Part shown: in pieces, positions 1-64,000 of the stretch
Position numbering within the stretch: the stretch's first letter is position 1
Layout: every line of letters starts with the position of its first letter
DNA from: a virus
Taxonomy: Duplodnaviria > Caudoviricetes
Length of the DNA stretch: 64,000 nucleotides
Strand: one strand, 5' to 3'
IMG/VR virus record: IMGVR_UViG_3300037067_012088
Span: 64,001-128,000 of that record
Made by a program: the position numbers and the translations under genes
The notes under the pieces: generated by a model
Database searches by the model: none
The model's input: the letters and a program-made list of their open reading frames with translations, nothing else
What the model was told of the DNA's origin: nothing

Positions 1-927
1 GGGATTCTGAATCGACACGCGGATGTTCTTGGGGCTGTTGGAGCAGATCAGGTCACGATAGGAACCGGTGATGAGGTCACCGAAGTAGAATGACGCAGAT
101 ACGTTCAGCGGGACCGGGAATGTAGGCACCAGCGCGTAAGGGAACAGGCTACCCAGCTTATTCAGCGGCTGAATATTCGTATCGAAGTTGATGCTATACG
201 ATTGGGCCTTGAGATCCGAGATGGAAAGGCCAACCGCCGCGTCGGAGATATCAAGGGTAATATCCGAGGGGCGAAGAGCCGCCGCAGTCGGGGCGATGCC
301 GCTGGAGATAACCGGCAACGTGAAGATCTTATTCGGCACATAGCCGCCCGTGTTCGAAATGTCGATGGCGTAGAGCGGCTGGTTGACGGAGCCCGTGTAG
401 GTCGCGTAGTTGAGTCCGCGCAGGGCGATGGTGGTTGTCGGAATGTTGCCAACAGAACCTTCCGTGGACCACGAGGCGAGCTGACCATTGCTAATCAGTT
501 CGCACTGAGATTGGCCGGTCCAACCGATGGCGTCAACACCTTCAGGGGCAAGAGCGATGAAGTAGTTTTTGGTGGCCTGAGATTGGTCAAGAATCGGACC
601 AAGGGCACCTTGACCGGAGACGTTAAACCCGAGGATGCGCTCGTTGGATAGATCGGCCACGTAATAGCTGAAACCCATCGGAACGGTTGGCGGCTGGGTG
701 ATTTCTTGCGAAACGTAAGCAAGTTGACCACCCTGATTGATGATCGTATAGTCCTGAGAAAGACCGTTCGTGATAGACTGGATACGTTGAAGGTTCTGAA
801 TCAGGTTAATACCGGAGTTAGACCCCGTATAGACGTTGTTAAAGCCGGTGTTGAACATGAACCCGGTTGCGGGGGACGGGGAGACCAGAAGGCCATATGC
901 TTGGTAGAAGCGTCTTACAGTACTCAA
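1..927 (-). CDS. putative major tail tube protein (runs off the window start; absent from the ORF track)
   Basis: Manual translation from TTG at 927: MSTVRRFYQAYGLLVSPSP...LQRIQSITNGLSQDYTIINQGGQLAYVSQEITQPPTVPMGFSYY..., open for 309 codons; own late promoter at 965-990; follows neck genes. Confidence 0.6.
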   Translation of the reverse strand, partial: MSTVRRFYQAYGLLVSPSPATGFMFNTGFNNVYTGSNSGINLIQNLQRIQSITNGLSQDYTIINQGGQLAYVSQEITQPPTVPMGFSYYVADLSNERILGFNVSGQGALGPILDQSQATKNYFIALAPEGVDAIGWTGQSQCELISNGQLASWSTEGSVGNIPTTTIALRGLNYATYTGSVNQPLYAIDISNTGGYVPNKIFTLPVISSGIAPTAAALRPSDITLDISDAAVGLSISDLKAQSYSINFDTNIQPLNKLGSLFPYALVPTFPVPLNVSASFYFGDLITGSYRDLICSNSPKNIRVSIQNP

Positions 928-964
928 AGGATTAGGTGGTTAAAGGGTTAGCTGTTGATAGTGA

Positions 965-990
965 ATACACCGTTTCGTGCGCTCTTTACC
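965..990 (-). promoter_or_regulatory. phage late promoter
   Basis: GGTAAAG-N11-CGGTGTAT on minus strand. Confidence 0.75.
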
Positions 991-1025
991 ATTTTCTTTT
1001 GTGAGGCAAACGCTACTTGCGTTTC

Positions 1026-1862
1026 TCAGGTAAACGCCATTCGCGGCTTGCTGAGATCGATATCCGCAGCCGAAAGAAAAAACGTCGTGCTCCGGTTCGC
1101 CTTATCGCTAACCTTGTGCATATAAACGTTTTGCACGTAAGCACCATTCAAGCACCCCACCGCGTCATACACGTCCGCACAATAAGACCACGTCGCCGCC
1201 TTCAAATCTCCGCTCGCGGTAATCGGGGCCGCGCCAATCTGCACGTAAGGTATCGTGGAGTGCGCCATGTCTTGTAGAATCGAGTTGAGCCCGTCCTGTA
1301 GGTAGTTGGAGTTGGTGATGGCGAAGACCCCTATGGTGTTCTTGGAGTCGTCGGTGCCGCCCAGTGCCCAAGGCTTGTTCTGACCGCGCGTATTGGTGAG
1401 CATGACCAAGGGAGCAGCCAAAGCCTTACCTTGGAACCCAGTGAGGGCATAGGACACGTTCCTATTGGCCCCGTAGACCTGTTCTAGGACGTAGCTAATC
1501 TCCTCGTTGGACGAGTAATAGAGGTTGACCTCCTTGCGCGCGTAAACGCCACTGAGGGTCGGACCCCAGTTGTGCGGCGTGCTGACTTGACCGTTGACGA
1601 AATCGATGACTAACCCGCTCGCGCGCGTCAGGAACTGGCCGCTTGAATTGTAAAAGCCAGTCGGAACTGTCGCCCCACCCACGCACGAATCATAGACCCA
1701 TGATTTGAACGGACTCGCATACACATTGTTGCGCCCGCCCGTCACGGGATTGAGGTAAAGGGAACCCGTCACATTGACATAAGCCTGCCCGGTGCCGCAA
1801 ATCTGGTGGTCAAGCCAGAGATAGGTACTCGTCATCAGGTTGTGGGCATATTGAGGAATCAT
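1026..1862 (-). CDS. virion structural protein (tail completion-like)
   Basis: 278 aa ORF between neck genes and tail tube; function from synteny only. Confidence 0.45.
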   Translation of the reverse strand: MIPQYAHNLMTSTYLWLDHQICGTGQAYVNVTGSLYLNPVTGGRNNVYASPFKSWVYDSCVGGATVPTGFYNSSGQFLTRASGLVIDFVNGQVSTPHNWGPTLSGVYARKEVNLYYSSNEEISYVLEQVYGANRNVSYALTGFQGKALAAPLVMLTNTRGQNKPWALGGTDDSKNTIGVFAITNSNYLQDGLNSILQDMAHSTIPYVQIGAAPITASGDLKAATWSYCADVYDAVGCLNGAYVQNVYMHKVSDKANRSTTFFLSAADIDLSKPRMAFT

Positions 1863-1865
1863 AGG

Positions 1866-2495
1866 TTAGCCTCGGGGAGAGATGATGCGGGTTAGCTGGG
1901 CGAGAAGGTCGTGGATATAGGGAACGGGACCCAGTTCATTGCCGCGCAGGTTGTTCTTGACCTGAATGGCGGGGCCTGACCGACTTGGGACCCGACTGAA
2001 ATCGCGACTGAGGTCGAACAGGTATTGGGGCAGCCCGGACACCCCGCGCGCGAGCAGCTCGGTGAAGGAGCGACCGGTCCACTCCAGTGCCGTTTCGGGA
2101 TCTGAGGCCATCCATGCGTTAATCTCATCTTCGCTGGGCGCGAGAACATCGGTGTCAAAAGTCACTTGGTCGCCCCTAAGTCGGCCCGCGCGGGTCTTGT
2201 AGAGCACCACGTTGTTCTCCAGATATTGCCTTAGATCGGAGATAGGATGCTGTTCGGCGTAGAAGCCCAGTAGCGAGAAGAGGTTGCCGCCGGTTGAGGC
2301 TAACTGGGGTATCTGACTGTAAGCCCCGGGTCCCGCCGAGATTTCCTGACTCACCGGATGCTCATCAAACGCTCTCAGAAACTGCTCCTTCTTGGTCTCG
2401 AAATCGAGTTTGACATACGGGCGCACCTGTCTGACCAGAACCGGTTCGGCCTGTTTCATGACGGCGATGCGCAGGAGTCTCTCGTTAAGTGGCAT
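1866..2495 (-). CDS. putative neck/tail completion protein
   Basis: 209 aa, translationally coupled, structural module. Confidence 0.4.
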   Translation of the reverse strand: MPLNERLLRIAVMKQAEPVLVRQVRPYVKLDFETKKEQFLRAFDEHPVSQEISAGPGAYSQIPQLASTGGNLFSLLGFYAEQHPISDLRQYLENNVVLYKTRAGRLRGDQVTFDTDVLAPSEDEINAWMASDPETALEWTGRSFTELLARGVSGLPQYLFDLSRDFSRVPSRSGPAIQVKNNLRGNELGPVPYIHDLLAQLTRIISPRG

Positions 2496-2947
2496 TAATT
2501 GAGGGGCTTGAGATAGAGGGTGCGGAAATTGGGGTCGAACAGACCATGCGGACGCGGCGAGGTGTCGATCATCATGGTGTTTTCATCAAAGACGATACGT
2601 TCGGCGCTGGCAATATAGGAAGCTCCGGTGGGGTCCAGCTTGATGCGAGCATGACCTTCTTTCAGACGAATCTGGTTCTGCGCCAACCCGCCGCCCGCGA
2701 ACGGCACCAAATCCTCTCGTTTCCCCCATAGGATGCGAGCAAGATAGACCCCCGAATTGATGACGGTGGAGGTAATGCTGTTGGTGGGCGCGTTTTGATA
2801 CAGGAAGTTATTGTCGGGATTCGTGACCAAAACGGTTTCAGTGGCACTCTGATAGATGGTGATAGGGCGCCCAAAGGTGGCCTGCATATCGTTAAACACG
2901 TTGTTCAGGTCGTTCTTTTGACTGGAGGTAAGGAGTGATGTGCCCAT
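2495..2947 (-). CDS. putative head closure/head-tail joining protein
   Basis: 150 aa; size and position typical. Confidence 0.45.
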   Translation of the reverse strand: MGTSLLTSSQKNDLNNVFNDMQATFGRPITIYQSATETVLVTNPDNNFLYQNAPTNSITSTVINSGVYLARILWGKREDLVPFAGGGLAQNQIRLKEGHARIKLDPTGASYIASAERIVFDENTMMIDTSPRPHGLFDPNFRTLYLKPLN

Positions 2948-2948
2948 G

Positions 2949-3752
2949 TTAAGCGATGTAGCGAATGATGACTATGCCAGAGCCGCCGTTGCCGGCCGAT
3001 TGGGGATTGGAACCACCACCACCGCCACCACCGGTATTAGCTGTTCCATTTTGCGCCGGAGCCCCCTCGGTAGCTCCGTTGCCACCACCACCTGAGCCAC
3101 CTGAACCCGCCGAGCCTGCTGAGCCACCACCGCCACCAGCGTAAGTGACGGATACACCTGAAATCGAGTTCGCAGTTCCATTTCCGCCAGCGCCACCCGT
3201 GCTTCCGACGCCATTGTTGCCGATAGCTCCTGCGCCGCCACCACCGCCACCAGCGGTTCCACTGCCATTACCGCCATTGCTACCCTGAGATCCGGAGCCA
3301 CCCGTGCCAGCGCCCGTGCCACCGCCGCCGCCTCCTGACCCACCGTTGTTACCATTAACCGCGCCGCCACTAGAACCGTTGCCGGCACCACCACCTACGG
3401 CGGTTATCGTTCCGAACACCGAATCGTTGCCATTGCTACCTATCCCGGGCGACGGAGCGGCGTTTCCTCCTCCACCAACGGTTACCGAATAGGATTGGGC
3501 ACTGATAGCGTAGCTGGTTGAATATTGATATCCACCGCCACCACCACCACCACCGTAATAACGTCCGCCGCCGGCACCACCACCGATGACCAATACATCA
3601 ATGGTTGATCCCGGAACGGCAAGAGAAACGTCGAATACGCCATCCGAAGTGAAGGTATGAATGGTATATGCCCCAACGTTCGTAATCGTCCCTCCGGTCG
3701 CGACAATCGTATTGGCGCCCCTCTTCTTGGTGATGATCTGGACATTGAACAT
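2949..3752 (-). CDS. glycine-rich virion protein
   Basis: YTIHTFTSDG..VLVIGGGAGGG..GGSGIVIIRY pattern of phage Gly-rich domain proteins; start placed at MFNVQ. Confidence 0.7.
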   Translation of the reverse strand: MFNVQIITKKRGANTIVATGGTITNVGAYTIHTFTSDGVFDVSLAVPGSTIDVLVIGGGAGGGRYYGGGGGGGGYQYSTSYAISAQSYSVTVGGGGNAAPSPGIGSNGNDSVFGTITAVGGGAGNGSSGGAVNGNNGGSGGGGGGTGAGTGGSGSQGSNGGNGSGTAGGGGGGAGAIGNNGVGSTGGAGGNGTANSISGVSVTYAGGGGGSAGSAGSGGSGGGGNGATEGAPAQNGTANTGGGGGGGSNPQSAGNGGSGIVIIRYIA

Positions 3753-3765
3753 GTCAGGATTTTCC

Positions 3766-5007
3766 TTAGTATCCAACCCCGAACAATCCGATGGACAGAC
3801 CCGTGATGCCGGTGCCGATTCGATAGATGTCGAGACCTACCCGGTTAAGCCCACTGATCTCCTGATTGAGGCCGCCACTGGCCTTGAACACGGTGCCACT
3901 ATTCAGGAAGAAATCGACAAAGTTAGTCTTGGTGTTGAGAGGGGTGCGCTGATAGAATGATCCACTGAAGAAACCTTGGGTGCCGGTATTGATCACCCCG
4001 ATGCTGTAACCCGTGAAGAAGAAGGAGCGACCCACCACGGCTTCGACACTGTTGAGGCCGGTAGCTAGGTTATACTGGTCATACCAGAAAGCCATGTTGA
4101 CGAAGTTACCAGTGATGCCCGAGAAGGTGTAATTGTTGGTTGTGCCGCCCCCAGCATCGATAGCCGATTGTAGGACTCCTGATATCACCAGATCGCGCGC
4201 GGCAAGGACTCCCGACACTCCGCTGACGAACAAGATGTTGGTGGCGCCACTTGGGACGGTGGGAATGGGCACGGTAGGAGAACCAGAGAAGATGTAACCT
4301 CCCGCCAAGACATAGGTGCCGGTAGTGGTGACGGTATCGGGCACACCGCCTGCCGAAGCGGTTCCGCTGACTCGCACATAGGTGCCGTCATAGGTCAATG
4401 TCACGTTACCCACGCCCGTGAAGTTGGGAGCGTTGATAGCTGACGAACCAGTGACCGAAGTATTGCTCCCACCGCCTCCGGCCGCGCCGCTGATGAACAC
4501 CTGATTACCAGAATGGATTACAAGGGTGCCACCCAATCCGGTGAGGTTAACGATGGGAATGGTTGCGGAACCGGTTACGCGAACAGCTGAAAGGGCACCC
4601 GACATGTTGGTGGTGAAACCCGATAGAGAAGAAAGGCCCGTCGCGGCCAAACCGGATTCGTAGGTGATTTGGGCGTTGAGGATACCCGATGTTCCCGAAA
4701 CGACAAGGTTGGTGGCGAGTTGTCCTGTAAGCACACCGCTGAGTGTCAGATCCTTGTCGAGCACCCATTGGGTTTGGGGAACCGAACTGACGGAGCCGGA
4801 ATAGGGGACGAGAGGAGAGGTGACAAATGTCTTTTCTCCCAGTATTGTCTGAGGGCCGCCAGAAACCGCCATCAAGTAGTCACCCAAGTAACCGCTTTCT
4901 GAGACGTAGGCTAGGATATTCTGATTGAACGCGTCGCCACTTGCCGACTGTTGGACGAACAACGTCAGCTCTGTCTCGTTAATTTGTTTGACCGCAATCT
5001 TGCTCAT
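3766..5007 (-). CDS. fibre-like virion protein
   Basis: 413 aa S/G/T-rich with repeated VTGS..NxTG.G motifs. Confidence 0.5.
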   Translation of the reverse strand: MSKIAVKQINETELTLFVQQSASGDAFNQNILAYVSESGYLGDYLMAVSGGPQTILGEKTFVTSPLVPYSGSVSSVPQTQWVLDKDLTLSGVLTGQLATNLVVSGTSGILNAQITYESGLAATGLSSLSGFTTNMSGALSAVRVTGSATIPIVNLTGLGGTLVIHSGNQVFISGAAGGGGSNTSVTGSSAINAPNFTGVGNVTLTYDGTYVRVSGTASAGGVPDTVTTTGTYVLAGGYIFSGSPTVPIPTVPSGATNILFVSGVSGVLAARDLVISGVLQSAIDAGGGTTNNYTFSGITGNFVNMAFWYDQYNLATGLNSVEAVVGRSFFFTGYSIGVINTGTQGFFSGSFYQRTPLNTKTNFVDFFLNSGTVFKASGGLNQEISGLNRVGLDIYRIGTGITGLSIGLFGVGY

Positions 5008-5010
5008 GAC

Positions 5011-5559
5011 TTACACATTGTATGGCGGCACGTTGGAGTTGTAACCATTGTTGAGACCGAAGTAGAAACTGGACATCTCGACACTGCGCGGCCAACGTGC
5101 GCCTTGCTCGTTTTGGATATACTCAGCAGCGGCGTAATCGAGCGCGGCCTGAGCCTGCTTGGCCATGTCCTTGTATACCTTCATCAACTCAGCTGAACTT
5201 GTGCGGACAATTCTACTGTCACCTTCGGAAAGTGATGTCCAAGTCCCCACTACGCCGCCCGCCCCCGCCGCACTGGCCACCTTTTGCGTCCAATAGTTGA
5301 CTAGGTATTGGAGGCCTAAAATATTGAGGGCTCCGTTATCCAGATCTGGACAAATCGCCCAATTCACACCACTGCCACCATTTGAGCCCGAATAGCAAAC
5401 TGAGATCTTGGCGTTTAGAGCACCTACGACATAATCCTGAGGAAAGTAGCCCGAGAGGGTCAGCGCGGAAAGGTCAGTTGGCTGGCCAAGCGCATACAGC
5501 CACAGGCCTGTGGCCAGAGTCCCGATGTCCGAAGCGTTGCCAGTGCAAGTATAGCTCAT
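5011..5559 (-). CDS. putative head-tail adaptor
   Basis: 182 aa helical protein with WTSLSEGDSRIVR motif; own late promoter. Confidence 0.5.
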   Translation of the reverse strand: MSYTCTGNASDIGTLATGLWLYALGQPTDLSALTLSGYFPQDYVVGALNAKISVCYSGSNGGSGVNWAICPDLDNGALNILGLQYLVNYWTQKVASAAGAGGVVGTWTSLSEGDSRIVRTSSAELMKVYKDMAKQAQAALDYAAAEYIQNEQGARWPRSVEMSSFYFGLNNGYNSNVPPYNV

Positions 5560-5567
5560 GCGATATA

Positions 5568-5593
5568 ATACACCGGGAACGAGAGGGATTACG
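5568..5593 (-). promoter_or_regulatory. phage late promoter
   Basis: CGTAATC-N11-CGGTGTAT, 8 nt from ATG. Confidence 0.7.
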
Positions 5594-5595
5594 GG

Positions 5596-5988
5596 CTAAT
5601 CGGTAACCCGAATAGGCAGGTAATCCTTCCCCAATTCATCCAGCCGCATGAAGTAGTCACTACCCTTCTGGGCTAGCGAGAACTTCACCGGTTCGCCGCC
5701 ATGGACGAGACCGCGCATCTTGATGCCTTCCGCGAGCCGGTCCATTTCGTGCTGATTGGAGCGCAAGAAACGGTAGTGCGAGATGGCGAATGACCAGATA
5801 TCACGGATCAGTTGAAGGTATAGGGAGTGGGTAGAGATAATCCGTTCCTCGGGGACGAACCCTAGCTTAGTCTTCAATGGGCGCGGAAGAGGGTTGGGGT
5901 GAGTCTTATCGATGAATTCGCCCAATCGCTTGTTATGTTCTTCCTGTTCTGGGGTAAGGCCCATCGAGTGAAGATATGAAGTCTCCAT
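5596..5988 (-). CDS. hypothetical protein
   Basis: 130 aa ORF filling the gap in the operon. Confidence 0.55.
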   Translation of the reverse strand: METSYLHSMGLTPEQEEHNKRLGEFIDKTHPNPLPRPLKTKLGFVPEERIISTHSLYLQLIRDIWSFAISHYRFLRSNQHEMDRLAEGIKMRGLVHGGEPVKFSLAQKGSDYFMRLDELGKDYLPIRVTD

Positions 5989-5990
5989 GG

Positions 5991-6410
5991 TCAGCGCGCC
6001 GGAGCCATGATCTTGCGCAGAATCGCCTCGTTCTCGGGACTCATGCTAATCGGGATATTCTGGCGCGGAATCGCTGCCGCTTGAGTCTGCAAAAACCGCA
6101 CATGAAGGCGATCAACCAGACGGTTACGGTCATCAATGGGAACCTCACCAACGGCCACGGCGTGGTCATACAGCTCCGTGCTCTCCATCCTTTCCAGTTT
6201 GGCGATGTAGACATTGGCGTCGGCCGTATCGTAACCGGTCAGATACTGGTGAGCGGAGGTCGTGGCGGCGCGGGTGGCACCATGAGCCTGAGAGTAGTCG
6301 CGGGTGTCGAACTTGACGGCGGCAGTGGTCTCTTCGGTGTCGTTAACGCGAGGTTTGCGCGAACGGGTCTTAGCAGGCGCAACGGTTTTGGTAGCTGTTT
6401 TCTTTGCCAT
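5991..6410 (-). CDS. hypothetical late protein
   Basis: Start placed at MAKKT; late promoter upstream. Confidence 0.6.
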   Translation of the reverse strand: MAKKTATKTVAPAKTRSRKPRVNDTEETTAAVKFDTRDYSQAHGATRAATTSAHQYLTGYDTADANVYIAKLERMESTELYDHAVAVGEVPIDDRNRLVDRLHVRFLQTQAAAIPRQNIPISMSPENEAILRKIMAPAR

Positions 6411-6466
6411 ATAGTAGTTTTCCTTATTCCGCACCCGCCGCATGAGCGCATAGGGAGCATAGACAG

Positions 6467-6492
6467 ATACACCGTTTTGGGGTGGGTTTACC
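6467..6492 (-). promoter_or_regulatory. phage late promoter
   Basis: Consensus GGTAAAC-N11-CGGTGTAT. Confidence 0.8.
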
Positions 6493-6495
6493 CAA

Positions 6496-6527
6496 CAAAA
6501 AAGACCCGGTGGTTAGCCGAGTCTCGT
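6496..6527 (-). terminator. intrinsic terminator
   Basis: AGACTCGG-loop-CCGGGTCT then T run on minus strand. Confidence 0.7.
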
Positions 6528-6548
6528 AGAGATAACGAAATCTGAGTA

Positions 6549-7229
6549 TTAGAACCCCTGATTCAAGGTGTTACTCACGTAGGTGGGGTTATATCCGGAG
6601 AATGCAATCCCACCAATTCCGCATCCAGTGGTAGTAAGAGCGTAGCTGTTGAGTCCGGAGGCCGAAATGAACGTCCCCATGCATCCGCTCAAGTAGTTGC
6701 CTACGTAACTCGTATTCGTGTTCAAGAAACTCTTGCGCCACGACCAGTTGTTGCGCACATAGGCATCGAAGTCCGATGAGGAAAGCTCCACCTTGTCCGC
6801 GACGCTGAAATCGAGCAGATCGATAACCCGGTCATAGTCTTCGAGGTGGTTCTCGGGATAGGTAAGGGGCCATGCCGGGGTGAATTCTAAGCCGAACGAG
6901 AGAGAGTGGTTGACCGAGAACACACCGAACATTTTATCCTTGTTCTGGGCCGCCACATTGGCTTGCATGTCAGTATATTGGCGACTGAAGTCAACTTCGA
7001 GTCGCTCAGTTTGGGTGGCAAATGCCTTGGTCACCTTGGAGACGGCTTCGGTGAACTGCTCCTTCTTTCGCTCGACTACCTTCTGTGCCTCCAGCCAGTA
7101 TCCTGATACCGCTGCGTCAAAGATCGAATTGTGCTTGTCTCGGTTACTCCGAAGAGTCTCCAGTAGTTTGGTCTTCTCGACCACAACCGTATTAAATGTC
7201 GTTACCGACAGGTCTTTATTTTCGCTCAT
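6549..7229 (-). CDS. hypothetical late protein
   Basis: 226 aa; own late promoter and terminator. Confidence 0.65.
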   Translation of the reverse strand: MSENKDLSVTTFNTVVVEKTKLLETLRSNRDKHNSIFDAAVSGYWLEAQKVVERKKEQFTEAVSKVTKAFATQTERLEVDFSRQYTDMQANVAAQNKDKMFGVFSVNHSLSFGLEFTPAWPLTYPENHLEDYDRVIDLLDFSVADKVELSSSDFDAYVRNNWSWRKSFLNTNTSYVGNYLSGCMGTFISASGLNSYALTTTGCGIGGIAFSGYNPTYVSNTLNQGF

Positions 7230-7279
7230 AGATGTAAACTAAACGTAAAGCAAACCCGGAAATAGGTTTGATGAGTAGG

Positions 7280-7305
7280 ATACACCGTTTTGGGGTGAGA
7301 TTACC
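7280..7305 (-). promoter_or_regulatory. phage late promoter
   Basis: GGTAATC-N11-CGGTGTAT; spacer nearly identical to the 6467 copy. Confidence 0.8.
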
Positions 7306-7351
7306 TTGGAAAACGAACCGACTGTCAATCGATGTCAAGATAAAAGAGGAC

Positions 7352-7384
7352 AAGAAAAAGACCCGGCGTGGTGACCGGGTCTCG
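7352..7384 (-). terminator. intrinsic terminator after capsid gene
   Basis: AGACCCGG-loop-CCGGGTCT-TTTT. Confidence 0.75.
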
Positions 7385-7408
7385 TAAGTAATTGATTAGT
7401 AACGCTTA

Positions 7409-8584
7409 TCAGCAAATCAGACCGAGCTTTGCGCGACCGTCGAGCGAAAGGTAGCCTTCGTTCACCGATCCATACCAACCCACTTTGCCAGAACGATTTG
7501 TGAAGGTGTCATCCGCCGCCACCGCCCACTCCCCGTTCTTGTTGCTCTGACGCACGCGCACCAGATCGAACATGGATTGGTTGGCACCGACGAGGATTTC
7601 CTCGGTGGTAGGAGCGAAGACCGCAGAACCCGCACCCGTGATGTCGGCATACTGGGTCGAACCAGCATAGGTGCCGAACACCGTGTTGTATTGCTGATTA
7701 ACACCCAGTTCGTTATACTCGTGTAGATCGGTATCGAAGAAGGAGGTAAGACCGCCACCCTTCCAGATCTCTTCACGAACCGACTCAGGAGCCGCGATGG
7801 CCGTATTGCTGGTCTCGTTCGAGCCGATGGAACCCGGGCGGGTATTCTGCGGCTGGAATGAGATGGCGCGAATCTGACCCATGATCTCCGGGGAGATGGC
7901 AAGATCCGTCAGGCTGGCGCGGATACCGAGCGGCGTTCCACCCAACCACGAAGACACGATCCGGCGATACTTGGTCTTCATGTCGTTGAACTCTTGGAGA
8001 CCGAACACACCCGGGGTGCGGGCGCGAATGACTTCAAGGTTGGACACGGCGTTGTTGGACGCATTACCATCGATACGGGCATTCGCGAGCGAAGCCATGA
8101 TGATGTTGGTGGCGTTCAGGTTCTGCTTGACCAAGACTTCCTGCGCGAGACGCTCAAGGGTCATGGCGACAGCCTGCATATCGGCAGCCGCGATAAACGA
8201 CTTGTCGAGCGAGGCCGCACCTTGGAACTGATAGGTGCCGACATACATGTCCGAGATGCCCTGCACGAAGTTAGTGGCGGTGCCACCAGCCATCGACTGG
8301 GTGAAGACATGCAGGTAGTTGCGCTGCTTGATGTCGAAGAACAGGGACAGCGGGAGTTTCGGAGCCTCGTTAGGACCGATGCCGTAGACTTGGAACCAGT
8401 TGGCGAAAACCGGAGCCTGCTCAATGACTTGCAGAAGGGGACGGTTGACCACGGCGGCGATGGCCTCGGCAGCCGCAAGAGACTCCGTGCGGTTATCGGA
8501 GGCCAGTTCGCGCACAATCGCCTGCTGCTCAGGGGTGAGCTGCATGTCGATGTGGAGGTAGTTAAGATTCTTCTTGTTTTTCAT
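7409..8584 (-). CDS. major capsid protein
   Basis: 391 aa, highly biased codons, order portal-protease-decoration-MCP, terminator after. Confidence 0.8.
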   Translation of the reverse strand: MKNKKNLNYLHIDMQLTPEQQAIVRELASDNRTESLAAAEAIAAVVNRPLLQVIEQAPVFANWFQVYGIGPNEAPKLPLSLFFDIKQRNYLHVFTQSMAGGTATNFVQGISDMYVGTYQFQGAASLDKSFIAAADMQAVAMTLERLAQEVLVKQNLNATNIIMASLANARIDGNASNNAVSNLEVIRARTPGVFGLQEFNDMKTKYRRIVSSWLGGTPLGIRASLTDLAISPEIMGQIRAISFQPQNTRPGSIGSNETSNTAIAAPESVREEIWKGGGLTSFFDTDLHEYNELGVNQQYNTVFGTYAGSTQYADITGAGSAVFAPTTEEILVGANQSMFDLVRVRQSNKNGEWAVAADDTFTNRSGKVGWYGSVNEGYLSLDGRAKLGLIC

Positions 8585-8602
8585 GTGAGTGATTTCCTTT
8601 TA

Positions 8603-9226
8603 TTAGGCTCCCTTGAGTTCCAGTTCGAAGTAACCACCGTTGTTGGCACCAGACGCGCTGGCGACGGAACCGACGATCCACGCGTTCCAGCCGGTCTGAC
8701 CGACAGGATTGAGGGCCGTGGTAGCTTCCGTGGGGGTGAGCTGGGCGAAGGCGCCGACACCCGTCGCGACAACCGGGTAACCCGCGAGCGGGGCCTTGTT
8801 GATGCGGTCGAGGGCGAAGGTATACTTGCCGCGCTGAGCGAAGGGAACCGAATTACCGGTGGCCACGAAACCACGCGCTTCGCGGGTCTGCTGAGGCATC
8901 AGGTTGATCGGGAGACCGTTTTCCTCAGTGAGGGCAGTCGTGTAAAGCGTGACACCCGCGATCTCATACTTCGTGTCGCCAGCCGCAGCGGGACGAACCC
9001 GGCGGTTGTTGAAGTAGAGGGGAGCATACGTGTTGGTGTAGCTCGCGCCGACAGCTTGGGTGGAGTAACCATCCGCGTTGTCAGGCGACTGATTGCCCGT
9101 GACGTAAGTCACCAGCATGCCATTCAGACCAGTGCCGAGAAGGGCATACTGATCGCGGCGTTCGAAAGGATTCTCGACCCGGAAGGGGCGAAGGTTACCT
9201 TGACCTAGTGTAGAAGCGGTTGCCAT
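8603..9226 (-). CDS. capsid decoration/minor capsid protein
   Basis: 207 aa between scaffold and MCP. Confidence 0.6.
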   Translation of the reverse strand: MATASTLGQGNLRPFRVENPFERRDQYALLGTGLNGMLVTYVTGNQSPDNADGYSTQAVGASYTNTYAPLYFNNRRVRPAAAGDTKYEIAGVTLYTTALTEENGLPINLMPQQTREARGFVATGNSVPFAQRGKYTFALDRINKAPLAGYPVVATGVGAFAQLTPTEATTALNPVGQTGWNAWIVGSVASASGANNGGYFELELKGA

Positions 9227-9250
9227 GATGTTTTAGTGGGTTGTTAGTTG

Positions 9251-9276
9251 ATACACAAATTCTTGAGGGGTTTACC
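9251..9276 (-). promoter_or_regulatory. phage late promoter
   Basis: GGTAAAC-N11-TTGTGTAT. Confidence 0.75.
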
Positions 9277-9283
9277 AAAAAAG

Positions 9284-9979
9284 TTACTTAGTCTCCTCCA
9301 GTTCACTGAATTTCTTGCCGCCCATGGTGACATTGGCGAAGGCAGCCTGCGCGCGATCCTTGAGGGTCTTGGTGACTTCGAGAGTGGAGCCAGCCGGAGT
9401 GGAAATCGGATTGGCGAGAGCGGAAGCAATCACCTCTTCGACGTTGAAGGTCTCGCCGAGCTTGACATTGACGCCCTTTTCTTTGAGGGAAGCGACAAGC
9501 TGTTCGCGGGAAGCCTTAGCCTCATCTTTCTTCTGCTTGATGAAGTCCTTGGTCTTCTCTTTCATCAGCTTCTTGGACTTCTCCATGAACTTGGCGAAGG
9601 CCTCGTCGGAAAGATCCTTGATGTCGGCGACTACTTCGGCGCGCTCATCATCGGAGAACTCGAAGGTCTCGGAAAGCAGGTTCATGCGCTCATCGAACTT
9701 GCGAGCCATGGCCTCAGACTGCTGAGTGGCCTTGATCTGGTCGAGTTCGGCCTTGACGGCGGTGAGGTCTTGAAGGGCCTGATCGCGCGCGGCTTCAATC
9801 TCGGTCTTAAGTCGGGCGACTTCGGAGGCCTGTGTTTCAGCGGCTTTCTTGGCCTCTTCACGGCGCACGCTTTCCTGTTGGATGGCTTCAATCACAGTGA
9901 GCGAAGCCATGGCGACTTCCTTGAAGTCCTCCAGTTTCTCGGCCTTGGTCACCTTGTCTTGGTATTCTTTGAGGTTCAT
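9284..9979 (-). CDS. nested in-frame scaffold protein (internal start)
   Basis: In-frame ATG (MNLKEYQDK) 32 nt downstream of an internal late promoter; all coiled coil. Confidence 0.55.
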   Translation of the reverse strand: MNLKEYQDKVTKAEKLEDFKEVAMASLTVIEAIQQESVRREEAKKAAETQASEVARLKTEIEAARDQALQDLTAVKAELDQIKATQQSEAMARKFDERMNLLSETFEFSDDERAEVVADIKDLSDEAFAKFMEKSKKLMKEKTKDFIKQKKDEAKASREQLVASLKEKGVNVKLGETFNVEEVIASALANPISTPAGSTLEVTKTLKDRAQAAFANVTMGGKKFSELEETK

Positions 9980-11005
9980 GATAGATGGGTTGATTATTGT
10001 CGTAACGGGTGATACACCGATTTTAAGCACGTTTGCCGCGATCTGGTAAAAATTGTTGAAGCGGACTTGCGCGGCGGCCCTAAAAGCGTCATCATTTGGG
10101 GCGCCGATTTCGCCGGTATCGTCATCGTCATTACCGAGACGGGCTTGAACCGGCATAGGAACGGCCACCTTGTTAACATCAATCGGCTCCTTGGATTCCA
10201 CCGGTTCTTGAACCTTGTTGGCGGGCGGCTCAACCGATTCCGTAATCACGGTAAGACCCTTGACTGGCGCGGCGGGGTTTTCGACGATACCTCCACCCAG
10301 CGGAATCGTGGTGATGGGCAAGATACGATAGGTGCGACCTTCACCCTCTAACGAGGCACCGTTCCCCTTGTAGGCGCGCAGGGTCTTCTTCCACTTGGCA
10401 AAATCGGGGGCGTCCGGTGTGATGAGTTTGGTGGCACTGGCGATGGCAATCTGGTCGTCTGGAAGCACCGCGATGTAGAAGCCCTTGAACGCCATCTCAA
10501 AGGACAGAGAAAGAGAGTTGAAGTCACTGTGCGCCGGGTTAGAGGACGCCACAATGTCGTCGGCCAAATCTGGGTTAACCGCTTTCCACACCACGAAAAC
10601 GAGAGCGATATTGAAGGGTTGATCAGACTCACGCGCTTCCTCTTCCGTGATGACGCGATTGGTGCCAATTTCACTCAGGCCGGCGTGAAGGACGAACCCG
10701 ACTACCTGTTTGCGGCGGTGCTCGAAGTCGATGAACTTGTTCTTGAACTTGGAGTATACGGCAAGCGCGGTGATCTTGTCCATGCCGTCATCATTGCGAT
10801 TGACTATGCCGGCGACCGCAATGTTACCGGCGCATATCAAGAGATCCGGATTTGCCTCGGGATCGATACCAGCGGGCAAGAGGGTCTTGAGGTCATTCAG
10901 CGACGCCTTCGCTTCTTCAAGCACCTGCGGGTCCGGTTCGATGGCGCGAACCGATGCGGTCAGAATGAGGGTCTCTTCGATGAGTTCTTCAGGAGTGCTA
11001 TCCAT
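9284..11005 (-). CDS. prohead protease-scaffold fusion
   Basis: NRNDDG..FIDFEH..VVG..LSFEM protease motifs plus C-terminal coiled coil; start placed at MDSTPEE below the late promoter. Confidence 0.75.
   Translation of the reverse strand: MDSTPEELIEETLILTASVRAIEPDPQVLEEAKASLNDLKTLLPAGIDPEANPDLLICAGNIAVAGIVNRNDDGMDKITALAVYSKFKNKFIDFEHRRKQVVGFVLHAGLSEIGTNRVITEEEARESDQPFNIALVFVVWKAVNPDLADDIVASSNPAHSDFNSLSLSFEMAFKGFYIAVLPDDQIAIASATKLITPDAPDFAKWKKTLRAYKGNGASLEGEGRTYRILPITTIPLGGGIVENPAAPVKGLTVITESVEPPANKVQEPVESKEPIDVNKVAVPMPVQARLGNDDDDTGEIGAPNDDAFRAAAQVRFNNFYQIAANVLKIGVSPVTTIINPSIMNLKEYQDKVTKAEKLEDFKEVAMASLTVIEAIQQESVRREEAKKAAETQASEVARLKTEIEAARDQALQDLTAVKAELDQIKATQQSEAMARKFDERMNLLSETFEFSDDERAEVVADIKDLSDEAFAKFMEKSKKLMKEKTKDFIKQKKDEAKASREQLVASLKEKGVNVKLGETFNVEEVIASALANPISTPAGSTLEVTKTLKDRAQAAFANVTMGGKKFSELEETK
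10012..10037 (-). promoter_or_regulatory. internal late promoter within protease gene
   Basis: GGCAAAC-N11-CGGTGTAT. Confidence 0.65.
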
Positions 11006-11014
11006 TCTCCTGTG

Positions 11015-11040
11015 ATACACCGGATTAGAAGGCCCTTACC
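11015..11040 (-). promoter_or_regulatory. phage late promoter
   Basis: GGTAAGG-N11-CGGTGTAT. Confidence 0.75.
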
Positions 11041-11164
11041 CGCCAACGTATCCCACCGACGCCATGCGACCACAATTTGACTAGCCATTGAGAGCCCTCT
11101 CGGCATGCTAGAAATGGTCCCCATTTGGCGACAAACGAGTCTCCCTCCCACGCGCAAACCGGCT

Positions 11165-13168
11165 TCATGTTGCCTCCTCGATGCGGGCTTTATGCAGCAG
11201 TATCGCCGTCCACTCGTCCACCTCGAACTCCAGCCTGATCCCGTCAATCTCATTCGCGATATCAACTGGGATGTCCTTGGGGTCTTTGATATATGAGGCT
11301 ATCGCCTCGTCCCACTTATCTTGGGGTTCGTTGACCACGATGGAGCGAGCGACCGCTGCCGCTAAATCACCTTGGACGCCGTCTAGTTTCTTGAGCTTGA
11401 AAGCCTTCTGGTAAGCCTTCTCTACCTTGGCGCGAACCGCATCCATGATGGGGAGGGTCTCTACAATCTTGGCCTGACTAAGCTGGATACTCGCGCGAGA
11501 CGTGCCAACGGGACTGATTTTCTTGCTCGTCTGCTTGGCTTTGGAACCGGCAGGACGACCGTTCGGGCCGCCTTCGCCTTCCTTGGGTCCACCCACTAGA
11601 GGCATGTAATAACCCTTGTCGCGGTCGGTCTTGTATTCCGCCTGACGTTCCTCAGAGTCTTCGCGCGTGGGAAGGATGCCAGTCTTGAGCGCGTCGTTAA
11701 GCTGGTCAGGAGTGAGCAGACCAAGTTGTGCCATCTGGGCATAGATGCGGTTCATCACGGCGCCGTCCTCAAGGTTAATCTCCTCGAACTCCACCAGCGG
11801 GATGTTGCGGAAACCCATCGCCTCGCACACCTTCTTAATCTCGGGGCGCAGGAAGTCGTTCAGGAAAGCCTGTCGCCCCTGACTGAGCACCTGCACAAAC
11901 ATCTTGGCCTTGATGGAAGCGGTGGCGAATTTCTCGTCACCGAAAAGGGTGAACTGAAGACCCTCCTTGATATACTTGTTGACCACCTCATACTTCGCCG
12001 GCCCGAGCAGCTCCTTGAGGTCGGGAATCTTCCACTCCATCTTGGTCGTCCAATCGGACACGAGCACGCGCCCAACCGAATTGTTCTGGAAGATGGCTTG
12101 AAGGCGCTGAAGGGTCTCCTTGCCCATCGGCGGGTTCTTGTCGTCGGCCGGCGCACCAGCGGTAACAAGCAAGAGGGCCTGTTCCACCATGCGCGCCATC
12201 GACATGTCCATGCGCTTCAGTTCCAACATCCACTCAATATCGTTTAACACCGGCCAGACCATCGGCACCGCGAGGGGCTCGTAGTCCTGCTTGCGGTAGA
12301 ATACGTAATAGAGGCGTTTCGTATCAAGCGGCGCCCAGATGTAGGGGTAGGAACCGTAGTTCTTGATCTGCTCCTGAATATACTTGGGGAAGGACTTGAG
12401 CACCTGTTTGTCTTCGGGCGTCTGAGGATCGCGCAACCGCTGAAGCTCATATGTCGAGAGCATCTTGGAGAAGTTATAGGCGTAGGTCGGCCCGATTTGG
12501 AGGCTCATCTGACCCGGATTCAAGATGATATAGCGAATGGGCAGTTCGGGGCTCTTGGCGGAGAAGGCGGTTTCGAGAGTCTTGAACTTGTCGGGGGCGA
12601 TAGCTCCGTTGAACTTGTAGATGAATACGTTGCCTGAGCGGTAGTACTCTCTGAAGAATTGAGGCTGAAACGAAGAGAGACCAATCGTCTCGAACCAGTG
12701 CAGGAAGAACTTCTTAACCGTCTTATTGGGACACTTAACACGAAGGTTCCCAATGGAGAAGTCGGTGTAAAGATCGATAGCGTTTCGTATTTGCGAGACG
12801 TTAAAATAAGCGGCAAGAGTGATATCGATAACCGCCCCCATGGAATACCCTCCATTCCTCTCCGTGAACGGGATAACACCACTGCTGATGTTGCGATAAG
12901 CGTTTGTGTCAGCAATCGAGTTGGCCCACGTATTGCGACCTACCGACCCACCGGTTCCGCCGCCACACGCAGCTAAAGCGGTAAAATGATCTTTGGCAAA
13001 CACCGGAGCCACGCTCGCGGCCGACTGATCCAGCAGAGCCTTGTAGGTCTCTGTATCTACCGCGCGAATCGAAGAAGCAGCGGTCGCCTGAGGGGCCTGA
13101 GCCCCCGCAGATAGCTGTTTCCTTCCTTCCCAGTAACCAGTATCCTTCTTGACATATGATCTCGACAT
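11165..13168 (-). CDS. portal protein
   Basis: 667 aa between terminase and protease; FFREYYRSGNVFIY segment. Confidence 0.75.
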   Translation of the reverse strand: MSRSYVKKDTGYWEGRKQLSAGAQAPQATAASSIRAVDTETYKALLDQSAASVAPVFAKDHFTALAACGGGTGGSVGRNTWANSIADTNAYRNISSGVIPFTERNGGYSMGAVIDITLAAYFNVSQIRNAIDLYTDFSIGNLRVKCPNKTVKKFFLHWFETIGLSSFQPQFFREYYRSGNVFIYKFNGAIAPDKFKTLETAFSAKSPELPIRYIILNPGQMSLQIGPTYAYNFSKMLSTYELQRLRDPQTPEDKQVLKSFPKYIQEQIKNYGSYPYIWAPLDTKRLYYVFYRKQDYEPLAVPMVWPVLNDIEWMLELKRMDMSMARMVEQALLLVTAGAPADDKNPPMGKETLQRLQAIFQNNSVGRVLVSDWTTKMEWKIPDLKELLGPAKYEVVNKYIKEGLQFTLFGDEKFATASIKAKMFVQVLSQGRQAFLNDFLRPEIKKVCEAMGFRNIPLVEFEEINLEDGAVMNRIYAQMAQLGLLTPDQLNDALKTGILPTREDSEERQAEYKTDRDKGYYMPLVGGPKEGEGGPNGRPAGSKAKQTSKKISPVGTSRASIQLSQAKIVETLPIMDAVRAKVEKAYQKAFKLKKLDGVQGDLAAAVARSIVVNEPQDKWDEAIASYIKDPKDIPVDIANEIDGIRLEFEVDEWTAILLHKARIEEAT

Positions 13169-13176
13169 GGCTTCTT

Positions 13177-13202
13177 ATACACCCAAATCGACCCGGTTTA
13201 CC
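13177..13202 (-). promoter_or_regulatory. phage late promoter
   Basis: GGTAAAC-N11-GGGTGTAT, 8 nt from ATG. Confidence 0.75.
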
Positions 13203-13228
13203 AATCTACTTTCAATCTACTTTGTCAC

Positions 13229-16200
13229 TTACTTGATAAACGGATACTGCGCTGGCCCACCAATCAGCACCGGCACGAACCCGATATCCCCATCAACCGG
13301 CGGCAAGTTCATGGCATTCGTGTAGATATACAAGCACCAGTTGGCAAGGAGCAGCGCGGAATACGAGTCCTTACGCACCTTGTTGCGCGTCTTGCCCGCG
13401 CGCTTCATGTGAGAAGGTAGGTCCCAAGAGAGGTGGCCGAGACCATTCGATTTGAGTTCGATGAGGGCGCACTCCTTCTTGACGAGGTCCATGAGCAACT
13501 CCTGATGCGCGATGAAGTCGTCCTTGGGGCCGCCGACCGTGGTGTTGCCATCCTCACTCTTGGCGTTAAAGGCAGAGTGGACATCCAAGATGCGATCAAT
13601 CGACTTTTCCATCAAGATATCGAAAGAGGGTTTGTGAGCGCGAGGTTTGCCAGCGAAAACGATGTTGCGGTTGTCAAAACAGGCTTGAAGATGCTCGTTC
13701 GCGGCGCGCTGAAAATCGGAGTGGAAGTGCTGAGGATGAACATAGCGCCCGGCCATGCGATTGTAGCTCTGCTGAACCTGCTTGATGACCTCAGATGAGT
13801 GCTCCTTGCCGAAATCCGCCTCAATGGAGGCTAACATGATCTTCTTTTCTCGGAACAGCTCGGACTCGTTACAGATGTTGATAAAGCCGAGATTCGCGCC
13901 CTGAGAAGCGTCAAACCCAATGTAGACTATCTTGAAGGCCGTGAGCAGATAATAGAGGTATTCGATGTGCTCCTTAAGCGAGACTTCGCCCGACTGCGCG
14001 TATTGGTGGACCACCATGCCTATCTTGCGGATCGAGTCGTCGGACATCTTGCGCTCGACAATCTTGAGGACACACATGGCGAAGTGGTCAGAGTTCTCCG
14101 AATCAGATGCGTTTTGGTCAATACCAAGGACGTATTCGGCGTTAGGGTCACCCACAATCTCGACGCAAGGAGATTGGCCATCCTCAATGGTGCAGTTCTT
14201 CATCTTGGAGGCGCGGAAAAATCCGTCAGAGTCGCTGACAAACGCACTTTCGTATTCTCGCTTAATGGTAGTCTCAGAATACATGCCACTCTCGATTTCC
14301 TTCTTGATCGCCTTTTCCACGCGATCTTCATTGGCGACCTTCCATGAGAGTTGATGAACAAGATAGGAACCACCACCATAGCCCGCGATCTCTTCTGCGC
14401 TCTGTTCACCATGGATGATGCCGAGATACTTCTTGTAAAGCTCGTACAGATACTCCCATGAGTAGCTGGCGCTACTGATAACGATCATCTTGTTCTCCGA
14501 CTTGAACATCTCGCGCTGCTCTTCGGTCATGTGCCCGGCGGCGATGAGTCGGCTCTCCTTTTCGCGAATTCGCATACGCCGATTCACCTCAGTTTCGGAG
14601 GGGGTGAACAAGAACGGCTTGAGCACATTGTCGATGGTCGATTGAGAGATAAGAAGACCTTCGTCGATACCCAGCACGTTGGCACGAATACCACGAAGGC
14701 GATTAGGGTCGCCCAGCGGGACCGCGATGATGGAAGAACCGTTCTTGAACTTGATGGTATACTTGTCCGGCTTCTTCATCAAGTCTCCATCCATGGTCTG
14801 GCGAAGGAGAGTGCCGCCGGGGAAGCCCGCTTCATAGTCTGGCTTAGACCGAGACCACTCGTCGATATTCTCAAGAATCTTACGGCTCGACTTGAACTGA
14901 CCGCCGCTGACGATACAGATGTGCTTACCCGGATTGAGGATACAATAGAGGTAGCAGAAGTGACCATAAAGCCAGCTATTGTGATTGATGAAACCATCGC
15001 TCCAGTAGCATGCCTCGTTGGCTACTTGGATGTCAATGGAGACGGTATCGACCGGCTTGATCAACTTGATGGACTCGAAGTGATAGTCCTGACTCAAGAT
15101 AGCGTCAAGCTTGCCCTTGTCCTCTTGGTCGAGGAAATCGAATTGACGCACCTCCTTAAGGCGCGCTTGCGAGATTGATTTATGCAGTTTAATCCCCTTG
15201 TGGCGGAACTGGAATGGTCGATATTTGGTGCGGAAGTAGGCCCCGAGCGGGAGTAGGTTGTGATGGAAGGTGCTCGTTCCGGTGTTCGCTAGGTAACGGT
15301 TGACATTGTCCTGCTTGTATCCGATGCCGAATCCAATTTCCTTGGAGAATATCTTAACGTGCTCTCGATTGCTGATCTTCAGCGTCCACGCATCGTTCGT
15401 GTCATACGTTTTGCCATTCGCGAACTCTTGTGGGCCGCTCTTGTGGGTTAGATTGATGTAGGAAACGATGCCGTAGTTCAGTAGCACCGATTGGGTGGTC
15501 TTAAGGATGTCCCACGAAGACGAAGTAAGAGCGACCATACCACTCCATTGACTGCCCGAACCTTCGTGCTTGACAACCGAAAAACCATCGGTATCGAAAA
15601 GGCCACGAAGAAAGGCGGACATGTGGGGTTTGGACACCCCCAACACGCCTCGCGGAAAGACCTTCTTGTGGGCCTTCTCACCACAGAATCCCATGTGATA
15701 TAGGAACTGTTTAAAGAGAACGCTGGAGAACTCGTAGGACGTGGCTGTGGTCCCCGCTTTCTGGGATGCCCTGACAGGACGCCCGTCGATATAGCGAGGA
15801 ACGATGTCCAACATGAAGTCCCTTATCTCCTTATCGTCCGAGGTGACGCCAATGGCTCCCGGCACACCGCGAATACATCCATCACCCAAGAGGAGGCCGA
15901 GGAAGTAGTAGAGGTCTCTCTCGTGCTTGGGGGTAATTTCGTTGGCTTGTGCGGCGGCCTTTCCGATGAACGACTCAACGGGGTTCTTGTCCGCCCACGC
16001 ATCCATACCATGGCGAATCGGAATGATCTCGTTCCCGTCGAAGTCCTCGATGTTCTTCCATTCCATCTGAGCAGTAGAGGGGTTGAGATAGTAAACCTTA
16101 TGTCCCGTCTTACCCCTACACGTGAATCCACTACGAGTGACTATCTCGAATCCATCCTCCTTCGGGTTGACCGTCTTGCCCTCGATAGGCTGGAATCCCT

Positions 16201-16540
16201 TGTCTGCCCAAATCCTTTCACCCACGTAGGTTTCCTTTATGGCCTTGAGACCGTTTTCGGTCAAGACGATTGAATTCTCGTCGATACACTTCGACCAGCC
16301 ACGTCCGGCGACGGTAAGAGAGAAGTTCTTCTGAAGCCACCCCTTGAGCACGATTCGTTGGTCGGAATAGAGTATCATGCCCGTTAGCAAGCGCACTAGG
16401 AACCCGATATTGTAGCGCAGAAATCCGCCTAGCGTGATGCGTGCATCCTCTTCGGTGAGTTCACCAGCCAGTTTAAGGTAGGTGGCGTTCAGGTCCTCGC
16501 GCTCAGGATCGGGTCTATCAGTTGGGAGTGGGAACCACAT
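13229..16540 (-). CDS. terL: terminase large subunit, intein-containing
   Basis: Walker A AGRGWSK/S split by intein, LRGIRANVLGIDE Walker B, YVLGID nuclease motif, C-terminal RKDSYSAL. Confidence 0.9.
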   Translation of the reverse strand: MWFPLPTDRPDPEREDLNATYLKLAGELTEEDARITLGGFLRYNIGFLVRLLTGMILYSDQRIVLKGWLQKNFSLTVAGRGWSKCIDENSIVLTENGLKAIKETYVGERIWADKGFQPIEGKTVNPKEDGFEIVTRSGFTCRGKTGHKVYYLNPSTAQMEWKNIEDFDGNEIIPIRHGMDAWADKNPVESFIGKAAAQANEITPKHERDLYYFLGLLLGDGCIRGVPGAIGVTSDDKEIRDFMLDIVPRYIDGRPVRASQKAGTTATSYEFSSVLFKQFLYHMGFCGEKAHKKVFPRGVLGVSKPHMSAFLRGLFDTDGFSVVKHEGSGSQWSGMVALTSSSWDILKTTQSVLLNYGIVSYINLTHKSGPQEFANGKTYDTNDAWTLKISNREHVKIFSKEIGFGIGYKQDNVNRYLANTGTSTFHHNLLPLGAYFRTKYRPFQFRHKGIKLHKSISQARLKEVRQFDFLDQEDKGKLDAILSQDYHFESIKLIKPVDTVSIDIQVANEACYWSDGFINHNSWLYGHFCYLYCILNPGKHICIVSGGQFKSSRKILENIDEWSRSKPDYEAGFPGGTLLRQTMDGDLMKKPDKYTIKFKNGSSIIAVPLGDPNRLRGIRANVLGIDEGLLISQSTIDNVLKPFLFTPSETEVNRRMRIREKESRLIAAGHMTEEQREMFKSENKMIVISSASYSWEYLYELYKKYLGIIHGEQSAEEIAGYGGGSYLVHQLSWKVANEDRVEKAIKKEIESGMYSETTIKREYESAFVSDSDGFFRASKMKNCTIEDGQSPCVEIVGDPNAEYVLGIDQNASDSENSDHFAMCVLKIVERKMSDDSIRKIGMVVHQYAQSGEVSLKEHIEYLYYLLTAFKIVYIGFDASQGANLGFINICNESELFREKKIMLASIEADFGKEHSSEVIKQVQQSYNRMAGRYVHPQHFHSDFQRAANEHLQACFDNRNIVFAGKPRAHKPSFDILMEKSIDRILDVHSAFNAKSEDGNTTVGGPKDDFIAHQELLMDLVKKECALIELKSNGLGHLSWDLPSHMKRAGKTRNKVRKDSYSALLLANWCLYIYTNAMNLPPVDGDIGFVPVLIGGPAQYPFIK
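14978..16288 (-). mobile_element. intein with LAGLIDADG homing endonuclease (437 aa)
   Basis: Begins CIDENSIVLTENG, ends GFINHN followed by S; FLGLLLGDG and FLRGLFDTDG motifs. Confidence 0.9.
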
Positions 16541-17514
16541 TAGAGCAGTCCCCTCTCGTTCGCATACTCCAGATCAATCCTACGCACCTCGTCGCCCAAT
16601 TGAAGGATGCGCATGACCTTGTTTGCGGCGTCCGCGCGCCCGTCCGCAAAAACGGCCTGAAACGAGAGCGGGTATTTCGTGAGTAATTCGCGGAGGTTAA
16701 AGAACACGTGGCTTTCGCTCACCTTCGACCACCGCATCTGGGGTAGGTAGCTGAACGACAAGGCTTGCGTCAAAGGTGTCTCGACCACCATGACGATGTA
16801 GTGCCCCTTCTCGGCGGCGCGGGCCAGTTCGCGGTCAAAACGCTCGAATCCCACGTCGATGGAGATGCTGTCATCCACCTTCTTGCGTTTGTTCTGACGC
16901 AGGTTGAGGGTGCCGACCATGTCGGAGACGGACTTGCGTTCGATGTAGATCCCCTTGTCATGCGGCGCGGCCAAAGCATAGTCTCCCTCATCCAGCTTGG
17001 CTCGAATCGTAGTGACCGGGAACTGGAGAACCGACTGCTCACGCGTATCGCATATAATGCACTTATCACCCAAATCTGCCGCTATAGCAGGATTCTGTTC
17101 TGTATACGATACATACCGCTCCTTGAATCCCAGTTCGCGCGCAATCTCATAGTAGTCGCCCACGTGATTGTAGTAGGCCATACTCGGGCACTGAAGAGAC
17201 CTCAGCTCAACCTGACTCGGCGCATAGACCAGTCCCTTCTCTTCCTTCCGTCGCCTTAACCACTCAATCGCCCACTCGCGCCCGGCCACAGGTTCCCTCT
17301 TCAGGTAGGCTTTGATGGCGTTTTTGTCGATGAAGTCTTGGGAGAGATACTGAATCCAGTCCTTGAAGGGAATGGGTTTGCCGGTGCCCTTGCACACACG
17401 GGGCTCGTGCCGAATGTAATAGTCAGCCTGCTTAACCTTGAGCCGGCGCAGATGGGCGTGCAAGATTTCGCGCGACTCATGAACGGTCTGGTCGATTTGG
17501 CAGATGACCGACAT
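16540..17514 (-). CDS. ERCC4/XPF-domain nuclease
   Basis: ICDTREQ..LDEGDY..IERKSVSD motifs. Confidence 0.8.
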   Translation of the reverse strand: MSVICQIDQTVHESREILHAHLRRLKVKQADYYIRHEPRVCKGTGKPIPFKDWIQYLSQDFIDKNAIKAYLKREPVAGREWAIEWLRRRKEEKGLVYAPSQVELRSLQCPSMAYYNHVGDYYEIARELGFKERYVSYTEQNPAIAADLGDKCIICDTREQSVLQFPVTTIRAKLDEGDYALAAPHDKGIYIERKSVSDMVGTLNLRQNKRKKVDDSISIDVGFERFDRELARAAEKGHYIVMVVETPLTQALSFSYLPQMRWSKVSESHVFFNLRELLTKYPLSFQAVFADGRADAANKVMRILQLGDEVRRIDLEYANERGLL

Positions 17515-17516
17515 GA

Positions 17517-18770
17517 TTAGGCGCCCCTGATAGCCTCTTGGCGCGATTGTCCCGCTATCAAAGCCACCACCGAATCGAAGTTGGACAGTCTATCGAACTC
17601 CTTCTCGTCCGCCAGATGCTCGGCCTGACCTTGACTGATAAGCCCCTTGCGCGCGTCTTCATCCTTCTGCCATGCCTCAAGCAGGGGCAGCACCGATTCA
17701 CTTCGGCGCGTCTTGAGATCCTCACGTTCCGAGCGCGTGGATTCGAGAGTCTTGATGAGGGTCGCGTATTCCTTGACGCACTTGTCGAGCTTCTCTTGGG
17801 TGCCGTTCACCAGTTCCACCATGTTCTGCGAGAGGACGGCGCGCCCCTTTTCATCGGTTGACTCCATCTGCTCCTCCATTTGCTGCACGATCTTCTGGAG
17901 GCGGCGCTCCGTCTGTGCGATCTTGACCTTGGCTGCGCTGGCTTGGATGTAGAGATTCTGGTCGGCGGAGGTGAGGTCCGGCTTGTCGTGAGTCAGCGTG
18001 ATGAAATGGCTCTCGAACAAGGTCCGCTCCATCTTCTTGACATACTGTTGGGCTTGATAGCGGAACGATACGCTCTTGACGTAACCCATCAGCGCGTAGA
18101 GGCACTTGTATTCGAGGGGCTTGAGCGCGTCGCCCTTGTAGGCGTTCTTGCCCGGGTCCATCGGGTTGCTGACGTAGCCATTGACTCGTCCGACCATTTC
18201 CATGATGGACTTGCACGGCTTGTATTCGGCGGATTCAACTGGCTCGTCCCACATGTCCAACGCCGATTCGTTATACTCCTTGACGAACTCGAAGATGGCC
18301 TTATACTCGCGCGAACCGGGTTTGACCACCATCACCTCGGGGAATATCATGCGCACCAGTTCGTTTAGCTTGGGCGGATTGGGGGAGTTGAGCAACGAGA
18401 CGATGGAATCAACCTGCTGCTGGGTCAGGACGATCTTGCCCTTGTTGACGTATTGAGTAGTCTTGATGACCTTGGGCGGCTCCGTGCCATCAGGATTCAG
18501 AGTAGCGATGTAGGCTTTGATGGACTTGGCTTCAGTGTGGTGGCCGTTAAGGGTCGGATTGCCAAACGCCTGTCTGGTCAGTTCCTTCAATTCGAGCTTA
18601 TCCCAGTTGGCACGGGTGAAGGTCTTCTGCTCCTCAGTCAACTCGACGATCTCATAGTTGGCATTGACGTAGTTGCCCTGACGCTTGGGCTTCTTGGTGG
18701 GCTCGGGAGTCTTGGGAGACTCACCAGTCTCGGTAACCTCGTCTAGCGGGAATGGGGGTTCGTCACTCAT
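17517..18770 (-). CDS. hypothetical protein, possible terminase small subunit
   Basis: 417 aa with C-terminal coiled coil; position only. Confidence 0.4.
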   Translation of the reverse strand: MSDEPPFPLDEVTETGESPKTPEPTKKPKRQGNYVNANYEIVELTEEQKTFTRANWDKLELKELTRQAFGNPTLNGHHTEAKSIKAYIATLNPDGTEPPKVIKTTQYVNKGKIVLTQQQVDSIVSLLNSPNPPKLNELVRMIFPEVMVVKPGSREYKAIFEFVKEYNESALDMWDEPVESAEYKPCKSIMEMVGRVNGYVSNPMDPGKNAYKGDALKPLEYKCLYALMGYVKSVSFRYQAQQYVKKMERTLFESHFITLTHDKPDLTSADQNLYIQASAAKVKIAQTERRLQKIVQQMEEQMESTDEKGRAVLSQNMVELVNGTQEKLDKCVKEYATLIKTLESTRSEREDLKTRRSESVLPLLEAWQKDEDARKGLISQGQAEHLADEKEFDRLSNFDSVVALIAGQSRQEAIRGA

Positions 18771-19483
18771 GTCAAATCCATGTCCATCATGATTTGGCGC
18801 GCCATCTTGATGAAGCGATTTCGCGCTTTGGTGATGGCAATCGGAGTGCGGGTGATACATGTGACCTTAATACCCATCTCCTTAGCCACCCGCTTAATCG
18901 GCCAATGCCGGATATAGATGAGTCGATACAGTTTAGCATCGCTCTTGGTCAGCTTCTTGAGCATGACCTTGTCGAGGGCAGCCTTGTGACCCTCTGTGTC
19001 CGCGAAATCAGAGGGAATGTTGTGATGCTCATCGGTGTGGGATTCAAGGGACATTGGGGCCGACAGATTCGCTTGAACTCCCTTCTTCTTTTCCCATGCA
19101 GCGTAAAGAGGACAATGACAGTCTTGCTTACCGGTCGGACTCTTGTGCCAATGACAGATAGAATCCCCCCCATTGAAGCGACAGGGGACCCCGTATACAC
19201 CTGAAGCCAGACATGGGCGCGCTGCTTTGAACAAGTGTTTCCTCAACATGTTGATGATGGCGTTCGTCAACACCGTGTTGCACCACTTGTCGAATGGACG
19301 CGATACGTCATACTGGTGAATCACTTTCCACACGTGAACCATCAACTCGCTCGACACATCCTCAAAGGGCATGGTCGTGAGCACCCACTTGCTGCGCCGC
19401 TGGTTGACCAGCCTCTGTATCTCGGCGTAATACTGATTGAAGAGGGCGGTGTTACCCTCTGGTGGCTGCTTGTCGGCGGCCAT
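18767..19483 (-). CDS. phage sigma70/ECF-like sigma factor with Cys-rich insert
   Basis: Region 2 (FEDVSSEL..YDVSRPFDKWCNTVLTNAIINMLRK), region 4 HTH (LTKSDAKL..IKRVAKEMGI). Confidence 0.75.
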   Translation of the reverse strand: MAADKQPPEGNTALFNQYYAEIQRLVNQRRSKWVLTTMPFEDVSSELMVHVWKVIHQYDVSRPFDKWCNTVLTNAIINMLRKHLFKAARPCLASGVYGVPCRFNGGDSICHWHKSPTGKQDCHCPLYAAWEKKKGVQANLSAPMSLESHTDEHHNIPSDFADTEGHKAALDKVMLKKLTKSDAKLYRLIYIRHWPIKRVAKEMGIKVTCITRTPIAITKARNRFIKMARQIMMDMDLT

Positions 19484-19914
19484 TACCGTTTGCGAGACCG
19501 CGTTTTCTTGGCCGGCGCGACCTCGGAAGCCTCAGCTTGGGTGAAGGCCTCACGCACGTTACCTAGGGTCCCAAGCTTGACATTGGTGCCCTCTGACGCG
19601 AGAGATATATTGAACCCGCCACGAAGACTAGCAGTCAATTGGGCAGCGCGAGATTGCATCCGTTCTGGGCTATAGTAATCGTCAGCACTGCGTTCCTCGC
19701 GACCTGTGGGCTCGGGCGCGTAAAGGGGCTGCGGGCGACGAAGGGCCGGCTGTTCGCTGGCGATAATCACCTTGGGCGGCGTGCCGGCGGGTTGCGAAAC
19801 GGGGGTGGTGAGGAAGGCGGTAGTCATGTCTTTCGAGCATGAACCGCAGAATCGAGGCTTCTCGATCTCGTAGAGGTTGGGTTTAGAGCAATGTGGGCAC
19901 CACGTTCTTGACAT
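19483..19914 (-). CDS. zinc-ribbon protein
   Basis: CPHC..FCGSC at N terminus. Confidence 0.65.
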   Translation of the reverse strand: MSRTWCPHCSKPNLYEIEKPRFCGSCSKDMTTAFLTTPVSQPAGTPPKVIIASEQPALRRPQPLYAPEPTGREERSADDYYSPERMQSRAAQLTASLRGGFNISLASEGTNVKLGTLGNVREAFTQAEASEVAPAKKTRSRKR

Positions 19915-19961
19915 TTTGGATGATCTCCTATACTAGAATCATAACGCAAATCACTCCGCTG

Positions 19962-21050
19962 TCAACTCTTGGGGGCCGTTAGCTCGGCTTCACCCTTGGG
20001 GTCAATGAGACCCAACGCCACCTCAGTCTTGACCTGCTGCTTCTGCCAAAACGAGCCGTCCTTGCCCATGCGGTATTCGAGGTGCTCGTCAAGAGTATCA
20101 ATAGCTTTCGTGTCCCCCTTGGCGGCGGCCTCGTCGCGCAGATCTTGGATGGCCTGAGTCTTCCTCTTGTCGAGTTCGTGCTTGATCCAAAGACGCCGAA
20201 TCGCGAAGTAGGCAGCGACCAACGCACTCAGTAGGATACCCCCCATCAGGTATGGGAACCACGGCTGATTTGTGAGCCAGTCGATGAAGATGGAGATAAG
20301 ACCTATGATAACACCACCTGCCGCGAGCCCTGCGCCCTCAACGACCAACTTGAACACCGCGAGAAGGACTACGCCCACCACGATGAGACCAAGACCCGCG
20401 ATCCGGGTCCAAAGCACCCATTGCGCGCGCTCCTTGCTCGCCGCCTCGTCTTTGATACGCTGTATCTCGGCATCCTTAGCCGCGAGAGCCTTCTTGATGT
20501 CGTCAGCGTGCTTGGCTTGCTCTGCTAGCTTCTCTCGGGCGAGACGGGCGATATCCGTTTCGCGTGCCTTGATAGTCTCATCGCGCTTGACTATCTCGGC
20601 ATCCTTGGCTGCAATCTCAGCGCGCGCGGTTTTGGTCGCGGCATCAGCCTCTGCATAGCGTCTCAACGCCTCGTCGCGTTGACCGGTTACGAGAAGGACC
20701 ACTCGCTCAAGGGCCTTGACCGTCTCTTCTGGATCGTCCTTGCCCAGTCGCTGTTTGCCCAGTTTGCTCTCCTCTGCGGCGGCCTCACGAGCGGGACTGA
20801 AGTCCATGTAGTCAAGGGCTTTGAGCACCCCAAGGAAGTTGGATGCCGCCTTGGCCGCGAGAGCCTGTTCCAGCAGACGCGCTTCCTGTTCAGCCTTGAC
20901 TTGGGCGGTGAGTCCCTTAATCTGCTCATCCTTGGCGACACCTAATGCGGTGGCGGCGGGACCTTCGGGGACGATAATGGTGTCAGTCTGACAACCGGTG
21001 AAGCCTACGATCAGGAGGGCGGCTATAAGGAGGGCTAATACACGCTTCAT
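19962..21050 (-). CDS. lipoprotein-coiled coil-3TM protein, candidate spanin/lysis protein
   Basis: Lipobox FTG-C20, long A/E/K/R coiled coil, three hydrophobic segments; late promoter. Confidence 0.5.
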   Translation of the reverse strand: MKRVLALLIAALLIVGFTGCQTDTIIVPEGPAATALGVAKDEQIKGLTAQVKAEQEARLLEQALAAKAASNFLGVLKALDYMDFSPAREAAAEESKLGKQRLGKDDPEETVKALERVVLLVTGQRDEALRRYAEADAATKTARAEIAAKDAEIVKRDETIKARETDIARLAREKLAEQAKHADDIKKALAAKDAEIQRIKDEAASKERAQWVLWTRIAGLGLIVVGVVLLAVFKLVVEGAGLAAGGVIIGLISIFIDWLTNQPWFPYLMGGILLSALVAAYFAIRRLWIKHELDKRKTQAIQDLRDEAAAKGDTKAIDTLDEHLEYRMGKDGSFWQKQQVKTEVALGLIDPKGEAELTAPKS

Positions 21051-21060
21051 GCCATGTAGG

Positions 21061-21086
21061 ATACACCGGAAGAGGGGTGGTTTGAC
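21061..21086 (-). promoter_or_regulatory. phage late promoter
   Basis: GTCAAAC-N11-CGGTGTAT. Confidence 0.7.
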
Positions 21087-21098
21087 TCACGAATCTGC

Positions 21099-21127
21099 TT
21101 GACGCGGCGCGCCAAGAGGAGCAGAAT
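21099..21127 (+). promoter_or_regulatory. sigma70-type promoter (leaderless)
   Basis: TTGACG-N17-CAGAAT, 8 nt before ATG. Confidence 0.55.
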
Positions 21128-21135
21128 AGTCGAGA

Positions 21136-21513
21136 ATGGATACTGAAACCTACTCCTTATCTGAGGCGTTCGACGCGATACGCAGTTTTATGGCCGATAC
21201 AGCCGCTCCGCTACCTGACTACGTCACCTACGATCCCGCGCTCACAGATGGCGACTTCAAGGTGATTAGGGAGACCTCACATGACGGGACCTTGTGGTTC
21301 ACCATAGACCGACTGAAAGACGTTCTCTTGACGGTTTTGCATAAGACGTGCGACAAGAAGGGGCGGACGCCACCCGAAGGGACCACCGACATCGAGTATA
21401 CCGTGGGACCCATCACGATTGAGACGGAATATGGTCTTCAAGACCTGCCCGCCGGGCGCTTCCCGGGACAGATTGATACTATCACCATGCCGGTTGTCGC
21501 GCGTTATGTTTAG
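21136..21513 (+). CDS. hypothetical protein
   Basis: 125 aa acidic ORF with promoter. Confidence 0.6.
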   Translation: MDTETYSLSEAFDAIRSFMADTAAPLPDYVTYDPALTDGDFKVIRETSHDGTLWFTIDRLKDVLLTVLHKTCDKKGRTPPEGTTDIEYTVGPITIETEYGLQDLPAGRFPGQIDTITMPVVARYV

Positions 21514-21516
21514 TCC

Positions 21517-21777
21517 ATGAACCGGCGCACCTTCTTCTCCCGACTGGCGGTTTCGCTAGTCTCCCTTCCCGCGATAGGTCGGGCGGTCACCACGCCGCGA
21601 ACCCTGTGGTTTGATGGTGAAAACGACTACCTCAAAACGGCAAAATGGGATGGGAAGCTACGACACCTGCCCGGCGTGAGCGGGAACTACTTCACCACTA
21701 CCGACAGTTCGGCCCTCAAAGTCGAGGGCGACGTAGAATGGACCATCGTAATGAAGCCCGCTCCCCGAATCACCTAG
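21517..21777 (+). CDS. Tat-signal mini-protein resembling fibre motifs
   Basis: MNRRTFF signal; WFDGENDYLKT and GVSGNYFTTTDSSAL..EGDVE match the 23-26 kb proteins. Confidence 0.6.
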   Translation: MNRRTFFSRLAVSLVSLPAIGRAVTTPRTLWFDGENDYLKTAKWDGKLRHLPGVSGNYFTTTDSSALKVEGDVEWTIVMKPAPRIT

Positions 21778-22267
21778 TCGGATCAAACACTACACATCCG
21801 ACATATCGCCCGACCACGTTCTCTTCCGTGATGAACCGATTGACGTTCGCGCTGTTGTCGTTATCGAAATTGTTGTAGCCCTTGAGGACAAGGCGACCGC
21901 CCGAGTTGCCTACGCAGGTATGCAGGATAATGGGGCCGTCAGGAGATAGACGATACAAGATGATATCACCAATCTTGATGTCGGAGACCTTAACTTTCTC
22001 GGCTACGATATAAAAGTTGCCCCATAGAATCGGCTCCATGGAATGGGTCTCTTGAATCGAATAGGGCTTGGCGTTAGGGATTAGACTCGCAAGAGTGTGA
22101 GCGATAGTCTCGGCTTGGGCGCGGGAAAGGCTGCTCTTGGGGCGCCAGACTTGAGAATAGTCGAGTTGGGAGGCTGGAACGGGCTGTTTGGGCGCGGTGG
22201 ATTCAGGTCGCTCTGGTCCGCAAGCGGGCAGGAACAGGAGAACAAAAAGGAGTAGGAGGTATCTCAT
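21770..22267 (-). CDS. lipoprotein with S26 (SipW/archaeal-type) signal peptidase domain
   Basis: LPAC lipobox; SMEP..IGDIILY..IILH..LKGYNN..D. Confidence 0.7.
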   Translation of the reverse strand: MRYLLLLFVLLFLPACGPERPESTAPKQPVPASQLDYSQVWRPKSSLSRAQAETIAHTLASLIPNAKPYSIQETHSMEPILWGNFYIVAEKVKVSDIKIGDIILYRLSPDGPIILHTCVGNSGGRLVLKGYNNFDNDNSANVNRFITEENVVGRYVGCVVFDPTR

Positions 22268-23022
22268 ATGAAGTGAGCGTAGACGTTTCCCATAACGGGG
22301 TCAAGCACTCCGTCGCCGCTTACCATGTTGATCGAGATATAGACACCAGAGCGCGCGGCCGGAAGGAGGGCCTGCCACGGTGTTACGATGACGGTGTTTT
22401 GGACATTGATGGGGGCGACGATAGGGACAGCAGAGATAAAGGAGTAGTTGGTGGCGGTCGTGTTGAAGGAGTCGCGATACTTGAGCCACAAACGGGAGTT
22501 CGCGGCACCGGCAGTGGCTTGTTTATTGACCACCATACGCCCGCTGGTGTAGTTTGTCAAGTCTATATAGGTGACTAGGCGGGAAGAGGCGTTGAGAAAC
22601 CCCTCCGCCGCCGCCATGTTGGTGAGAGTGAAACCGGCTGGATTAGTCGCAATGGGGAGGTAGAGAGGAGAGGTGCCGCCACCCGCTGGCCCGGCGGGAC
22701 CAACAATCGATGCACCACTCGCACCCTGTAGACCTTGCGCTCCAGAAGGGCCGACGATGGACGCACCGCTTAAACCGGGGACGCCAGATGGCCCGATAAT
22801 AGAAGCCCCAGACGGTCCTATGCTGCCTCCTCCACCCGATGCTATCGCGGCATAGACAGAGACATACTGGTTAACGCACCAACCAGATAGAGCCTCCACC
22901 TTGACACAAGTCTGTGCGCCAGTGACAGAGGTGCCGCTGGAGTCAACCACCAATTGGGTTACCGCAGTATCAAGCGTCGCAATCTGCGGGCCATAATCGG
23001 GAGAGGTGTTGGAGATGTGCAT
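22264..23022 (-). CDS. collagen-like fibre protein
   Basis: Repeated GPSGAS(I/V) units. Confidence 0.65.
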   Translation of the reverse strand: MHISNTSPDYGPQIATLDTAVTQLVVDSSGTSVTGAQTCVKVEALSGWCVNQYVSVYAAIASGGGGSIGPSGASIIGPSGVPGLSGASIVGPSGAQGLQGASGASIVGPAGPAGGGTSPLYLPIATNPAGFTLTNMAAAEGFLNASSRLVTYIDLTNYTSGRMVVNKQATAGAANSRLWLKYRDSFNTTATNYSFISAVPIVAPINVQNTVIVTPWQALLPAARSGVYISINMVSGDGVLDPVMGNVYAHFI

Positions 23023-23034
23023 GGGAGCACGACC

Positions 23035-24471
23035 TTAGATTCCCAAGGAATATTTATCGTTTAAATATCCGATAATAATATCTTGCTGGGCGGTGTTGTG
23101 GGCGGTGTTGAAGACGAGGACTTCGGAAGCGGTGATGTTGCCGAAATCAGTGGTATTTCCTCTTGCTCCAAGAATGAATCCGTTCATGGAATCAGAGCCG
23201 GCGTTCCCCGTGGTCGCGGCGACACGATTAATTCGGATTAAAGACGACGCACCGTTAAATCCGACTGTTACTATACCTTGAGTGGCCACAGCCAATCCGG
23301 TGGTGAAGATGGTTCCTCCGGCATAGGCAGTTAAACGCGGCGTAGTGATATCCTGCAAAAGTCCTCCGCTTAATGCGGTATTGCCATCAAATATATGATC
23401 CGTGTTCGTCCACGTCACCTGTTTGCCCACAAAGTAAACCGTTGTCGGTTGAGCCAACGTAAACGCCCCCGTCTTGAGATAGTCATTGGTCCCATCGAAG
23501 TAGAGGCAGCTCGCCGTGACCACGGTCGCGCCGCCATTCAGGGTAATGGTCGCCGCATTCACCGAGCTATCCGTAAACGTCGTGCCCGAGACATAGGTGG
23601 CGGGATTGAAGTCGAAGCGGAGATCCGTGCCATCAAGACCGGCGTAGATTTGGGTGCGATAGATGCGGCCGGCAAAAGACTCAAGGGTTCCTTGGGTTGA
23701 ACTTCCAATCTCTAGCGCATTACTCCCGTTGAATATAGATGTCGTTCCAGCAGTCGTTACGGGACTACCTAGCTGTGTCCACGTAGTGCCATTGAGCGAT
23801 GTGTAAAATATAGCAGTCTTGTTTCCTGCCCCATCATCCACGTCCAGCGTGACACGAATCCATAATGGATCTAAATTCGTGACGCTCGGGGCCACAGTTG
23901 AGTCATATACCACGTTTGCGGCGCCGCTATTACCTACCGGATTGGTTACCAGTCTGATGACTCCGGTTGTTGCAATCACTTGCAACATATAGCATCGATT
24001 GTTTGTTGTCCCGTCGAATTTAGCAATAATGGCCTGCGTAGAGCTTGGGGTCCAATCAATCGCCGCACAATACGCACGCAGATCAATATCTCCAGTAATA
24101 CTCACCGCCGCCGAATCCGGAGTCGAGAAGTAGTTCCCCGCCACCCCATTCAGATACCCATAGTTATTCCCCACCCCACCCCCATGCGGCAGCCAAGTTG
24201 GCTGGTTAGCCGCAGTAACCTGTTGCAGGCTCTTGTTGAGCGTGATACGCGAGGGCGCGAGGTTGAGCCATTGGGAGACGGTGTTGGCCGCGCCAACGGT
24301 GAGGCCGTAGCCGCCCATATAATGTTGGACGCAAGAATCGTTATACAGATTGGCCTTGGCGAGCTGACCGAGGAGCTGTGCGTCGCGCTGACTCAGGCCG
24401 GCGAAGCCGAGCTTCGTGAGCTTGTTGGATACGTTCTTGACGACGACAGGGACTTGATAGAGCTTGGCCAT
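23035..24471 (-). CDS. LamG/ConA-like fibre or receptor-binding protein
   Basis: LEIGS..FAGRIYRTQIY lectin-fold signatures; paralog of next gene. Confidence 0.65.
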   Translation of the reverse strand: MAKLYQVPVVVKNVSNKLTKLGFAGLSQRDAQLLGQLAKANLYNDSCVQHYMGGYGLTVGAANTVSQWLNLAPSRITLNKSLQQVTAANQPTWLPHGGGVGNNYGYLNGVAGNYFSTPDSAAVSITGDIDLRAYCAAIDWTPSSTQAIIAKFDGTTNNRCYMLQVIATTGVIRLVTNPVGNSGAANVVYDSTVAPSVTNLDPLWIRVTLDVDDGAGNKTAIFYTSLNGTTWTQLGSPVTTAGTTSIFNGSNALEIGSSTQGTLESFAGRIYRTQIYAGLDGTDLRFDFNPATYVSGTTFTDSSVNAATITLNGGATVVTASCLYFDGTNDYLKTGAFTLAQPTTVYFVGKQVTWTNTDHIFDGNTALSGGLLQDITTPRLTAYAGGTIFTTGLAVATQGIVTVGFNGASSLIRINRVAATTGNAGSDSMNGFILGARGNTTDFGNITASEVLVFNTAHNTAQQDIIIGYLNDKYSLGI

Positions 24472-26399
24472 TAGAGGGAGATACCGAACTTGGTTGCCTC
24501 GTATTGGATCACGAGATTCTGGGTGGCGGTATTATGGGCTTCGGAGTAAACCACCACCTCTTGGGCGGTGATGTTGGCGGGGTTGGTTGCGTCACCTCTT
24601 GCACCAAGAGTAAACCCACCGGCATTGTTGGTGCTCGCGTTTCCGGTGGCGGCGGCGGCCCGATTGATGCGAACACTTGAAGACGCCCCGTTAAATACGG
24701 CAGAGACAATCCCGTTTGTCCCCGTGGCCAAAGAGACCGGGCCGATTCCGTTTCCGGCGCTTGCGGTAATTTCTGGCGTTAGGGCCGCTTGCCGAAGCGA
24801 CATTCCGAGGAGAGTATTGCCGTCGAGGATACCATCCGCGTTCGTCCACGTCACCTGACTCCCCACAAAGTAAACCGTCTCCGGCTGGCTCAAGGAGAAC
24901 GCCGCCGCCTTCAAGTAGTCATTGGAGCCATCAAAGTAGAGGGAGGTCTTGGTGACGATGTTCGCACCACCGTTGATGGTCCATGTCTCAGCAGCGCCAC
25001 CCGTGAAGGTGGCTCCACTCGTATAGAGGCCGGGGTTATAGTCGGCCACAAGCACCCCATCGTCATAGACTCGGAATCGCTGGATGTTGCCATTGAAGTA
25101 GGAGGCAGCGAGCAACCCAAGCGTCCATGTGCCGCTGGTTAAGGCTCCGGTCCCAACCACGCCGCTGCCATTAGCGGTCCAATTGGTTCCGTCTGAACCG
25201 TAATAGTGATTAATGGCTCCAGTCGCGGTGTTATAGACCATTCGCACCCATGTTCCAGTTGTCGTCAGGCCGGGCGGGGGGATTGTCGCATCCTTCGTTG
25301 ATGTGCGAGTCCAGCGGACATTACCGGAGGAAAGTATTCTGATGGACCCCTCTGCCGCCGTGGTAGATAGCATGTAGGGGTTGCTGGCAAAATTTCGGCA
25401 CAGGGCAAAAAACTGAATATCAATCTCCCCGCTGGTCGCGTTTACTGTGGCAGTAAAGCTAGTTCCAGCGGTGCCATTCAAATACCCATAGTTCGTCCCA
25501 CTCCACGGCAGATAAACAGGCTGGTTAGCCGCCGTCCCCTGATACAAGTCCCGCGCTCCACTGATGCGGGCTCCCGTGGCTCCACTGGTGTTGATCGTGA
25601 CGGTGGCCGCGTTGCTGCTGGATTCGGGGAAGCTGGTGGCGAGCTTGCTAGCGGTGGCGAAGTTGGCGTCGAAGGCCAGCGTTCCGGCGATGCCATTGTA
25701 GATTTGGGCGCGGTAGATTAGGCCGGAGACAACGCTTGCCGTTCCAACAAATGACGAACCGATTTCCAAAACATTTGTTCCGTTAAAAATAGCACCACTG
25801 GTAATCGCTACCTGAGCGCCCAACTGAGTCCATGAAACGCCATCCGTGGAGGTATAGAAATTAACATTTCCAGAGGCGCTTGCGTATGTTGCGCGAATCC
25901 AACTGCGAGAAAAGTCTGTAATCCCTGTCGCTACTGTTGAAATTGCAGTTCTTCCCGCCGTGGTAGAACCGTCGCTAGTATAAATAAACCTAACCGTTCC
26001 ATCAGTCGAAACGAACAGGCTATAGCATCTATTGCTAGTCGTGTCCTTTGACACAAGGGCCTGAACCCCGGCGGGAGTCCAATCGTTGAGGGCTACATCG
26101 CACCGCAAATCAATATCCCCCGTAATGCTCAGCGGCACACTATCCGGCGCACTCGCATAATTCCCCACCACCCCATTCAGCACCAAGCAATTCACTGAGC
26201 TGTTACCGGACTTGTCGGAGACTAGCTTTATTCCTTCGCCGGTGCTGGGGACTGCGCCTGCATTGTTGCGCAAACTACCAATGTCGGAGATATCATACAA
26301 CGCCGCCAAATTAGGCAATTGTTGTGGCCGAATAAAGTTCTGAAGTCCCACAAAGGACCCGCCGCGTCTAGGATACCGCGATAGACCGATCTGGGCCAT
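24471..26399 (-). CDS. multi-LamG-like fibre or receptor-binding protein
   Basis: 642 aa, two internal LamG-like modules plus shared C-terminal module. Confidence 0.65.
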   Translation of the reverse strand: MAQIGLSRYPRRGGSFVGLQNFIRPQQLPNLAALYDISDIGSLRNNAGAVPSTGEGIKLVSDKSGNSSVNCLVLNGVVGNYASAPDSVPLSITGDIDLRCDVALNDWTPAGVQALVSKDTTSNRCYSLFVSTDGTVRFIYTSDGSTTAGRTAISTVATGITDFSRSWIRATYASASGNVNFYTSTDGVSWTQLGAQVAITSGAIFNGTNVLEIGSSFVGTASVVSGLIYRAQIYNGIAGTLAFDANFATASKLATSFPESSSNAATVTINTSGATGARISGARDLYQGTAANQPVYLPWSGTNYGYLNGTAGTSFTATVNATSGEIDIQFFALCRNFASNPYMLSTTAAEGSIRILSSGNVRWTRTSTKDATIPPPGLTTTGTWVRMVYNTATGAINHYYGSDGTNWTANGSGVVGTGALTSGTWTLGLLAASYFNGNIQRFRVYDDGVLVADYNPGLYTSGATFTGGAAETWTINGGANIVTKTSLYFDGSNDYLKAAAFSLSQPETVYFVGSQVTWTNADGILDGNTLLGMSLRQAALTPEITASAGNGIGPVSLATGTNGIVSAVFNGASSSVRINRAAAATGNASTNNAGGFTLGARGDATNPANITAQEVVVYSEAHNTATQNLVIQYEATKFGISL

Positions 26400-26402
26400 G
26401 GT

Positions 26403-26912
26403 TTAACCCTCCCAGCTCAAGAGAACACGAGATGGTGCGGAAGCGGTGCCCGTGCAACCGACATTGATGGCGCTAGAAAGGGTCCTGACCCCGTTATAAC
26501 CGCCGCCCGCCAAGGTCTCGAAAGTGTTGTAGAGGATACCGTTGACAAAGGCGAAACCGGATTCGACGTAGAGGCTCCATGATGCCGATCCTGCGGGAAT
26601 GCCGGTTTGTGAACCCGTTATGGCGGCGTTGTTGAAGGAGTAGGAGCCAGAATTGATGACGCCGGTTACGTTGACCGGAATGGTCTGGCCGGTGATAGAG
26701 ACGTTGTTCTCGACATTGATATCGCCAGAGAAAGAGACGTTGTCGATGGCGACAAGGAGACGGCCCGAGGGGTCTACTGCAATAGGGGTCCATAAGCCGG
26801 TTTGACCGGGAATACCCGTATTGGTGGCGGAATCAGACCAGCCACGAATGAAGGTCTGTGAGTGCTGATCCGGCGGGGAAGTATAGTAGCGATTGCGCGG
26901 TGTGATAGCCAT
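26403..26912 (-). CDS. virion structural protein
   Basis: Start placed at MAITPRNRYY below late promoter. Confidence 0.55.
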   Translation of the reverse strand: MAITPRNRYYTSPPDQHSQTFIRGWSDSATNTGIPGQTGLWTPIAVDPSGRLLVAIDNVSFSGDINVENNVSITGQTIPVNVTGVINSGSYSFNNAAITGSQTGIPAGSASWSLYVESGFAFVNGILYNTFETLAGGGYNGVRTLSSAINVGCTGTASAPSRVLLSWEG

Positions 26913-26962
26913 AGAATAGATGTAGGTTAAGATTAGGACGAGCAAAGGCTCGACCAAACCAG

Positions 26963-26988
26963 ATACACCGTTTCTATGTGCGATTACC
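26963..26988 (-). promoter_or_regulatory. phage late promoter
   Basis: GGTAATC-N11-CGGTGTAT. Confidence 0.75.
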
Positions 26989-27043
26989 CGACGAGTCTTA
27001 CCGAATACCCAATTACCTAGTGATCCAAGTGGCTCGATTATTC

Positions 27044-27072
27044 TTGACTTATGTCGATAAGACATTTAAACT
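27044..27072 (+). promoter_or_regulatory. sigma70-type promoter
   Basis: TTGACT-N17-TAAACT. Confidence 0.6.
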
Positions 27073-27082
27073 AATTGTCGAT

Positions 27083-27982
27083 ATGTCTGAATTAGATCGA
27101 CTAATAGTAAAACTGTCCCGCGACGGAATGTCCCCAATGGAGATATCCGAGAAGCTATCTGTTAACTATCAAAAAGCATACTATCTAGCGAAAAGATATG
27201 GAGTTTTACTAAAATCAAATCGGAAGATTTATCCGAGGAATAGTCATTACTTTGATATCATTGACTCGGATAGAAAGGCTTATTGGCTCGGTCTGCTTTA
27301 TGCAGACGGCAACATCCATCGACGCGTTAAAAAGATGCGCCTTAAACTCATCGAACCCGACAAATATCTCTTAGAAGCGATGTCCAAAGATATCGAATAT
27401 CAAGGACCTCTTTACTTCTCAAAAGCTTCCGATATAGGTAATCATGATCTTTGGAGTCTAGAAATAGCAGATGTCCATATGGTCGAGTCTCTTTATGAGA
27501 TTGGATTATATCCCAACAAGTCTCTCACTGTGGAGTTCCCTTCATTAAGACATCTTTCTGACGACTTATTTTGGCCGTTTATACGTGGATATTTTGATGG
27601 AGATGGCACAATTTGTATGGATAAAAATGACAGGCACCATTTGGTCGTGCAGATTTGTGTTTCGGAAGCATTTGGCAGAGAGCTAAAAAATAAACTAGAA
27701 GAGAAAACGGGTGTGCATGTTACTCTGTTTGCCACTAAAAAGAGTATTTACAAAGTATCCATTAAAGGTTTTAGACAATGTTTGTTTTTTCTTGATAAGA
27801 TATACGAGTCGGCTACAATCCGAATGGAAAGAAAACATCTCAAGTACATAGATATTCGTGATCGACGTATTAGAGATGGATTTATCATTCCGGATACTAA
27901 GGAACTACCCCCAGTGGTCTCCAATCTGACTCGCGATTCGAAGACGGGGAAATTCGTGGGACCACGCCAACTTTCTGCATGA
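27083..27982 (+). CDS. free-standing LAGLIDADG homing endonuclease
   Basis: KAYWLGLLYADG and FIRGYFDGDG; AT-rich; opposite strand to neighbours. Confidence 0.85.
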   Translation: MSELDRLIVKLSRDGMSPMEISEKLSVNYQKAYYLAKRYGVLLKSNRKIYPRNSHYFDIIDSDRKAYWLGLLYADGNIHRRVKKMRLKLIEPDKYLLEAMSKDIEYQGPLYFSKASDIGNHDLWSLEIADVHMVESLYEIGLYPNKSLTVEFPSLRHLSDDLFWPFIRGYFDGDGTICMDKNDRHHLVVQICVSEAFGRELKNKLEEKTGVHVTLFATKKSIYKVSIKGFRQCLFFLDKIYESATIRMERKHLKYIDIRDRRIRDGFIIPDTKELPPVVSNLTRDSKTGKFVGPRQLSA

Positions 27983-28724
27983 TAAACCTGATGAGGCCGC
28001 TCCTCAAGATGTCACTTGCTTCCTTCAGCTCGAATACGAACACTCCATTTTCTTTGCTCTCCATGTCACTAAAGTAGTCGAGGAAGCGTTTAAAACCCGA
28101 GCGAGAACCAATAGTAAGCTGAAATGTGGAATCGCCAATAATGAATACCTTGCAGTGCGGCCCGATACGGCTGACCGCCAAAAGGAGATCATCGTATGAC
28201 ATGGAGGCGGCCTCGTCAATAATTACCGTCTTACACGTGAACGTTTTACCTTGTAAGAATGACACCGGGATACACTCGATTCGATCATCTTTCTTGAGCC
28301 GGTCGATATCGGGTTTGGTTAGGAACTCCTCCAGCTTGTCATAGAGGACGCTGTTATAGGGCGACATACGTTCCTCTAGGCTACCCGGCAATAGACCCAC
28401 TTTGCCGGACGAAGTGCTCTCAAGAGCATTACGAACATAGACGATGCCGTCGCACTTCTTGTTGTTGAGCATGTGTAGTCCCGCTAGGACAGCGATTGCG
28501 CTTTTACCGGTGCCCCAGAAACCGTCTACCATTACGACTTGAGACTCCTTACTCATCGCGGTCTCAAATATCACGGATTGTCGCTGACTTAACGTATATC
28601 GATTCCTGATATTCAGAGGGATCAGCAATTTACCGTCTTGCTTGACCCACGCGCTTTTATCCTTCGTTTCCGCGCCCACGGCATCCGCCGCAAGTGCCCG
28701 TTTCGCCGACTTGTGTTTAGACAT
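27897..28724 (-). CDS. phoH: PhoH-family ATPase
   Basis: GFWGTGKS, GLLPGSLEERMSPY, FLQGKTF..IIDEA, IIGD, RSGL. Confidence 0.9.
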   Translation of the reverse strand: MSKHKSAKRALAADAVGAETKDKSAWVKQDGKLLIPLNIRNRYTLSQRQSVIFETAMSKESQVVMVDGFWGTGKSAIAVLAGLHMLNNKKCDGIVYVRNALESTSSGKVGLLPGSLEERMSPYNSVLYDKLEEFLTKPDIDRLKKDDRIECIPVSFLQGKTFTCKTVIIDEAASMSYDDLLLAVSRIGPHCKVFIIGDSTFQLTIGSRSGFKRFLDYFSDMESKENGVFVFELKEASDILRSGLIRFIMQKVGVVPRISPSSNRESDWRPLGVVP

Positions 28725-28745
28725 GGTAAAGAAGCTTATCTCATG

Positions 28746-28753
28746 ATACACCG
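28746..28753 (-). promoter_or_regulatory. late promoter -10 element
   Basis: CGGTGTAT 21 nt from phoH ATG; upstream element weak. Confidence 0.5.
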
Positions 28754-28770
28754 GATGGGGAGGGATGCCA

Positions 28771-28801
28771 AGAAAAAAGCTCACGGTGTGATTCCGTGAG
28801 C
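28771..28801 (-). terminator. intrinsic terminator
   Basis: GCTCACGG-loop-CCGTGAGC-TTTTTT. Confidence 0.75.
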
Positions 28802-28827
28802 CGAGAATGTCGAATTGGTGTAGGAGA

Positions 28828-29775
28828 TTAAGCCTTACCGCTTATCCAGTCCTTGGGCGGGGTCGCGTATTGTCTCTTGAAGGGTTCGGGGAACGCCACC
28901 GCTTTTTCGCGACTGACATTGACGCCCATCGTCTTGAGACTATCGAGACTCGCATAAAACACAACCAGCTCGGCAATGAGATTCCCCGCCTCGAACTCTG
29001 TGTGAGTGACCGCTTCCTTGACTAAGCTGCCCCATGAACTGCCCATGTCGAAGGATTGAGCCTTCAGTTCGACCGTCGAAGAGGTGACCTCGGAAGTGGT
29101 TGCGAACGCCATGGTGGAGGCATTCTGAGCGCACGCGGTGAGATTGCCCGCTGAGAATTGGGTGCTTCCCGCGCCCCCATAAACGTTCCCATCTCCGAGT
29201 GCACCCGTAGTGCCGCACTTCGAATAGCCACCGCACCAGACGTCCCCGAAGTAAGGGAGCTTCGGATACCAGTAATGATCCTCCCAATACCACGGACGAT
29301 AAGGGATATACTCCTTCTCGCGCGGCTTGTTTTTCTCGTCCTCATACATCTTGCGCCAGACCTCGGCCATGTCGGGCTTCTTGGTCTTCTCGGCGTAGGC
29401 GCGAATGGCGATGACTCCGTTGCCCTGACCCTCGCCGGCTTCGGTCGCATACGATTTTTCGCGCTTGACGAAAGTGAAAGCGGCAACCTGACTGTCATCG
29501 AGTCTATAGCCCTTGAATACCTCTTCCGCGTATGGATTCAAGACGTATCCCGTTTCACCGGGATCGTCGGTGGCAGGCTTGCCAGTGAGGATATTGAGCG
29601 AATCGACCGCGATAACGGCCTTCACTCGGTTCCCCGTCTTGTTCTTGACGCGCAGCTGGTAGGTGCGGTTTTCGTGGCTCTCAATGAAGGCCTTGCCCTC
29701 ATGCTTGTAGGCGCGTAACGGACGCCCGTCCGTGCTCTCGACAACGAGAGACACACTATCTGTATCAGTTTTCAT
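28828..29775 (-). CDS. conserved-looking hypothetical protein
   Basis: 315 aa; TTGACA-N16-TATGAT promoter at about 29824-29851. Confidence 0.65.
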   Translation of the reverse strand: MKTDTDSVSLVVESTDGRPLRAYKHEGKAFIESHENRTYQLRVKNKTGNRVKAVIAVDSLNILTGKPATDDPGETGYVLNPYAEEVFKGYRLDDSQVAAFTFVKREKSYATEAGEGQGNGVIAIRAYAEKTKKPDMAEVWRKMYEDEKNKPREKEYIPYRPWYWEDHYWYPKLPYFGDVWCGGYSKCGTTGALGDGNVYGGAGSTQFSAGNLTACAQNASTMAFATTSEVTSSTVELKAQSFDMGSSWGSLVKEAVTHTEFEAGNLIAELVVFYASLDSLKTMGVNVSREKAVAFPEPFKRQYATPPKDWISGKA

Positions 29776-29910
29776 ATGGATTATATCCGCCGGGAGTCGG
29801 GATTGACGCCGGTTGACATATCTATCATACACCTCTTTTGCCCCTTGTCAACCATAAATCTTGCGGGTCGAACAATCGCCGGGCAGGGCGACGCCCAAAC
29901 AAGATTGCAC

Positions 29911-29939
29911 TTGACACCACCCACCCAGTCCGTTAAGAT
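29911..29939 (+). promoter_or_regulatory. sigma70-type promoter
   Basis: TTGACA-N17-TAAGAT, 7 nt before ATG. Confidence 0.7.
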
Positions 29940-29946
29940 AGGAGAG

Positions 29947-31266
29947 ATGAATCAGTTCCTCGCCTCGATACCCGCGCTCGCATGGTTGATGCCCGTTATC
30001 ATGTTGTGGGGACAGATCAAGTCCGGCGCCCAGAATCTGATACGCCTGATAATCGTGGAAGTCAAGATGGATGGCTCGGCTTCAAGGGCGATTACCTACT
30101 ATCTCGCAGCCAAGGGTAAACCGCTCCCCTCCAATATCATCCGCTATGACTCGCTGACCGAGTATGTGATGAAGCGCAAGTCAAATCGCACAATCCTCAT
30201 GCAGATCCTCGCGGGTCTCAAGTCGCAATTATTCTGGACGCGTGGTACCTTGGTCTCGCTCTCCGATTTACGCGGCCAAGATAAGGAAACGGGCATGATG
30301 AATGAGATGTCTTGCTCACTCCGGTTCCTGCGCGGGACCCTAGACCACGAAAAGCTCCTGTGCGACGCGGTCGAGTGGTATGACGATACCTATCATCAGT
30401 ATGACAAGGAAGCTTCCCAGCGAAGCAGTCGATTCTTCATACGGCGCTACGTGGGGAAGGGACAATTGAATGGAGTCGAACTGCGCAAAGACTCCAGTGG
30501 CACCGCTCCCTCTGCCAGCACACCTTCGCGCCTCAATGAGTCTGTTGCCCACAATCGTCTCGTCAATTACTCGCGATCCGATATCGGTTACTCCAAGCGC
30601 GACTTCTTCTACACCTTCAACGAGACCACAAACAGGTTTCGCGCGGATGTGTTGCGCTGGTTCAAGTCGAAGGAGTGGTATGAGAGCAAAGGGCTCCTGT
30701 TTCGCCGGGGCTGTCTTCTGTGGGGCCTCGCCGGTTCGGGTAAAACTGCCGCCATTCGCAAGGTAGCTCAAGAGATTGATGTGCCGCTGTTCCTGTTTGA
30801 GTTGAACACAATGGCCGATCATGAGTTCATCGAGTATTGGGACAACGCCATCAGCTACGGTCCCTGCATGATCGTGTTCGAGGATATCGATTGCTCATTC
30901 AACAAGCGCGTCAACATCTCTAAGGCCGGCAAGCTCTCGTTTGAGTGTCTGCTCAACTGCGTCAGCGGAGTGGTTCCCTCCGAAGGCGTCTATCTGTGCA
31001 TCACAACCAACCGCTTGGACTATTTGGATGAGGCACTGGGAGTGCCCAATGAGAGGGGCGTTTCCACGCGTCCCGGACGACTCGATACCTGCTTCGAAAT
31101 CGGCAACATCGATGAGGCTCAAAAGCGGGCTATGGCCGTTCACTTCTTGGCGGAGCACGAAGACATTATCGAAGACCTTATCGAGCGCTCCAACGGTTGC
31201 ACCGCCGCGCAGTTCAGCGACATGTGTTCCCAAAAGGCTCTTGAGCTACACTGGAGGGATAAATGA
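29947..31266 (+). CDS. BCS1-like membrane-anchored AAA+ ATPase
   Basis: WYESKGLLFRRGCLLWGLAGSGKT, IVFEDID, ITTNRLDYLDEAL..RPGRLD; N-terminal hydrophobic segment. Confidence 0.8.
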   Translation: MNQFLASIPALAWLMPVIMLWGQIKSGAQNLIRLIIVEVKMDGSASRAITYYLAAKGKPLPSNIIRYDSLTEYVMKRKSNRTILMQILAGLKSQLFWTRGTLVSLSDLRGQDKETGMMNEMSCSLRFLRGTLDHEKLLCDAVEWYDDTYHQYDKEASQRSSRFFIRRYVGKGQLNGVELRKDSSGTAPSASTPSRLNESVAHNRLVNYSRSDIGYSKRDFFYTFNETTNRFRADVLRWFKSKEWYESKGLLFRRGCLLWGLAGSGKTAAIRKVAQEIDVPLFLFELNTMADHEFIEYWDNAISYGPCMIVFEDIDCSFNKRVNISKAGKLSFECLLNCVSGVVPSEGVYLCITTNRLDYLDEALGVPNERGVSTRPGRLDTCFEIGNIDEAQKRAMAVHFLAEHEDIIEDLIERSNGCTAAQFSDMCSQKALELHWRDK

Positions 31267-31694
31267 GCGCCGAGGTAGGTCACGTATACGTCTTGTCCAG
31301 CCCCTTGATGTCCGGGGTTTACAAGGTGGGGTGCAGCACCAACGATCCGGTCGAGCGCGCCCGCCAACTCTCCGCCGGATCTGGTATTCCCTATCCCTAT
31401 ACGGTTGTTTATTCTCGGCGCGTCGCGTTTCCCTTTGCCGTCGAAGCCAATCTCCACTCTCAACTTGATTCCTATCGCATTAACGACTCGCGCGAGTTCT
31501 TCAAGGCGCCGCTTCACCAGATAATCACTCTGATTGAACGGCACGACGAAGTGCCTGAAGTGGGCGAGATGAATGAGGGGCCACTTGACCTGTCTTACAG
31601 CGAATTGTTCGCGACGTTCCCCGACGATGGAGAGCCTAGAATGCTAACCGACGAAGAGCGCGCTCAATGCCGCGAACTGGAGAGCCGCCAGTGA
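31263..31694 (+). CDS. T5orf172/GIY-YIG-like protein
   Basis: GHVYVL..GVYKVGCS..PVERARQL..REFF. Confidence 0.8.
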   Translation: MSAEVGHVYVLSSPLMSGVYKVGCSTNDPVERARQLSAGSGIPYPYTVVYSRRVAFPFAVEANLHSQLDSYRINDSREFFKAPLHQIITLIERHDEVPEVGEMNEGPLDLSYSELFATFPDDGEPRMLTDEERAQCRELESRQ

Positions 31695-31879
31695 GTGAAT
31701 CCGCCAAACGCATGTCCTACGGTGTTGCCGACACGAGTAAGTGCCGTGTATGGGGTATTGGGTGGCTTAGCTTTGGGCGCACTGAGGTTGTCGTCGACGA
31801 GGTGACCTATCGCACATTCTACGTGCGCCTCGGACCCACGTGGGGCAGTCTCCAACTGAGTATCATCCGCTCGGATTAA
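31691..31879 (+). CDS. hypothetical protein
   Basis: GTGA overlap with previous stop. Confidence 0.4.
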   Translation: MSESAKRMSYGVADTSKCRVWGIGWLSFGRTEVVVDEVTYRTFYVRLGPTWGSLQLSIIRSD

Positions 31880-31902
31880 TCGGGAGCGGCCGAGCAACTC
31901 AA

Positions 31903-31929
31903 CAAAAAAGCTCCTTCATGAGAAGGAGC
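31903..31929 (-). terminator. intrinsic terminator
   Basis: GCTCCTTC-loop-GAAGGAGC-TTTTTT. Confidence 0.7.
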
Positions 31930-31957
31930 CTAGATGCTATGAAGACCCTATCCCAAA

Positions 31958-32311
31958 TTAGCTTGAGCGCGTGTAGGCGGGGATCGAGATCAGCTGGCCA
32001 GCCGGACCATAGCCGGGAATCCAGTAGTTGGGCTCGCCGAGGAAGGTAGGATACTGATAAAGGCCCGTGGTGCCGTAGAAGAGACCTGTGCCTACATTGC
32101 CGACCGTGGTGAGACGGCCAAGGCCCGTGGACACGACTTCGCGGGTGCCGGTTTGGGCGAAGATGGTGGTGGCGTTACGCACGCTCAAATCCGCGAGAGT
32201 GACCTGAAGCGCGCCAGAAGCGTTAGCCCAATAAGAGTAGGTGCCGCTAACGTTGAGGGAGGCAGGGGCGAGGGAGCCAGTCTGCGAGGTGAAGATATGA
32301 TACTTAGACAT
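31958..32311 (-). CDS. small late (probably virion) protein
   Basis: 117 aa G/S/T-rich; own late promoter and terminator. Confidence 0.65.
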   Translation of the reverse strand: MSKYHIFTSQTGSLAPASLNVSGTYSYWANASGALQVTLADLSVRNATTIFAQTGTREVVSTGLGRLTTVGNVGTGLFYGTTGLYQYPTFLGEPNYWIPGYGPAGQLISIPAYTRSS

Positions 32312-32343
32312 CGATAGGAGGAGTTAGATTGGTGTGCAGTGTG

Positions 32344-32369
32344 ATACACCGACTTTAAGAGGGTTTACC
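32344..32369 (-). promoter_or_regulatory. phage late promoter
   Basis: Consensus GGTAAAC-N11-CGGTGTAT. Confidence 0.8.
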
Positions 32370-32389
32370 GAGAAAACTCGCGTCCGCAC

Positions 32390-32432
32390 AAAAAAGAACC
32401 CCCTCCACTCGCGCGAAGGGGGTCTTTGTTTT
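32390..32432. terminator. bidirectional-looking intrinsic terminator
   Basis: A run, ACCCCCT..AGGGGGT stem, T run. Confidence 0.55.
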
Positions 32433-32437
32433 CTGTT

Positions 32438-32548
32438 TTACTTGGTTAGCTGCTTGGGTCGATAACCGCTCTGGGAGATGATATACACTCCCGCAACGAC
32501 GAACCAAGCTGTAATGGTGGCGATAATCATTGTGATTAGGGTCTCCAT
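32438..32548 (-). CDS. 36 aa single-TM peptide
   Basis: METLITMIIATITAWFVVAGVYIISQSGYRPKQLTK; CGGTGTAT at 32600-32607 upstream. Confidence 0.5.
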   Translation of the reverse strand: METLITMIIATITAWFVVAGVYIISQSGYRPKQLTK

Positions 32549-32624
32549 GTTTAGACCCCTAGGCGCGGACGCTTCGGAGTGGTTTCCTGACACCCTCTAA
32601 TACACCGGACTAGAGGGAAATGGA

Positions 32625-33020
32625 CTACTTGATGGTGATTTTGCGCGGCTTGGCGGCTTCATGGCGGCCCAAAATCAGTGTGAGCACACCGTCTTCCAGT
32701 TTGGCCTCCACCTTGTCCGGGTCGATGTCGTCGCCCACGGTGACCGATTGCTCAACCTCATCCTTGGCGTTCTTGGCGCGCACGGTGAGGACTTGGTTCT
32801 CCAGTTCCACCTCGACTTCGGCTTGCTTGAACCCGGGCAAATCGAGGGAGAGAATGAGATTGCCGTTTTCCTCGGTGGCCTTGAAACGGCGCGTATAAGT
32901 GCCCAACTCGTAATCGAAGAAGTCGGAGAGCGAGGCTGGGAACGGCGCGAAGGAGTGATAGCCGACGCGAAAATCAGGGTTGAGAAAGCGATTCAAATCG
33001 CCCAGAGGTTTTAGATACAT
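32625..33020 (-). CDS. Hsp20/alpha-crystallin small heat-shock protein
   Basis: LDLPGF..VEAKLEDGVLTL..KPRKITIK. Confidence 0.9.
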   Translation of the reverse strand: MYLKPLGDLNRFLNPDFRVGYHSFAPFPASLSDFFDYELGTYTRRFKATEENGNLILSLDLPGFKQAEVEVELENQVLTVRAKNAKDEVEQSVTVGDDIDPDKVEAKLEDGVLTLILGRHEAAKPRKITIK

Positions 33021-33048
33021 GATATGTTGAGTTGATGGTTGAGCGGGT

Positions 33049-33077
33049 ATCTTAGCGAGTTTGGTGCCAAGTGTCAA
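33049..33077 (-). promoter_or_regulatory. nested sigma70 and sigma54-type promoters for hsp20
   Basis: TTGACA-N17-TAAGAT whose spacer holds TTGGCAC-CAAAC-TCGCT (GG-N10-GC). Confidence 0.6.
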
Positions 33078-33216
33078 GCGGGAAAAGAGACGTTGGTGGA
33101 CAACGAGATATGCGGTTCTCGAATCCAGAACGTCGCCTCGTGTGGCGCGATTCTCGTGGCACAGTGTGACAGATTGACATATCCCGCCATCGTGGCGCGA
33201 TTGTCCACTTTTCCTC

Positions 33217-33245
33217 TTGACCCCGCGACCCAAGTGTGGGATACT
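33217..33245 (+). promoter_or_regulatory. sigma70-type promoter
   Basis: TTGACC-N17-GATACT. Confidence 0.55.
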
Positions 33246-33248
33246 CGG

Positions 33249-33605
33249 ATGATGAAGATGGCTCCTGTCCAAGGTTACTCTGCCGGCATTCCGTGGGATA
33301 TGCACCTGCGCGCGTATGACGCCTACTGCAAAAAGTGGGGCGCTCAACCCGCGATGATTGATCTCGAAGGTCGCAACTGCCGTGGTGGGTTCGCCGATAC
33401 CGAACTCGACATGTTTATTCCCGGTTGGCGCGAAGAACTGAGTGAGAGGATTCGATTCCGTAGTCTGCTTAAACAGAGCCGCTCCGCGCTTGAATTGACC
33501 TTCAATACGGTTGAGTGCGATTCTCTCGACGCTCAGGGTAATCAGCTTCCGTGGTATGCCAATGCGAAACGAGTGGTTGAGGAAATCGATGCCGCACTCA
33601 AATGA
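33249..33605 (+). CDS. hypothetical protein
   Basis: First gene of coupled plus-strand array. Confidence 0.6.
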   Translation: MMKMAPVQGYSAGIPWDMHLRAYDAYCKKWGAQPAMIDLEGRNCRGGFADTELDMFIPGWREELSERIRFRSLLKQSRSALELTFNTVECDSLDAQGNQLPWYANAKRVVEEIDAALK

Positions 33606-34093
33606 CCGACGACAAAAAGACCTACTACGACTACACGCCGAAGGAAAGGCTTCAGTGGCAACTGCCAGATATTCCTGTCGGTGCCTTCATCACCTTCGCG
33701 CGCGAGAAGCGTCCCTATCGTGTGCGCGCCCGCAGTGGCCGTTTCATCGTCTGCACCAAGCCTTTCAACCCCAAGAAGACCGTGCTCTACACTGTCATCG
33801 ATTTGGTCGAGAACGTGCGCGGCCCCGAAGACCTCGTGTTCGGCATGGGTGCGGAGACCGACCAGCAATGCTGGGATATGGTGGACCGACTTGACGGAAG
33901 AGATGCCAATCATCCGCAGGGGCTCGACGTGAGAGACTTGGCTCAGTGGGAAGAGGAGAAACACACGCTCACGAAAGACCTACAGAAGCTGGCTAAACCC
34001 GGTCGCTCGTTTCGCACGGAGGTGTCACATCGTCATCGTGTGGACTTGGACGTGGTGGGTATCCGCATCCCCAAATCGGGCAAGCCGTTTTGA
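33602..34093 (+). CDS. hypothetical protein
   Basis: ATGA overlap. Confidence 0.65.
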   Translation: MTDDKKTYYDYTPKERLQWQLPDIPVGAFITFAREKRPYRVRARSGRFIVCTKPFNPKKTVLYTVIDLVENVRGPEDLVFGMGAETDQQCWDMVDRLDGRDANHPQGLDVRDLAQWEEEKHTLTKDLQKLAKPGRSFRTEVSHRHRVDLDVVGIRIPKSGKPF

Positions 34094-34094
34094 T

Positions 34095-34481
34095 ATGACA
34101 CCTCAAGCACAATGTATCGCCATTGCTGAAGCGTGTGACATTAGCACCGAAGCGTTCCGCTTTTGGTATATGTCTCATGGCGGAACCGAATGGAAGGAGT
34201 CTCCCCATTATCGCACAATGAGACAAGCCGAAGAAGCTATGGAGGGCGAATCTCACTGGTCTGAATGTAAGGCTGTTGAGTCCGTCCGCTCGCACCATAA
34301 TGTCCCTTCCTATCTCACCGATCTGAATGCCATGCATAGGGCAGAGCAGACACTAAGGGATATAGATCGTCGAGCGTATCGATCTATTCTCGCCGAGAAT
34401 ACTGATCTTTTTGACGCTGATGCTCAGACGAAGGCTGAAGCCTTTCTCCGTGCCCTCGACCTGTGGGACGACTTAAAATGA
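34095..34481 (+). CDS. hypothetical protein
   Basis: VPSYLTDLNAMHRAE..AEAFLRAL small phage protein pattern. Confidence 0.65.
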   Translation: MTPQAQCIAIAEACDISTEAFRFWYMSHGGTEWKESPHYRTMRQAEEAMEGESHWSECKAVESVRSHHNVPSYLTDLNAMHRAEQTLRDIDRRAYRSILAENTDLFDADAQTKAEAFLRALDLWDDLK

Positions 34482-34804
34482 CATCTAAGACTTACACCCC
34501 TTCATTGGGCTTGGATTACGCCGTGTATGAGAGAACGAAGGCAACCGCATACGGATGGGGGAGTTGGGAATTGATCTCGGTCTTTCTCAACGAGAGGGAT
34601 GCTGAGAGATTCTGCCGGGAAGACGAGTGCGCCATCGCCGAAAGGAAGGTGTTCGTCACCGGGGAATGCTGGGAGCGTTGGCATACGCAAGAGCACAACG
34701 CAAGTCATGAAGGTGTTCGCAAGCTGTTCAAGGGATGTATCGAAAAATACAAGGACGCCCATATCACGGGCGCGTTGAGTCGGTATCAGCTCCCTGATTT
34801 ATGA
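34478..34804 (+). CDS. hypothetical protein
   Basis: ATGA overlap. Confidence 0.6.
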   Translation: MTSKTYTPSLGLDYAVYERTKATAYGWGSWELISVFLNERDAERFCREDECAIAERKVFVTGECWERWHTQEHNASHEGVRKLFKGCIEKYKDAHITGALSRYQLPDL

Positions 34805-35175
34805 CCCCCAGCCAACTCCACATCCTCCAGCACTCTCTCGGGTGCGATCAATATGGACGCGCCGACCGCATCTACCGCGATGAAGGCGATGGTGCCTTCG
34901 GACACTACCGTAACCGCTACGTCAGTGACCCGGACTCCGATTTGACCGCGCTTATCGAGATGGGTTATCTAGCTGACCATGGAGCCTACGATGTGGCCGG
35001 CGGGATGCACTATTACAGGGTGACCAAGGAAGGGCTCGCCAAGATGAGGGAGCTAAGTCCTAAGCCGTCGAAGATCTCGCGCGGCAGGCAACGATATCTT
35101 GACTTCTTGAGTGAGGATGGTAGCTTGACTTTCGGCGAGTGGCTTAAGGTGCGGACGGGGAGGGTGACGGCATGA
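34801..35175 (+). CDS. hypothetical protein
   Basis: ATGA overlap; YRNRY..TFGEWL. Confidence 0.65.
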   Translation: MTPSQLHILQHSLGCDQYGRADRIYRDEGDGAFGHYRNRYVSDPDSDLTALIEMGYLADHGAYDVAGGMHYYRVTKEGLAKMRELSPKPSKISRGRQRYLDFLSEDGSLTFGEWLKVRTGRVTA

Positions 35176-35507
35176 GGTTCGCTCATCCCATTCCCGTTGT
35201 TCCTATCAAGTCCAAGGACGGCGAAATGCGCACTCGTCGCATCTTCCTTTGGTGGCCTGTCAAAGCCTATTGCCCCTTCACCGGCCTCAATGAGACGCGC
35301 TGGTTGGAGAAGGTGGACTTGACCGAACGGTTCACACAAGAAAGATATCGGATACGCATTTGGGGTCAGTGGCGTGACGCGATATCAGACGGCGAATGGA
35401 AGCCCGTTAGATTTGAGACTCCCGCCGAAGTATTTGATAGTCGATATGGTAGTCCTTCATCCGTTCCCCCTAATGACCAATCCCTCCCTCCAATCTCGCA
35501 TCCTTGA
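35172..35507 (+). CDS. hypothetical protein
   Basis: ATGA overlap. Confidence 0.6.
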   Translation: MRFAHPIPVVPIKSKDGEMRTRRIFLWWPVKAYCPFTGLNETRWLEKVDLTERFTQERYRIRIWGQWRDAISDGEWKPVRFETPAEVFDSRYGSPSSVPPNDQSLPPISHP

Positions 35508-35661
35508 AGAGTTGAGCTATACCGACCTCGAAGAAGAGGCGCTTGGCAAACTCGTGAAGGCCCCCGTTCACCGCGAACTGGTGCGGATGGCCAAGGAAGG
35601 CTTGGTCGCGTCTTACGAGCACGAACAGGTTGGTGGCGCAATCATGTGGGGGCTCAAGTGA
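35473..35661 (+). CDS. hypothetical protein
   Basis: Short ORF in array. Confidence 0.5.
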   Translation: MTNPSLQSRILEELSYTDLEEEALGKLVKAPVHRELVRMAKEGLVASYEHEQVGGAIMWGLK

Positions 35662-35666
35662 AGAAC

Positions 35667-35879
35667 ATGTTCCAACTCTTCAAACCCGGTGACGTGATCT
35701 ACGGATACTGCAACGGCTACTTTGGACGGGATAGCTATGAGACCAAGACGTGCGTGATAGTCACTCGTCACTATGCCGTCTTCGAGTATGAGGATGGACG
35801 AGGAACGTTGCTTGACCTTTGTGAGTCGTTGACTCCCGAACTGGTGGCCAAGTGGCGCGAACAGGAGACCTACGATTGA
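35667..35879 (+). CDS. hypothetical protein
   Basis: GYCNGYFGRDSY motif. Confidence 0.6.
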   Translation: MFQLFKPGDVIYGYCNGYFGRDSYETKTCVIVTRHYAVFEYEDGRGTLLDLCESLTPELVAKWREQETYD

Positions 35880-36109
35880 GCGATATCACCGACAGGATAC
35901 TGGTCGCCGCCGAGCGATTCGAGATGGCCGAATATCAAGGTCGCCCGACCAAGCTCCTCTTGGGCCGGCGCGAGATGGACGAGTTTGATGAGTATGTCAC
36001 CAAGCAGTTGCACACGGTATTCTCGACCGGTGGAGCCGCACGTCGCCCAGTCTTCAGGGGGATGGAGATATACTCGATGGATGACGATGAGTTCTTGGGG
36101 GTAGCATGA
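35876..36109 (+). CDS. hypothetical protein
   Basis: TTGA overlap. Confidence 0.55.
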   Translation: MSDITDRILVAAERFEMAEYQGRPTKLLLGRREMDEFDEYVTKQLHTVFSTGGAARRPVFRGMEIYSMDDDEFLGVA

Positions 36110-36342
36110 GCAAGACCCCGCGAGTAGATGCTTGGGAACGACGTATTAGCGGGCCTAATCCTTGGTCACCCTATGACCATATTGCTGTGGCCAGTGAGCA
36201 GGCCCGTGAACTGGAGATTGAGTCGGCGTGCTGGAGGGAACTGTCAGATAGGCTAGCTCAGCGACTGAGATCCATTCCGCACAATGATGCCCGCGACCGG
36301 GCCGCGTTGAAGGACTACGATTCCCTGAAAGAAAACGCTTGA
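36106..36342 (+). CDS. hypothetical protein
   Basis: ATGA overlap; TPRVD..ARELE. Confidence 0.6.
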   Translation: MSKTPRVDAWERRISGPNPWSPYDHIAVASEQARELEIESACWRELSDRLAQRLRSIPHNDARDRAALKDYDSLKENA

Positions 36343-36367
36343 CGCGCGCCAGCAAGGGTGCAATACT
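36339..36367 (+). promoter_or_regulatory. sigma70-type promoter (leaderless)
   Basis: TTGACG-N17-AATACT, 6 nt before ATG. Confidence 0.5.
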
Positions 36368-36373
36368 CATCCC

Positions 36374-36703
36374 ATGTTCGGAACCTTCTTCTCCAAGTAT
36401 CGTCGCCCCTTGTTCTATGCCGTGACCAAGGTATTGGCTAACCATATCCATGATGTAATCGCACCGCGCAGGCCGAGCATCTCGGCGGCCAAGTTATATC
36501 GGGATCTGTGTTACCCGCCCGCCAGACCTGTCAGTGCCCCGATTTATCGCACTCCCGAAATAGCGCCAAAAACGCCCGAAAAGGCCCAAATCGCGCGAAA
36601 CGTGGAGGTGCCGTTTGTCGCGAAAACGCGGGTCTCACGCCCCGCCGCCGTGCGCGCGAATGGGGGACTGCGCGGCAGTAGTGCGACCAGATGGGCGAGA
36701 TAA
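36374..36703 (+). CDS. hypothetical basic protein
   Basis: 109 aa with promoter. Confidence 0.45.
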   Translation: MFGTFFSKYRRPLFYAVTKVLANHIHDVIAPRRPSISAAKLYRDLCYPPARPVSAPIYRTPEIAPKTPEKAQIARNVEVPFVAKTRVSRPAAVRANGGLRGSSATRWAR

Positions 36704-36903
36704 ACTGGGAAGAGGTTAACGGTGAGGATGAGGCCGCCCGCGCGAAACGGGATGGCTATCGAGCCCTCGATTACACCGGAATCAAGTGCTCCAACTGCTC
36801 GCGCAACCGCGTGATGAATTGCGTCAACGGAAAGAAGGTATGCGAAAAATGCGGGTGGGATAACGAGGCAGGAGAGTATACGGATTATTTGAGCGGATTG
36901 TAA
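36691..36903 (+). CDS. zinc-finger protein
   Basis: CSNC..CEKC. Confidence 0.6.
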   Translation: MGEINWEEVNGEDEAARAKRDGYRALDYTGIKCSNCSRNRVMNCVNGKKVCEKCGWDNEAGEYTDYLSGL

Positions 36904-37524
36904 AAGGGACTCGTCAATGTGGCTCCGGAATTTTTTCGAGAAAGGTCTTGCAGGGAGCAGAGAAAGGGGATGCCGATTTCTTGAAGACTACCCCTTGGGA
37001 GAAGAAGAGAGGGAGACCAAGATAGAGAGATAGAGGGGTAATGGTGAGATGGGGTCCCGACCTTGGGTGAAACGGCCGGGGGGCCTGTTGCGACTGAGAC
37101 TCACTCTCAAGTTCTCAAAAAGCCACCCCTTCCTACTAGGCTCTCCTCCCCACTCTCCGCTAAGCAGTCTCCCCTGCTCTCCCTAGGGTCCGTCCCTCAG
37201 TGTCAATGGGTAAGCTCCCTCAATTGTGACCTACGCCTTACTAGCGTAACTCGTTGCTACGCAACGCAAGCAGCGTATGTAAAATATCGCAGCCAAGGCC
37301 CTTCCCGTGCCCTAGGTGAGGCTCGGCTCTCTACCTATACCTTGGTATCGGATTCTGGGCTGCCCTGTATAGGGGAAAGGATAGGCACACAAAGCTTGTG
37401 TGTCACCTTGGCCCTAGCTGCCCTAGGTTGGGTTAGTTAGCCTTGCATATGGCTACTCTGTTGACTGGTATGCGGGACACTGGCGCGCAAGCGCCACAGT
37501 GCGCCCGACCGTAGGGAGTAAGCA

Positions 37525-37554
37525 CAAGAAAGCCCTAGGCTTGTGACCTAGGGC
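37525..37554 (-). terminator. intrinsic terminator
   Basis: GCCCTAGG-loop-CCTAGGGC-TTTCTT. Confidence 0.65.
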
Positions 37555-37578
37555 AGAGGTAGCTGACTAGACTAGGTA

Positions 37579-37836
37579 TCAGGACATTAGGCGCACAGGG
37601 CCAGTGATACCCGCCGCATTGAACGCGCGCGCATAGTCCGCATGAAGGATACCGATGGAGTAGGCCAGCGAACGCAACGCGCACAGGATTGCGCGGTCTT
37701 GCTTGTCCGCATCCGCCCAGCTTGACAGTCTCATGGCATCAGCCATGCAGCTGCGGGCATTAGCTGTCTTGTCGCTGGGCAGGTGCTTACGCGCTAGGGC
37801 GAACACCTTGGCATGATCCGTCTTGTGAGTGGTCAT
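37579..37836 (-). CDS. hypothetical early protein
   Basis: 85 aa; SLAYSIGILHADY. Confidence 0.65.
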   Translation of the reverse strand: MTTHKTDHAKVFALARKHLPSDKTANARSCMADAMRLSSWADADKQDRAILCALRSLAYSIGILHADYARAFNAAGITGPVRLMS

Positions 37837-37871
37837 AGGATACAGGGATTGAGGGTTAGCGGGTAAGGGGG

Positions 37872-38006
37872 TTAGTCCGCCAGCTTGGCGACCGCCAACG
37901 CGTAGGCATAGCGCGCGGGCACCTGTGGGCCGGTGAAGATAGAGCGGTAATACCGATAGAGGGAACGGAGGCGATAAGCCCGGAGGGAGGTGAGGGAGGA
38001 GTTCAT
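37872..38006 (-). CDS. 44 aa Arg/Tyr-rich peptide A
   Basis: MNSSLTSLRAYRLRSLYRYYRSIFTGPQVPARYAYALAVAKLAD; resembles 39475-39606. Confidence 0.55.
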   Translation of the reverse strand: MNSSLTSLRAYRLRSLYRYYRSIFTGPQVPARYAYALAVAKLAD

Positions 38007-38100
38007 GGGGTGAATAAGGGGCATCTAGGATTGAATAGCAAGCTGAGAGATGTAAAAGGACTGTAAAGAAATGCCGCAGGCATCGCTTGTCGAAGCCAAG

Positions 38101-38143
38101 AAAAGAGCCGCTCCGAAGAGCGGCCCAGAGAGCGGAGCGAACT
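38101..38143 (-). terminator. intrinsic terminator, repeat copy 1
   Basis: GCCGCTC-TTCG-GAGCGGC then T-rich tail. Confidence 0.75.
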
Positions 38144-38153
38144 GGCAGAAGGC

Positions 38154-39191
38154 TTACGAAAGCGCGAGAACCGTCTTGCCCCGGGCAAGTGTCGCCTCAA
38201 TCGCCTTGTCGTCGCGGATAAGGTCCCAAGCACCGGCCTTGGCGGTCTGCCCGCTGCCGAATTCGCTGGAAACGAACTGGCGCATACGGTCGTCACCCCC
38301 CGCGTTTTCATGGCTGTAATAGTCAGTCGCCGCACTGAACCAATCGGCGCGGTTTTGACCCTCGTTACCGGCGCCCCGGACAAACAGCTCGGTCAGGCGA
38401 TTAACCTGATTGGCGCGGCGCGTTGACATGGGCTCCTTAACCTCGGTGCGCGCGGTCAGGAAACCGGCAAAGAGGGCATTGGCGTCGTCAATCTTGATGG
38501 GTGCGGCAGCCAGCTTGTCCATTTCCAGCTTGAACAGGGCTTGCGCGCCGTGAAACCCGTCAACGATTTCGGGCACGTTTTCCAGCCGTTCCATGACGTT
38601 TTTGGTATGCTTCATGACGACGCGAACGGCCTTGGCGGACTCACTGGCGGACTGGGCAGCCTTCATGCCGGAGCGTTGGGATAAGGAAGACAGGTTCATG
38701 CCAAACGTGTTATTGCAGACTGTGCAAATGTTGCTCGTGTTGACCGCGAACGGCGCGGACATGTCATGTGAGCTGAGAAAATTAAGGTAGGGCACGAAGG
38801 ACCGCCCGGCAGCCTTAAACTCGGCCAGCTCCTCCAGCTTGACGGAAACGAAGATGCGGGAACGACCGCAAACGCTGCCAACACTGGCAACCTTGGCGCC
38901 CGGGATTTCGCGGATAGCCGTATTGATGATACGCAGGAAATCGGCGTTCGTGACCAGCCCGTAAGACTCGCAATGCACCGGGGCACCAATGCGGATTTTC
39001 GGGTCATCCGTGCAAGTGATACGGCAGTATTCCGAAGCGGAGCCGTCACCCTCCAGCATGGGAACCTTGGACACGTCCCATTGGGCGAGCCATGAAGACA
39101 GGAGTTCAATCAGGGGTTTGACGACGGTGAGCTTGTGCCAGCCCATTTCAATACCCTCTTGGCGGTCGATGTTGGTGATTTCGTGTGACAT
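38154..39191 (-). CDS. DUF932-family protein
   Basis: GWHKL..Y.LVTN..SSHD..CTVCNNT..KHT..DYYSH pattern. Confidence 0.85.
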   Translation of the reverse strand: MSHEITNIDRQEGIEMGWHKLTVVKPLIELLSSWLAQWDVSKVPMLEGDGSASEYCRITCTDDPKIRIGAPVHCESYGLVTNADFLRIINTAIREIPGAKVASVGSVCGRSRIFVSVKLEELAEFKAAGRSFVPYLNFLSSHDMSAPFAVNTSNICTVCNNTFGMNLSSLSQRSGMKAAQSASESAKAVRVVMKHTKNVMERLENVPEIVDGFHGAQALFKLEMDKLAAAPIKIDDANALFAGFLTARTEVKEPMSTRRANQVNRLTELFVRGAGNEGQNRADWFSAATDYYSHENAGGDDRMRQFVSSEFGSGQTAKAGAWDLIRDDKAIEATLARGKTVLALS

Positions 39192-39297
39192 GAGATAAAG
39201 TCAGGTTGGGCGGAATTGCTTTGGCTGACTGGGGAAAGAATAGGCTAGATAGGATTAGAGTAAAGGAAATAAACTCGGTAGGATGAAGATATATGTA

Positions 39298-39341
39298 AAA
39301 AGAGCCGGTCCCGAAGGGCCGGCCCAGAGCGGAGCGGAACT
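39298..39341 (-). terminator. intrinsic terminator, repeat copy 2
   Basis: GCCGGCCC-TTCG-GGACCGGC then T-rich tail; shared flank with 38101 copy. Confidence 0.75.
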
Positions 39342-39356
39342 AAATTGGCCTAATCG

Positions 39357-39488
39357 TTAGCCAAAATAACCTAGCAAAACCGCCACCCCTAGCGCGACTA
39401 GGGCAAGCGGGATGGAAGCCAAGCAGAGGCAGACTAGGCACAGGGCGAATAGGTCTTTAGCGCGAACCATAAGGCTAGGCGGTCTCAT
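39357..39488 (-). CDS. 43 aa membrane peptide
   Basis: MRPPSLMVRAKDLFALCLVCLCLASIPLALVALGVAVLLGYFG. Confidence 0.4.
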   Translation of the reverse strand: MRPPSLMVRAKDLFALCLVCLCLASIPLALVALGVAVLLGYFG

Positions 39489-39606
39489 GGCGTGCGCGTG
39501 AATAGGCCACATAGGCGGGTAAGCCCTTGGCGCGGCCGGCCTTGTAGATGCAGCGGAGACGGTAGAACCGGAGACCGCGAGAAGAGAAGGAACGATGCAT
39601 AGTCAT
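39475..39606 (-). CDS. 43 aa Arg/Tyr-rich peptide B
   Basis: MTMHRSFSSRGLRFYRLRCIYKAGRAKGLPAYVAYSRARHETA. Confidence 0.55.
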   Translation of the reverse strand: MTMHRSFSSRGLRFYRLRCIYKAGRAKGLPAYVAYSRARHETA

Positions 39607-39610
39607 GGGA

Positions 39611-39805
39611 TTAGGGGGTGTGGGTGGCGCGAGCTTTGGCAGCGCAATTCTGGACGCTACTGATTGAGACCGTATGACCTTGGGCCATGGCTGACACTAT
39701 GCTGTCAAACTGCTTGGCAGCGTTGGCAAGGGCGGCCTCAAGCAGCTTTTCCCGTAGTGCGTAGGCGCCGAGTTCGGCTTTCATTTGCTGGATATTGGCG
39801 GTCAT
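39611..39805 (-). CDS. hypothetical protein
   Basis: Start placed at MTANIQQ. Confidence 0.55.
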   Translation of the reverse strand: MTANIQQMKAELGAYALREKLLEAALANAAKQFDSIVSAMAQGHTVSISSVQNCAAKARATHTP

Positions 39806-39806
39806 G

Positions 39807-39959
39807 TTAGGCGCGGTTAAGGTGGAGTTTCGGGCAGGTGCGGCGCAAGACCCGGCGGGCTTGGTGCGGCGACATGTGGGCGGCGGCGAGACGTGAAAGC
39901 ACACGATTAACGCGGCCGGCAACATTGGCGATGAAGGACAGGCGGTCAGTTTTGGACAT
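39807..39959 (-). CDS. 50 aa basic peptide
   Basis: MSKTDRLSFIANVAGRVNRVLSRL..; abuts next start. Confidence 0.5.
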   Translation of the reverse strand: MSKTDRLSFIANVAGRVNRVLSRLAAAHMSPHQARRVLRRTCPKLHLNRA

Positions 39960-40001
39960 GGTGGGCGGGAGTTGAGGTTAGCGGGTTGGACGGGAAAAGG
40001 A

Positions 40002-40352
40002 TCACTCAAGCCCCCAGCACTCGCGGGAGGCAGGGGACAAGCCCCGGTGATAGGAGGGACGGGCACGCTCCCGGGCTTCGTCGTCTTCAATGGCGGCGAG
40101 CGCGGCCTTGCTCAGGGTGGCGGGGACAATATCGAATTGGGACAGGGGCACCCAATGCGGCGCACAGGGGGAGCGCTCAAGCCGGACGAACACCTCGCCG
40201 GCTTTCGGCCCGCTCAGGACGGTATAGAGCCCGTCATAGGTGCAATCGTTGCCGTTGCTAAGGGAGTGAAGGGTGCGGCCCTTGAGAGAGCCGAATTTGT
40301 GTTCGTCGTGCTGAACAGCGGGAGCGTATGAGTAATAGGTGGGAGAATTCAT
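40002..40352 (-). CDS. hypothetical early protein
   Basis: 116 aa. Confidence 0.6.
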   Translation of the reverse strand: MNSPTYYSYAPAVQHDEHKFGSLKGRTLHSLSNGNDCTYDGLYTVLSGPKAGEVFVRLERSPCAPHWVPLSQFDIVPATLSKAALAAIEDDEARERARPSYHRGLSPASRECWGLE

Positions 40353-40410
40353 GGGAAGAGTTGAGTTACTTTGAACACCGCCAATCTACAGCATGGCGCG
40401 AGTCTTGTCT

Positions 40411-40428
40411 GTAGGGTCGATCCCCTAT
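40411..40428. promoter_or_regulatory. TAGGG-N6-CCCTA palindromic box
   Basis: GTAGGGTCGATCCCCTAT. Confidence 0.7.
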
Positions 40429-40492
40429 TTTCGCTAGGGTGCTTCTCTCCCCTTCGCGCCGCTCCGGGGTGCGGCTCTGCCGCAGATTCTTA

Positions 40493-40518
40493 GGTAAACC
40501 CCTCTAGCTGCGGTGTAT
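40493..40518 (+). promoter_or_regulatory. late promoter facing non-coding DNA
   Basis: Consensus GGTAAAC-N11-CGGTGTAT on plus strand. Confidence 0.75.
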
Positions 40519-40524
40519 CAGTTA

Positions 40525-40850
40525 CCTGTTAGACTTCTTTCCACTAGGCGCGCACTCCTTAACTGGGTTTATCCCGGTCCCTCGTGTAACCCTTACTGAG
40601 TCAGTAGACTAACAGCGCACCGTGAATCGGTTCACCATTCAACTCTCAGGCCACGAGATTAAACGGCATGTCTAGACAGGACTGAAACAGGTCAAACCGC
40701 GCACCGGGTTTAGGGTGTAACGTAGCTCTTTGAGGTAGTCCATTCGTGACTATCACCCATGAGACCGCAAGACAGGCTAAGGCCGCTTGCGGCTTTGTCG
40801 CGTCTGTTTCGCGGGCCAAACGGCAGTCAGTCCCCTACAGCTAAAAGGTT
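40525..40850 (+). ncRNA. putative structured late ncRNA 1
   Basis: No ORF; nested helices whose mismatches read as G-U on the plus strand. Confidence 0.55.
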
Positions 40851-40894
40851 AGTATCCCGTAGGCAAGACGCAAGCTTAATCGGTGTAAAGAAAT

Positions 40895-41095
40895 CGTAAA
40901 GGATTCGTAAACGTAAATGTAAAGACCGCCGTGGCCGGAACCATGGGTAAGGAGATAGCGGGAAACGAGTAGGCTTGCATAAGAGCCTAGTCCAAGGGCA
41001 CTTAGGTAAACGGCCTTTGCGCGCAATCGGGGCGCCTAGTCAGTCTTTACGTTTACATTCAGCTCTAGGGAAACGACCCTAGCAGATTTACGCGA
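40895..41095 (+). ncRNA. putative structured ncRNA 2 (or 3' domain of ncRNA 1)
   Basis: 14 bp helix 40913-40926/41043-41056 enclosing hairpins; late-promoter variant at 40862-40888. Confidence 0.45.
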
Positions 41096-41492
41096 GCTTG
41101 GCATCCATTCGCGCGGTTGAGAATAGGTCTCATTATCACTCGCGAACGCGCCAAAAACGGCGCCTTTTCCCAGCACTAACATATTGAGGGAGTATAGGCA
41201 AAGAGTCAACACCTTTCCTCTAGGGTCCATTACCTAGGCGCGCCTAGGGTGTTTTGCCTACCTGACACTAGGGGATCAAAGATGCCCGTTTCGCGCGAAT
41301 TTTGCGCACTTGGCACGATTCCTTTTCGCTTATACGGGCATATCTAGCAAGGGTCTAGGCCACCATAGCCGGCCGCCCAGCCTTTCGCGTAACACGTTGC
41401 ACGGTAACGGAATACCCGTTTGCGGGTTTTGCGGTCGCGGGCCACCTAGTCAATCTTGTCGTTTACAATCCAGCATAGGGGAAACACCCTAG
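41065..41492. promoter_or_regulatory. cluster of four TAGGG-N6-CCCTA boxes
   Basis: 41065-41082, 41220-41237, 41244-41261, 41475-41492. Confidence 0.7.
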
Positions 41493-41660
41493 AGGAAACT
41501 GGCAGAGCTGGCATGAGGAGTGCGCGGCAAAGTGGAGCCAAAGTAGTTAGGTGCCTAATCATATTGGTGCGGGCAGGTGCGTAGGCGAGTGGTGAACTGT
41601 ATGAGTGGAGGTAGGACGGTAGTTAGGAGCCTAACTATTTAGTAGCGTCTCACTCATAGA

Positions 41661-41811
41661 CCACCCCTTTCCCCTCCTCCCTCACCCCTCTTTTTTACAC
41701 TCTCCCTTTATCTCTCTCCCTTGTATCCCCTTACGTTATCCTTACCCGGTTCTCTCTGTTCTCTCCTCCCTACTCCTTTCCCCTATCTGTTCTCCCTTTA
41801 CTCTGTTCTCT
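41661..41811. repeat. polypyrimidine/polypurine tract
   Basis: About 150 nt nearly G-free on plus strand; repeated CTGTTCTC. Confidence 0.8.
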
Positions 41812-41960
41812 AGGTGTCTAGGTAACGGGCTGGCAGGCCAGCCGGCCACCTAAGCCCCTAATCCCCCTATTTAGGTCACTGATTAGGTTAGGCTATCTCA
41901 AACCCTAGCGCTGCCCTGTTTGGCGCGGTTTACCCTGTTACTTAGACCAAAGGAAACGAG

Positions 41961-42173
41961 CTAGCCGGCCTTCCGTATCTTGGCCGCGCATTTCGGGCAC
42001 TCCGGCACCGTCTCACTTGCTAGCGATTCATCTAGACAGAGAAAATCAACCCGGCACCCACAAAGGGTCTTGCCAGTCTCTAGGTTGACCGCGTGATCCT
42101 GAAAGGCCACCTTTCCGCGCGCTTCCATATACTCGGCGCCCTTGCCTCCCATGGGATAGGTTTTCCATTTCAT
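41961..42173 (-). CDS. small zinc-binding protein
   Basis: H..TLCG..CPKC; TTGACA-N16-TAGGCT at 42181-42208. Confidence 0.65.
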   Translation of the reverse strand: MKWKTYPMGGKGAEYMEARGKVAFQDHAVNLETGKTLCGCRVDFLCLDESLASETVPECPKCAAKIRKAG

Positions 42174-42212
42174 GCGCGAAAGCCTACCCTTTGCGCCGTG
42201 CCTGTCAAGCGT

Positions 42213-42593
42213 TTAGCTCCGATAAGACATGACGCAAGAGGCATCACAAAAGGCGCGTCCGCTGGGGACGTATTCGCCTACGCTCCGGCCGCACCATTTG
42301 CACTCACTGGGGCGGGCACGCTCACAAAGCTTGCGTTGGGTCCGGTCAAACGTGGCCGGGGTATCCTGTTTGACCACCAAACCGCCCCGGCGGTTAATCT
42401 CGTTTTGACAGTAGCCAGAAAAGGCGCGCAACACGTCATAGCCGTTTCCGCCATCCCATGCGCTCGTAAAGGTCTCCCGGTAATGCGTGCTAAGGGGTTG
42501 CGAGCGAACTACGCGCAAGACTTTAACCACTTGACCGGCCGAAATGACGCGGCCAGAGGCAAGACGATGAAAGGGGAGGATGTTGGGGAGCAT
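42213..42593 (-). CDS. hypothetical protein with C-terminal zinc finger
   Basis: CKWCG..FCDASC. Confidence 0.6.
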   Translation of the reverse strand: MLPNILPFHRLASGRVISAGQVVKVLRVVRSQPLSTHYRETFTSAWDGGNGYDVLRAFSGYCQNEINRRGGLVVKQDTPATFDRTQRKLCERARPSECKWCGRSVGEYVPSGRAFCDASCVMSYRS

Positions 42594-42649
42594 GGTAGGG
42601 AGGTTAGTTTGATTGAACAGTGCCAAGCCTAACCGGCTCGCAAGTCATG

Positions 42650-42973
42650 TCAAGCCCCTTTCGGCCTGAATCGCTCTGCCCATTCCGCCAAATGCGGCAG
42701 CTCGGGCGCAATCTCTGCCAGCCGTGACAGATAGTAAAACGGTTCATCGGAATAGGTATCTATTCCCCCTATCCACAGATGCGAGTTGCCCGCGTGCTTT
42801 AACCAGCGCTCCGTGACCTTGGCGCGCGGGTTATGGGTCCGGTCATATAAGCGCCAATCCTGCCGGGGCATTTCGACTATTGCGAGCCGTTCCGAAACGT
42901 GCCGGGTTTGGCCTACGCGCAAGCCTAGCGTCTTGGCTAGTGCGGCGTTAAATGGGGCGGTTCTCGTTTCCAT
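42650..42973 (-). CDS. hypothetical early protein
   Basis: TTGACA-N16-TATGCT at 42981-43008, ATG 7 nt later. Confidence 0.65.
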   Translation of the reverse strand: METRTAPFNAALAKTLGLRVGQTRHVSERLAIVEMPRQDWRLYDRTHNPRAKVTERWLKHAGNSHLWIGGIDTYSDEPFYYLSRLAEIAPELPHLAEWAERFRPKGA

Positions 42974-43004
42974 GTCGCCAAGCATACCGGGGCGCCTAGC
43001 CGTG

Positions 43005-43211
43005 TCAAGCGCTCTTTTCAACCGCCGCCATTGCGGTTTCAGCCGTCGTAAACTCGCCTGATTGAACCCCTCCCGGAGAACGATGCACAAGCCAACAGTG
43101 CGCGACGGCAGACCGGAAGACTATTGCACCCAAAGCCTGATTCGCGTAGTGATAGGGGAACTCCGGACGATCCTTGTCCCTGATTCGTTTCCAGCCTTTG
43201 CGGGTTGTCAT
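43005..43211 (-). CDS. hypothetical protein
   Basis: 68 aa in array. Confidence 0.55.
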   Translation of the reverse strand: MTTRKGWKRIRDKDRPEFPYHYANQALGAIVFRSAVAHCWLVHRSPGGVQSGEFTTAETAMAAVEKSA

Positions 43212-43214
43212 GGG

Positions 43215-43394
43215 TTAAGCCTTCTTCGCCTGCTCGTTAAAGTAGTCCAGCGCGGCGCGCTTGGCGTCCCGCATGTTCCGGCATCCCCCGATTGAGTATT
43301 GCCCCAGATTCAGGCCATAGCAGGTGAAGACATAATAGCCGTTATCATTGCGGCCATGGGGAACGATGTCGGAGGGTTTGACGGTGGTTTTCAT
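43215..43394 (-). CDS. hypothetical protein
   Basis: TTGACC-N16-CATACT at 43404-43431. Confidence 0.6.
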   Translation of the reverse strand: MKTTVKPSDIVPHGRNDNGYYVFTCYGLNLGQYSIGGCRNMRDAKRAALDYFNEQAKKA

Positions 43395-43427
43395 CTGGGG
43401 CACAGTATGCAGAGAAGACGGGTTAGG

Positions 43428-43796
43428 TCAAGTCAGCAAATCACGTAAACGCGCAAGGTGTGGAAACTGGGTTTTGGGTTTCCGCTCACGGGATTTGCGT
43501 TTTGTCTTGACAGGCTCAGAGGCGTGCTTGACCGCTTCTACCGTATAATCCCCGTAATACTGGCTGTCTGGCTCATTTGGTTTGACCACCAACCCTTTCG
43601 CGCAAGCCGTCACGCTGTCCAGTCCAGTAAACTCCACCGCCTTGCGGTCACTGATTCGGTAGCCGTTTCCGCGCCAACGCTCTAGCACGTCATGTGCGTA
43701 ATGGGAATGAGCGCCTTTCACCCATTCGATTTCTTCGGCCTGTAGGTCGAAGCCTAGAGCCTCAAGCAGATTAGATACCTTTTCGCGGGGCGTCAT
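43428..43796 (-). CDS. hypothetical protein
   Basis: ATGA overlap. Confidence 0.6.
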   Translation of the reverse strand: MTPREKVSNLLEALGFDLQAEEIEWVKGAHSHYAHDVLERWRGNGYRISDRKAVEFTGLDSVTACAKGLVVKPNEPDSQYYGDYTVEAVKHASEPVKTKRKSRERKPKTQFPHLARLRDLLT

Positions 43797-44005
43797 GCGT
43801 CTTCACTCTCTAACACGGCAGCACGTTGCCGGGCGCGGTCAATCCGTTCGTTAAGCTCAATGAAGGTCTCCGAATTGTCCCATACCTTGACCTCGCGGAG
43901 CTTAGAGCTGCCCTGTGCGGCGCGGATTAGGCGCTGGCCTATCGCGTTTAGCTCGCGGCTTGACAGGGTGCCGGTGACTTGGACCGTGAAGCGTGCGCGG
44001 TTCAT
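43793..44005 (-). CDS. hypothetical protein
   Basis: ATGA overlap. Confidence 0.6.
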   Translation of the reverse strand: MNRARFTVQVTGTLSSRELNAIGQRLIRAAQGSSKLREVKVWDNSETFIELNERIDRARQRAAVLESEDA

Positions 44006-44415
44006 AGCGAACCCTTGGGTTCAAAAGTGAAGGCTGGCCGGTGGCGAGCGCGCGCCGTGTGAGCCTCTAGCATTTCGGCCCGTTCGCTCTCTGTGTGTTC
44101 GTCGGCGCGTTCGCGTTCTAGCTGCGCCTGCTCGGCTAGATCGGCAAGCCGGTTCTGCTCCTTTACATACGCGGCATGTTGGGGATGTTCGGCGTCCCAC
44201 TCGCAAAGGGCATCCGCGCCGGTCTTGTCACCGTCCGCAAAGACTGCCGCCTTCATGGTCTGAAAGGCCGCGTGTGTGGTTTCGCTGTGTTGGGCGAAGG
44301 TGTCCGAAAGCAGATAGCGAGCGCGCTCCTTGGCGTTGCGGATGCCTTCGCAATCGGCGCAACGGTCGATTTCCGTGCCGTCCCGAGCGTAGAGAATGGC
44401 GGTAAAGTATTTCAT
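44002..44415 (-). CDS. hypothetical protein
   Basis: TTGACA-N18-CATACT at 44424-44453. Confidence 0.65.
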   Translation of the reverse strand: MKYFTAILYARDGTEIDRCADCEGIRNAKERARYLLSDTFAQHSETTHAAFQTMKAAVFADGDKTGADALCEWDAEHPQHAAYVKEQNRLADLAEQAQLERERADEHTESERAEMLEAHTARARHRPAFTFEPKGSL

Positions 44416-44449
44416 CGGGGCACAGTATGGCAGAGAGGGCGAAGGCTTG

Positions 44450-44758
44450 TCAAGCGCCTTTGCTTGGGGTCACCTGCTCCTTACGCGCCTCATAGTCCGC
44501 CCGGGTGGCGCGCTTGCATATGGTGAGCCTGTAACCAATCCGGCGCAATTCGCGCGCAAGCTCCCGGTATTCGCTTGGCTTGGCAAGGCGCGTGCTCCTT
44601 ACCGTGCCGAACAAATCGGCGCTTGTGTGCTGGCCTAGATGGACATAGGCGGAACAGGTGCCCGGGTTGTAGGTGCCCGCCAAGGCGGGGAACAGCGCGA
44701 CGACTTCGCCAGACTTGGCGCGATCATGGCGGAAAATGACTTTGGTTGAGTTGGACAT
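44450..44758 (-). CDS. hypothetical protein
   Basis: VIFR..GEVVALFP..YVHLGQH..EY..L.REL..IGY small phage protein pattern. Confidence 0.7.
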   Translation of the reverse strand: MSNSTKVIFRHDRAKSGEVVALFPALAGTYNPGTCSAYVHLGQHTSADLFGTVRSTRLAKPSEYRELARELRRIGYRLTICKRATRADYEARKEQVTPSKGA

Positions 44759-44827
44759 AGGGAGGCGGGTTGATTGTTGAACGGCCCACACTCTAGCAGG
44801 CGCGCCGCCCGGGCCGAGCACAAAACG

Positions 44828-44845
44828 CTAGGGTCGATTACCTAG
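44828..44845. promoter_or_regulatory. TAGGG-N6-CCCTA box
   Basis: CTAGGGTCGATTACCTAG. Confidence 0.7.
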
Positions 44846-44884
44846 GCGTTTTCTGGGGGATCTCGCCTCTTGACAGGCAACCCA

Positions 44885-44914
44885 AAAACCCCGCGCGCCA
44901 GAGGCAACGCGGGG
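44885..44914 (-). terminator. intrinsic terminator
   Basis: CCCCGCG-loop-CGCGGGG-TTTTT. Confidence 0.65.
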
Positions 44915-44966
44915 CAATGGTGCGGCGGGTGATTCAGTCCGCGCGCGGGTGAGTTGGTCCTTTGGG

Positions 44967-45179
44967 TTAGATGGCTTGATTATGCGGGGTGAAATGTTCG
45001 CGCCGGTAGTTTTCGTCGGCCTCGCGCACGGCCTTGGCGTTCTGTTCGGTTTGCGTTCTCAACTCAGCCCGGCGCTTGGCTGAGAGATTCACAGTGGCCA
45101 TGCCTCCAATACTCTTGCGTTTCATGTAAGCTTCAAAAGCCGTGTCGGTCATGTTGGCCAGTTCGGAAATAGTCTTCAT
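44967..45179 (-). CDS. hypothetical protein
   Basis: 70 aa. Confidence 0.6.
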   Translation of the reverse strand: MKTISELANMTDTAFEAYMKRKSIGGMATVNLSAKRRAELRTQTEQNAKAVREADENYRREHFTPHNQAI

Positions 45180-45191
45180 GGTAATAAGGTA

Positions 45192-45497
45192 TCAGGGCAG
45201 GTTAGCCAAGTGGGGCATCGGCGGAAAGCGCGGGTCATGGATCGTGACAACCGGCGCGGGCGGCGCGTCGAGGGCTTCGCGGGCGATGCGGCCCGCGTCA
45301 CTCATGCGGAACACGTTGCCGCCGTCAAAGCGGACATAAAGCAAGCCCCGCTTGGCAAGGGCGGTCAAGCCGTTATTGGCCCCGATGGCATGGCGGTAGC
45401 CTTCGCAACGGGCTTCCCCAGCGCGAAACTCGACCCATTGCGGGCAGCGCTTGAGCAGGCGGGAGAGGTTGGCAGAGAGGGCGGGAGCGGTTGACAT
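45192..45497 (-). CDS. hypothetical protein, possible winged helix
   Basis: LTALAKRGLL..FRMSDAGR. Confidence 0.55.
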   Translation of the reverse strand: MSTAPALSANLSRLLKRCPQWVEFRAGEARCEGYRHAIGANNGLTALAKRGLLYVRFDGGNVFRMSDAGRIAREALDAPPAPVVTIHDPRFPPMPHLANLP

Positions 45498-45509
45498 GGT
45501 GGGAAAGGG

Positions 45510-45686
45510 TTACTCGGTGAAATCCATTTCGCCCACCTTGTTACCGTTGGAGTCCATCAGGCGGCGAAAGTGGGGGCCGTCGCGTTCGATATGCTTGGCG
45601 GCGTCGCGCAGGATGCGGGCGACTTCCGCGCCGGGGTCGTCGGTAAACGCGGCGTTGTCGGCTTTGATTGAGAGGATGATTTGCAT
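45510..45686 (-). CDS. hypothetical protein
   Basis: DNAAF..EVARILR..DSNGNKVG pattern. Confidence 0.7.
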   Translation of the reverse strand: MQIILSIKADNAAFTDDPGAEVARILRDAAKHIERDGPHFRRLMDSNGNKVGEMDFTE

Positions 45687-45770
45687 GGTGGCGGATCGTT
45701 GAGTGTTTGGCTTACTTGAACAAGGGAGAGAATGACAGGGAGCGCGGTGATTGCGAGAACAAAACGCGAG

Positions 45771-45788
45771 ATAGGGAATCAACCCTAG
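45771..45788. promoter_or_regulatory. TAGGG-N6-CCCTA box
   Basis: ATAGGGAATCAACCCTAG. Confidence 0.75.
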
Positions 45789-45985
45789 GACGCGCGGTTC
45801 TTGAGCTGATCTAGAAGGCTATCTAGCGAAGCATAACCGGATAGGCGCACGCCGAATCGATTCGCGCCCCAGCGCACGCCGTTTGCGGTTTGATAGCTGT
45901 TGACCCACCAACGGGCGGACCATGTGCCATGGTTTACAGTATGGGTGCTTTCCTTGAGGGGCACGAGTTGGCCGGGATAGTGCAT
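45785..45985 (-). CDS. hypothetical protein
   Basis: Stop codon lies inside the box. Confidence 0.55.
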   Translation of the reverse strand: MHYPGQLVPLKESTHTVNHGTWSARWWVNSYQTANGVRWGANRFGVRLSGYASLDSLLDQLKNRAS

Positions 45986-46063
45986 TGCGGGCGTTTGGTT
46001 TAGTTGGTTGACTTGAACACGGCCCAGCATGACGCACCGGGCGCGAATGTCGAGCGGATTTGA

Positions 46064-46106
46064 TGCAGGTTGATCCCCTAGAGCGGGCCTAGGGGTAACA
46101 CCTTAC
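46064..46106. promoter_or_regulatory. tandem TAGGG-N6-CCCTA boxes (one degenerate)
   Basis: TGCAGGTTGATCCCCTAG and CTAGGGGTAACACCTTAC. Confidence 0.6.
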
Positions 46107-46361
46107 CGGCCAGACAAGCCCAGAGGCAACGCCCCGGCGATACTTCGGCCCGCGTCCTTGCCATGCTTCCAGCTTGGGGCGGGCACGTTCGGCGAAGGTC
46201 AACGGATCGAGCAGCACCCCGGCGCGCTCCTTGCTTGTGCCCTCGGGGTCGAGATAGAACACGCCGGACAGGTGCCCGGCTTCGTCGCGGTAAAACGTCA
46301 CGGTGCAACCGCAAGCGCGTTCCTTGACTTGCAGGCGTTCGAGTTCGTCGCGGTGCGTCAT
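46089..46361 (-). CDS. hypothetical protein
   Basis: 90 aa. Confidence 0.55.
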   Translation of the reverse strand: MTHRDELERLQVKERACGCTVTFYRDEAGHLSGVFYLDPEGTSKERAGVLLDPLTFAERARPKLEAWQGRGPKYRRGVASGLVWPVRCYP

Positions 46362-46364
46362 GGA

Positions 46365-46730
46365 TTAGCCCTCCCCTTTGAGCTTGGCAAGCGCCGCCTC
46401 GGGTCCGCCCGCTTCGTCAATCGCATCTTGCAGGGCTTGGTCGAGGTCTTCCGCCTTCTGTCGCTCGGTCTCTCTCCGCTTGTTCTCCTCAACCCAATAC
46501 GCGGCGAGTGCGGCCTTACCCTTGGCAGTGTGCTCGGGATGAACGCTCAAGTAAAGCGAGACTTCCCGCCCGGTCTTGTCCGCGAAGTAGGCGCGACCTC
46601 CGCTCTTGACTTGAACGGTAAGGCCAATCTGTGCCCGCTCGGCCGCTTCGTCATGGCTCTTGGCGTGCAGCATCCCGCCAGTGAGCTTCACGCCTTTACC
46701 GTCTCGTGTGTGATGGCAGTTCGTTTCCAT
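46365..46730 (-). CDS. hypothetical protein
   Basis: 121 aa. Confidence 0.65.
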   Translation of the reverse strand: METNCHHTRDGKGVKLTGGMLHAKSHDEAAERAQIGLTVQVKSGGRAYFADKTGREVSLYLSVHPEHTAKGKAALAAYWVEENKRRETERQKAEDLDQALQDAIDEAGGPEAALAKLKGEG

Positions 46731-46750
46731 GTTGGGCGAATGGTTGAGGG

Positions 46751-47335
46751 TTAGGCGTGAACCGCAACGCCGCGCGTGTTGTAGTGCTGATCCAGCGGCA
46801 GGAGATTGCGCGCCGGGATAGAAGCGCCCCGGTGCGTGAGATAGGCGCGGGCGGCGGCTTCCTCGGTGGCGTGATACTCGGGCAGCCCTTCAACCTTGAA
46901 CTGATTGGCGGCATCCTTGACCCGGGCGATATGCGCGCCCCAGCTCCGCGCCTTCCGCACAATCTCGTTGCTCGTGCTCTTGAGGTCGGCTTTGCGCCCC
47001 ACATACAGCGCCACGCCGCGCGGGTCGCCTTGGTTGTAGCTCCACAGGTCGGGGTGAGCGGCCATGATGGCGGCGAGTTGCTTGCGCGCGCCGGTCTCGC
47101 GGTCGGGGATGGGGTAAGCCGCATAAGGGCCATTGCCTCGCAGATACCAGCCCGACACGCGGGACGGTTTACCCGTCTCTTCATCGCGGACGATTTCCCC
47201 GTTGCACTCGGCGGTTGACCAGCGGGAAAGGGTCATCTCGATCCGGCGAAGGCGGTTAGCCTCGGCGTAGGTGAAGCCCAGCGCGGCCAGATCGTTAAGC
47301 AGGCGGGCAAGGCGGATGGCTTTGGATTCGTTCAT
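46751..47335 (-). CDS. hypothetical protein
   Basis: LRRIEMTLSRW..ECNG..QGDPRG.ALY; start placed at MNESK. Confidence 0.7.
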   Translation of the reverse strand: MNESKAIRLARLLNDLAALGFTYAEANRLRRIEMTLSRWSTAECNGEIVRDEETGKPSRVSGWYLRGNGPYAAYPIPDRETGARKQLAAIMAAHPDLWSYNQGDPRGVALYVGRKADLKSTSNEIVRKARSWGAHIARVKDAANQFKVEGLPEYHATEEAAARAYLTHRGASIPARNLLPLDQHYNTRGVAVHA

Positions 47336-47503
47336 GTAGTTTCCGTTAGAACTGGCTGGAGCCGCCAGAGTCTCCGGCTTCCCGCGTTGGTGCGGGGTGT
47401 GGCCTTTGACTAGGTGAGAGAATGACCGGCTTGCGGGATAATGCAAGAAGAAACTTTCAGTTTCTTTGTTGCGCTACGCGCAAGCGCAATGTGGGGAAAT
47501 CGC

Positions 47504-47545
47504 GGGAGAATCTTACCCTAGGGATGACTAGGGTGTTGACCCTAG
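47504..47545. promoter_or_regulatory. tandem TAGGG-N6-CCCTA boxes
   Basis: CTAGGGTGTTGACCCTAG at 47528-47545 plus half-site. Confidence 0.75.
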
Positions 47546-47865
47546 CGCACGACCAGCCCCACCAGCGCGCCAAACCCGGGCAGGCGTTCGCGCCGAAAGC
47601 ACACCGTTACCCGGTCGCCACGTTTGAGGCGTTCGCCTTTGGACAAAATGACCTGTTGAAAGGTGCCGGTCGTGTCGAGTTCGTCACCGTCGCGCAGTTC
47701 AACCACGCAATGCCCCATTGTCGCCATCGCCCCGGCATGGGTCAGCTTTTCGGCCACGGCGCGCTTGCGGGTCATAACGTAGGCGCTCACAACCCGGGCG
47801 GCTTTGGTGTAACCATGCACGCCCAGTTTGGGCACGGTGGATAGAATGGGGGTTAGGTTATACAT
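47542..47865 (-). CDS. hypothetical protein
   Basis: 107 aa. Confidence 0.55.
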   Translation of the reverse strand: MYNLTPILSTVPKLGVHGYTKAARVVSAYVMTRKRAVAEKLTHAGAMATMGHCVVELRDGDELDTTGTFQQVILSKGERLKRGDRVTVCFRRERLPGFGALVGLVVR

Positions 47866-47868
47866 GGA

Positions 47869-48267
47869 TTAGACCTTAATCAGTTCGGCATAGTCCAGCG
47901 CGGCGACTTCGACCGGGTTGACCTTAGCCTCCTTGAACGCGGCGCGAATGTCCTTGCGGTAGTTGAGCCAAAGCGCGGCGGCGGTCCACAGGCTGCGGCG
48001 CATGGAAAGATAATACTTGACATGCGGGGCTTTCGCATCGCCGGTCATCAGCTGGGCAAACTGGCGAACCGCGAACAGGCGCGCCGCTTCGTTGACGGTT
48101 AGGCCCCACTCGCGCGAAGGGAGTCCGCAACCCCGATGTGCCTTTTCCTCGGCGACATTCTCGGCAAGGTAGGCGTCGGCGTAATGCGTCCAGCTCTTGT
48201 TATTGAGCCGGTAGGCGAGTGCAGACCAGACGGCGGCGGTGAGTTTGTTGGCTTCTTTGGCGTTCAT
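47869..48267 (-). CDS. hypothetical protein
   Basis: Start placed at MNAKEA. Confidence 0.65.
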   Translation of the reverse strand: MNAKEANKLTAAVWSALAYRLNNKSWTHYADAYLAENVAEEKAHRGCGLPSREWGLTVNEAARLFAVRQFAQLMTGDAKAPHVKYYLSMRRSLWTAAALWLNYRKDIRAAFKEAKVNPVEVAALDYAELIKV

Positions 48268-48352
48268 GTTGGGCGGATTGGGTTGTTTGATTCCGCCCAC
48301 AGTATAGCACAAAGCGGGGCGGTTGCATAGCGAGGTCTTGCCCTCATATTGA

Positions 48353-48370
48353 GTAGGGGGATCACCCTAG
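48353..48370. promoter_or_regulatory. TAGGG-N6-CCCTA box
   Basis: GTAGGGGGATCACCCTAG. Confidence 0.75.
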
Positions 48371-48808
48371 GCGCGAACGCAACCCGCGCGGCCCATGAAT
48401 CGCGGCTTTCTTGGCGCGCCCGGTGGTCAGATCGGCGGGGGTGATGTCGTTGATATAGGGGAGGCCGTTGCAAAGATACGCCTCGTATTCCCTGACCGCC
48501 CGGAAGAAGTCGCACACAGTAGCGCGGCCCGGTTGGATGGGCTGCCAATCGCTTTTGTCGTCCCACTCGCTAGCCTTGTCGGTCACCTTTTCGCTCGGGT
48601 CGCTCACGCTTTGCGCACGATACTCGCCACGAGGAAACGCCGCGCCCATAGCGCACAGGACCCCAGTAAGCTTGGGTTCTACTGCATGCGCCGCCCGATA
48701 GAGCTGCACCAGATGGTTGCGAATCAACGGCGCGAAGGTCTCGGCGTCGAGTTTGGCGATAGCCGTTTCGCGGCGCTCGGCCACTTGAGAGAAGAAGTCT
48801 TTAGGCAT
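48362..48808 (-). CDS. hypothetical protein
   Basis: 148 aa; TCGACA-N16-TAACCT promoter. Confidence 0.65.
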   Translation of the reverse strand: MPKDFFSQVAERRETAIAKLDAETFAPLIRNHLVQLYRAAHAVEPKLTGVLCAMGAAFPRGEYRAQSVSDPSEKVTDKASEWDDKSDWQPIQPGRATVCDFFRAVREYEAYLCNGLPYINDITPADLTTGRAKKAAIHGPRGLRSRLG

Positions 48809-48864
48809 GGGAACAGGTTAGCAGATTGCCGGAACATGTCGAGGACGGAAATCCCTCATATTGG

Positions 48865-48882
48865 CTAGGGTCTTGACCCTAC
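48865..48882. promoter_or_regulatory. TAGGG-N6-CCCTA box
   Basis: CTAGGGTCTTGACCCTAC. Confidence 0.75.
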
Positions 48883-49328
48883 CCTCGATAGGGAACGAAC
48901 CGCCCGGCGCGCCACACGAAACGCGGCCATTTCGTGCGCTTCCAATGGGCCGCGCTTGTCCCCTCGCAGTCATGCCAGCCCCCTACGAATCCGGCCAGTC
49001 CTTCGCGCTTGGCTAGGGCGCGCATCTGGCGCGTGACTTCACCCCATGCGGTGTGTCGATCATAGCGAACGACAAGCGCCTTGACGGCCGGGCCGGTTGC
49101 ATCGGCTAGCGTTTGGTAGCCGGGCAACGCATAGAAAGCGGGATTGCCGCGACGGACAACACGCAGCCACGGCCCCGAGCCTTCGCGCCTGAATGAGCCG
49201 CCCCGACATGTCACGCCACAGGTGCCGCCCACGTTGGCGAAGTTGGCACTCAAGCGCGCCGCCGTAGAAGCACGGACAGGGCGCAAGGTTTCGATATACT
49301 GGGGAGGCTCACGCCTCACGGTTGACAT
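48879..49328 (-). CDS. hypothetical protein
   Basis: 149 aa. Confidence 0.55.
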   Translation of the reverse strand: MSTVRREPPQYIETLRPVRASTAARLSANFANVGGTCGVTCRGGSFRREGSGPWLRVVRRGNPAFYALPGYQTLADATGPAVKALVVRYDRHTAWGEVTRQMRALAKREGLAGFVGGWHDCEGTSAAHWKRTKWPRFVWRAGRFVPYRG

Positions 49329-49332
49329 GGGA

Positions 49333-49701
49333 TCAGAGGGGGAGCTTGACCTGCATAAGCTCGGCTACCTTTGCGAGCGAACCGCGCGCGGCCTGCACTT
49401 GGTCAGGGCGTCCAACGTAGTTCGCCTTGTGCCGTTCGCTGTTTAGCAGGGCATAGTCAAGAGCATAGCGGATGACTTCGGCAAGGTCGATTGAGAGCGC
49501 CAGTTCAGCGGCGTCGATTCCTAGCTCGCGCCCGGCGGCGTCAAAGGCGGTGTATGAGGCGGCGAGCAGGGCGGCGTCTTCCGGCTTCTTCACGGTGGCG
49601 ATACCGTCAACGTGCCCAAGCGGGCCGATGTCGAGCGTTTCCCGGTTGGGAGACTGTCCGTATATATTGACGTGAAGCGGGCCTTTGGTCTGTTGATTCA
49701 T
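49333..49701 (-). CDS. hypothetical protein
   Basis: 122 aa; TKGPL..DAALLAAS. Confidence 0.65.
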   Translation of the reverse strand: MNQQTKGPLHVNIYGQSPNRETLDIGPLGHVDGIATVKKPEDAALLAASYTAFDAAGRELGIDAAELALSIDLAEVIRYALDYALLNSERHKANYVGRPDQVQAARGSLAKVAELMQVKLPL

Positions 49702-49902
49702 GGTGAGTATCTTGGCTTATGTTTCCTGATCCGTCAATGCCAAAAGCAGCGCGACGCAGAGGAGAACGAGGACAAAGAGGAGCATAGAGGTAAAGTCACC
49801 TTGTATCAGACCCCGCACAAGGTTAAGCGGGTTTTGGGCTAGCTTCCCCACTCATGCCACGCCAAATGCAAAACGCGCTTTGTGGGGAGATTCGCCTAAA
49901 GA

Positions 49903-49992
49903 GGTGGAGTGGCCGGGTCAATTTCGTCCCCGACATTCCGGCGAATCACAGTCCAAACGGGTTGCCCCGCTCTTAGCTCCGCGCCGCACTCC
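49903..49992 (-). ncRNA. tRNA-like small structured RNA (non-canonical)
   Basis: GGAGUG/CACUCC-ACC acceptor-like stem, T-arm-like helix, GCAA hairpin; no canonical anticodon arm or T-loop. Confidence 0.35.
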
Positions 49993-50004
49993 GTAAGATG
50001 ATAA

Positions 50005-50460
50005 AGAAAGGGTGACCCGAATCGCACGGGTCTCACTGTTGATCTAGTTTCGGCCGCTGTTTGGTAGTGTCACACCTACTGGGCAGCCTATCACCGACTA
50101 ACGGGCAGTGCGCCGGACTCAGTGGTAACAATTCGACTGGTCGCGAAACCGGGTCTTTATCACCCGGCAAGACTTGGAAAGAGTTCCCCACCAGCTTCCT
50201 TTTGTCCGTTCTGCTAGCCACGCAGGGCGCGGGCGTTGTTACTAGGACGTGATTAGGCTGGCGGGGTGTTCGATGGATAGGGAAGGACGGATAGCGGCCC
50301 GGCCTGTCGTGACTTCTCACCTCACCCGCTATAAGGCGAGGTCAGGGCTTTACCCCTCGAAAGAGTCGGCGTGAGCCGGCACTAGAAGCTTGTCACCATA
50401 CGGTCAGAGGAGGGAGAGGGCTTTTGACCCAGTATCCAGCCGATGACCTATCCAAAGAAC
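50005..50460 (-). ncRNA. putative multi-domain structured ncRNA 3
   Basis: Own promoter (TCGACC-N17-CATTCT, 50468-50496); two closed multibranch domains; G-U pairs on minus strand; no credible ORF. Confidence 0.6.
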
Positions 50461-50505
50461 AAAGAGGAGAATGATAGGGAGTGCGAGAAAGGTCGAGATA
50501 AATCG

Positions 50506-50548
50506 TGCGATTTGATACCCTAGCGCGCGACTAGGTAGTCAACCCTAT
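50506..50548. promoter_or_regulatory. tandem TAGGG-N6-CCCTA boxes
   Basis: Half-site plus CTAGGTAGTCAACCCTAT. Confidence 0.7.
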
Positions 50549-50553
50549 TGACA

Positions 50554-50709
50554 CTAGCTCTTGCGTTGCTCAAGGGGCATGCCCTTGGCTTGGTCGATGG
50601 CCTTGCGAACCGCCTCAACAGCGGCGCTCGAAGACATGAATTGACGAGTTTCGGTATCGGTCAATTTGATCGTGACCGCGCCGGTTTGGGTGGAGTGAGT
50701 GATTTGCAT
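50554..50709 (-). CDS. 51 aa hypothetical protein
   Basis: MQITHSTQTGAVTIKLTDTETRQFM.. Confidence 0.5.
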   Translation of the reverse strand: MQITHSTQTGAVTIKLTDTETRQFMSSSAAVEAVRKAIDQAKGMPLEQRKS

Positions 50710-50718
50710 GGGGAGTCC

Positions 50719-51099
50719 TTAGAAGCTGTGCGCCTCAAGCTCGGCGAGTTCGTTTTCCAGCCTGTGAATCTCGGCTTCGACATTCTCCTGCTTGTCGAGC
50801 GCGGCAAGCTCGGTCTCCCTTTCCTCGATAAACGCCTGTTTGGCGCGGTCGAGTTCGTCGGTGTCGTAATAGGAGCCGTCTATTTCGGTAAACCCATCGG
50901 AACTGTCGGCCACGCCACAGCGGAACGCGGTCGGGTCAAGCTCCTCAACGATTCGGGAGGCCGAAAACGTGAGGTTGCCCACCGAAATCTCGCCGCAAAC
51001 CTCGTCAAGCGTATTGCGGTAACGCTGTTCGAGGTCAACGGGCTTGCACTCGGCGGCGATATGGGCGATAAGGGCGGTGATGATGGGTGATTGATTCAT
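50719..51099 (-). CDS. acidic hypothetical protein
   Basis: LDE..G..V..LDPTAFRCG; strongly D/E-rich. Confidence 0.7.
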   Translation of the reverse strand: MNQSPIITALIAHIAAECKPVDLEQRYRNTLDEVCGEISVGNLTFSASRIVEELDPTAFRCGVADSSDGFTEIDGSYYDTDELDRAKQAFIEERETELAALDKQENVEAEIHRLENELAELEAHSF

Positions 51100-51155
51100 G
51101 GCGGTAAGAGTGACAGGTGCGGGTGATAAAGCGAGAGGAAAGTGACGCGAAGCGT

Positions 51156-51195
51156 CAAAGTTGATACCCTAGCGCGATTGGGGGGAATCCCCTAG
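51156..51195. promoter_or_regulatory. tandem TAGGG-N6-CCCTA boxes
   Basis: TTGATACCCTAGCGCG shared with 50512 copy plus TGGGG-N6-CCCTA. Confidence 0.6.
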
Positions 51196-51465
51196 CAGCC
51201 GGCGTGCCTCGGCATACGTCTCGTTATCCTCGGGCTTGAGTCGGCTTACCGTGAGGAAGACGCGCATGGACTCGGCACAGTCACCTAGGGACGCGCGCAA
51301 AGCGGACCACTCATTAGCCGCGCGCGCAAGGTAGTTCGCTACCTCAGTAGGCATTTGATGCGAGCCGATCCGGTTGCGGTGCGTCGTGCCGGGTTCCTGA
51401 TAGGTCAGGAGAGAATGGCCCGGCTGGCTGGTCTCGGCGACGGTGAAGAGAGGAGGGTTAAGCAT
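51169..51465 (-). CDS. hypothetical protein
   Basis: 98 aa. Confidence 0.55.
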   Translation of the reverse strand: MLNPPLFTVAETSQPGHSLLTYQEPGTTHRNRIGSHQMPTEVANYLARAANEWSALRASLGDCAESMRVFLTVSRLKPEDNETYAEARRLLGDSPQSR

Positions 51466-51474
51466 GGGGGCTAG

Positions 51475-51918
51475 CTAGACAGGCTGATTGAACCGATGGG
51501 CATACTCAACCGCGAACGCGGCGGTGCGCTCCGGTGAATAGGCGCTCCCGTCATTCAGCGCCTCCAAGTCATCGCCCAACCGGAACAGGAGATTGTCCAG
51601 TCCGCGCACGACAAACTGACTCTTGCGATGGTGAGACTGGTTGATGTCGCCAAATGAGTCGGCGAAGCACGCGGGTGAATCGGAACGGATATTCCAGCAG
51701 GCCACATGCACGTCGGGCTGGCAGCTCTTCCCGTTGAAGTCAACCCATATAACTGCGCCGCCCTTGTGGGCGATTTCAAGGCGCAGCTCGTGCGGCCCGG
51801 CGAACTCGTTGTCGTCCGTGACGGTTGCCCCAAGGGATTCGCACAGCGCGCGGACCTGTCGGATCATTTCGATGCGGTCAGCCTTGCGGCGTTCGGTGAG
51901 GGGAGCGATTTGATTCAT
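51475..51918 (-). CDS. hypothetical protein
   Basis: Start placed at MNQIAP. Confidence 0.65.
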   Translation of the reverse strand: MNQIAPLTERRKADRIEMIRQVRALCESLGATVTDDNEFAGPHELRLEIAHKGGAVIWVDFNGKSCQPDVHVACWNIRSDSPACFADSFGDINQSHHRKSQFVVRGLDNLLFRLGDDLEALNDGSAYSPERTAAFAVEYAHRFNQPV

Positions 51919-51977
51919 GGGATGGAGTATGTGAGGGATTCGCGCCGGATGCAAGCGCGGCGACTACTTATATTGAC

Positions 51978-51995
51978 CTAGGGAGATCACCCCAC
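51978..51995. promoter_or_regulatory. TAGGG-N6-CCCTA box
   Basis: CTAGGGAGATCACCCCAC. Confidence 0.65.
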
Positions 51996-52190
51996 CCGCG
52001 AGATTCGGAACGCACCTGCCGCGCCGCCGCCCAACCTGTAGCCGCTCCCCATGTCAAGGGCCGCGCGCATATCGGAGAGAGTGGCCGGATCAAAGCCGTC
52101 GTTGGCTTCGAGCATTTTGTCCCACGTGGTCAGGGTGGGTTCACCTCGCGGGTTGCCGTAGGTGTCGAGGGGTTGGATGGAAATAGTCAT
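51987..52190 (-). CDS. GGGAAGAF-motif small protein (paralog 1)
   Basis: Similar to 53725-54000. Confidence 0.7.
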   Translation of the reverse strand: MTISIQPLDTYGNPRGEPTLTTWDKMLEANDGFDPATLSDMRAALDMGSGYRLGGGAAGAFRISRVG

Positions 52191-52195
52191 GGGGA

Positions 52196-52699
52196 TCAGA
52201 GAGCCAGCGCGGCGTTCGCGCCCTTGACGGAAGCGTCGTCTTTGCCGCCGAAACGCTCGCGGTCGTCGTCGGGCATGTCGCTGATGTCGTCGAGCAGATT
52301 GGAGAGAGCAGCGCGAAGTGCCGCGATCTTGTCTGCGTCGCTGACCTCCTTAACCTCGATGCCCTGTTCTTTGGCGGCGGCGAGGATGAGCTTATCGAGC
52401 ACGGCGTCTACTTTTCCCTCGGCAATGATGGCGTCGAAATCGAGATTGCAGCCGCGCCCGTATGTGCGTCGGGGCAGCTTGCCCACTTTGAACAGCGCGC
52501 GGAACTCGGCGCCCCGGTTGCACAGTCCATTATTGAACAGGTCGTAGTAGCAGTTCCGCGCGCGGCGGTAACGGTCAAGAGCCTTGTTCGCGCCCTTGGC
52601 CTCTGGGCACTCGCCAGACGCGGGAATCAGTTTGTCCATCTTGTCGGCAACAGCTTTGTAGCGGCCTTGGCTATTCCAGTAGGAGGTTGAGAGGTTCAT
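52196..52699 (-). CDS. hypothetical protein
   Basis: YWN..G..YYDLFNNGLCN. Confidence 0.7.
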   Translation of the reverse strand: MNLSTSYWNSQGRYKAVADKMDKLIPASGECPEAKGANKALDRYRRARNCYYDLFNNGLCNRGAEFRALFKVGKLPRRTYGRGCNLDFDAIIAEGKVDAVLDKLILAAAKEQGIEVKEVSDADKIAALRAALSNLLDDISDMPDDDRERFGGKDDASVKGANAALAL

Positions 52700-52749
52700 G
52701 ACAGCAATCTGACAGGGTTTCAGTGATAAGGGAAGCGAAATCGCGCGGG

Positions 52750-52767
52750 ATAGGGAATGGACCCTAA
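52750..52767. promoter_or_regulatory. TAGGG-N6-CCCTA box
   Basis: ATAGGGAATGGACCCTAA. Confidence 0.75.
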
Positions 52768-53210
52768 GCCCTCATAGGGTCCGCAATCCCGTCATACAGG
52801 ATGCCAAGGTCCATGTTCTGCCGCTCGCCTGTGGCATAGCAGTCGTCAATGGCTCCGTCATATTCGGTTTGGCGCCAACCGCGTTTGGCCGCGTAGACCT
52901 CAAGGATCAACCACGCTTCATCGAAGGTGTAGGGTAAGCAACCGGAGCACGGGAGGGTCAGCGCCTCAACCCAGCGGCCCTTGACTTTCTTGCGCTCGAT
53001 GGGGATGACGACCGTGAAATGGCGGCGCTGATTGACCTGTCCCGCGTCAATGTCGGCGGCGCGCTGGATAAGGGCAGCCTTACGATCCTCGGCGCGGAAC
53101 GAGTCGGCGGGAATCACCTTGGCGATATATCTCATTTCGTTGGCCACCTGAGCGGGAGTCATGTGACCGGAAGAGATGGCGGGGTTGCCGCGATAGTAGG
53201 GGGCGTTCAT
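52764..53210 (-). CDS. hypothetical protein
   Basis: 148 aa. Confidence 0.6.
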   Translation of the reverse strand: MNAPYYRGNPAISSGHMTPAQVANEMRYIAKVIPADSFRAEDRKAALIQRAADIDAGQVNQRRHFTVVIPIERKKVKGRWVEALTLPCSGCLPYTFDEAWLILEVYAAKRGWRQTEYDGAIDDCYATGERQNMDLGILYDGIADPMRA

Positions 53211-53452
53211 GATTGGTAAAGCGAAGAGAGGAGTTGACCGTCACGAATCGCGCGTAACTCACCGCGCAAGTCACCACGACGAATCTTGAGGGTCATAGGC
53301 TTGTCGAAATAGGTCGTCGCCAGAATGAGGGTAACGCGATTGGCCTTGGATACCGTCCCGCTGACTGGCGAAAACGCTCGGTCGCCCTGAGCACGGATGA
53401 GGTCGCCCGCCTGAATGGTTTCGAGAGTGATTAGGCCGGTGGGTTGTTTCAT
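53207..53452 (-). CDS. hypothetical protein
   Basis: 81 aa; TCGACA-type promoter. Confidence 0.6.
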   Translation of the reverse strand: MKQPTGLITLETIQAGDLIRAQGDRAFSPVSGTVSKANRVTLILATTYFDKPMTLKIRRGDLRGELRAIRDGQLLSSLYQS

Positions 53453-53510
53453 GGGACGGATTAGACCACAGGTTGTGCGGTTTGTCGAATGGTGAGATGC
53501 CTCAATCGTG

Positions 53511-53528
53511 ATAGGGTATAGACCCCAG
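53511..53528. promoter_or_regulatory. TAGGG-N6-CCCTA box
   Basis: ATAGGGTATAGACCCCAG. Confidence 0.65.
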
Positions 53529-53530
53529 AT

Positions 53531-53728
53531 TCAAGCAACCCACTTGAATCCTAGCTTGCCCGCGCACTTCTTGACCTGCTTCATAGCACGGCGCGCAAGG
53601 GGCTTGGCTTCATTCTCGGGGTTAATCTGCTCGAATATGAAACGCAGTGAGTCAAGATCTTCGCTCGTCACGCGAAGAGAGAAGACGACACGCTTACCGT
53701 TTGGGATATAGGGATCGCCGGGATTCAT
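53531..53728 (-). CDS. hypothetical protein
   Basis: ATGA overlap. Confidence 0.55.
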   Translation of the reverse strand: MNPGDPYIPNGKRVVFSLRVTSEDLDSLRFIFEQINPENEAKPLARRAMKQVKKCAGKLGFKWVA

Positions 53729-54000
53729 GCGGGAATCCGCGTCAATCGAAATGCCCCCGCCGCGCCGCCGCCAATCACATACTCGCGCCCTAAACGAAGG
53801 GCGGTCGTCATCTCACCTAGCGTGAAGAGGTCGTGCTTGAAGCCGTTGTTGGCCCGCAGAAAAGCGTCCCAGTTCTCGGTGAAGGCCTTGTCGGTGGGAT
53901 GGCCGAGGTGGTCTAAGGGTTGGATTGTCACTTGCGGTGTTGCTTGCGGGCTTACGCCCACGGCGCAACGATGTCCTGCGGACATGGGGAGAGGTTTCAT
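53725..54000 (-). CDS. GGGAAGAF-motif small protein (paralog 2)
   Basis: IQPLD..G.P..W..L.AN.GF..GGGAAGAFR. Confidence 0.7.
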   Translation of the reverse strand: MKPLPMSAGHRCAVGVSPQATPQVTIQPLDHLGHPTDKAFTENWDAFLRANNGFKHDLFTLGEMTTALRLGREYVIGGGAAGAFRLTRIPA

Positions 54001-54004
54001 GTGG

Positions 54005-54301
54005 TCAAGCCTTGTTGAGTGCCCGGCGCGCGGCGTTGGCCCAGTCATCACAGAAGCGGATGGCTCCGATAGCGTCGGGTATGAGTTTGAGCACATGCTT
54101 AAAGCTCGCTGAATCGGCAACCTCGTTCGGCGAGAGCCCGCTTGCGATGCGTGCTGCCTTGTATTCGGCATAGGTGAGCGACCACACGTCGCCGCGCTTG
54201 AAGCGGGCGTGCATGATGCCGTAGGCAATGGCTTCGTATTCGCTCTTGTCGCAGACGCTTTCCCAAGGAAAGGTGAGGAAAGTTGATGGAGGAAGGTTCA
54301 T
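54005..54301 (-). CDS. hypothetical protein
   Basis: 98 aa. Confidence 0.65.
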   Translation of the reverse strand: MNLPPSTFLTFPWESVCDKSEYEAIAYGIMHARFKRGDVWSLTYAEYKAARIASGLSPNEVADSASFKHVLKLIPDAIGAIRFCDDWANAARRALNKA

Positions 54302-54305
54302 GGGG

Positions 54306-54560
54306 TTAGATAGCTTGGGTGTTCATGCAGGCGGCATGGGCGCGGATAACGATTTGGCAAGCATGGTCACCGCCTTGGAAAGCGTCATAGATGCGACTGA
54401 TGCCGTTGACCGCTTCGGCGCACTCATGACGTGTATCTCGGTCTTGGGCGCGCAGTTCATATTCGACAATCTCGGCGAGTGCGCCAAGTTGGCCTGCGCT
54501 CAGATATGGGCTGACGCGGGTAAGGATGCGGGCGACACGGGCTTCGGTGGTAGGTTTCAT
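54306..54560 (-). CDS. hypothetical protein
   Basis: QDRDTRHECAEAV; TTGAGT-N17-TATAGT promoter. Confidence 0.65.
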   Translation of the reverse strand: MKPTTEARVARILTRVSPYLSAGQLGALAEIVEYELRAQDRDTRHECAEAVNGISRIYDAFQGGDHACQIVIRAHAACMNTQAI

Positions 54561-54610
54561 GTGAGGATACTATACCAGATTCGGAGGCTTGACTCAATAG
54601 GGGGTGCCCC

Positions 54611-54985
54611 TCATTCGGAGTGAGGTGAATTGCCTACTGCCGCCAAAGCCTCCTTCAGCGTCATGTTGGGACCATCGCCCCGCGAGAACGTGACAGGCTT
54701 GTCCGCCGACTTGAACATGGGCACGTTAGCCGTGTAGCCGCCCAGATAGAGCTTGAGCCACTGCGTTGCGCGAGTAGGGGACATGCGCCAGCCCGGTTGA
54801 TGCCCGCGAGCCCATCGGCCATTCAAGCCTTCCGCGAGCCAGCTTGCACGGTCCTTCCAGCCGTCCGGATTCTCGCGCTCAAGGGCCAGCACCATGCCCT
54901 TACCATATCGCGCGAGCGAACAGGAATAGCGCACCCCATCATGAGTGCCGGAATAGGAGAGGGGGATAAGGTCGGGGTTTCTCAT
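54611..54985 (-). CDS. hypothetical protein
   Basis: ATGA overlap. Confidence 0.6.
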   Translation of the reverse strand: MRNPDLIPLSYSGTHDGVRYSCSLARYGKGMVLALERENPDGWKDRASWLAEGLNGRWARGHQPGWRMSPTRATQWLKLYLGGYTANVPMFKSADKPVTFSRGDGPNMTLKEALAAVGNSPHSE

Positions 54986-55512
54986 GTGGTCTTCCCCGTC
55001 ATCATGACGCCGAAAGCGCTCCCGTTGCCGCCGTTGACATGCTCCCGGCGATTGGAGTCAAGGGGACGCAAGACAATCGGCATCCCGCCCTCGCGTATCT
55101 CAATCTCCATCAGCCCACCGCCGAGAGCGCGCATCAGGGTCTCTAGATTCTTGGCGCTGACGACGATCTTAATCGGCGTGCCATCGCGCGGAATCACTTG
55201 CTCCACATTGGGTGCGGCGGGCTGCTTGTCGGGGCGCGGAAAGGAGGCTCCATTGGCGCACACATAACGGTCGCCGCAATCGACTTGTAACGGCGCACTG
55301 GCGGGAGTGGCCTTTCGCGCGTTAGACATGGCTTCAAGCGAGATGATACCGTCGCGGTCATCGGTGCCGCGCTCACAGGGGAACACGCCCATGATTTGAC
55401 CGTTTAGCGCGATGACGGTTGAGCCGGACAAGAAGGGCGCTTCCCACTGGGGGCGGCGCGCATCAGGGTCGGCAACGAGCAGTTCAGGCTTGAATGATTT
55501 GGAGAGCTTCAT
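54982..55512 (-). CDS. truncated DNA polymerase III beta-clamp-like protein
   Basis: RP..ALNGQI..PNVEQVIP..SAKNL..P..GVMM resembles clamp middle/C-terminal motifs. Confidence 0.5.
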   Translation of the reverse strand: MKLSKSFKPELLVADPDARRPQWEAPFLSGSTVIALNGQIMGVFPCERGTDDRDGIISLEAMSNARKATPASAPLQVDCGDRYVCANGASFPRPDKQPAAPNVEQVIPRDGTPIKIVVSAKNLETLMRALGGGLMEIEIREGGMPIVLRPLDSNRREHVNGGNGSAFGVMMTGKTT

Positions 55513-55542
55513 CGGATTACTCTAATGGGTTGATTGCCGTTG

Positions 55543-55857
55543 TCACGAAGAATCGGGTCGCCAAAGCACGAAATGCTTGGTCACGAAACGCGAGAGCTTG
55601 GTCTGAATCTGCTTAACGGTGAAGCCCTCTACGATGACAAGAAACTGAAGGGTATAGTGACTGTCCCACTCGACAATCTCAAGACCCGTCTCCTTCTTCG
55701 CGCGGTTCAGGAATTCGTCATAGCCCGGTCCCGTCCAATAGGCTTGCACCATGTCGTTAGGTTCGTGTTCGGCGGGATCGAACATGGGAGATGACGGTTT
55801 GAGACTAAGGGTGCTGTCTCCTACGTCAAACCATGCTTTCCAGAGTGAGGCTTTCAT
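55543..55857 (-). CDS. hypothetical protein
   Basis: Start uncertain. Confidence 0.5.
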   Translation of the reverse strand: MKASLWKAWFDVGDSTLSLKPSSPMFDPAEHEPNDMVQAYWTGPGYDEFLNRAKKETGLEIVEWDSHYTLQFLVIVEGFTVKQIQTKLSRFVTKHFVLWRPDSS

Positions 55858-55955
55858 GTCAGGCAAGAAAGCACCCACGCGCCCAAGACGGCGAGCGTCA
55901 CGGCGAGCAGGAGGAGGTTAGGGTCACGGGTTTTCACTGCCCATATCCTACACCC

Positions 55956-56180
55956 TTAACTCGCCCTGTCAACACCAATTCGCTTCCGCCATCTCTTTTC
56001 TTGCGCCGCAATCACCTTCTCCATCTTGAGTATCGCTGCCTTGAACACGGGTAAAGCTGCCTCTTCCGGCGTCATATCGGGTATCTCAACCGGCGCGGGG
56101 AAGGTTAACGGAAACTGAGGGGAATCAGTGAGAGGAGAGCACACGCGGGGATTGTAGCGAATGGGTTGGTCCTCGTTCAC
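55956..56180 (-). CDS. hypothetical protein
   Basis: GTGA overlap. Confidence 0.5.
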   Translation of the reverse strand: MNEDQPIRYNPRVCSPLTDSPQFPLTFPAPVEIPDMTPEEAALPVFKAAILKMEKVIAAQEKRWRKRIGVDRAS

Positions 56181-56440
56181 GCGCGATGCTTGACAATCCA
56201 GCGCCGGTAGTTCGCCTCATAGACAGAAGGCTCGCCCTCGGTCTTGGCGAACGGCACGCCGTTCAAGTGAGCAAGGGCCGTGTCGAAGAAGTCGAGAGAG
56301 GCTTGACCCACAGAGAACGTGTCATGAGGGAATAGGGCGCGCAGCTCGCGGTAGCGCAGATCGAGGAAGAGGTCGAGCGCGATTGAGGGGTTATCGCGGA
56401 GCTTCTGAGAGCAGTTGATGAGATAGGCGGCGAGAGTCAT
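56177..56440 (-). CDS. hypothetical protein
   Basis: Start placed at MTLAAY. Confidence 0.6.
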   Translation of the reverse strand: MTLAAYLINCSQKLRDNPSIALDLFLDLRYRELRALFPHDTFSVGQASLDFFDTALAHLNGVPFAKTEGEPSVYEANYRRWIVKHRA

Positions 56441-56441
56441 G

Positions 56442-56768
56442 TTAATCGGGCTGATTCGCCGGAACACCCTCAACGAACGTCGCTTCGAGATGGTCGAGCA
56501 GCGCGGCCAGCGTGTCGTGCTGATAGATAGCCGGCCACCACTTGTTCTCAATCGCAACGTCGGACCTGTTGAACGTCCACTTACCATTGACATCCTGCAT
56601 CAGCGGATGCGAGTCTTGGATATCCCACGTGTGCCCGAAGTGGCGTCGTTCGGCTCCCGGAGCCGGACAATACCAGATGTCGAGGATGCGGTCTTTCTCG
56701 CCTCGGATGTTGAGGCGCGCCGGGTCTTTCGAGGCCACGAAACGAGCAGTTGAGGGGTAGGTGTTCAT
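56442..56768 (-). CDS. hypothetical protein
   Basis: ATGA overlap. Confidence 0.6.
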   Translation of the reverse strand: MNTYPSTARFVASKDPARLNIRGEKDRILDIWYCPAPGAERRHFGHTWDIQDSHPLMQDVNGKWTFNRSDVAIENKWWPAIYQHDTLAALLDHLEATFVEGVPANQPD

Positions 56769-57124
56769 GGGATAGTCGGCTTCACCAGTTCCCACACCGC
56801 GCGCAGGGTGGTCAGGGAATGGGTATTACGGTAGCTGTCGAACGCGCGTTTGATGTCGCGATACAGTGTCTCGGCAGCCTTCTCATCTTGCCACTCTTGC
56901 TCGGAGGCGTAGAGCTGACGATTGACGCAGAACTCGGTCTTCTCCCCCCACGTATCGAGATGGAATTGAATCTCATGATGTGGAGCCATCTCAGTTGAGC
57001 ACGAGAAATACTTGCGCCCCACTGAGCGCACGATGATCGGGGTAGCCTTTTGGGCGACGTTTCGCGCCGCGTTGCCCACGTTGACGGAATAGAGGGTTTG
57101 GCCGATGACGGGAGTGGGTTTCAT
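56765..57124 (-). CDS. small beta-barrel-like hypothetical protein
   Basis: IGQTLY..VRSVGRKYF. Confidence 0.65.
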   Translation of the reverse strand: MKPTPVIGQTLYSVNVGNAARNVAQKATPIIVRSVGRKYFSCSTEMAPHHEIQFHLDTWGEKTEFCVNRQLYASEQEWQDEKAAETLYRDIKRAFDSYRNTHSLTTLRAVWELVKPTIP

Positions 57125-57155
57125 GCGCATATCCTGTAGGGCTTGTCCTCTAGGG

Positions 57156-57371
57156 TCAAGACTCAATTTGACTCGCGAACAAAGTGTAAACCCAAAGCAA
57201 AGCCTCGTCATCCTGCGGTTCGTCGAAGGGGATTACCTCGTCTAGAGGGCAACCCAAATGGCCGGCATAGAGTTGGGCTAGATTCGTCAGCGTCTCAACC
57301 GGCTGTTTCCTTAGCCACGCAATCACGTTGGCGTTGCGGAGGGCGCGGGAGAGGGGAGCGGAAGGAGTCAT
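57156..57371 (-). CDS. hypothetical protein
   Basis: ATGA overlap. Confidence 0.55.
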   Translation of the reverse strand: MTPSAPLSRALRNANVIAWLRKQPVETLTNLAQLYAGHLGCPLDEVIPFDEPQDDEALLWVYTLFASQIES

Positions 57372-57766
57372 TTTGAGGGATACAGTTGACTCATGGCGTC
57401 TTCAACGGTTACGCCAATCAGTATCAAGTCAGACGCACGACCCTCATTCTTGGCGTCTCCACCGCCAATCAAAGCCGCGCCGCCTACGGCCGTTTGAGTC
57501 GTAGAACCATGCTTGTCCACGATAATCCGACAACCCCTGATTGATACAGTATACACACGGGGATGACGTAGAGCTTCCGAACGGCTTTCGGTAGACCCAA
57601 TGAACGGCCCTCCCACATAGACGATATACGGTTCGATGGCCACGACCCGTGCCGGGTCAATGGCATAGGAGTTGGCAGAAGACTTGATAAGACGCAGTTC
57701 GGCGGCCAGTGGGCTGGCTAACATTGCGCACAGGGCAATGGTCAGGATACGATATATGGTAATCAT
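57368..57766 (-). CDS. secreted hypothetical protein
   Basis: Signal peptide ending PLAA. Confidence 0.55.
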   Translation of the reverse strand: MITIYRILTIALCAMLASPLAAELRLIKSSANSYAIDPARVVAIEPYIVYVGGPFIGSTESRSEALRHPRVYTVSIRGCRIIVDKHGSTTQTAVGGAALIGGGDAKNEGRASDLILIGVTVEDAMSQLYPSK

Positions 57767-57773
57767 AAAGAGA

Positions 57774-57869
57774 TTAGTGGCTGGCGCACCTCGGCACAAA
57801 GCACTGTGTCAGCTGCCCGGTCTCGCGGTCGATGAACCGCCGGATGCCGAACACATCATGGCCGAAATC
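57774..57869 (-). pseudogene. orphan C-terminal gene fragment
   Basis: DFGHDVFGIRRFIDRETGQLTQCFVPRCASH directly preceded by in-frame TGA. Confidence 0.55.
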
Positions 57870-57930
57870 TCAATCTGGCCGTCGTCCGGATTGTCCATCG
57901 GGCCGCGCGACCAGTAGATGATGTAGGTAT

Positions 57931-58140
57931 TCACGGCTCCACCTCCGCCGTCGCCAGCGTGGCAATCACACCCATGCGGTGGGCTCCGTTAAGGAGTTGA
58001 CATGTCCGGAGAGCGTTCTCAAAGCTGAGGCCGTCAATCGTGAGGCTGCCCTCCTCGAAGACGATTTGGTAGCTTGGGTAGAAGAAGCCCGGCACCTTGT
58101 TCAGGGTATAGGGTTCGTGTTTGAGAAGGTTGGTATTCAT
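57931..58140 (-). CDS. hypothetical protein
   Basis: ATGA overlap. Confidence 0.6.
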   Translation of the reverse strand: MNTNLLKHEPYTLNKVPGFFYPSYQIVFEEGSLTIDGLSFENALRTCQLLNGAHRMGVIATLATAEVEP

Positions 58141-58361
58141 GACTTGGGTAGGGTTTCGCTCAACGCGGCAATGCGGGTCAGATGATACTGGAGGTCAGTC
58201 AACGCGGCTTGAGCGGACTGAAGGTGATGAGTGGAGAGGTGGGCGGGATTGCGGTCTGCGATTTCCTTGACCTCACTGGTCAGGTTCACGATCCGGCGCT
58301 GGATGGCGGAACGCTCCTGCTGGATAAGCCAGTTGACTACGTCGGGGTTGATGGGTTTCAT
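58137..58361 (-). CDS. hypothetical protein
   Basis: ATGA overlap. Confidence 0.55.
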   Translation of the reverse strand: MKPINPDVVNWLIQQERSAIQRRIVNLTSEVKEIADRNPAHLSTHHLQSAQAALTDLQYHLTRIAALSETLPKS

Positions 58362-58537
58362 GGAAGGGACGACATCAAAGAAGCGGTAAGGAGCGCGGCA
58401 ATGGAGCCTAGTATCCAGCAAGTCGCGTGTTGATAGGTAGGCACCCGGTCGCCCGGGGTCAGATAGCGCAACACGCCAGCGAAAACGCCGATGAATAGGC
58501 ACAGTCCGGCGATGAGATAGAGAGGGATGGGTTTCAT
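58358..58537 (-). CDS. small two-TM membrane protein
   Basis: Two hydrophobic segments. Confidence 0.55.
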   Translation of the reverse strand: MKPIPLYLIAGLCLFIGVFAGVLRYLTPGDRVPTYQHATCWILGSIAALLTASLMSSLP

Positions 58538-59031
58538 ATGGTGCAGAATAGGGGTCCGAGATGGCGGTGTCAATAGCGATAACGCTCGAAGTGACCGTCG
58601 AGGCGGTTGCCGTAGAAGTCGGTCAACGAAGGGCTCTCTTCGTCCAACCCGATAACGTCAGTCGGCGGGTCGGAGGGGATAAGCGACCGGATATGAGATG
58701 CCATTGCCCCCAGTGCGGGCGAAGTCGGCGCGAACCACACGGGCATTTCCCGTCTGACGATTCGCTCCCGGTATTTCACCCATCCACTCAATAGCGTTGA
58801 ATTGATACTGGTCAGTCCTCGGTGTCGGTGTATCGTTCATGGGTTGGTCTTGGGGTGGGTGGTCAGGCGTTTTTGAAGCACATCCATTCGGCAAATGTGT
58901 GGCCGCAATCGGAGCGGTCAAGGAAAAGGCGAAGGATTTCAAGGGTATTCGCCCCCGGCGTCTGTGTAGGTGTATTCATTGCGGCTAGATTGAGGAGCTT
59001 GATGGGTGGTGTCAACAGGAATCGAGCAAAA

Positions 59032-59601
59032 TCACGCCCCGTAATGCTTGACCACGTCAAGGGTGTCTGCGTCCGCCATCCTAGCGCTCATGCTGTCCGC
59101 AAGATGTAACAGCCACGCTAACCGCGACTTAGGTGCCACCGGACTTCCCCATTGTCTCATCCCGTGATGAGATAGAATGGCGTGAAGCACCTCTTCTTCG
59201 ATATCACGATAGGCCGGGAACCTATCCACGGCGCGCGACCAAAGGATGGCCGAACGCGAGATGTGGTGGATGAGGCGTTTGTGCGGTGTGCCAGTCCAAT
59301 TGCCGGGCGCGATTTCGGTGTAGTCGTCGAGTTTCCCCCAGTCGTGAGCGAGCCCTGCAAGATAGGTCTCTCGCTCGGACGGAACAGGTCGCCCGAATCC
59401 CTCAACCATGCGACGGTTCTCCAAACAGAGAGCTACTACCTCATAGGTGTGTTGGGCCAAACCGCCAGTCCCGTAATGGTGCTGATAGTGCTGGGAGGAA
59501 GCGGACCAGATGGGGAAACGCGGATCGTCGAGGACGAGAGAGGCGATGTCGGATACACCGATTTCAGCGGCGAGGGAGCGGAGGGATTGGAGGGGAGTCA
59601 T
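59032..59601 (-). CDS. HD-domain hydrolase (YhaM-like)
   Basis: HHYGTGGLAQHTYEV..HDWGK..ILSHHG..LHLAD. Confidence 0.85.
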   Translation of the reverse strand: MTPLQSLRSLAAEIGVSDIASLVLDDPRFPIWSASSQHYQHHYGTGGLAQHTYEVVALCLENRRMVEGFGRPVPSERETYLAGLAHDWGKLDDYTEIAPGNWTGTPHKRLIHHISRSAILWSRAVDRFPAYRDIEEEVLHAILSHHGMRQWGSPVAPKSRLAWLLHLADSMSARMADADTLDVVKHYGA

Positions 59602-60287
59602 AGATTGACTACTTGAATCTGACCGCGCACACGGTAATCCTCACCCACCACGCTTCCGTTCACGAACGTCACCCCGTTGACCACCTTGGTCTGGCAGCCT
59701 TCAGAGTGAAGGTGAGAGTAAGCGTGCAGGCGAAGTCCCTTCAGCCGCTCATCAATCGTCTTCCTCAACTCCTCGCACCCCTGATGCCGGTCGCGCCCGT
59801 TCTGCACATACTCGGCGGGGACTAAGTCGAGATGACCGTAAGCCGGACCGTGTGTGACAAGGATTTGGGTATCGGTAGGGATTAGGTCCCAGTGTTGCCT
59901 TATCGGCGCGCCCCGGTTTGCCATAAAATGCCAATTCATGAATTGGGGCGTCCAATTGGCCCCATACCATTTGAGACCGCCAATTATGATAGTCTTCTCA
60001 TGAAGGTAATGACAAGAGGGGGCATAATCCCTAACGAGATCGGCGAACTCGATAGGATTAGTCTCGGGAAATCTCTCATGGTTGCCACAAACGAAAACCT
60101 TTTCGAGATGAGATTGTGACTCGAACCATTCCAGAAACGATACCGCATCAGATCGGTCCCCTCGACGAGAGAAATCACCAGTATGGACTAGGATATCTCC
60201 CTGAGGAAGAGACAGTTGTGCATGTTTACCATGACTGCATCCTATCACTACTATACGAACGGGTTTATTGGGTTCTTGATTTATCAT
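59598..60287 (-). CDS. metallophosphoesterase
   Basis: HTGDFS..GNHE..LVTHGP..SHLH; first motif Asp replaced (GCSH). Confidence 0.85.
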   Translation of the reverse strand: MINQEPNKPVRIVVIGCSHGKHAQLSLPQGDILVHTGDFSRRGDRSDAVSFLEWFESQSHLEKVFVCGNHERFPETNPIEFADLVRDYAPSCHYLHEKTIIIGGLKWYGANWTPQFMNWHFMANRGAPIRQHWDLIPTDTQILVTHGPAYGHLDLVPAEYVQNGRDRHQGCEELRKTIDERLKGLRLHAYSHLHSEGCQTKVVNGVTFVNGSVVGEDYRVRGQIQVVNL

Positions 60288-60837
60288 ATTGGGTAAGTCG
60301 GGCTATCCAATCATAGAATTGATCGGCCGTCAAGGTTCCTTTTGCGGCGTTGCAGGTTTTGCAACATGGAACGCAGTTCTCTAAAAGGTATCCCTTCTCG
60401 TTGTCAACTCTATCTATCCCGTTGACGGCTGTCTTATGTTTGTGTCGTGTAACGAAATGAGATGGAGGAATACCGCAATAATGACACGGTTTCAATATCA
60501 ATTCGGAAAACTGAACGAATGTTAGGGTAGAGCTAATTTCGCGACGATTGGCATTGTGGATGTGTCTCGTATATCGCACTCTAGCTATAGCCTCTTGTCC
60601 TGTCATGGGATGAAAACGGCCACCATTATGATGCACGCAACCACAGGATTTAATAACTCCACGACGGATATTCCGAGTCGCAGTAACGAACTTGGTTCCA
60701 CAGTCGCATTGACAGTGCCAAGCGGTTAGAGATCTGCCCGATGGTTCTTCACGGTTAGATGCTCTGCCGACTACGATGTAGTGGTCATATCTTGTTCCGG
60801 GAACCAATTCAATACGTTTACAAGAGTGTTTGCTCAT
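60265..60837 (-). CDS. HNH endonuclease
   Basis: CQCDCG, SCGC, CHYCG..GIDRVDN..NCVPCCKTCN. Confidence 0.8.
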   Translation of the reverse strand: MSKHSCKRIELVPGTRYDHYIVVGRASNREEPSGRSLTAWHCQCDCGTKFVTATRNIRRGVIKSCGCVHHNGGRFHPMTGQEAIARVRYTRHIHNANRREISSTLTFVQFSELILKPCHYCGIPPSHFVTRHKHKTAVNGIDRVDNEKGYLLENCVPCCKTCNAAKGTLTADQFYDWIARLTQYDKSRTQ

Positions 60838-61388
60838 GAGTTGTGGGATATTAATCGTTGAAACCAAATGCGAAGATCTGCCTCTGACTTATCGGACTTG
60901 GCGGAATTACATATTCGGCAACATGGAACACAATTCTCTGGATGATATCCCTTGGTATTATCCGCTCTATCCACTCCGTTAACCAGTTGGGAGTGCTTTT
61001 GTATTGTGACGTTAAGATTGGGAGGAGACCCACAATAAGAACAGTCGGAATACAGTAAGGACACGAATTGGTCATACGATAAATCCCATATGAGATTCCT
61101 ATGCTTCGCACTGTTTCGATAGTGATTAAAGCGCGCATTGGCTATGAAAGACCTGTCGTCAACCGGTTGGACCTTGTTAAAACATCCGCACGAGTTCCTT
61201 ATTCCCTTGGTTATCTGTCTTGTAGGCGTAATGAATTCCTTACCGCAGTCACAACGACATTTCCATGCGACCTCTGATTTTCCATATGAGGTGACATAGC
61301 CATAGAACCTCTCAATGAGAACATAATGATGATAACGTTGGCCGGTGGCAAAAGTGGTAGCGGGACGACGAGTTTGAGGAGTTGACAT
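60834..61388 (-). CDS. HNH endonuclease (tandem paralog)
   Basis: CRCDCG, SCGC, CSYCG..GVDRADN..NCVPCCRICN; CGGTGTAT at 61397-61404. Confidence 0.8.
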   Translation of the reverse strand: MSTPQTRRPATTFATGQRYHHYVLIERFYGYVTSYGKSEVAWKCRCDCGKEFITPTRQITKGIRNSCGCFNKVQPVDDRSFIANARFNHYRNSAKHRNLIWDLSYDQFVSLLYSDCSYCGSPPNLNVTIQKHSQLVNGVDRADNTKGYHPENCVPCCRICNSAKSDKSEADLRIWFQRLISHNS

Positions 61389-61463
61389 CCCCATAGATAC
61401 ACCGAAACCCAGTCGCATTTCTCATGAATCTAGCTCTCCCCCAAGATTGTTAGGCTTATGTGC

Positions 61464-61961
61464 CTATCGTAACCGAAACGCCGCCCGCGTCAAGACCTTT
61501 TGGGAATCGGCAACCCGATTCTCGCCCACCTGCCGCGCCCACTTCGATTCCCTCAACTCCCGCGCCGCCGCCAAATAGTCGCGCTGGATGATGGCTTGCT
61601 TGAAACGCGCGAAACGGGAAAAACCAGTAGCCCCGGTATTGTATGCCAGCGAAACGAGGAGAACGCGCACCTCACTCGGCTGTTCGTCCCAGTTGGGTAT
61701 CTGGGTAAGGGCGGCGGCATAGGCTCGGCTGAAATCGGCTTGATAGAGTTGGGTAAGGCGGTCGAACGAGAGGTTGCGGTGGCGCGGCACTTCGGCGCGC
61801 GAAATGGAATGGCCCCAGCCGACAGCATACTTGCCTGTTTGGCCGTCACGATAAGGCTGCCACGAGAACCCTTCGCAGCCCTTTATCTCGCGGTCGTAGT
61901 CCGCTTGGGACTGCGCGCAAAGGGGGGAGAGGAGAAGGAGGAAGAAGAGGAGCGGTCTCAT
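61464..61961 (-). CDS. lysozyme (GH24-like endolysin) with signal peptide
   Basis: CEG..PYRD..GKYAVGWGH..AYNTG..SKWARQV..R; N-terminal poly-Leu ending LCA. Confidence 0.8.
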   Translation of the reverse strand: MRPLLFFLLLLSPLCAQSQADYDREIKGCEGFSWQPYRDGQTGKYAVGWGHSISRAEVPRHRNLSFDRLTQLYQADFSRAYAAALTQIPNWDEQPSEVRVLLVSLAYNTGATGFSRFARFKQAIIQRDYLAAARELRESKWARQVGENRVADSQKVLTRAAFRLR

Positions 61962-62245
61962 AGATACTCCAGCCTATACCCCCGAGTCCACTTGTCAACC
62001 TTGATTGGGAACACGGGGTCCTTGATGCGCCGGAAACGGGAGGCGGCGATAAAGGGCTCGTAAGACGTGGGACCGCCGCACGCGGGACTGCGCCGTCCAA
62101 TACGTTCTCCATGAGGGGCATAGACGATGAGGTTGATGAACCACCCGTCCGGCTCTTCCATGCACTCCTTTACGCGCCCAAAGATGGGAGAGTGGTTATC
62201 CTCGTGATCGGCTACCCAGTCGCCGGGGGCAAAGGGAGCAGTCAT
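61958..62245 (-). CDS. hypothetical protein
   Basis: ATGA overlap. Confidence 0.6.
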   Translation of the reverse strand: MTAPFAPGDWVADHEDNHSPIFGRVKECMEEPDGWFINLIVYAPHGERIGRRSPACGGPTSYEPFIAASRFRRIKDPVFPIKVDKWTRGYRLEYL

Positions 62246-62526
62246 GTCGTCGGAAGCGCCAACAGTTCGTCCGCCTCATGGTCAATCGCCATGATGTGGT
62301 CATAGTCACCCGAGAAGATGGCCTCCGCGATCTCCTGTTTCTGGCGCGCGTCGAGGGTGGAGGGCGAAGCACTCTTGATAGCCTTCCACAGGTTCAGATA
62401 GGCGCAGCACTCGGATTCGTTGATCTGGAAACGGGAGCGACCGGAAAGGAGGTTCACGAAATGACGGATATGGGCCTCGGCGAGAGCCTGAATCTGGTCG
62501 GGGGAAATAAAGCGTTCGGTGGTCAT
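62242..62526 (-). CDS. hypothetical protein
   Basis: ATGA overlap. Confidence 0.6.
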   Translation of the reverse strand: MTTERFISPDQIQALAEAHIRHFVNLLSGRSRFQINESECCAYLNLWKAIKSASPSTLDARQKQEIAEAIFSGDYDHIMAIDHEADELLALPTT

Positions 62527-62876
62527 GGCGTAGGTCCGAATACCTTGTCCACGGCCTTAGTCGCGCTATTGCACGCCTCGGTTTCATCGTCAGAATCAAG
62601 CGTCCATGCTCCATCGCCTGTGAATCCTTCGATAGCCTTAGCGTAGACCGTATACCAAAGCGCGGCTCTGGCTCCCTCAATCTCAGTGGGCGGCAATCCA
62701 CCTATCGGCTTGAATTCGGCAGGCACATTGACTACGATGCTGGGATTGGTATTGGCAGGACTAATGGAGGACGCGCGTCTGTTGACGGCACGATAGAGCC
62801 ACACAAAGAAGGAGTAAACGCCAATAAGGGCGAAGAGCCCGACGACGAAGTTGTCTGAATTGATGGTTAGGTTCAT
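62523..62876 (-). CDS. single-TM hypothetical protein
   Basis: N-terminal hydrophobic segment. Confidence 0.6.
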   Translation of the reverse strand: MNLTINSDNFVVGLFALIGVYSFFVWLYRAVNRRASSISPANTNPSIVVNVPAEFKPIGGLPPTEIEGARAALWYTVYAKAIEGFTGDGAWTLDSDDETEACNSATKAVDKVFGPTP

Positions 62877-63145
62877 AAGAAACTGGTTTGGTTCGCTGCA
62901 TCTTTCTTGCCCCGCTTCCTCAGTGGCTTCATCCCCTTGATCATGCGCTCAATCTCCGCAATCGTCTCATTCACGACCACCCGGTCGCGCCCGGTGAAGG
63001 TGACCATGGTGCCGAGGAGGCCAGCGAGATGAGGCTGGGCAGTGGGAGCTTGGATGGTGGCCCAACGGTTCACGCGAAAGGGGTTGATAAGCTCAACGGC
63101 TCCGGTGCCCTTATTGGTCAGCTTGAGAATCTTGGGGCAACTCAT
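62873..63145 (-). CDS. hypothetical protein (FlbD-like pattern)
   Basis: ILKLT..INP..T..G..VVVNET..EI. Confidence 0.55.
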   Translation of the reverse strand: MSCPKILKLTNKGTGAVELINPFRVNRWATIQAPTAQPHLAGLLGTMVTFTGRDRVVVNETIAEIERMIKGMKPLRKRGKKDAANQTSFL

Positions 63146-63438
63146 GGCTTGATTCCCAGTTGCTTCCGCGCCTTGGTCATATAGCGGGCCATCTCCCTGC
63201 TGGATAAGTCACCCCAATGGGAGAGTGCGAGGTCGAGGAGGCTGCCCGGGGACGCGGCTAGCAGGGCATTGCGGTCGGCGTAGAAGAGGTCACAGGCACG
63301 ATCATTGACGACCATCTGTTGAGCCGGGGATAGACGCTTGACCGGTTTGATTCGCTGTCTAATGGACTTCGCGTGCCCACCAATGACCAGACCCTTGTCG
63401 GTGCGCCGCTTGCCGGAGGAAGAGGATATGAAGCTCAC
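63142..63438 (-). CDS. hypothetical protein
   Basis: GTGA overlap. Confidence 0.55.
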   Translation of the reverse strand: MSFISSSSGKRRTDKGLVIGGHAKSIRQRIKPVKRLSPAQQMVVNDRACDLFYADRNALLAASPGSLLDLALSHWGDLSSREMARYMTKARKQLGIKP

Positions 63439-63686
63439 AACGCCCCTCCAATGGGATCAAGCCGCTTTTTGGCCTCCCCGATAAGCGCAAGGACCGTGCG
63501 CGCATCCTCCTTACCGAGCATATCATAGAGCTTGTTGCCGCCGCGCCATGAACCCAGTTGCCCCGGGTGCGCGCCGCCAATCTTGGCAGGTAGTCTCATG
63601 GAGGCTTCGAGTTGAGCGAGAGACTTGGTCTTGGGCCGCGCCCGTTTGAGCCGGCGAGTCTGGCGGGATGTGGAGAGGGGTTTCAT
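63435..63686 (-). CDS. hypothetical protein
   Basis: ATGA overlap. Confidence 0.55.
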   Translation of the reverse strand: MKPLSTSRQTRRLKRARPKTKSLAQLEASMRLPAKIGGAHPGQLGSWRGGNKLYDMLGKEDARTVLALIGEAKKRLDPIGGAL

Positions 63687-63865
63687 GACTTGATACGACT
63701 GACCACCAGACGCCCGGCCACCCAAAGAGGTAGAGACAAATTGACGAATCCAAGAGACAGGATGCGCAGGATGCCGTCGAGCAGTTCAGCCCACCCCAAA
63801 GCCCAGCGCCACAGGTAGCAGATGAGGTGGGGTTCGCCTTTGGTGTAGATGGAGAGGATACTCAT
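63683..63865 (-). CDS. small hydrophobic protein
   Basis: ATGA overlap. Confidence 0.5.
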   Translation of the reverse strand: MSILSIYTKGEPHLICYLWRWALGWAELLDGILRILSLGFVNLSLPLWVAGRLVVSRIKS

Positions 63866-64000
63866 GGCACTACAGTAGGCTTATTAGGAGAATCGGGGAG
63901 ATAGTGGGTGGCGTAACGGACGTAGTCCGGCGCAGACTCGTAACGTTCCCAGTCGTCATCTGCGATGGAGGAGGTGACGAAGAGCCAACAGGGGTATGGT
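63862..64000 (-). CDS. partial hypothetical protein (3' end)
   Basis: ..PYPCWLFVTSSIADDDWERYESAPDY..VVP-stop. Confidence 0.4.
   Translation of the reverse strand, partial: PYPCWLFVTSSIADDDWERYESAPDYVRYATHYLPDSPNKPTVVP

Follow-up and report, generated by a model that had tools for sequence, protein, structure and literature searches.

What is the function of a 16-bp palindrome, TAGGG-N6-CCCTA, that is repeated at small-gene cassette borders in an uncultured 191-kb phage and a few of its close relatives? The comparisons described here indicate that a putative regulator of one class of phage genes most likely docks at this box. More specifically, and with a probability of about 0.5, the boxes are read as double-stranded DNA operators, or upstream activating sites, for a dimeric regulator, probably an activator, that would govern a promoter class of its own.

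The window, a stretch of 64,000 nucleotides of the phage genome, holds 8 perfect and 10 one-mismatch boxes, against 0.04 perfect boxes and 1.25 with up to one mismatch in dinucleotide shuffles. Across the whole 191,387-bp genome, the 100-120 kb interval holds 8/8 perfect and 8 of the 12 one-mismatch boxes, and the perfect ones all lie in a single stretch of about 13 kb (17 kb counting degenerate copies) made up of small minus-strand ORFan genes. The spacing of the arms is strict: when TAGGG-Nx-CCCTA was scanned from x=0 to x=20, eight perfect matches were found at x=6, one at x=15, two at x=16 and no more, and the enrichment is essentially restricted to N6. All 16 full or one-mismatch boxes listed in an earlier note on this DNA are real, although its coordinates were one base low, and the two that it called degenerate were also located. 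Its impression that the structural arm lacks boxes holds, the single one-mismatch match there, at 5849, being at chance level. From the upstream end, the boxes of the gene-bearing part and the features associated with them are:

57137..57152, minus strand: one-mismatch match, possibly fortuitous, inside the N17 spacer of promoter TTGACC-N17-CAGGAT
54598..54613, minus strand: degenerate box with two mismatches, holding the upstream TGA stop and abutting TTGAGT-N17-TATAGT
53512..53527, minus strand: one-mismatch box (TGGGG half), 3 nt past the upstream stop codon; its promoter TCGACA-N17-TCTAAT (53460-53488) begins 23 nt downstream and is followed by a leaderless ATG at 53452
52751..52766, minus strand: perfect box, at the first TAG of which gene 52764-53210 ends; extended -10 TGTCAGATT at 52706-52714, then a leaderless ATG at 52699
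51979..51994, minus strand: one-mismatch box with the upstream TGA stop inside its spacer; promoter TTGCAT-N17-CATACT below it at 51926-51954
51179..51194, minus strand: distal one-mismatch box within the 3' end of gene 51169-51465; half-degenerate proximal partner at 51156-51171 and promoter TCGCTT-N16-CACTCT at 51107-51134
50532..50547, minus strand: distal one-mismatch box with a half-degenerate proximal box at 50507-50522; promoter TCGACC-N17-CATTCT at 50468-50496, without a credible downstream ORF
48866..48881, minus strand: perfect box with the TAG at which gene 48879-49328 stops; promoter TCGACA-N16-TAACCT at 48815-48842 and, as the start of family F8, a leaderless ATG at 48808
48354..48369, minus strand: perfect box with the F8 TGA stop in its spacer and extended -10 TGCTATACT downstream; it heads a two-gene cassette that is missing between F8 and F9 in relative L014
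47529..47544, minus strand: perfect box whose TAG also ends the upstream gene, with a half box at 47505-47520; the F9 promoter TTGCAT-N16-CATTCT (47419-47446) lies 82 nt downstream, separated from the box by an inserted hairpin-rich stretch
46090..46105, minus strand: distal one-mismatch box, the upstream gene stopping at its 3' edge; half-degenerate proximal partner at 46065-46080 and promoter TCGACA-N16-CATGCT at 46026-46053
45772..45787, minus strand: perfect box supplying its TAG as the stop of gene 45785-46030; promoter TCGCAA-N16-CATTCT at 45729-45756
45192..45497, minus strand: 101-aa ORF with a predicted winged-helix-like fold, in the operon of box 45772
44829..44844, minus strand: one-mismatch box of the recurrent TAGGTAA variant with modal geometry; its promoter (44790-44817) has TCGGCC at a distance of 11 nt and the TG of TGCTAGAGT at 30 nt

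At the downstream end of the block the boxes lie in a region free of genes:

40353..41960, minus strand: non-coding hub of 1.6 kb with 5 boxes; another palindrome, GTAGTTAGG-N2-CCTAA, occurs here twice
41476..41491, minus strand: perfect box in copy 1 of a repeat about 45 nt long, which consists of the box, then TGTAAACG and TGACTAGG
41066..41081, minus strand: perfect box in the second copy of this repeat
41221..41260, minus strand: tandem boxes 41245 and 41221, one mismatch each
41181-41209, minus strand: promoter TTGACT-N17-CAATAT, 11 nt downstream of the tandem boxes
40412..40427, minus strand: perfect box abutting the -35-like hexamer CAGACA of promoter 40383-40411 and heading gene 40002-40352 via a GTTCAA-type leader

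Outside the hub, 7 of the 11 boxes contain the stop codon of the upstream gene, as had been claimed: a TAG at box positions 1-3 in four, a TGA in the spacer in two and a TAG at the 3' edge in one. These stop codons are best explained by genome compaction, in which ORFs would extend up to the box and end at whichever in-frame stop it offers. The distance from box to upstream stop is variable, unlike the offset to the downstream promoter. Among 50 sites in five genomes, nine have exactly 30 nt between the end of the box and the downstream TG of an extended -10 (0.09 expected per offset), seven have 10 nt between box and CTCG (0.22 expected) and eight have 3 nt between box and GATT[CT] (0.11 expected), and the same scan gave no offset peak on the opposite strand. 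The 30-nt offset places the centre of the box near -54. This rigid class comes mostly from the relatives, not the window, within which the distance from box to -35 varies (0, 11, 15-16, 23-24, 35-36 and 44 nt). In its modal form, the module consists of the box, 3 nt, GATTC, 2 nt, CTCGnnT as a poor -35, about 13 nt, and TGn with the -10 hexamer, followed by a leaderless ATG or a GTTCAA...AACC leader.

The weakness of the -35 distinguishes these promoters from others in the phage. Both the TCGnnn hexamers named by the earlier note and the TTGACA/TTGACC promoters that it placed at 42-44.4 kb are present, and a TTGAC -35 was found in 0/15 box-linked promoters as against 12 of 31 box-less candidates, a control set that probably includes false promoters (Fisher p=0.004). 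Likewise, none of the 28 canonical minus-strand promoters of TTGAC type (TTGACA/C/T) lies in the box-dense interval at 109-118 kb of the genome. Given the fixed 30-nt offset, the conservation in relatives described below and the absence of TTGAC -35 elements, the box promoters appear to form a separate class. A dyad-symmetric site at a preferred position upstream of a poor -35 is also the arrangement of upstream-dyad activator-dependent promoters, among them the P2/P4-type Ogr/Delta late promoters, whose dyad, TGT-N12-ACA, is centred near -55. The two systems are alike in the preferred distance of the dyad (-54/-55) upstream of a poor -35 and in having several promoters of the same class. They differ in sequence and arm spacing, in the much larger number of sites and the common tandem pairs of strong and weak sites seen here, and in the genes served: Ogr/Delta promoters head morphogenesis operons, whereas the boxes head ORFan mini-operons, and this phage has no Ogr/Delta zinc-finger gene.

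How might a protein use such sites? The centres of the half-sites are 11 bp apart, about one helical turn, and a sequence-specific protein would bind as a dimer, one subunit to each of TAGGG and CCCTA. Cooperative binding is suggested by the fact that many sites are tandem, a strong distal box lying about 7-9 bp from a half-degenerate proximal box that holds a distance of 9-10 nt to CTCG. The factor would most likely recruit or stabilise host RNA polymerase where the -35 is too poor to work well alone, and a delayed-early or middle set of ORFan mini-operons would result, distinct from the TTGACA promoters and from late promoters served by the phage sigma factor. The earlier proposal of a regulon under a dimeric factor is therefore borne out as regards distributed, conserved cis-elements tied to a promoter class with a non-consensus -35, and activation is the more probable mode of action. 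As for the three-tier cascade proposed with it, three promoter classes do exist, the TTGACA type, the box type and, as the third, late-type promoters with GGTAAAC-N12-CGGTGTATC, and the phage has a sigma gene at 18767-19483; the temporal order in which the classes would be used is our inference.

It is possible that the boxes act in the opposite sense, as operators at which a phage or host protein keeps the promoters off or blocks read-through from upstream, in the manner of stoperators. An extended -10 can make a -35 dispensable in model bacteria, and since all box promoters retain the TGn of an extended -10 they may fire without a factor. The box at 40412 and the degenerate one at 54598 abut the -35, and the match at 57137 lies within a promoter spacer, so that core elements are touched or overlapped. 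One conserved hub promoter combines tandem boxes with a good TTGACT -35, an arrangement that fits repression as well as activation, and this block is conserved whole in L014 (16596-16680). The boxes also resemble the stoperators of Cluster A mycobacteriophages in being many copies of a short site in small intergenic gaps, at gene ends and often over stop codons (PMC9283540). Nevertheless, repression is rather unlikely for several reasons: first, the modal site near -54 is clear of the core contacts of RNA polymerase. Second, systematic pairing with a weak -35 is a signature of activator dependence, and it is the offset to the downstream promoter, not to the upstream stop, that is fixed. Third, stoperators are asymmetric 13-14-bp sites for a monomeric immunity repressor, oriented with transcription, spread genome-wide in temperate phages and unphased to downstream promoters (PMC9283540, PMC6550527), whereas the box is palindromic with a strict N6 and confined to its one block. 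Finally, no repressor-type gene of this kind was found, a genome search for HTH_3, HTH_17, RHH_1 and MarR_2 giving no match.

The evidence speaks against the palindrome acting as an RNA hairpin. A Watson-Crick pair could be preserved in 0/23 one-mismatch sites, only 2-3 of 41 two-mismatch sites are compensated, and the same half-site variants recur (TAGGTAA seven times, TGGGG/CCCCA ten times). The stems are weak, with a mean of -4.6 kcal/mol and some of only -0.9, no U-tract was found after the boxes, and the half-degenerate proximal boxes cannot form hairpins yet stay in register with CTCG. These observations also bear on a resemblance to the PeSLs of T4-type phages, in which a conserved inverted repeat and a sigma70-type promoter likewise lie at ORFan cassette borders in a hyperplastic region (PMC2839356, PMC4122927). 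On that model the boxes would be terminator/promoter linkers, the hairpin attenuating transcription and the module serving as a homology patch for shuffling ORFan cassettes, its uniformity due to gene conversion and not to a binding protein.

The relatives compared were four related metagenomic phage fragments. Perfect and one-mismatch boxes number 6 and 6 in L011, 10 and 4 in L014, 2 and 1 in L012, and 1 and 3 in L100, and the box is unchanged although identity in the shared protein is no more than 59-65%; 80 more distant contigs bearing the same marker gene lack it. Gene content is mosaic among the relatives in this hyperplastic ORFan block, and in the F8-F9 interval the window has a box, two genes and a box where L014 has a single box, an indel bounded by modules that mirrors the RB49/phi1 example (PMC2839356). 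PeSL stems, too, have conserved sequences (PMC4122927). However, gene-content breakpoints also fall at box-free junctions (after F9, and after F8 in L011), so that the earlier suggestion of cassette shuffling at boxes is left with one clean case, in relatives too diverged for the mapping of endpoints. Promoter spacers resemble one another a little more within genomes (0.55) than across them (0.42), and a paralogous pair in L014 reaches 83% identity, as gene conversion might produce, but the within-genome likeness could simply be base composition. Furthermore, five boxes cluster in the gene-free hub, and no stable terminating stem-loop was found in the promoter or overlapping it: the stem-loops of PeSLs are stable, G/C-rich, proven terminators between or over the -35 and -10 of near-consensus promoters (PMC2839356, PMC4122927), whereas the box is a weak 5-bp palindrome with strict N6, upstream near -54 of a promoter with a weak -35. 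Taken with the weak hairpins, a linker of the PeSL type is very unlikely.

If the boxes are operators, as preferred here, a binding protein is to be expected. The 101-aa ORF at 45192-45497 had been put forward as a weak candidate, and its predicted fold is winged-helix-like, but no homologue of it was found on the contigs of three box-sharing relatives, the detectable ones being on other contigs. A six-frame search of the genome gave no HTH_3, HTH_17, RHH_1, MarR_2, Mor, Ogr_Delta or GcrA match; activators of the Ogr/Delta or Mor type in particular (PF04606 and PF08765) were without a match, and among 191 small ORFs none belonged to a transcription-factor Pfam family. This raises the possibility that the boxes are bound by a transcription factor or nucleoid protein of host origin, whose operator the phage copied to couple its genes to a host signal. 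The lack of a recognisable DNA-binding regulator in 191 kb would fit, as would the identity of the box in all relatives that have it, which a shared host factor would explain. This scenario is decidedly improbable, given that the box keeps to a single genomic block and is not scattered, and that the middle-gene regulators of large lytic phages are usually phage-encoded and often unrecognisable by sequence. Since no searched regulator family is matched in the genome, the binder may instead belong to a family beyond current profiles. Combined with a role of the module as a linker by which self-expressing ORFan cassettes are swapped, this makes a single joint reading that is doubtful but, if true, would amount to PeSL-like shuffling based on the operator of an activator, in phages of a lineage not related to T4.

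The most likely reading, a docking site for a phage gene regulator, makes the box a phage control element of an ordinary kind whose sequence is new. In T4 middle promoters (MotA with AsiA), the -35 is replaced by the MotA box, a non-palindromic 9-mer with its centre at -30. Both phage promoter classes keep the host -10, often extended, and have an element for a phage factor, here a putative one, in place of a good -35; unlike the MotA box, the palindrome here lies upstream of a residual -35-like CTCGnnT. Since it is well known in principle that a phage can have a specific promoter class marked by a cis-element, the finding is useful rather than surprising. It offers a way into the gene regulation of an uncultured clade of phages of roughly 190 kb: a defined 16-bp candidate operator, conserved across relatives and with about a dozen target promoters, that could be used as bait for the regulator and that would mark which ORFan genes are expressed together. 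The module also illustrates self-contained cassettes, each with an operator, a weak promoter and a leaderless gene, for which the next operator supplies the stop codon.

The perfect TAGGG-N6-CCCTA box occurs 8 times in the window against 0.04 expected, and 18 boxes with no more than one mismatch stand against 1.25 expected. Sixteen of these 18 matches lie within 40.4-53.5 kb, at sites that the earlier note had picked out from the sequence alone; the boxes it listed exist, with coordinates one base low, and their enrichment is borne out. Genome-wide, the interval at 100-120 kb takes in every one of the 8 perfect boxes and 8 of the 12 with one mismatch. Varying the spacer in TAGGG-Nx-CCCTA gave 8 perfect matches at x=6, none at any other x in 0-14, one at x=15 and two at x=16, while the inverted order CCCTA-N7-9-TAGGG is also enriched in the box region, a reflection of tandem boxes and surplus half-sites. 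Along the coding (minus) strand each box marks where a gene or mini-operon ends, and at 7 of the 11 sites outside the hub (the gene-free 1.6 kb at window 40353-41960) the upstream gene's stop codon lies inside the box. Given that these stop codons occupy three different registers, it is suggested that ORFs merely extend into the box and terminate at whichever in-frame stop is available there; we read this as compaction and not as coupled function.

The minus strand carries nearly all genes of the record (191,387 bp, completeness rating 92%), of which the window covers bases 64001-128000, and window 42-59 kb is a series of small ORFs, 30 of them without a significant Pfam match. A TTGACA-N17-TAGTAT promoter stretch (GCTTGACATCCCC...) is present at both record ends (genome 124 and 191380), which suggests a terminal overlap, so that, despite its linear label, a complete or circularly permuted genome is possible. 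No close relative was detected among cultured phages by megablast or tblastn, and querying IMG/VR with the portal, a 345-aa DUF932 protein and the families F9 and F8 (F8 starting at 48808) returned short or distant contigs only. Homologues of F9 (146 matches) led to three long metagenomic contigs of 165, 107 and 75 kb, of which 20 kb each was examined, and a DNA pattern search recovered a further 3.1-kb JGI contig, L100. Accessions of box-bearing relatives are JAWVHA010000276.1 (GCA_040384245.1), Logan SRR21686410_3595 and SRR30923180_180652. F9 is just 59-65% identical to its relatives, yet the same box is kept.

Boxes in related metagenomic phage fragments
L011: 6 perfect and 6 one-mismatch boxes
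L014: 10 perfect and 4 one-mismatch boxes
L012: 2 perfect and 1 one-mismatch boxes
L100: 1 perfect and 3 one-mismatch boxes

The box was found in none of 80 more distant F9-bearing viral contigs, which limits the system to a narrow clade. L011 was not found in GTDB species genomes, the 16-mer CGCGCTAGGGTATCAA gave two chance matches in viral contigs, both without boxes, and the palindromes enriched in distant phages were coding repeats, iterons or other operators. The block in L014, like that in the window, is closed by a gene-free hub with several boxes, and hub conservation between the two is highest across the tandem boxes and the TTGACT-N17-CAAT(A/C)T promoter next to them. The hub also holds a second palindrome, GTAGTTAGG-N2-CCTAA(C), at window 41547-41558 and 41623-41634, the only two copies in the 191-kb genome; it recurs in the L014 hub at position 16387 and could act as an additional operator or as an origin element.

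Alignment of all boxes identified a shared downstream module: the box, 3 nt, GATT(C/T), 2 nt, CTCG(A/C)nT, about 13 nt, and TGn with a -10 hexamer (for example CATTCT or TAACCT), followed either by an ATG 6-8 nt on (leaderless) or by a conserved GTTCAA...AAC(C/T) leader.

Preferred offsets from the box end (50 sites, five genomes)
30 nt to the TG of the extended -10: 9 sites, 0.09 expected per offset
10 nt to CTCG: 7 sites, 0.22 expected per offset
3 nt to GATT[CT]: 8 sites, 0.11 expected per offset

This geometry places the box centre near -54, and over the same 50 sites the opposite strand has no offset peaks. Many other sites are tandem, with a good distal box separated by some 7-9 nt from a half-degenerate one (for example TAGGGTATCAAcctgc), which again ends 9-10 nt from CTCG. 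Within the window the distances from box to -35 are 0, 11, 11, 15, 16, 23, 23, 23, 24, 35, 36 and 44 nt, mostly in steps of about 11-12 bp, a hint of helical phasing, although the fit is loose and no reliance is placed on it. At window 47447-47528 (minus strand), about 80 nt that are missing in relatives, carrying a GAAACT/AGTTTC hairpin and then TTCTT, displace box 47529 from the F9 promoter. The leader motif GTTCAA-N1-5-AAC(C/T) follows the -10 of leadered transcripts at window 46018, 44782, 42618 and 40376 (minus strand), and has 6, 5 and 8 coding-strand copies in L011, L012 and L014 with 0-1 on the other strand; it could serve as a signal for translation or stability. The remaining genes start 6-8 nt past the -10 and are leaderless, Shine-Dalgarno sequences not being evident, and this pattern is suggestive of a host in which leaderless messages are common.

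The possibility that the box acts as an RNA hairpin or intrinsic terminator was rejected in view of weak stems, the lack of a U-tract and the lack of covariation: RNA folding energies of the 16-mers range from -0.9 to -7.2 kcal/mol (mean -4.6), no U-tract follows the box, and Rfam gave no match over 39-59 kb. The arms are constant and the six spacer bases freely variable. A Watson-Crick pair is kept at the mismatch in none of 23 one-mismatch boxes (G-U in 4), and compensation is seen in just 2-3 of 41 two-mismatch matches. Half-site variants recur instead, TGGGG/CCCCA 10 times and TAGGTAA 7 times, the latter without exception on the promoter-distal side. Given this missing covariation and weak folding, that half-degenerate boxes unable to fold are still held in register, and that the half-site centres lie one helical turn apart, the sequence evidence points to a box read as double-stranded DNA by a putative dimeric protein.

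Promoter candidates, defined by an extended -10 plus a leaderless start or GTTCAA leader, carry a TTGAC -35 in none of 15 box-linked cases and in 12 of 31 box-less ones (Fisher p=0.004), a contrast that is conservative since the box-less set certainly includes false promoters. The hexamers of box-linked promoters are TCGCTT, TCGCAA, TCGACA, TTGCGC and similar, in line with the weak -35 hexamers seen in the earlier note. Canonical TTGAC-type (TTGACA/C/T) promoters number 28 on the genome's minus strand, none of them in the box-dense genome 109-118 kb. A third class, GGTAA(A/T)C-N12-CGGTGTATC, has 14 copies on the minus strand of the whole genome, mostly before structural genes.

Examples of GGTAA(A/T)C-N12-CGGTGTATC (window positions)
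6474, 7287, 10019, 11022, 21068, minus strand
26970, 28753, 32351, 59560, 61404, minus strand

This late-type consensus looks like an ECF-type sigma promoter and is consistent with the phage's own sigma gene (Sigma70_r2, window 18767-19483). Use of the TAGGTAA box variant as a -35 by that sigma was rejected on inspection, the late -10 element not being at the right distance. The three classes of the proposed cascade (TTGAC, box and GGTAAAC types) are therefore all present, whilst their temporal order is what we infer.

Overall, the operator reading is given a probability of roughly 0.7, and activation in particular about even odds. Activation is favoured by a site upstream of the core promoter, systematically weak -35 elements, a block without TTGACA promoters and tandems that pair a strong distal with a weak proximal box. 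Against it stand the extended -10 found at all box promoters, two sites that directly adjoin the -35, and the good -35 of the conserved hub promoter. The boxes might also serve as points of cassette shuffling. Among published systems, the PeSL of T4-type phages comes closest in genome architecture (PMC2839356, PMC4122927): gene content near boxes is mosaic among relatives, and between F8 and F9 the window has box, two genes and box where L014 has a single box. Unlike the boxes here, PeSL stem-loops are strong terminators inside the promoter (PMC2839356, PMC4122927); furthermore, gene-content breakpoints also fall at box-free junctions, and modules are only slightly more similar within a genome than between genomes. 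Shuffling is putative, with the F8-F9 interval as its one clean case, and recombination at the modules may occur as a by-product.

The ORF at 45192-45497, proposed in the earlier note as the binder, sits in a box-headed operon and its Atlas model is similar to MarR/ArsR-type winged helices (TM 0.6-0.66), whilst its AlphaFold model (pLDDT 68.6) has weak Foldseek matches to Sso10a-2, MarR and PadR (E 6e-3 to 9e-2). Its detectable homologues lie only on contigs of 24,864, 4,599, 3,259 and 1,691 bp, the largest of which, a Logan contig, also carries an F9 homologue. None was found on the 165-, 107- and 75-kb box-sharing relatives, and tblastn of their loci was also empty, leaving the ORF a weak candidate. 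Six-frame genome searches for HTH_3, HTH_17, RHH_1, MarR_2, Mor, Ogr_Delta and GcrA found none, and Pfam scans of 119 and 72 small ORFs gave no transcription-factor family; the sole signalling domain is a phage-encoded, stand-alone response-regulator receiver of about 141 aa without an output domain (genome 8875-9300, minus strand, Pfam E 1e-14). F9 as an autoregulator with phage-specific palindromes was rejected, since 30 distant F9 upstream regions had no consistent palindrome, and F8 was set aside, its fold and relatives both being uninformative.

F9 itself (194 aa, window 46751-47335, minus strand) carries the signature RRIEMTLxRW...ECNG...QGDPRG and belongs to no Pfam family; at least 333 viral contigs encode relatives, and in each close relative the gene is preceded by a long 5' untranslated region. 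F13 (137 aa, window 42213-42626, minus strand) shares 84% identity with its counterpart in L011, far above its neighbours, and ends in a CxxC...FCDxSC zinc ribbon, which may resemble the gyrase inhibitor YacG. GANTC is the CcrM methylation site, and the element 3 nt past proximal boxes in L011, L014 and L100 is often GATTC or GAATC, which fits it; the phage has two N6_N4-type methyltransferase genes, along with a Dam and a C5 methylase. A methylation link is doubtful, because the window copies are mostly GATTT and a GcrA gene is absent.

A literature search for the box motif returned nothing relevant. The box is a real, conserved regulatory cis-element, of a familiar kind, with a new sequence and in a new phage clade.

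Follow-up and report, generated by a model that had tools for sequence, protein, structure and literature searches.

A probable new late non-coding RNA with a conserved 5' module in the gene-free region of an uncultured ~190-kb phage

What is made from a perfect late-type promoter that is oriented against nearly all genes of a phage and points into DNA with no apparent protein-coding capacity? This question is raised by positions 40493-40850 of the window, i.e., the 64,000-nt stretch of DNA analysed here, which corresponds to bases 64001-128000 of a 191,387-bp IMG/VR virus record with an estimated completeness of 92%. Nearly all genes of this 191-kb phage are carried by the minus strand, and no ORF-poor stretch anywhere in the genome is longer than the one that includes the locus (40353-42092), a gene-free region that contains many palindromes and repeats. 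As judged from the nucleotide sequence and its comparison with two homologous loci, the element is probably a new phage non-coding RNA. The phage has no close cultured relative: nucleotide searches of INPHARED with its sequence came back empty, and the one large protein tested (24471-26399) showed remote matches only. At the right-hand edge of the gene-free unit (41961-42632), the coding strand is ambiguous, with one candidate ORF on the plus strand (42093-42632) that shows a weak HeH match below the cut-off and two candidate ORFs on the minus strand (42213-42626 and 41961-42173).

The promoter (40493-40519, plus strand) consists of GGTAAAC (40493-40499), a 12-nt spacer and GGTGTATC (40512-40519), and is a perfect match to a bipartite motif of which the 191-kb genome contains about 20 good copies. 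With few exceptions, the others are located on the minus strand, just 5' of ORFs in the structural arm, e.g., the copy at 13202 that precedes the portal gene (11165-13168); further copies are found at 9276, 11040, 21086 and 26988. Of the occurrences of the GGTGTATC half-site itself, 4 are on the plus strand and 19 on the minus strand. Thus, the claim of the preliminary description that a consensus late promoter stands in front of the element holds, in the sense that the sequence perfectly matches a class of motif that accompanies structural genes, an association that suggests late expression. The half-sites and their spacing resemble those of promoters recognized by ECF-type sigma factors. The phage encodes an ECF-like sigma factor (18767-19483, minus strand; Sigma70_r2 match of 34.8 bits, above the cut-off, and a weak r4_2 match), annotated in PHROG as 'RNA polymerase sigma factor', that probably reads the late-type promoter. 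Elsewhere in the genome, the start codon can follow GGTGTATC by as little as 4-11 nt, and because leaders at other promoter copies are this short, transcription of the element is predicted to start at about 40524-40527, which coincides with the beginning of the fold drawn in the preliminary description.

Two further observations concern the promoters and their neighborhoods. A second perfect plus-strand copy of the promoter is present at genome positions 31849-31875, 32,151 bases to the left of the window start, inside a 283-nt gap. A transcript from this copy would begin with ..CTAGACTAACCGCGC.., which matches positions 40605-40618 of the RNA at 13 of 14 positions; this likeness may be due to chance. 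The 1103-aa ORF that adjoins the portal gene (13229-16540, minus strand) contains a LAGLIDADG domain at residues 307-403, which may represent an intein in a packaging or replication protein.

Homologues of the element were identified on two contigs, so that the comparison set comprises three sequences: the window, the distant L006 and the close relative L145. The L006 homologue (6372-6668, minus strand) resides on a 90.7-kb Logan contig from a distant, AT-richer phage (42% GC) and matches the window element with an nhmmer E-value of 4e-13 and a cmsearch score of 330 bits. Within 10.5 kb, a DUF932 protein (57% identity) is the only thing that L006 and the window genome have in common. The L145 homologue (~620-946, minus strand) was reached through a neighboring 116-aa protein that is 92% identical to its counterpart in the window, and matches the covariance model with 100 bits (E-value of 1e-31). 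The promoter is found at the same place in L145 (GTCAAAC-N12-GGTGTATC), and L006 retains GTGTAT at the same spacing. The element is present in the phage genome in one copy.

Conservation within the element is highly uneven. The window and L145 are 82% identical across 39803-40633, neighboring genes included, with a 75-nt identical run inside the 5' module of the RNA, which is better preserved than the adjoining protein gene. The homology ends sharply at 40633; past this point, the L145 RNA shares only the motif CCCUACAG with that of the window, and a separate terminator lies farther downstream. The blocks kept between the window and L006 include TTAACTGGGTTTATCCCGGT plus CCCTCG, CTGAGTCA, CCATTCGTG, CCGCAAG, GCTTGCGG and GTCCnCTACAG. 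The first of these, a 26-nt block, is identical in all three sequences save for one extra C in L006. The protein adjoining the L006 copy has no relatives on record.

The homologues also bear on the coding potential of the locus. The ORFs that overlap 40493-40850 are all short (32-57 aa), and none of them survives the 1-, 2- and 4-nt indels between the conserved blocks in the comparison with L006, in agreement with the earlier statement that the region downstream of the promoter is free of ORFs. The possibility that a small peptide is encoded here was rejected given that neither a start codon nor a frame is kept. The element had further not been recognized as tmRNA, RNase P, 6S RNA or an intron, and the Rfam scan agrees: none of the 4227 models of Rfam 15 matches anywhere in the window at the gathering thresholds, and the two weak, unrelated matches obtained at E <=10 in 40300-42150 are both located away from the element. 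The homologous places in L145 and L006 match no Rfam model either. ARAGORN detected neither tRNA nor tmRNA over the window, the latter being defined by a tRNA-like acceptor/T-arm domain and a tag reading frame; the 6S RNA model (RF00013) produced no match, and the predicted folds of the element do not include the rod of about 180 nt, with its large central bubble resembling an open promoter, that typifies 6S RNA. A search of the literature on similar phage RNAs and on DUF932 yielded nothing relevant.

The structural part of the preliminary description fared less well. The RNA had been called highly structured, yet its minimum free energy is no better than that of shuffled sequences (z-scores: plus strand, -1.04; minus strand, -1.59). 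The proposed two-domain fold comprised nine helices, of which ACUGGG/CCCGGU and GUAGUC/GACUAU are kept and the other seven are not conserved across the homologues. In L145, the 'domain 2' as drawn is replaced by unrelated sequence. The collection of homologues, which had been suggested as a check, revealed compensatory changes in two hairpins; CUGUUAG/CUAACAG, the closing helix of the first domain, keeps 3-5 of its 7 pairs, with no compensation, and the six others (UUACUG/CAGUAG, GUGAA/UUCAC, GGACUGA/UCAGUCC, GGGUG/CACCC, GGCCG/CGGCU and CUGUUU/AAACGG) are disrupted or missing in L006.

The comparison of the three sequences points to a modular organization. The conserved 5' module of about 110 nt (40524-40633, plus strand) is common to all three phages. 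It contains the hairpin ACUGGG/CCCGGU with a UUUAU loop (40562-40578), which includes a U·G pair and is invariant in all three sequences, and a possible stem CUCG/UGAG with a 12-nt loop (40581-40600), which is feasible in all three but likewise invariant and hence uninformative. Near the end of the module, the hairpin ACCG[UGAAU]CGGU, loop in brackets (40619-40631; strands at 40619-40622 and 40628-40631), fits better than the originally proposed GUGAA/UUCAC. Its counterpart in L006 is AGUG[UGAUC]CACU, with two compensatory pairs, and that in L145 is ACCG[CUUGCAU]CGGU, with the same stem and a different loop. The module is followed by a variable middle part (40634-40734) that is partly deleted in L006 and unrelated in L145, and then by the hairpin GUAGUC[CAUUCGU]GACUAU (40735-40753). 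In L006, the latter is represented by GCUGGC[CAUUCGU]GUCGGC, with three compensatory pairs, one one-sided change and an invariant CAUUCGU loop.

The 3' part of the predicted RNA includes a putative terminator-like hairpin, CCGCAAG (40765-40771)/CUUGCGG (40786-40792), followed by a U-rich run (40765-40809 altogether); a terminator scan flags a site that overlaps this position. The stem recurs in L006, where it encloses another loop and precedes AUUUUGUAUUU; the U-run is good in L006 and weak in the window. Hairpin-plus-U-run signals are located 270-320 nt past the predicted start in all three sequences. Further downstream is the 3' motif GUCCCCUACAG (40830-40840), in which CCYCUACAG is kept in all three sequences, the otherwise unrelated 3' half of L145 included; this motif has one other occurrence in the 191 kb. 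In two of the sequences, the terminator-like hairpin precedes the conserved CUACAG. By complementarity, and with no covariation, the CUAC of the 3' motif can pair with the invariant GU(U)AG at 40528-40532; the GUUAG at the 5' end of the RNA has three possible pairing partners in all. A terminal helix formed by 40505-40517 and 40836-40843 was rejected because its 5' strand lies inside the promoter, upstream of the likely start.

Shuffling reproduces the compensatory changes rarely or not at all. None of 1000 column shuffles reached two local hairpins with at least two compensatory changes each. In a five-helix model, tested on an alignment that had been fitted to the model, pairing is complete (100% of the cells), with both partners changed in 6 pairs; this was equaled by 1 of 500 shuffles, and the slid controls gave 0. 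Because L145 hardly differs from the window in the 5' module, the covariation comes from one comparison, that between the window and L006. The preliminary description had also noted that the G-U pairs fit the plus strand, and this is indeed the case: the U·G pair of ACUGGG/CCCGGU and the two G·U pairs of the L006 hairpin GCUGGC/GUCGGC all become A·C mismatches on the minus strand. Therefore, the structure belongs to the strand that the promoter would transcribe.

These observations make it highly improbable that the locus is a chance arrangement or a decayed, functionless remnant of a gene. The ordinary fold energy and the poor conservation of most of the originally proposed helices would be compatible with such an origin. 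However, a 26-nt block with one inserted base, together with several other blocks, has survived between phages whose flanking sequences cannot be aligned; the compensatory changes exceed the shuffled expectation (0 of 1000, and 1 of 500 that equals it); and the 5' module is better kept than the protein gene next to it.

Conservation could also act at the level of DNA: an origin, a packaging signal or an injection-stop region might depend on protein-binding sites or on hairpins in single-stranded DNA, and any RNA would then be incidental. No other non-coding region is as large as the one in which the element lies, and palindromes and repeats abound there; the conserved stretch takes in the GTGTAT of the promoter, and the contigs of several relatives end near such regions. 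Yet the conserved hairpins are strand-specific, given that their G·U pairs turn into A·C mismatches on the other strand, and a perfect promoter points into the element in two phages. Moreover, the L006 element, with a GC content of 0.48-0.49, is embedded in non-coding DNA with a GC content of 0.19-0.35, and structured RNA genes are usually GC-rich within AT-rich surroundings. Taken together, we consider a purely DNA-level role to be quite unlikely.

The element occupies the beginning of a much longer gene-free unit, the rest of which (40850-42092, strand not assigned) contains repeats, boxes, a conserved block and purine and pyrimidine tracts. GTAAA(C)/GTTTAC repeats are present in both orientations at 40886-40926, 41045-41059 and 41459-41468; GTAAA(C) is the -35 half of the late promoter, and similar repeats are found in L145 and L006. 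The unit additionally contains TAGGG-N6-CCCTA boxes and, at about 41309-41340, the conserved block TTGGCAC..TTCGCTTATACGGGCA, which is shared with L006 in the form of TTGGCAC..TTCGC(C)TTATACGGGCA. This is followed by a purine tract (~41500-41650) and a pyrimidine tract (~41655-41810). The order of features downstream of the RNA is the same in the window and in L006, namely the short block, the purine tract and a pyrimidine tract of 150-190 nt; the L006 tracts are located at 6060-5680 on the minus strand, and the L145 contig ends at the purine/pyrimidine junction. The tracts are C-rich and G-poor on each incoming transcript, and by analogy the pair resembles back-to-back Rho loading sites. A 55-nt direct repeat is present at 41028 and 41438. 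A fold-back hairpin formed by the purine and pyrimidine tracts was rejected as being no more stable than shuffled sequences (z-scores of +0.79 and -1.84).

This arrangement is compatible, tentatively, with a different interpretation of the same module, as the 5' end of a longer (at least 1.1 kb) cis-acting late transcript that would run through the gene-free unit, past its GTAAAC-type repeats and operator-like boxes, to the pyrimidine tract, which, being C-rich and G-poor, resembles a Rho loading site under this scenario. Such a transcript could mediate processive antitermination of the put/EAR type, or else activate or prime a replication origin or a packaging site, for which ColE1 RNA II, the R-loops at T4 origins and T7 late transcription at the concatemer junction would be the models. 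In all three phages, the RNA is found in an unusually long gene-free stretch (window, 1.7 kb; L006, 1.6 kb; L145, at least 1.1 kb); the genes that flank it are unrelated, so that what is kept is the non-coding unit itself. The downstream feature order common to the window and L006, the fixed spacing between the module and the promoter, and the weak U tract of the terminator-like hairpin in the window also fit a long transcript. The hairpin-plus-U-run signals at 270-320 nt in all three sequences argue against it, as does the fact that L006 has no co-oriented gene downstream. Furthermore, the downstream sequence can be aligned in short blocks only, and cumulative GC skew is flat, with no clear origin signature at the gene-free region. 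Overall, we regard the long cis-acting transcript as possible but doubtful.

Comparison with known systems does not single out a close counterpart. Like the pRNA of phi29 (RF00044), in which two loops are complementary between molecules, the element would be a phage-encoded structured RNA that has its own promoter and resides in a non-coding part of the genome; packaging is also among the roles put forward in the preliminary description. However, there is no RF00044 match in the window element even at E <=10, and pRNA is an early transcript of protein-primed podoviruses with genomes of about 20 kb, whereas here the promoter is of the late type and the phage genome is 191 kb long. In addition, members of pRNA families retain a common fold at low sequence identity, in contrast to the long identical blocks and the swapped half of the molecule described here.

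The leader from lambda PR', HK022 put and Bacillus EAR share with this locus a late promoter, a promoter-proximal structured non-coding RNA and a terminator-like hairpin a few hundred nucleotides further on. The lambda PR' leader is the '6S' late transcript of 194 nt that ends at tR', and RNAs of the put/EAR type are promoter-proximal elements that cause RNA polymerase to read through downstream terminators into an operon. In the present case, the promoter-proximal position and the downstream hairpins are observed, but a co-oriented late operon is absent downstream. The late genes of this phage are each preceded by a separate promoter copy, and the next genes in L006 are on the other strand. 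There is no similarity in sequence or in Rfam.

With ColE1 RNA II, the R-loop transcripts of T4 oriF/oriG and the T7 primary origin, the locus has in common a strong promoter that points into a gene-free, repeat-rich region, a structured 5' part of the RNA and a purine-rich stretch further downstream on the RNA strand. It differs from these in that no initiator gene is adjacent, the GC skew is flat, no origin was identified, and the promoter belongs to the class of the structural genes rather than to the early or middle class. Finally, the element is comparable to the large and medium-sized orphan RNAs of bacteria and phages in Rfam (GOLLD, ROOL, HEARO, raiA, 6S, tmRNA and RNase P) in that it would be a conserved structured RNA, here one carried by a phage, but no Rfam 15 model matches the element of the window, L006 or L145.

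Of the earlier proposal, then, a probable undescribed late non-coding RNA remains, i.e., a non-coding, plus-strand element behind a late promoter that is conserved, shows compensatory changes and has no Rfam match; the two-domain fold does not. The interpretation that we prefer, with a confidence that amounts to about an even chance, is that the element encodes a previously undescribed trans-acting phage ncRNA in which a conserved binding module next to the promoter is combined with a 3' half that can be exchanged. In this scenario, a single-copy ncRNA gene of an uncultured ~190-kb phage would be transcribed rightward late in infection from the consensus phage promoter, probably via the phage ECF-like sigma factor, with the RNA starting at about 40524. 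The first ~110 nt would form the conserved module, with the invariant ACUGGG-UUUAU-CCCGGU and its invariant flanks followed by ACCG/CGGU. The second part, in the window and L006, would consist of the GUAGUC/GACUAU hairpin, the terminator-like hairpin and CCYCUACAG, which could pair with the 5' GUUAG and thus close the molecule. The invariant module could then be the binding site for a protein or RNA partner, through which the RNA would serve late in infection as a trans-acting scaffold or decoy, and the 3' part, swapped between lineages, would mainly provide stability and an end.

Besides the ordinary fold energy, two further observations count against the trans-acting interpretation. First, the long gene-free surroundings with common downstream features hint at a role in cis. 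Second, no antisense target is visible, given that complementarity between the RNA and the remainder of the phage genome never exceeds 12 nt; a target of this kind inside the phage genome was accordingly rejected. A bolder and unlikely variant is that the whole gene-free unit of about 1.5 kb, i.e., the late-promoter RNA with its invariant 5' module and exchangeable 3' half, the repeats similar to the -35 half of the promoter and the adjoining purine and pyrimidine tracts, is a conserved cis-acting centre in a lineage of large, so far uncultured phages with a sigma factor of their own. It might serve as a transcription-primed late origin or as a site of terminus processing or packaging, with the structured RNA doing the work. 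Alternatively, the RNA may be programmable, with a fixed 5' 'handle' and a variable 3' half that selects the target.

The distribution of the element is narrow by all the searches performed. The search of the INPHARED phage genomes by blastn with the window and L006 copies (E <=10) produced nothing or chance matches, and pattern scans of IMG/VR with four conserved blocks retrieved chance matches in coding DNA or terminators (L007, L008 and L085). In JGI metagenomes, one pattern gave 0 hits and another gave 55, all of which were rejected by nhmmer; in GTDB genome contigs, the patterns gave 0 and 0. No copy was found in 73 IMG/VR loci around DUF932 genes, nor in 43 whole IMG/VR records searched with the covariance model R1. 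Among about 12 Logan, JGI, ENA and NCBI contigs, mainly (ten) reached by DUF932 proteins, the element was detected in L006 and L145 only. The IMG/VR relatives reached via the portal protein are all fragments of 4-7 kb, and SRA assemblies were reached through proteins only. Within this scope, the RNA family looks confined to a narrow group of uncultured phages, represented mainly in SRA assemblies.

The DUF932 protein, which served as the main entry point to the relatives, is encoded at 38154-39191 on the minus strand and has 291 relatives at E <=0.001 in metagenomic phage contigs. A linkage between the RNA and DUF932 was considered and rejected: in L145, which has the RNA, other genes stand in the place of DUF932 at the locus, and many DUF932-containing phages have no RNA. 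Five contigs (L002, L003, L006, L149 and L150) stop 0-1.5 kb upstream of their own DUF932 gene; either the assembly may have broken off in a variable or repeated region, or the genome may end there.

To our knowledge, few phage-encoded ncRNAs with their own promoter have been described, and a role is known for fewer still. For a lineage with no cultured relative, the late-promoter class, its probable sigma-factor reader, the invariant 26-nt hairpin block and the modular build of the RNA together provide an experimental handle. If the RNA turns out to be tied to the conserved gene-free unit, it could show what sets off late replication or packaging in phages of this type, or how converging transcription is kept insulated.
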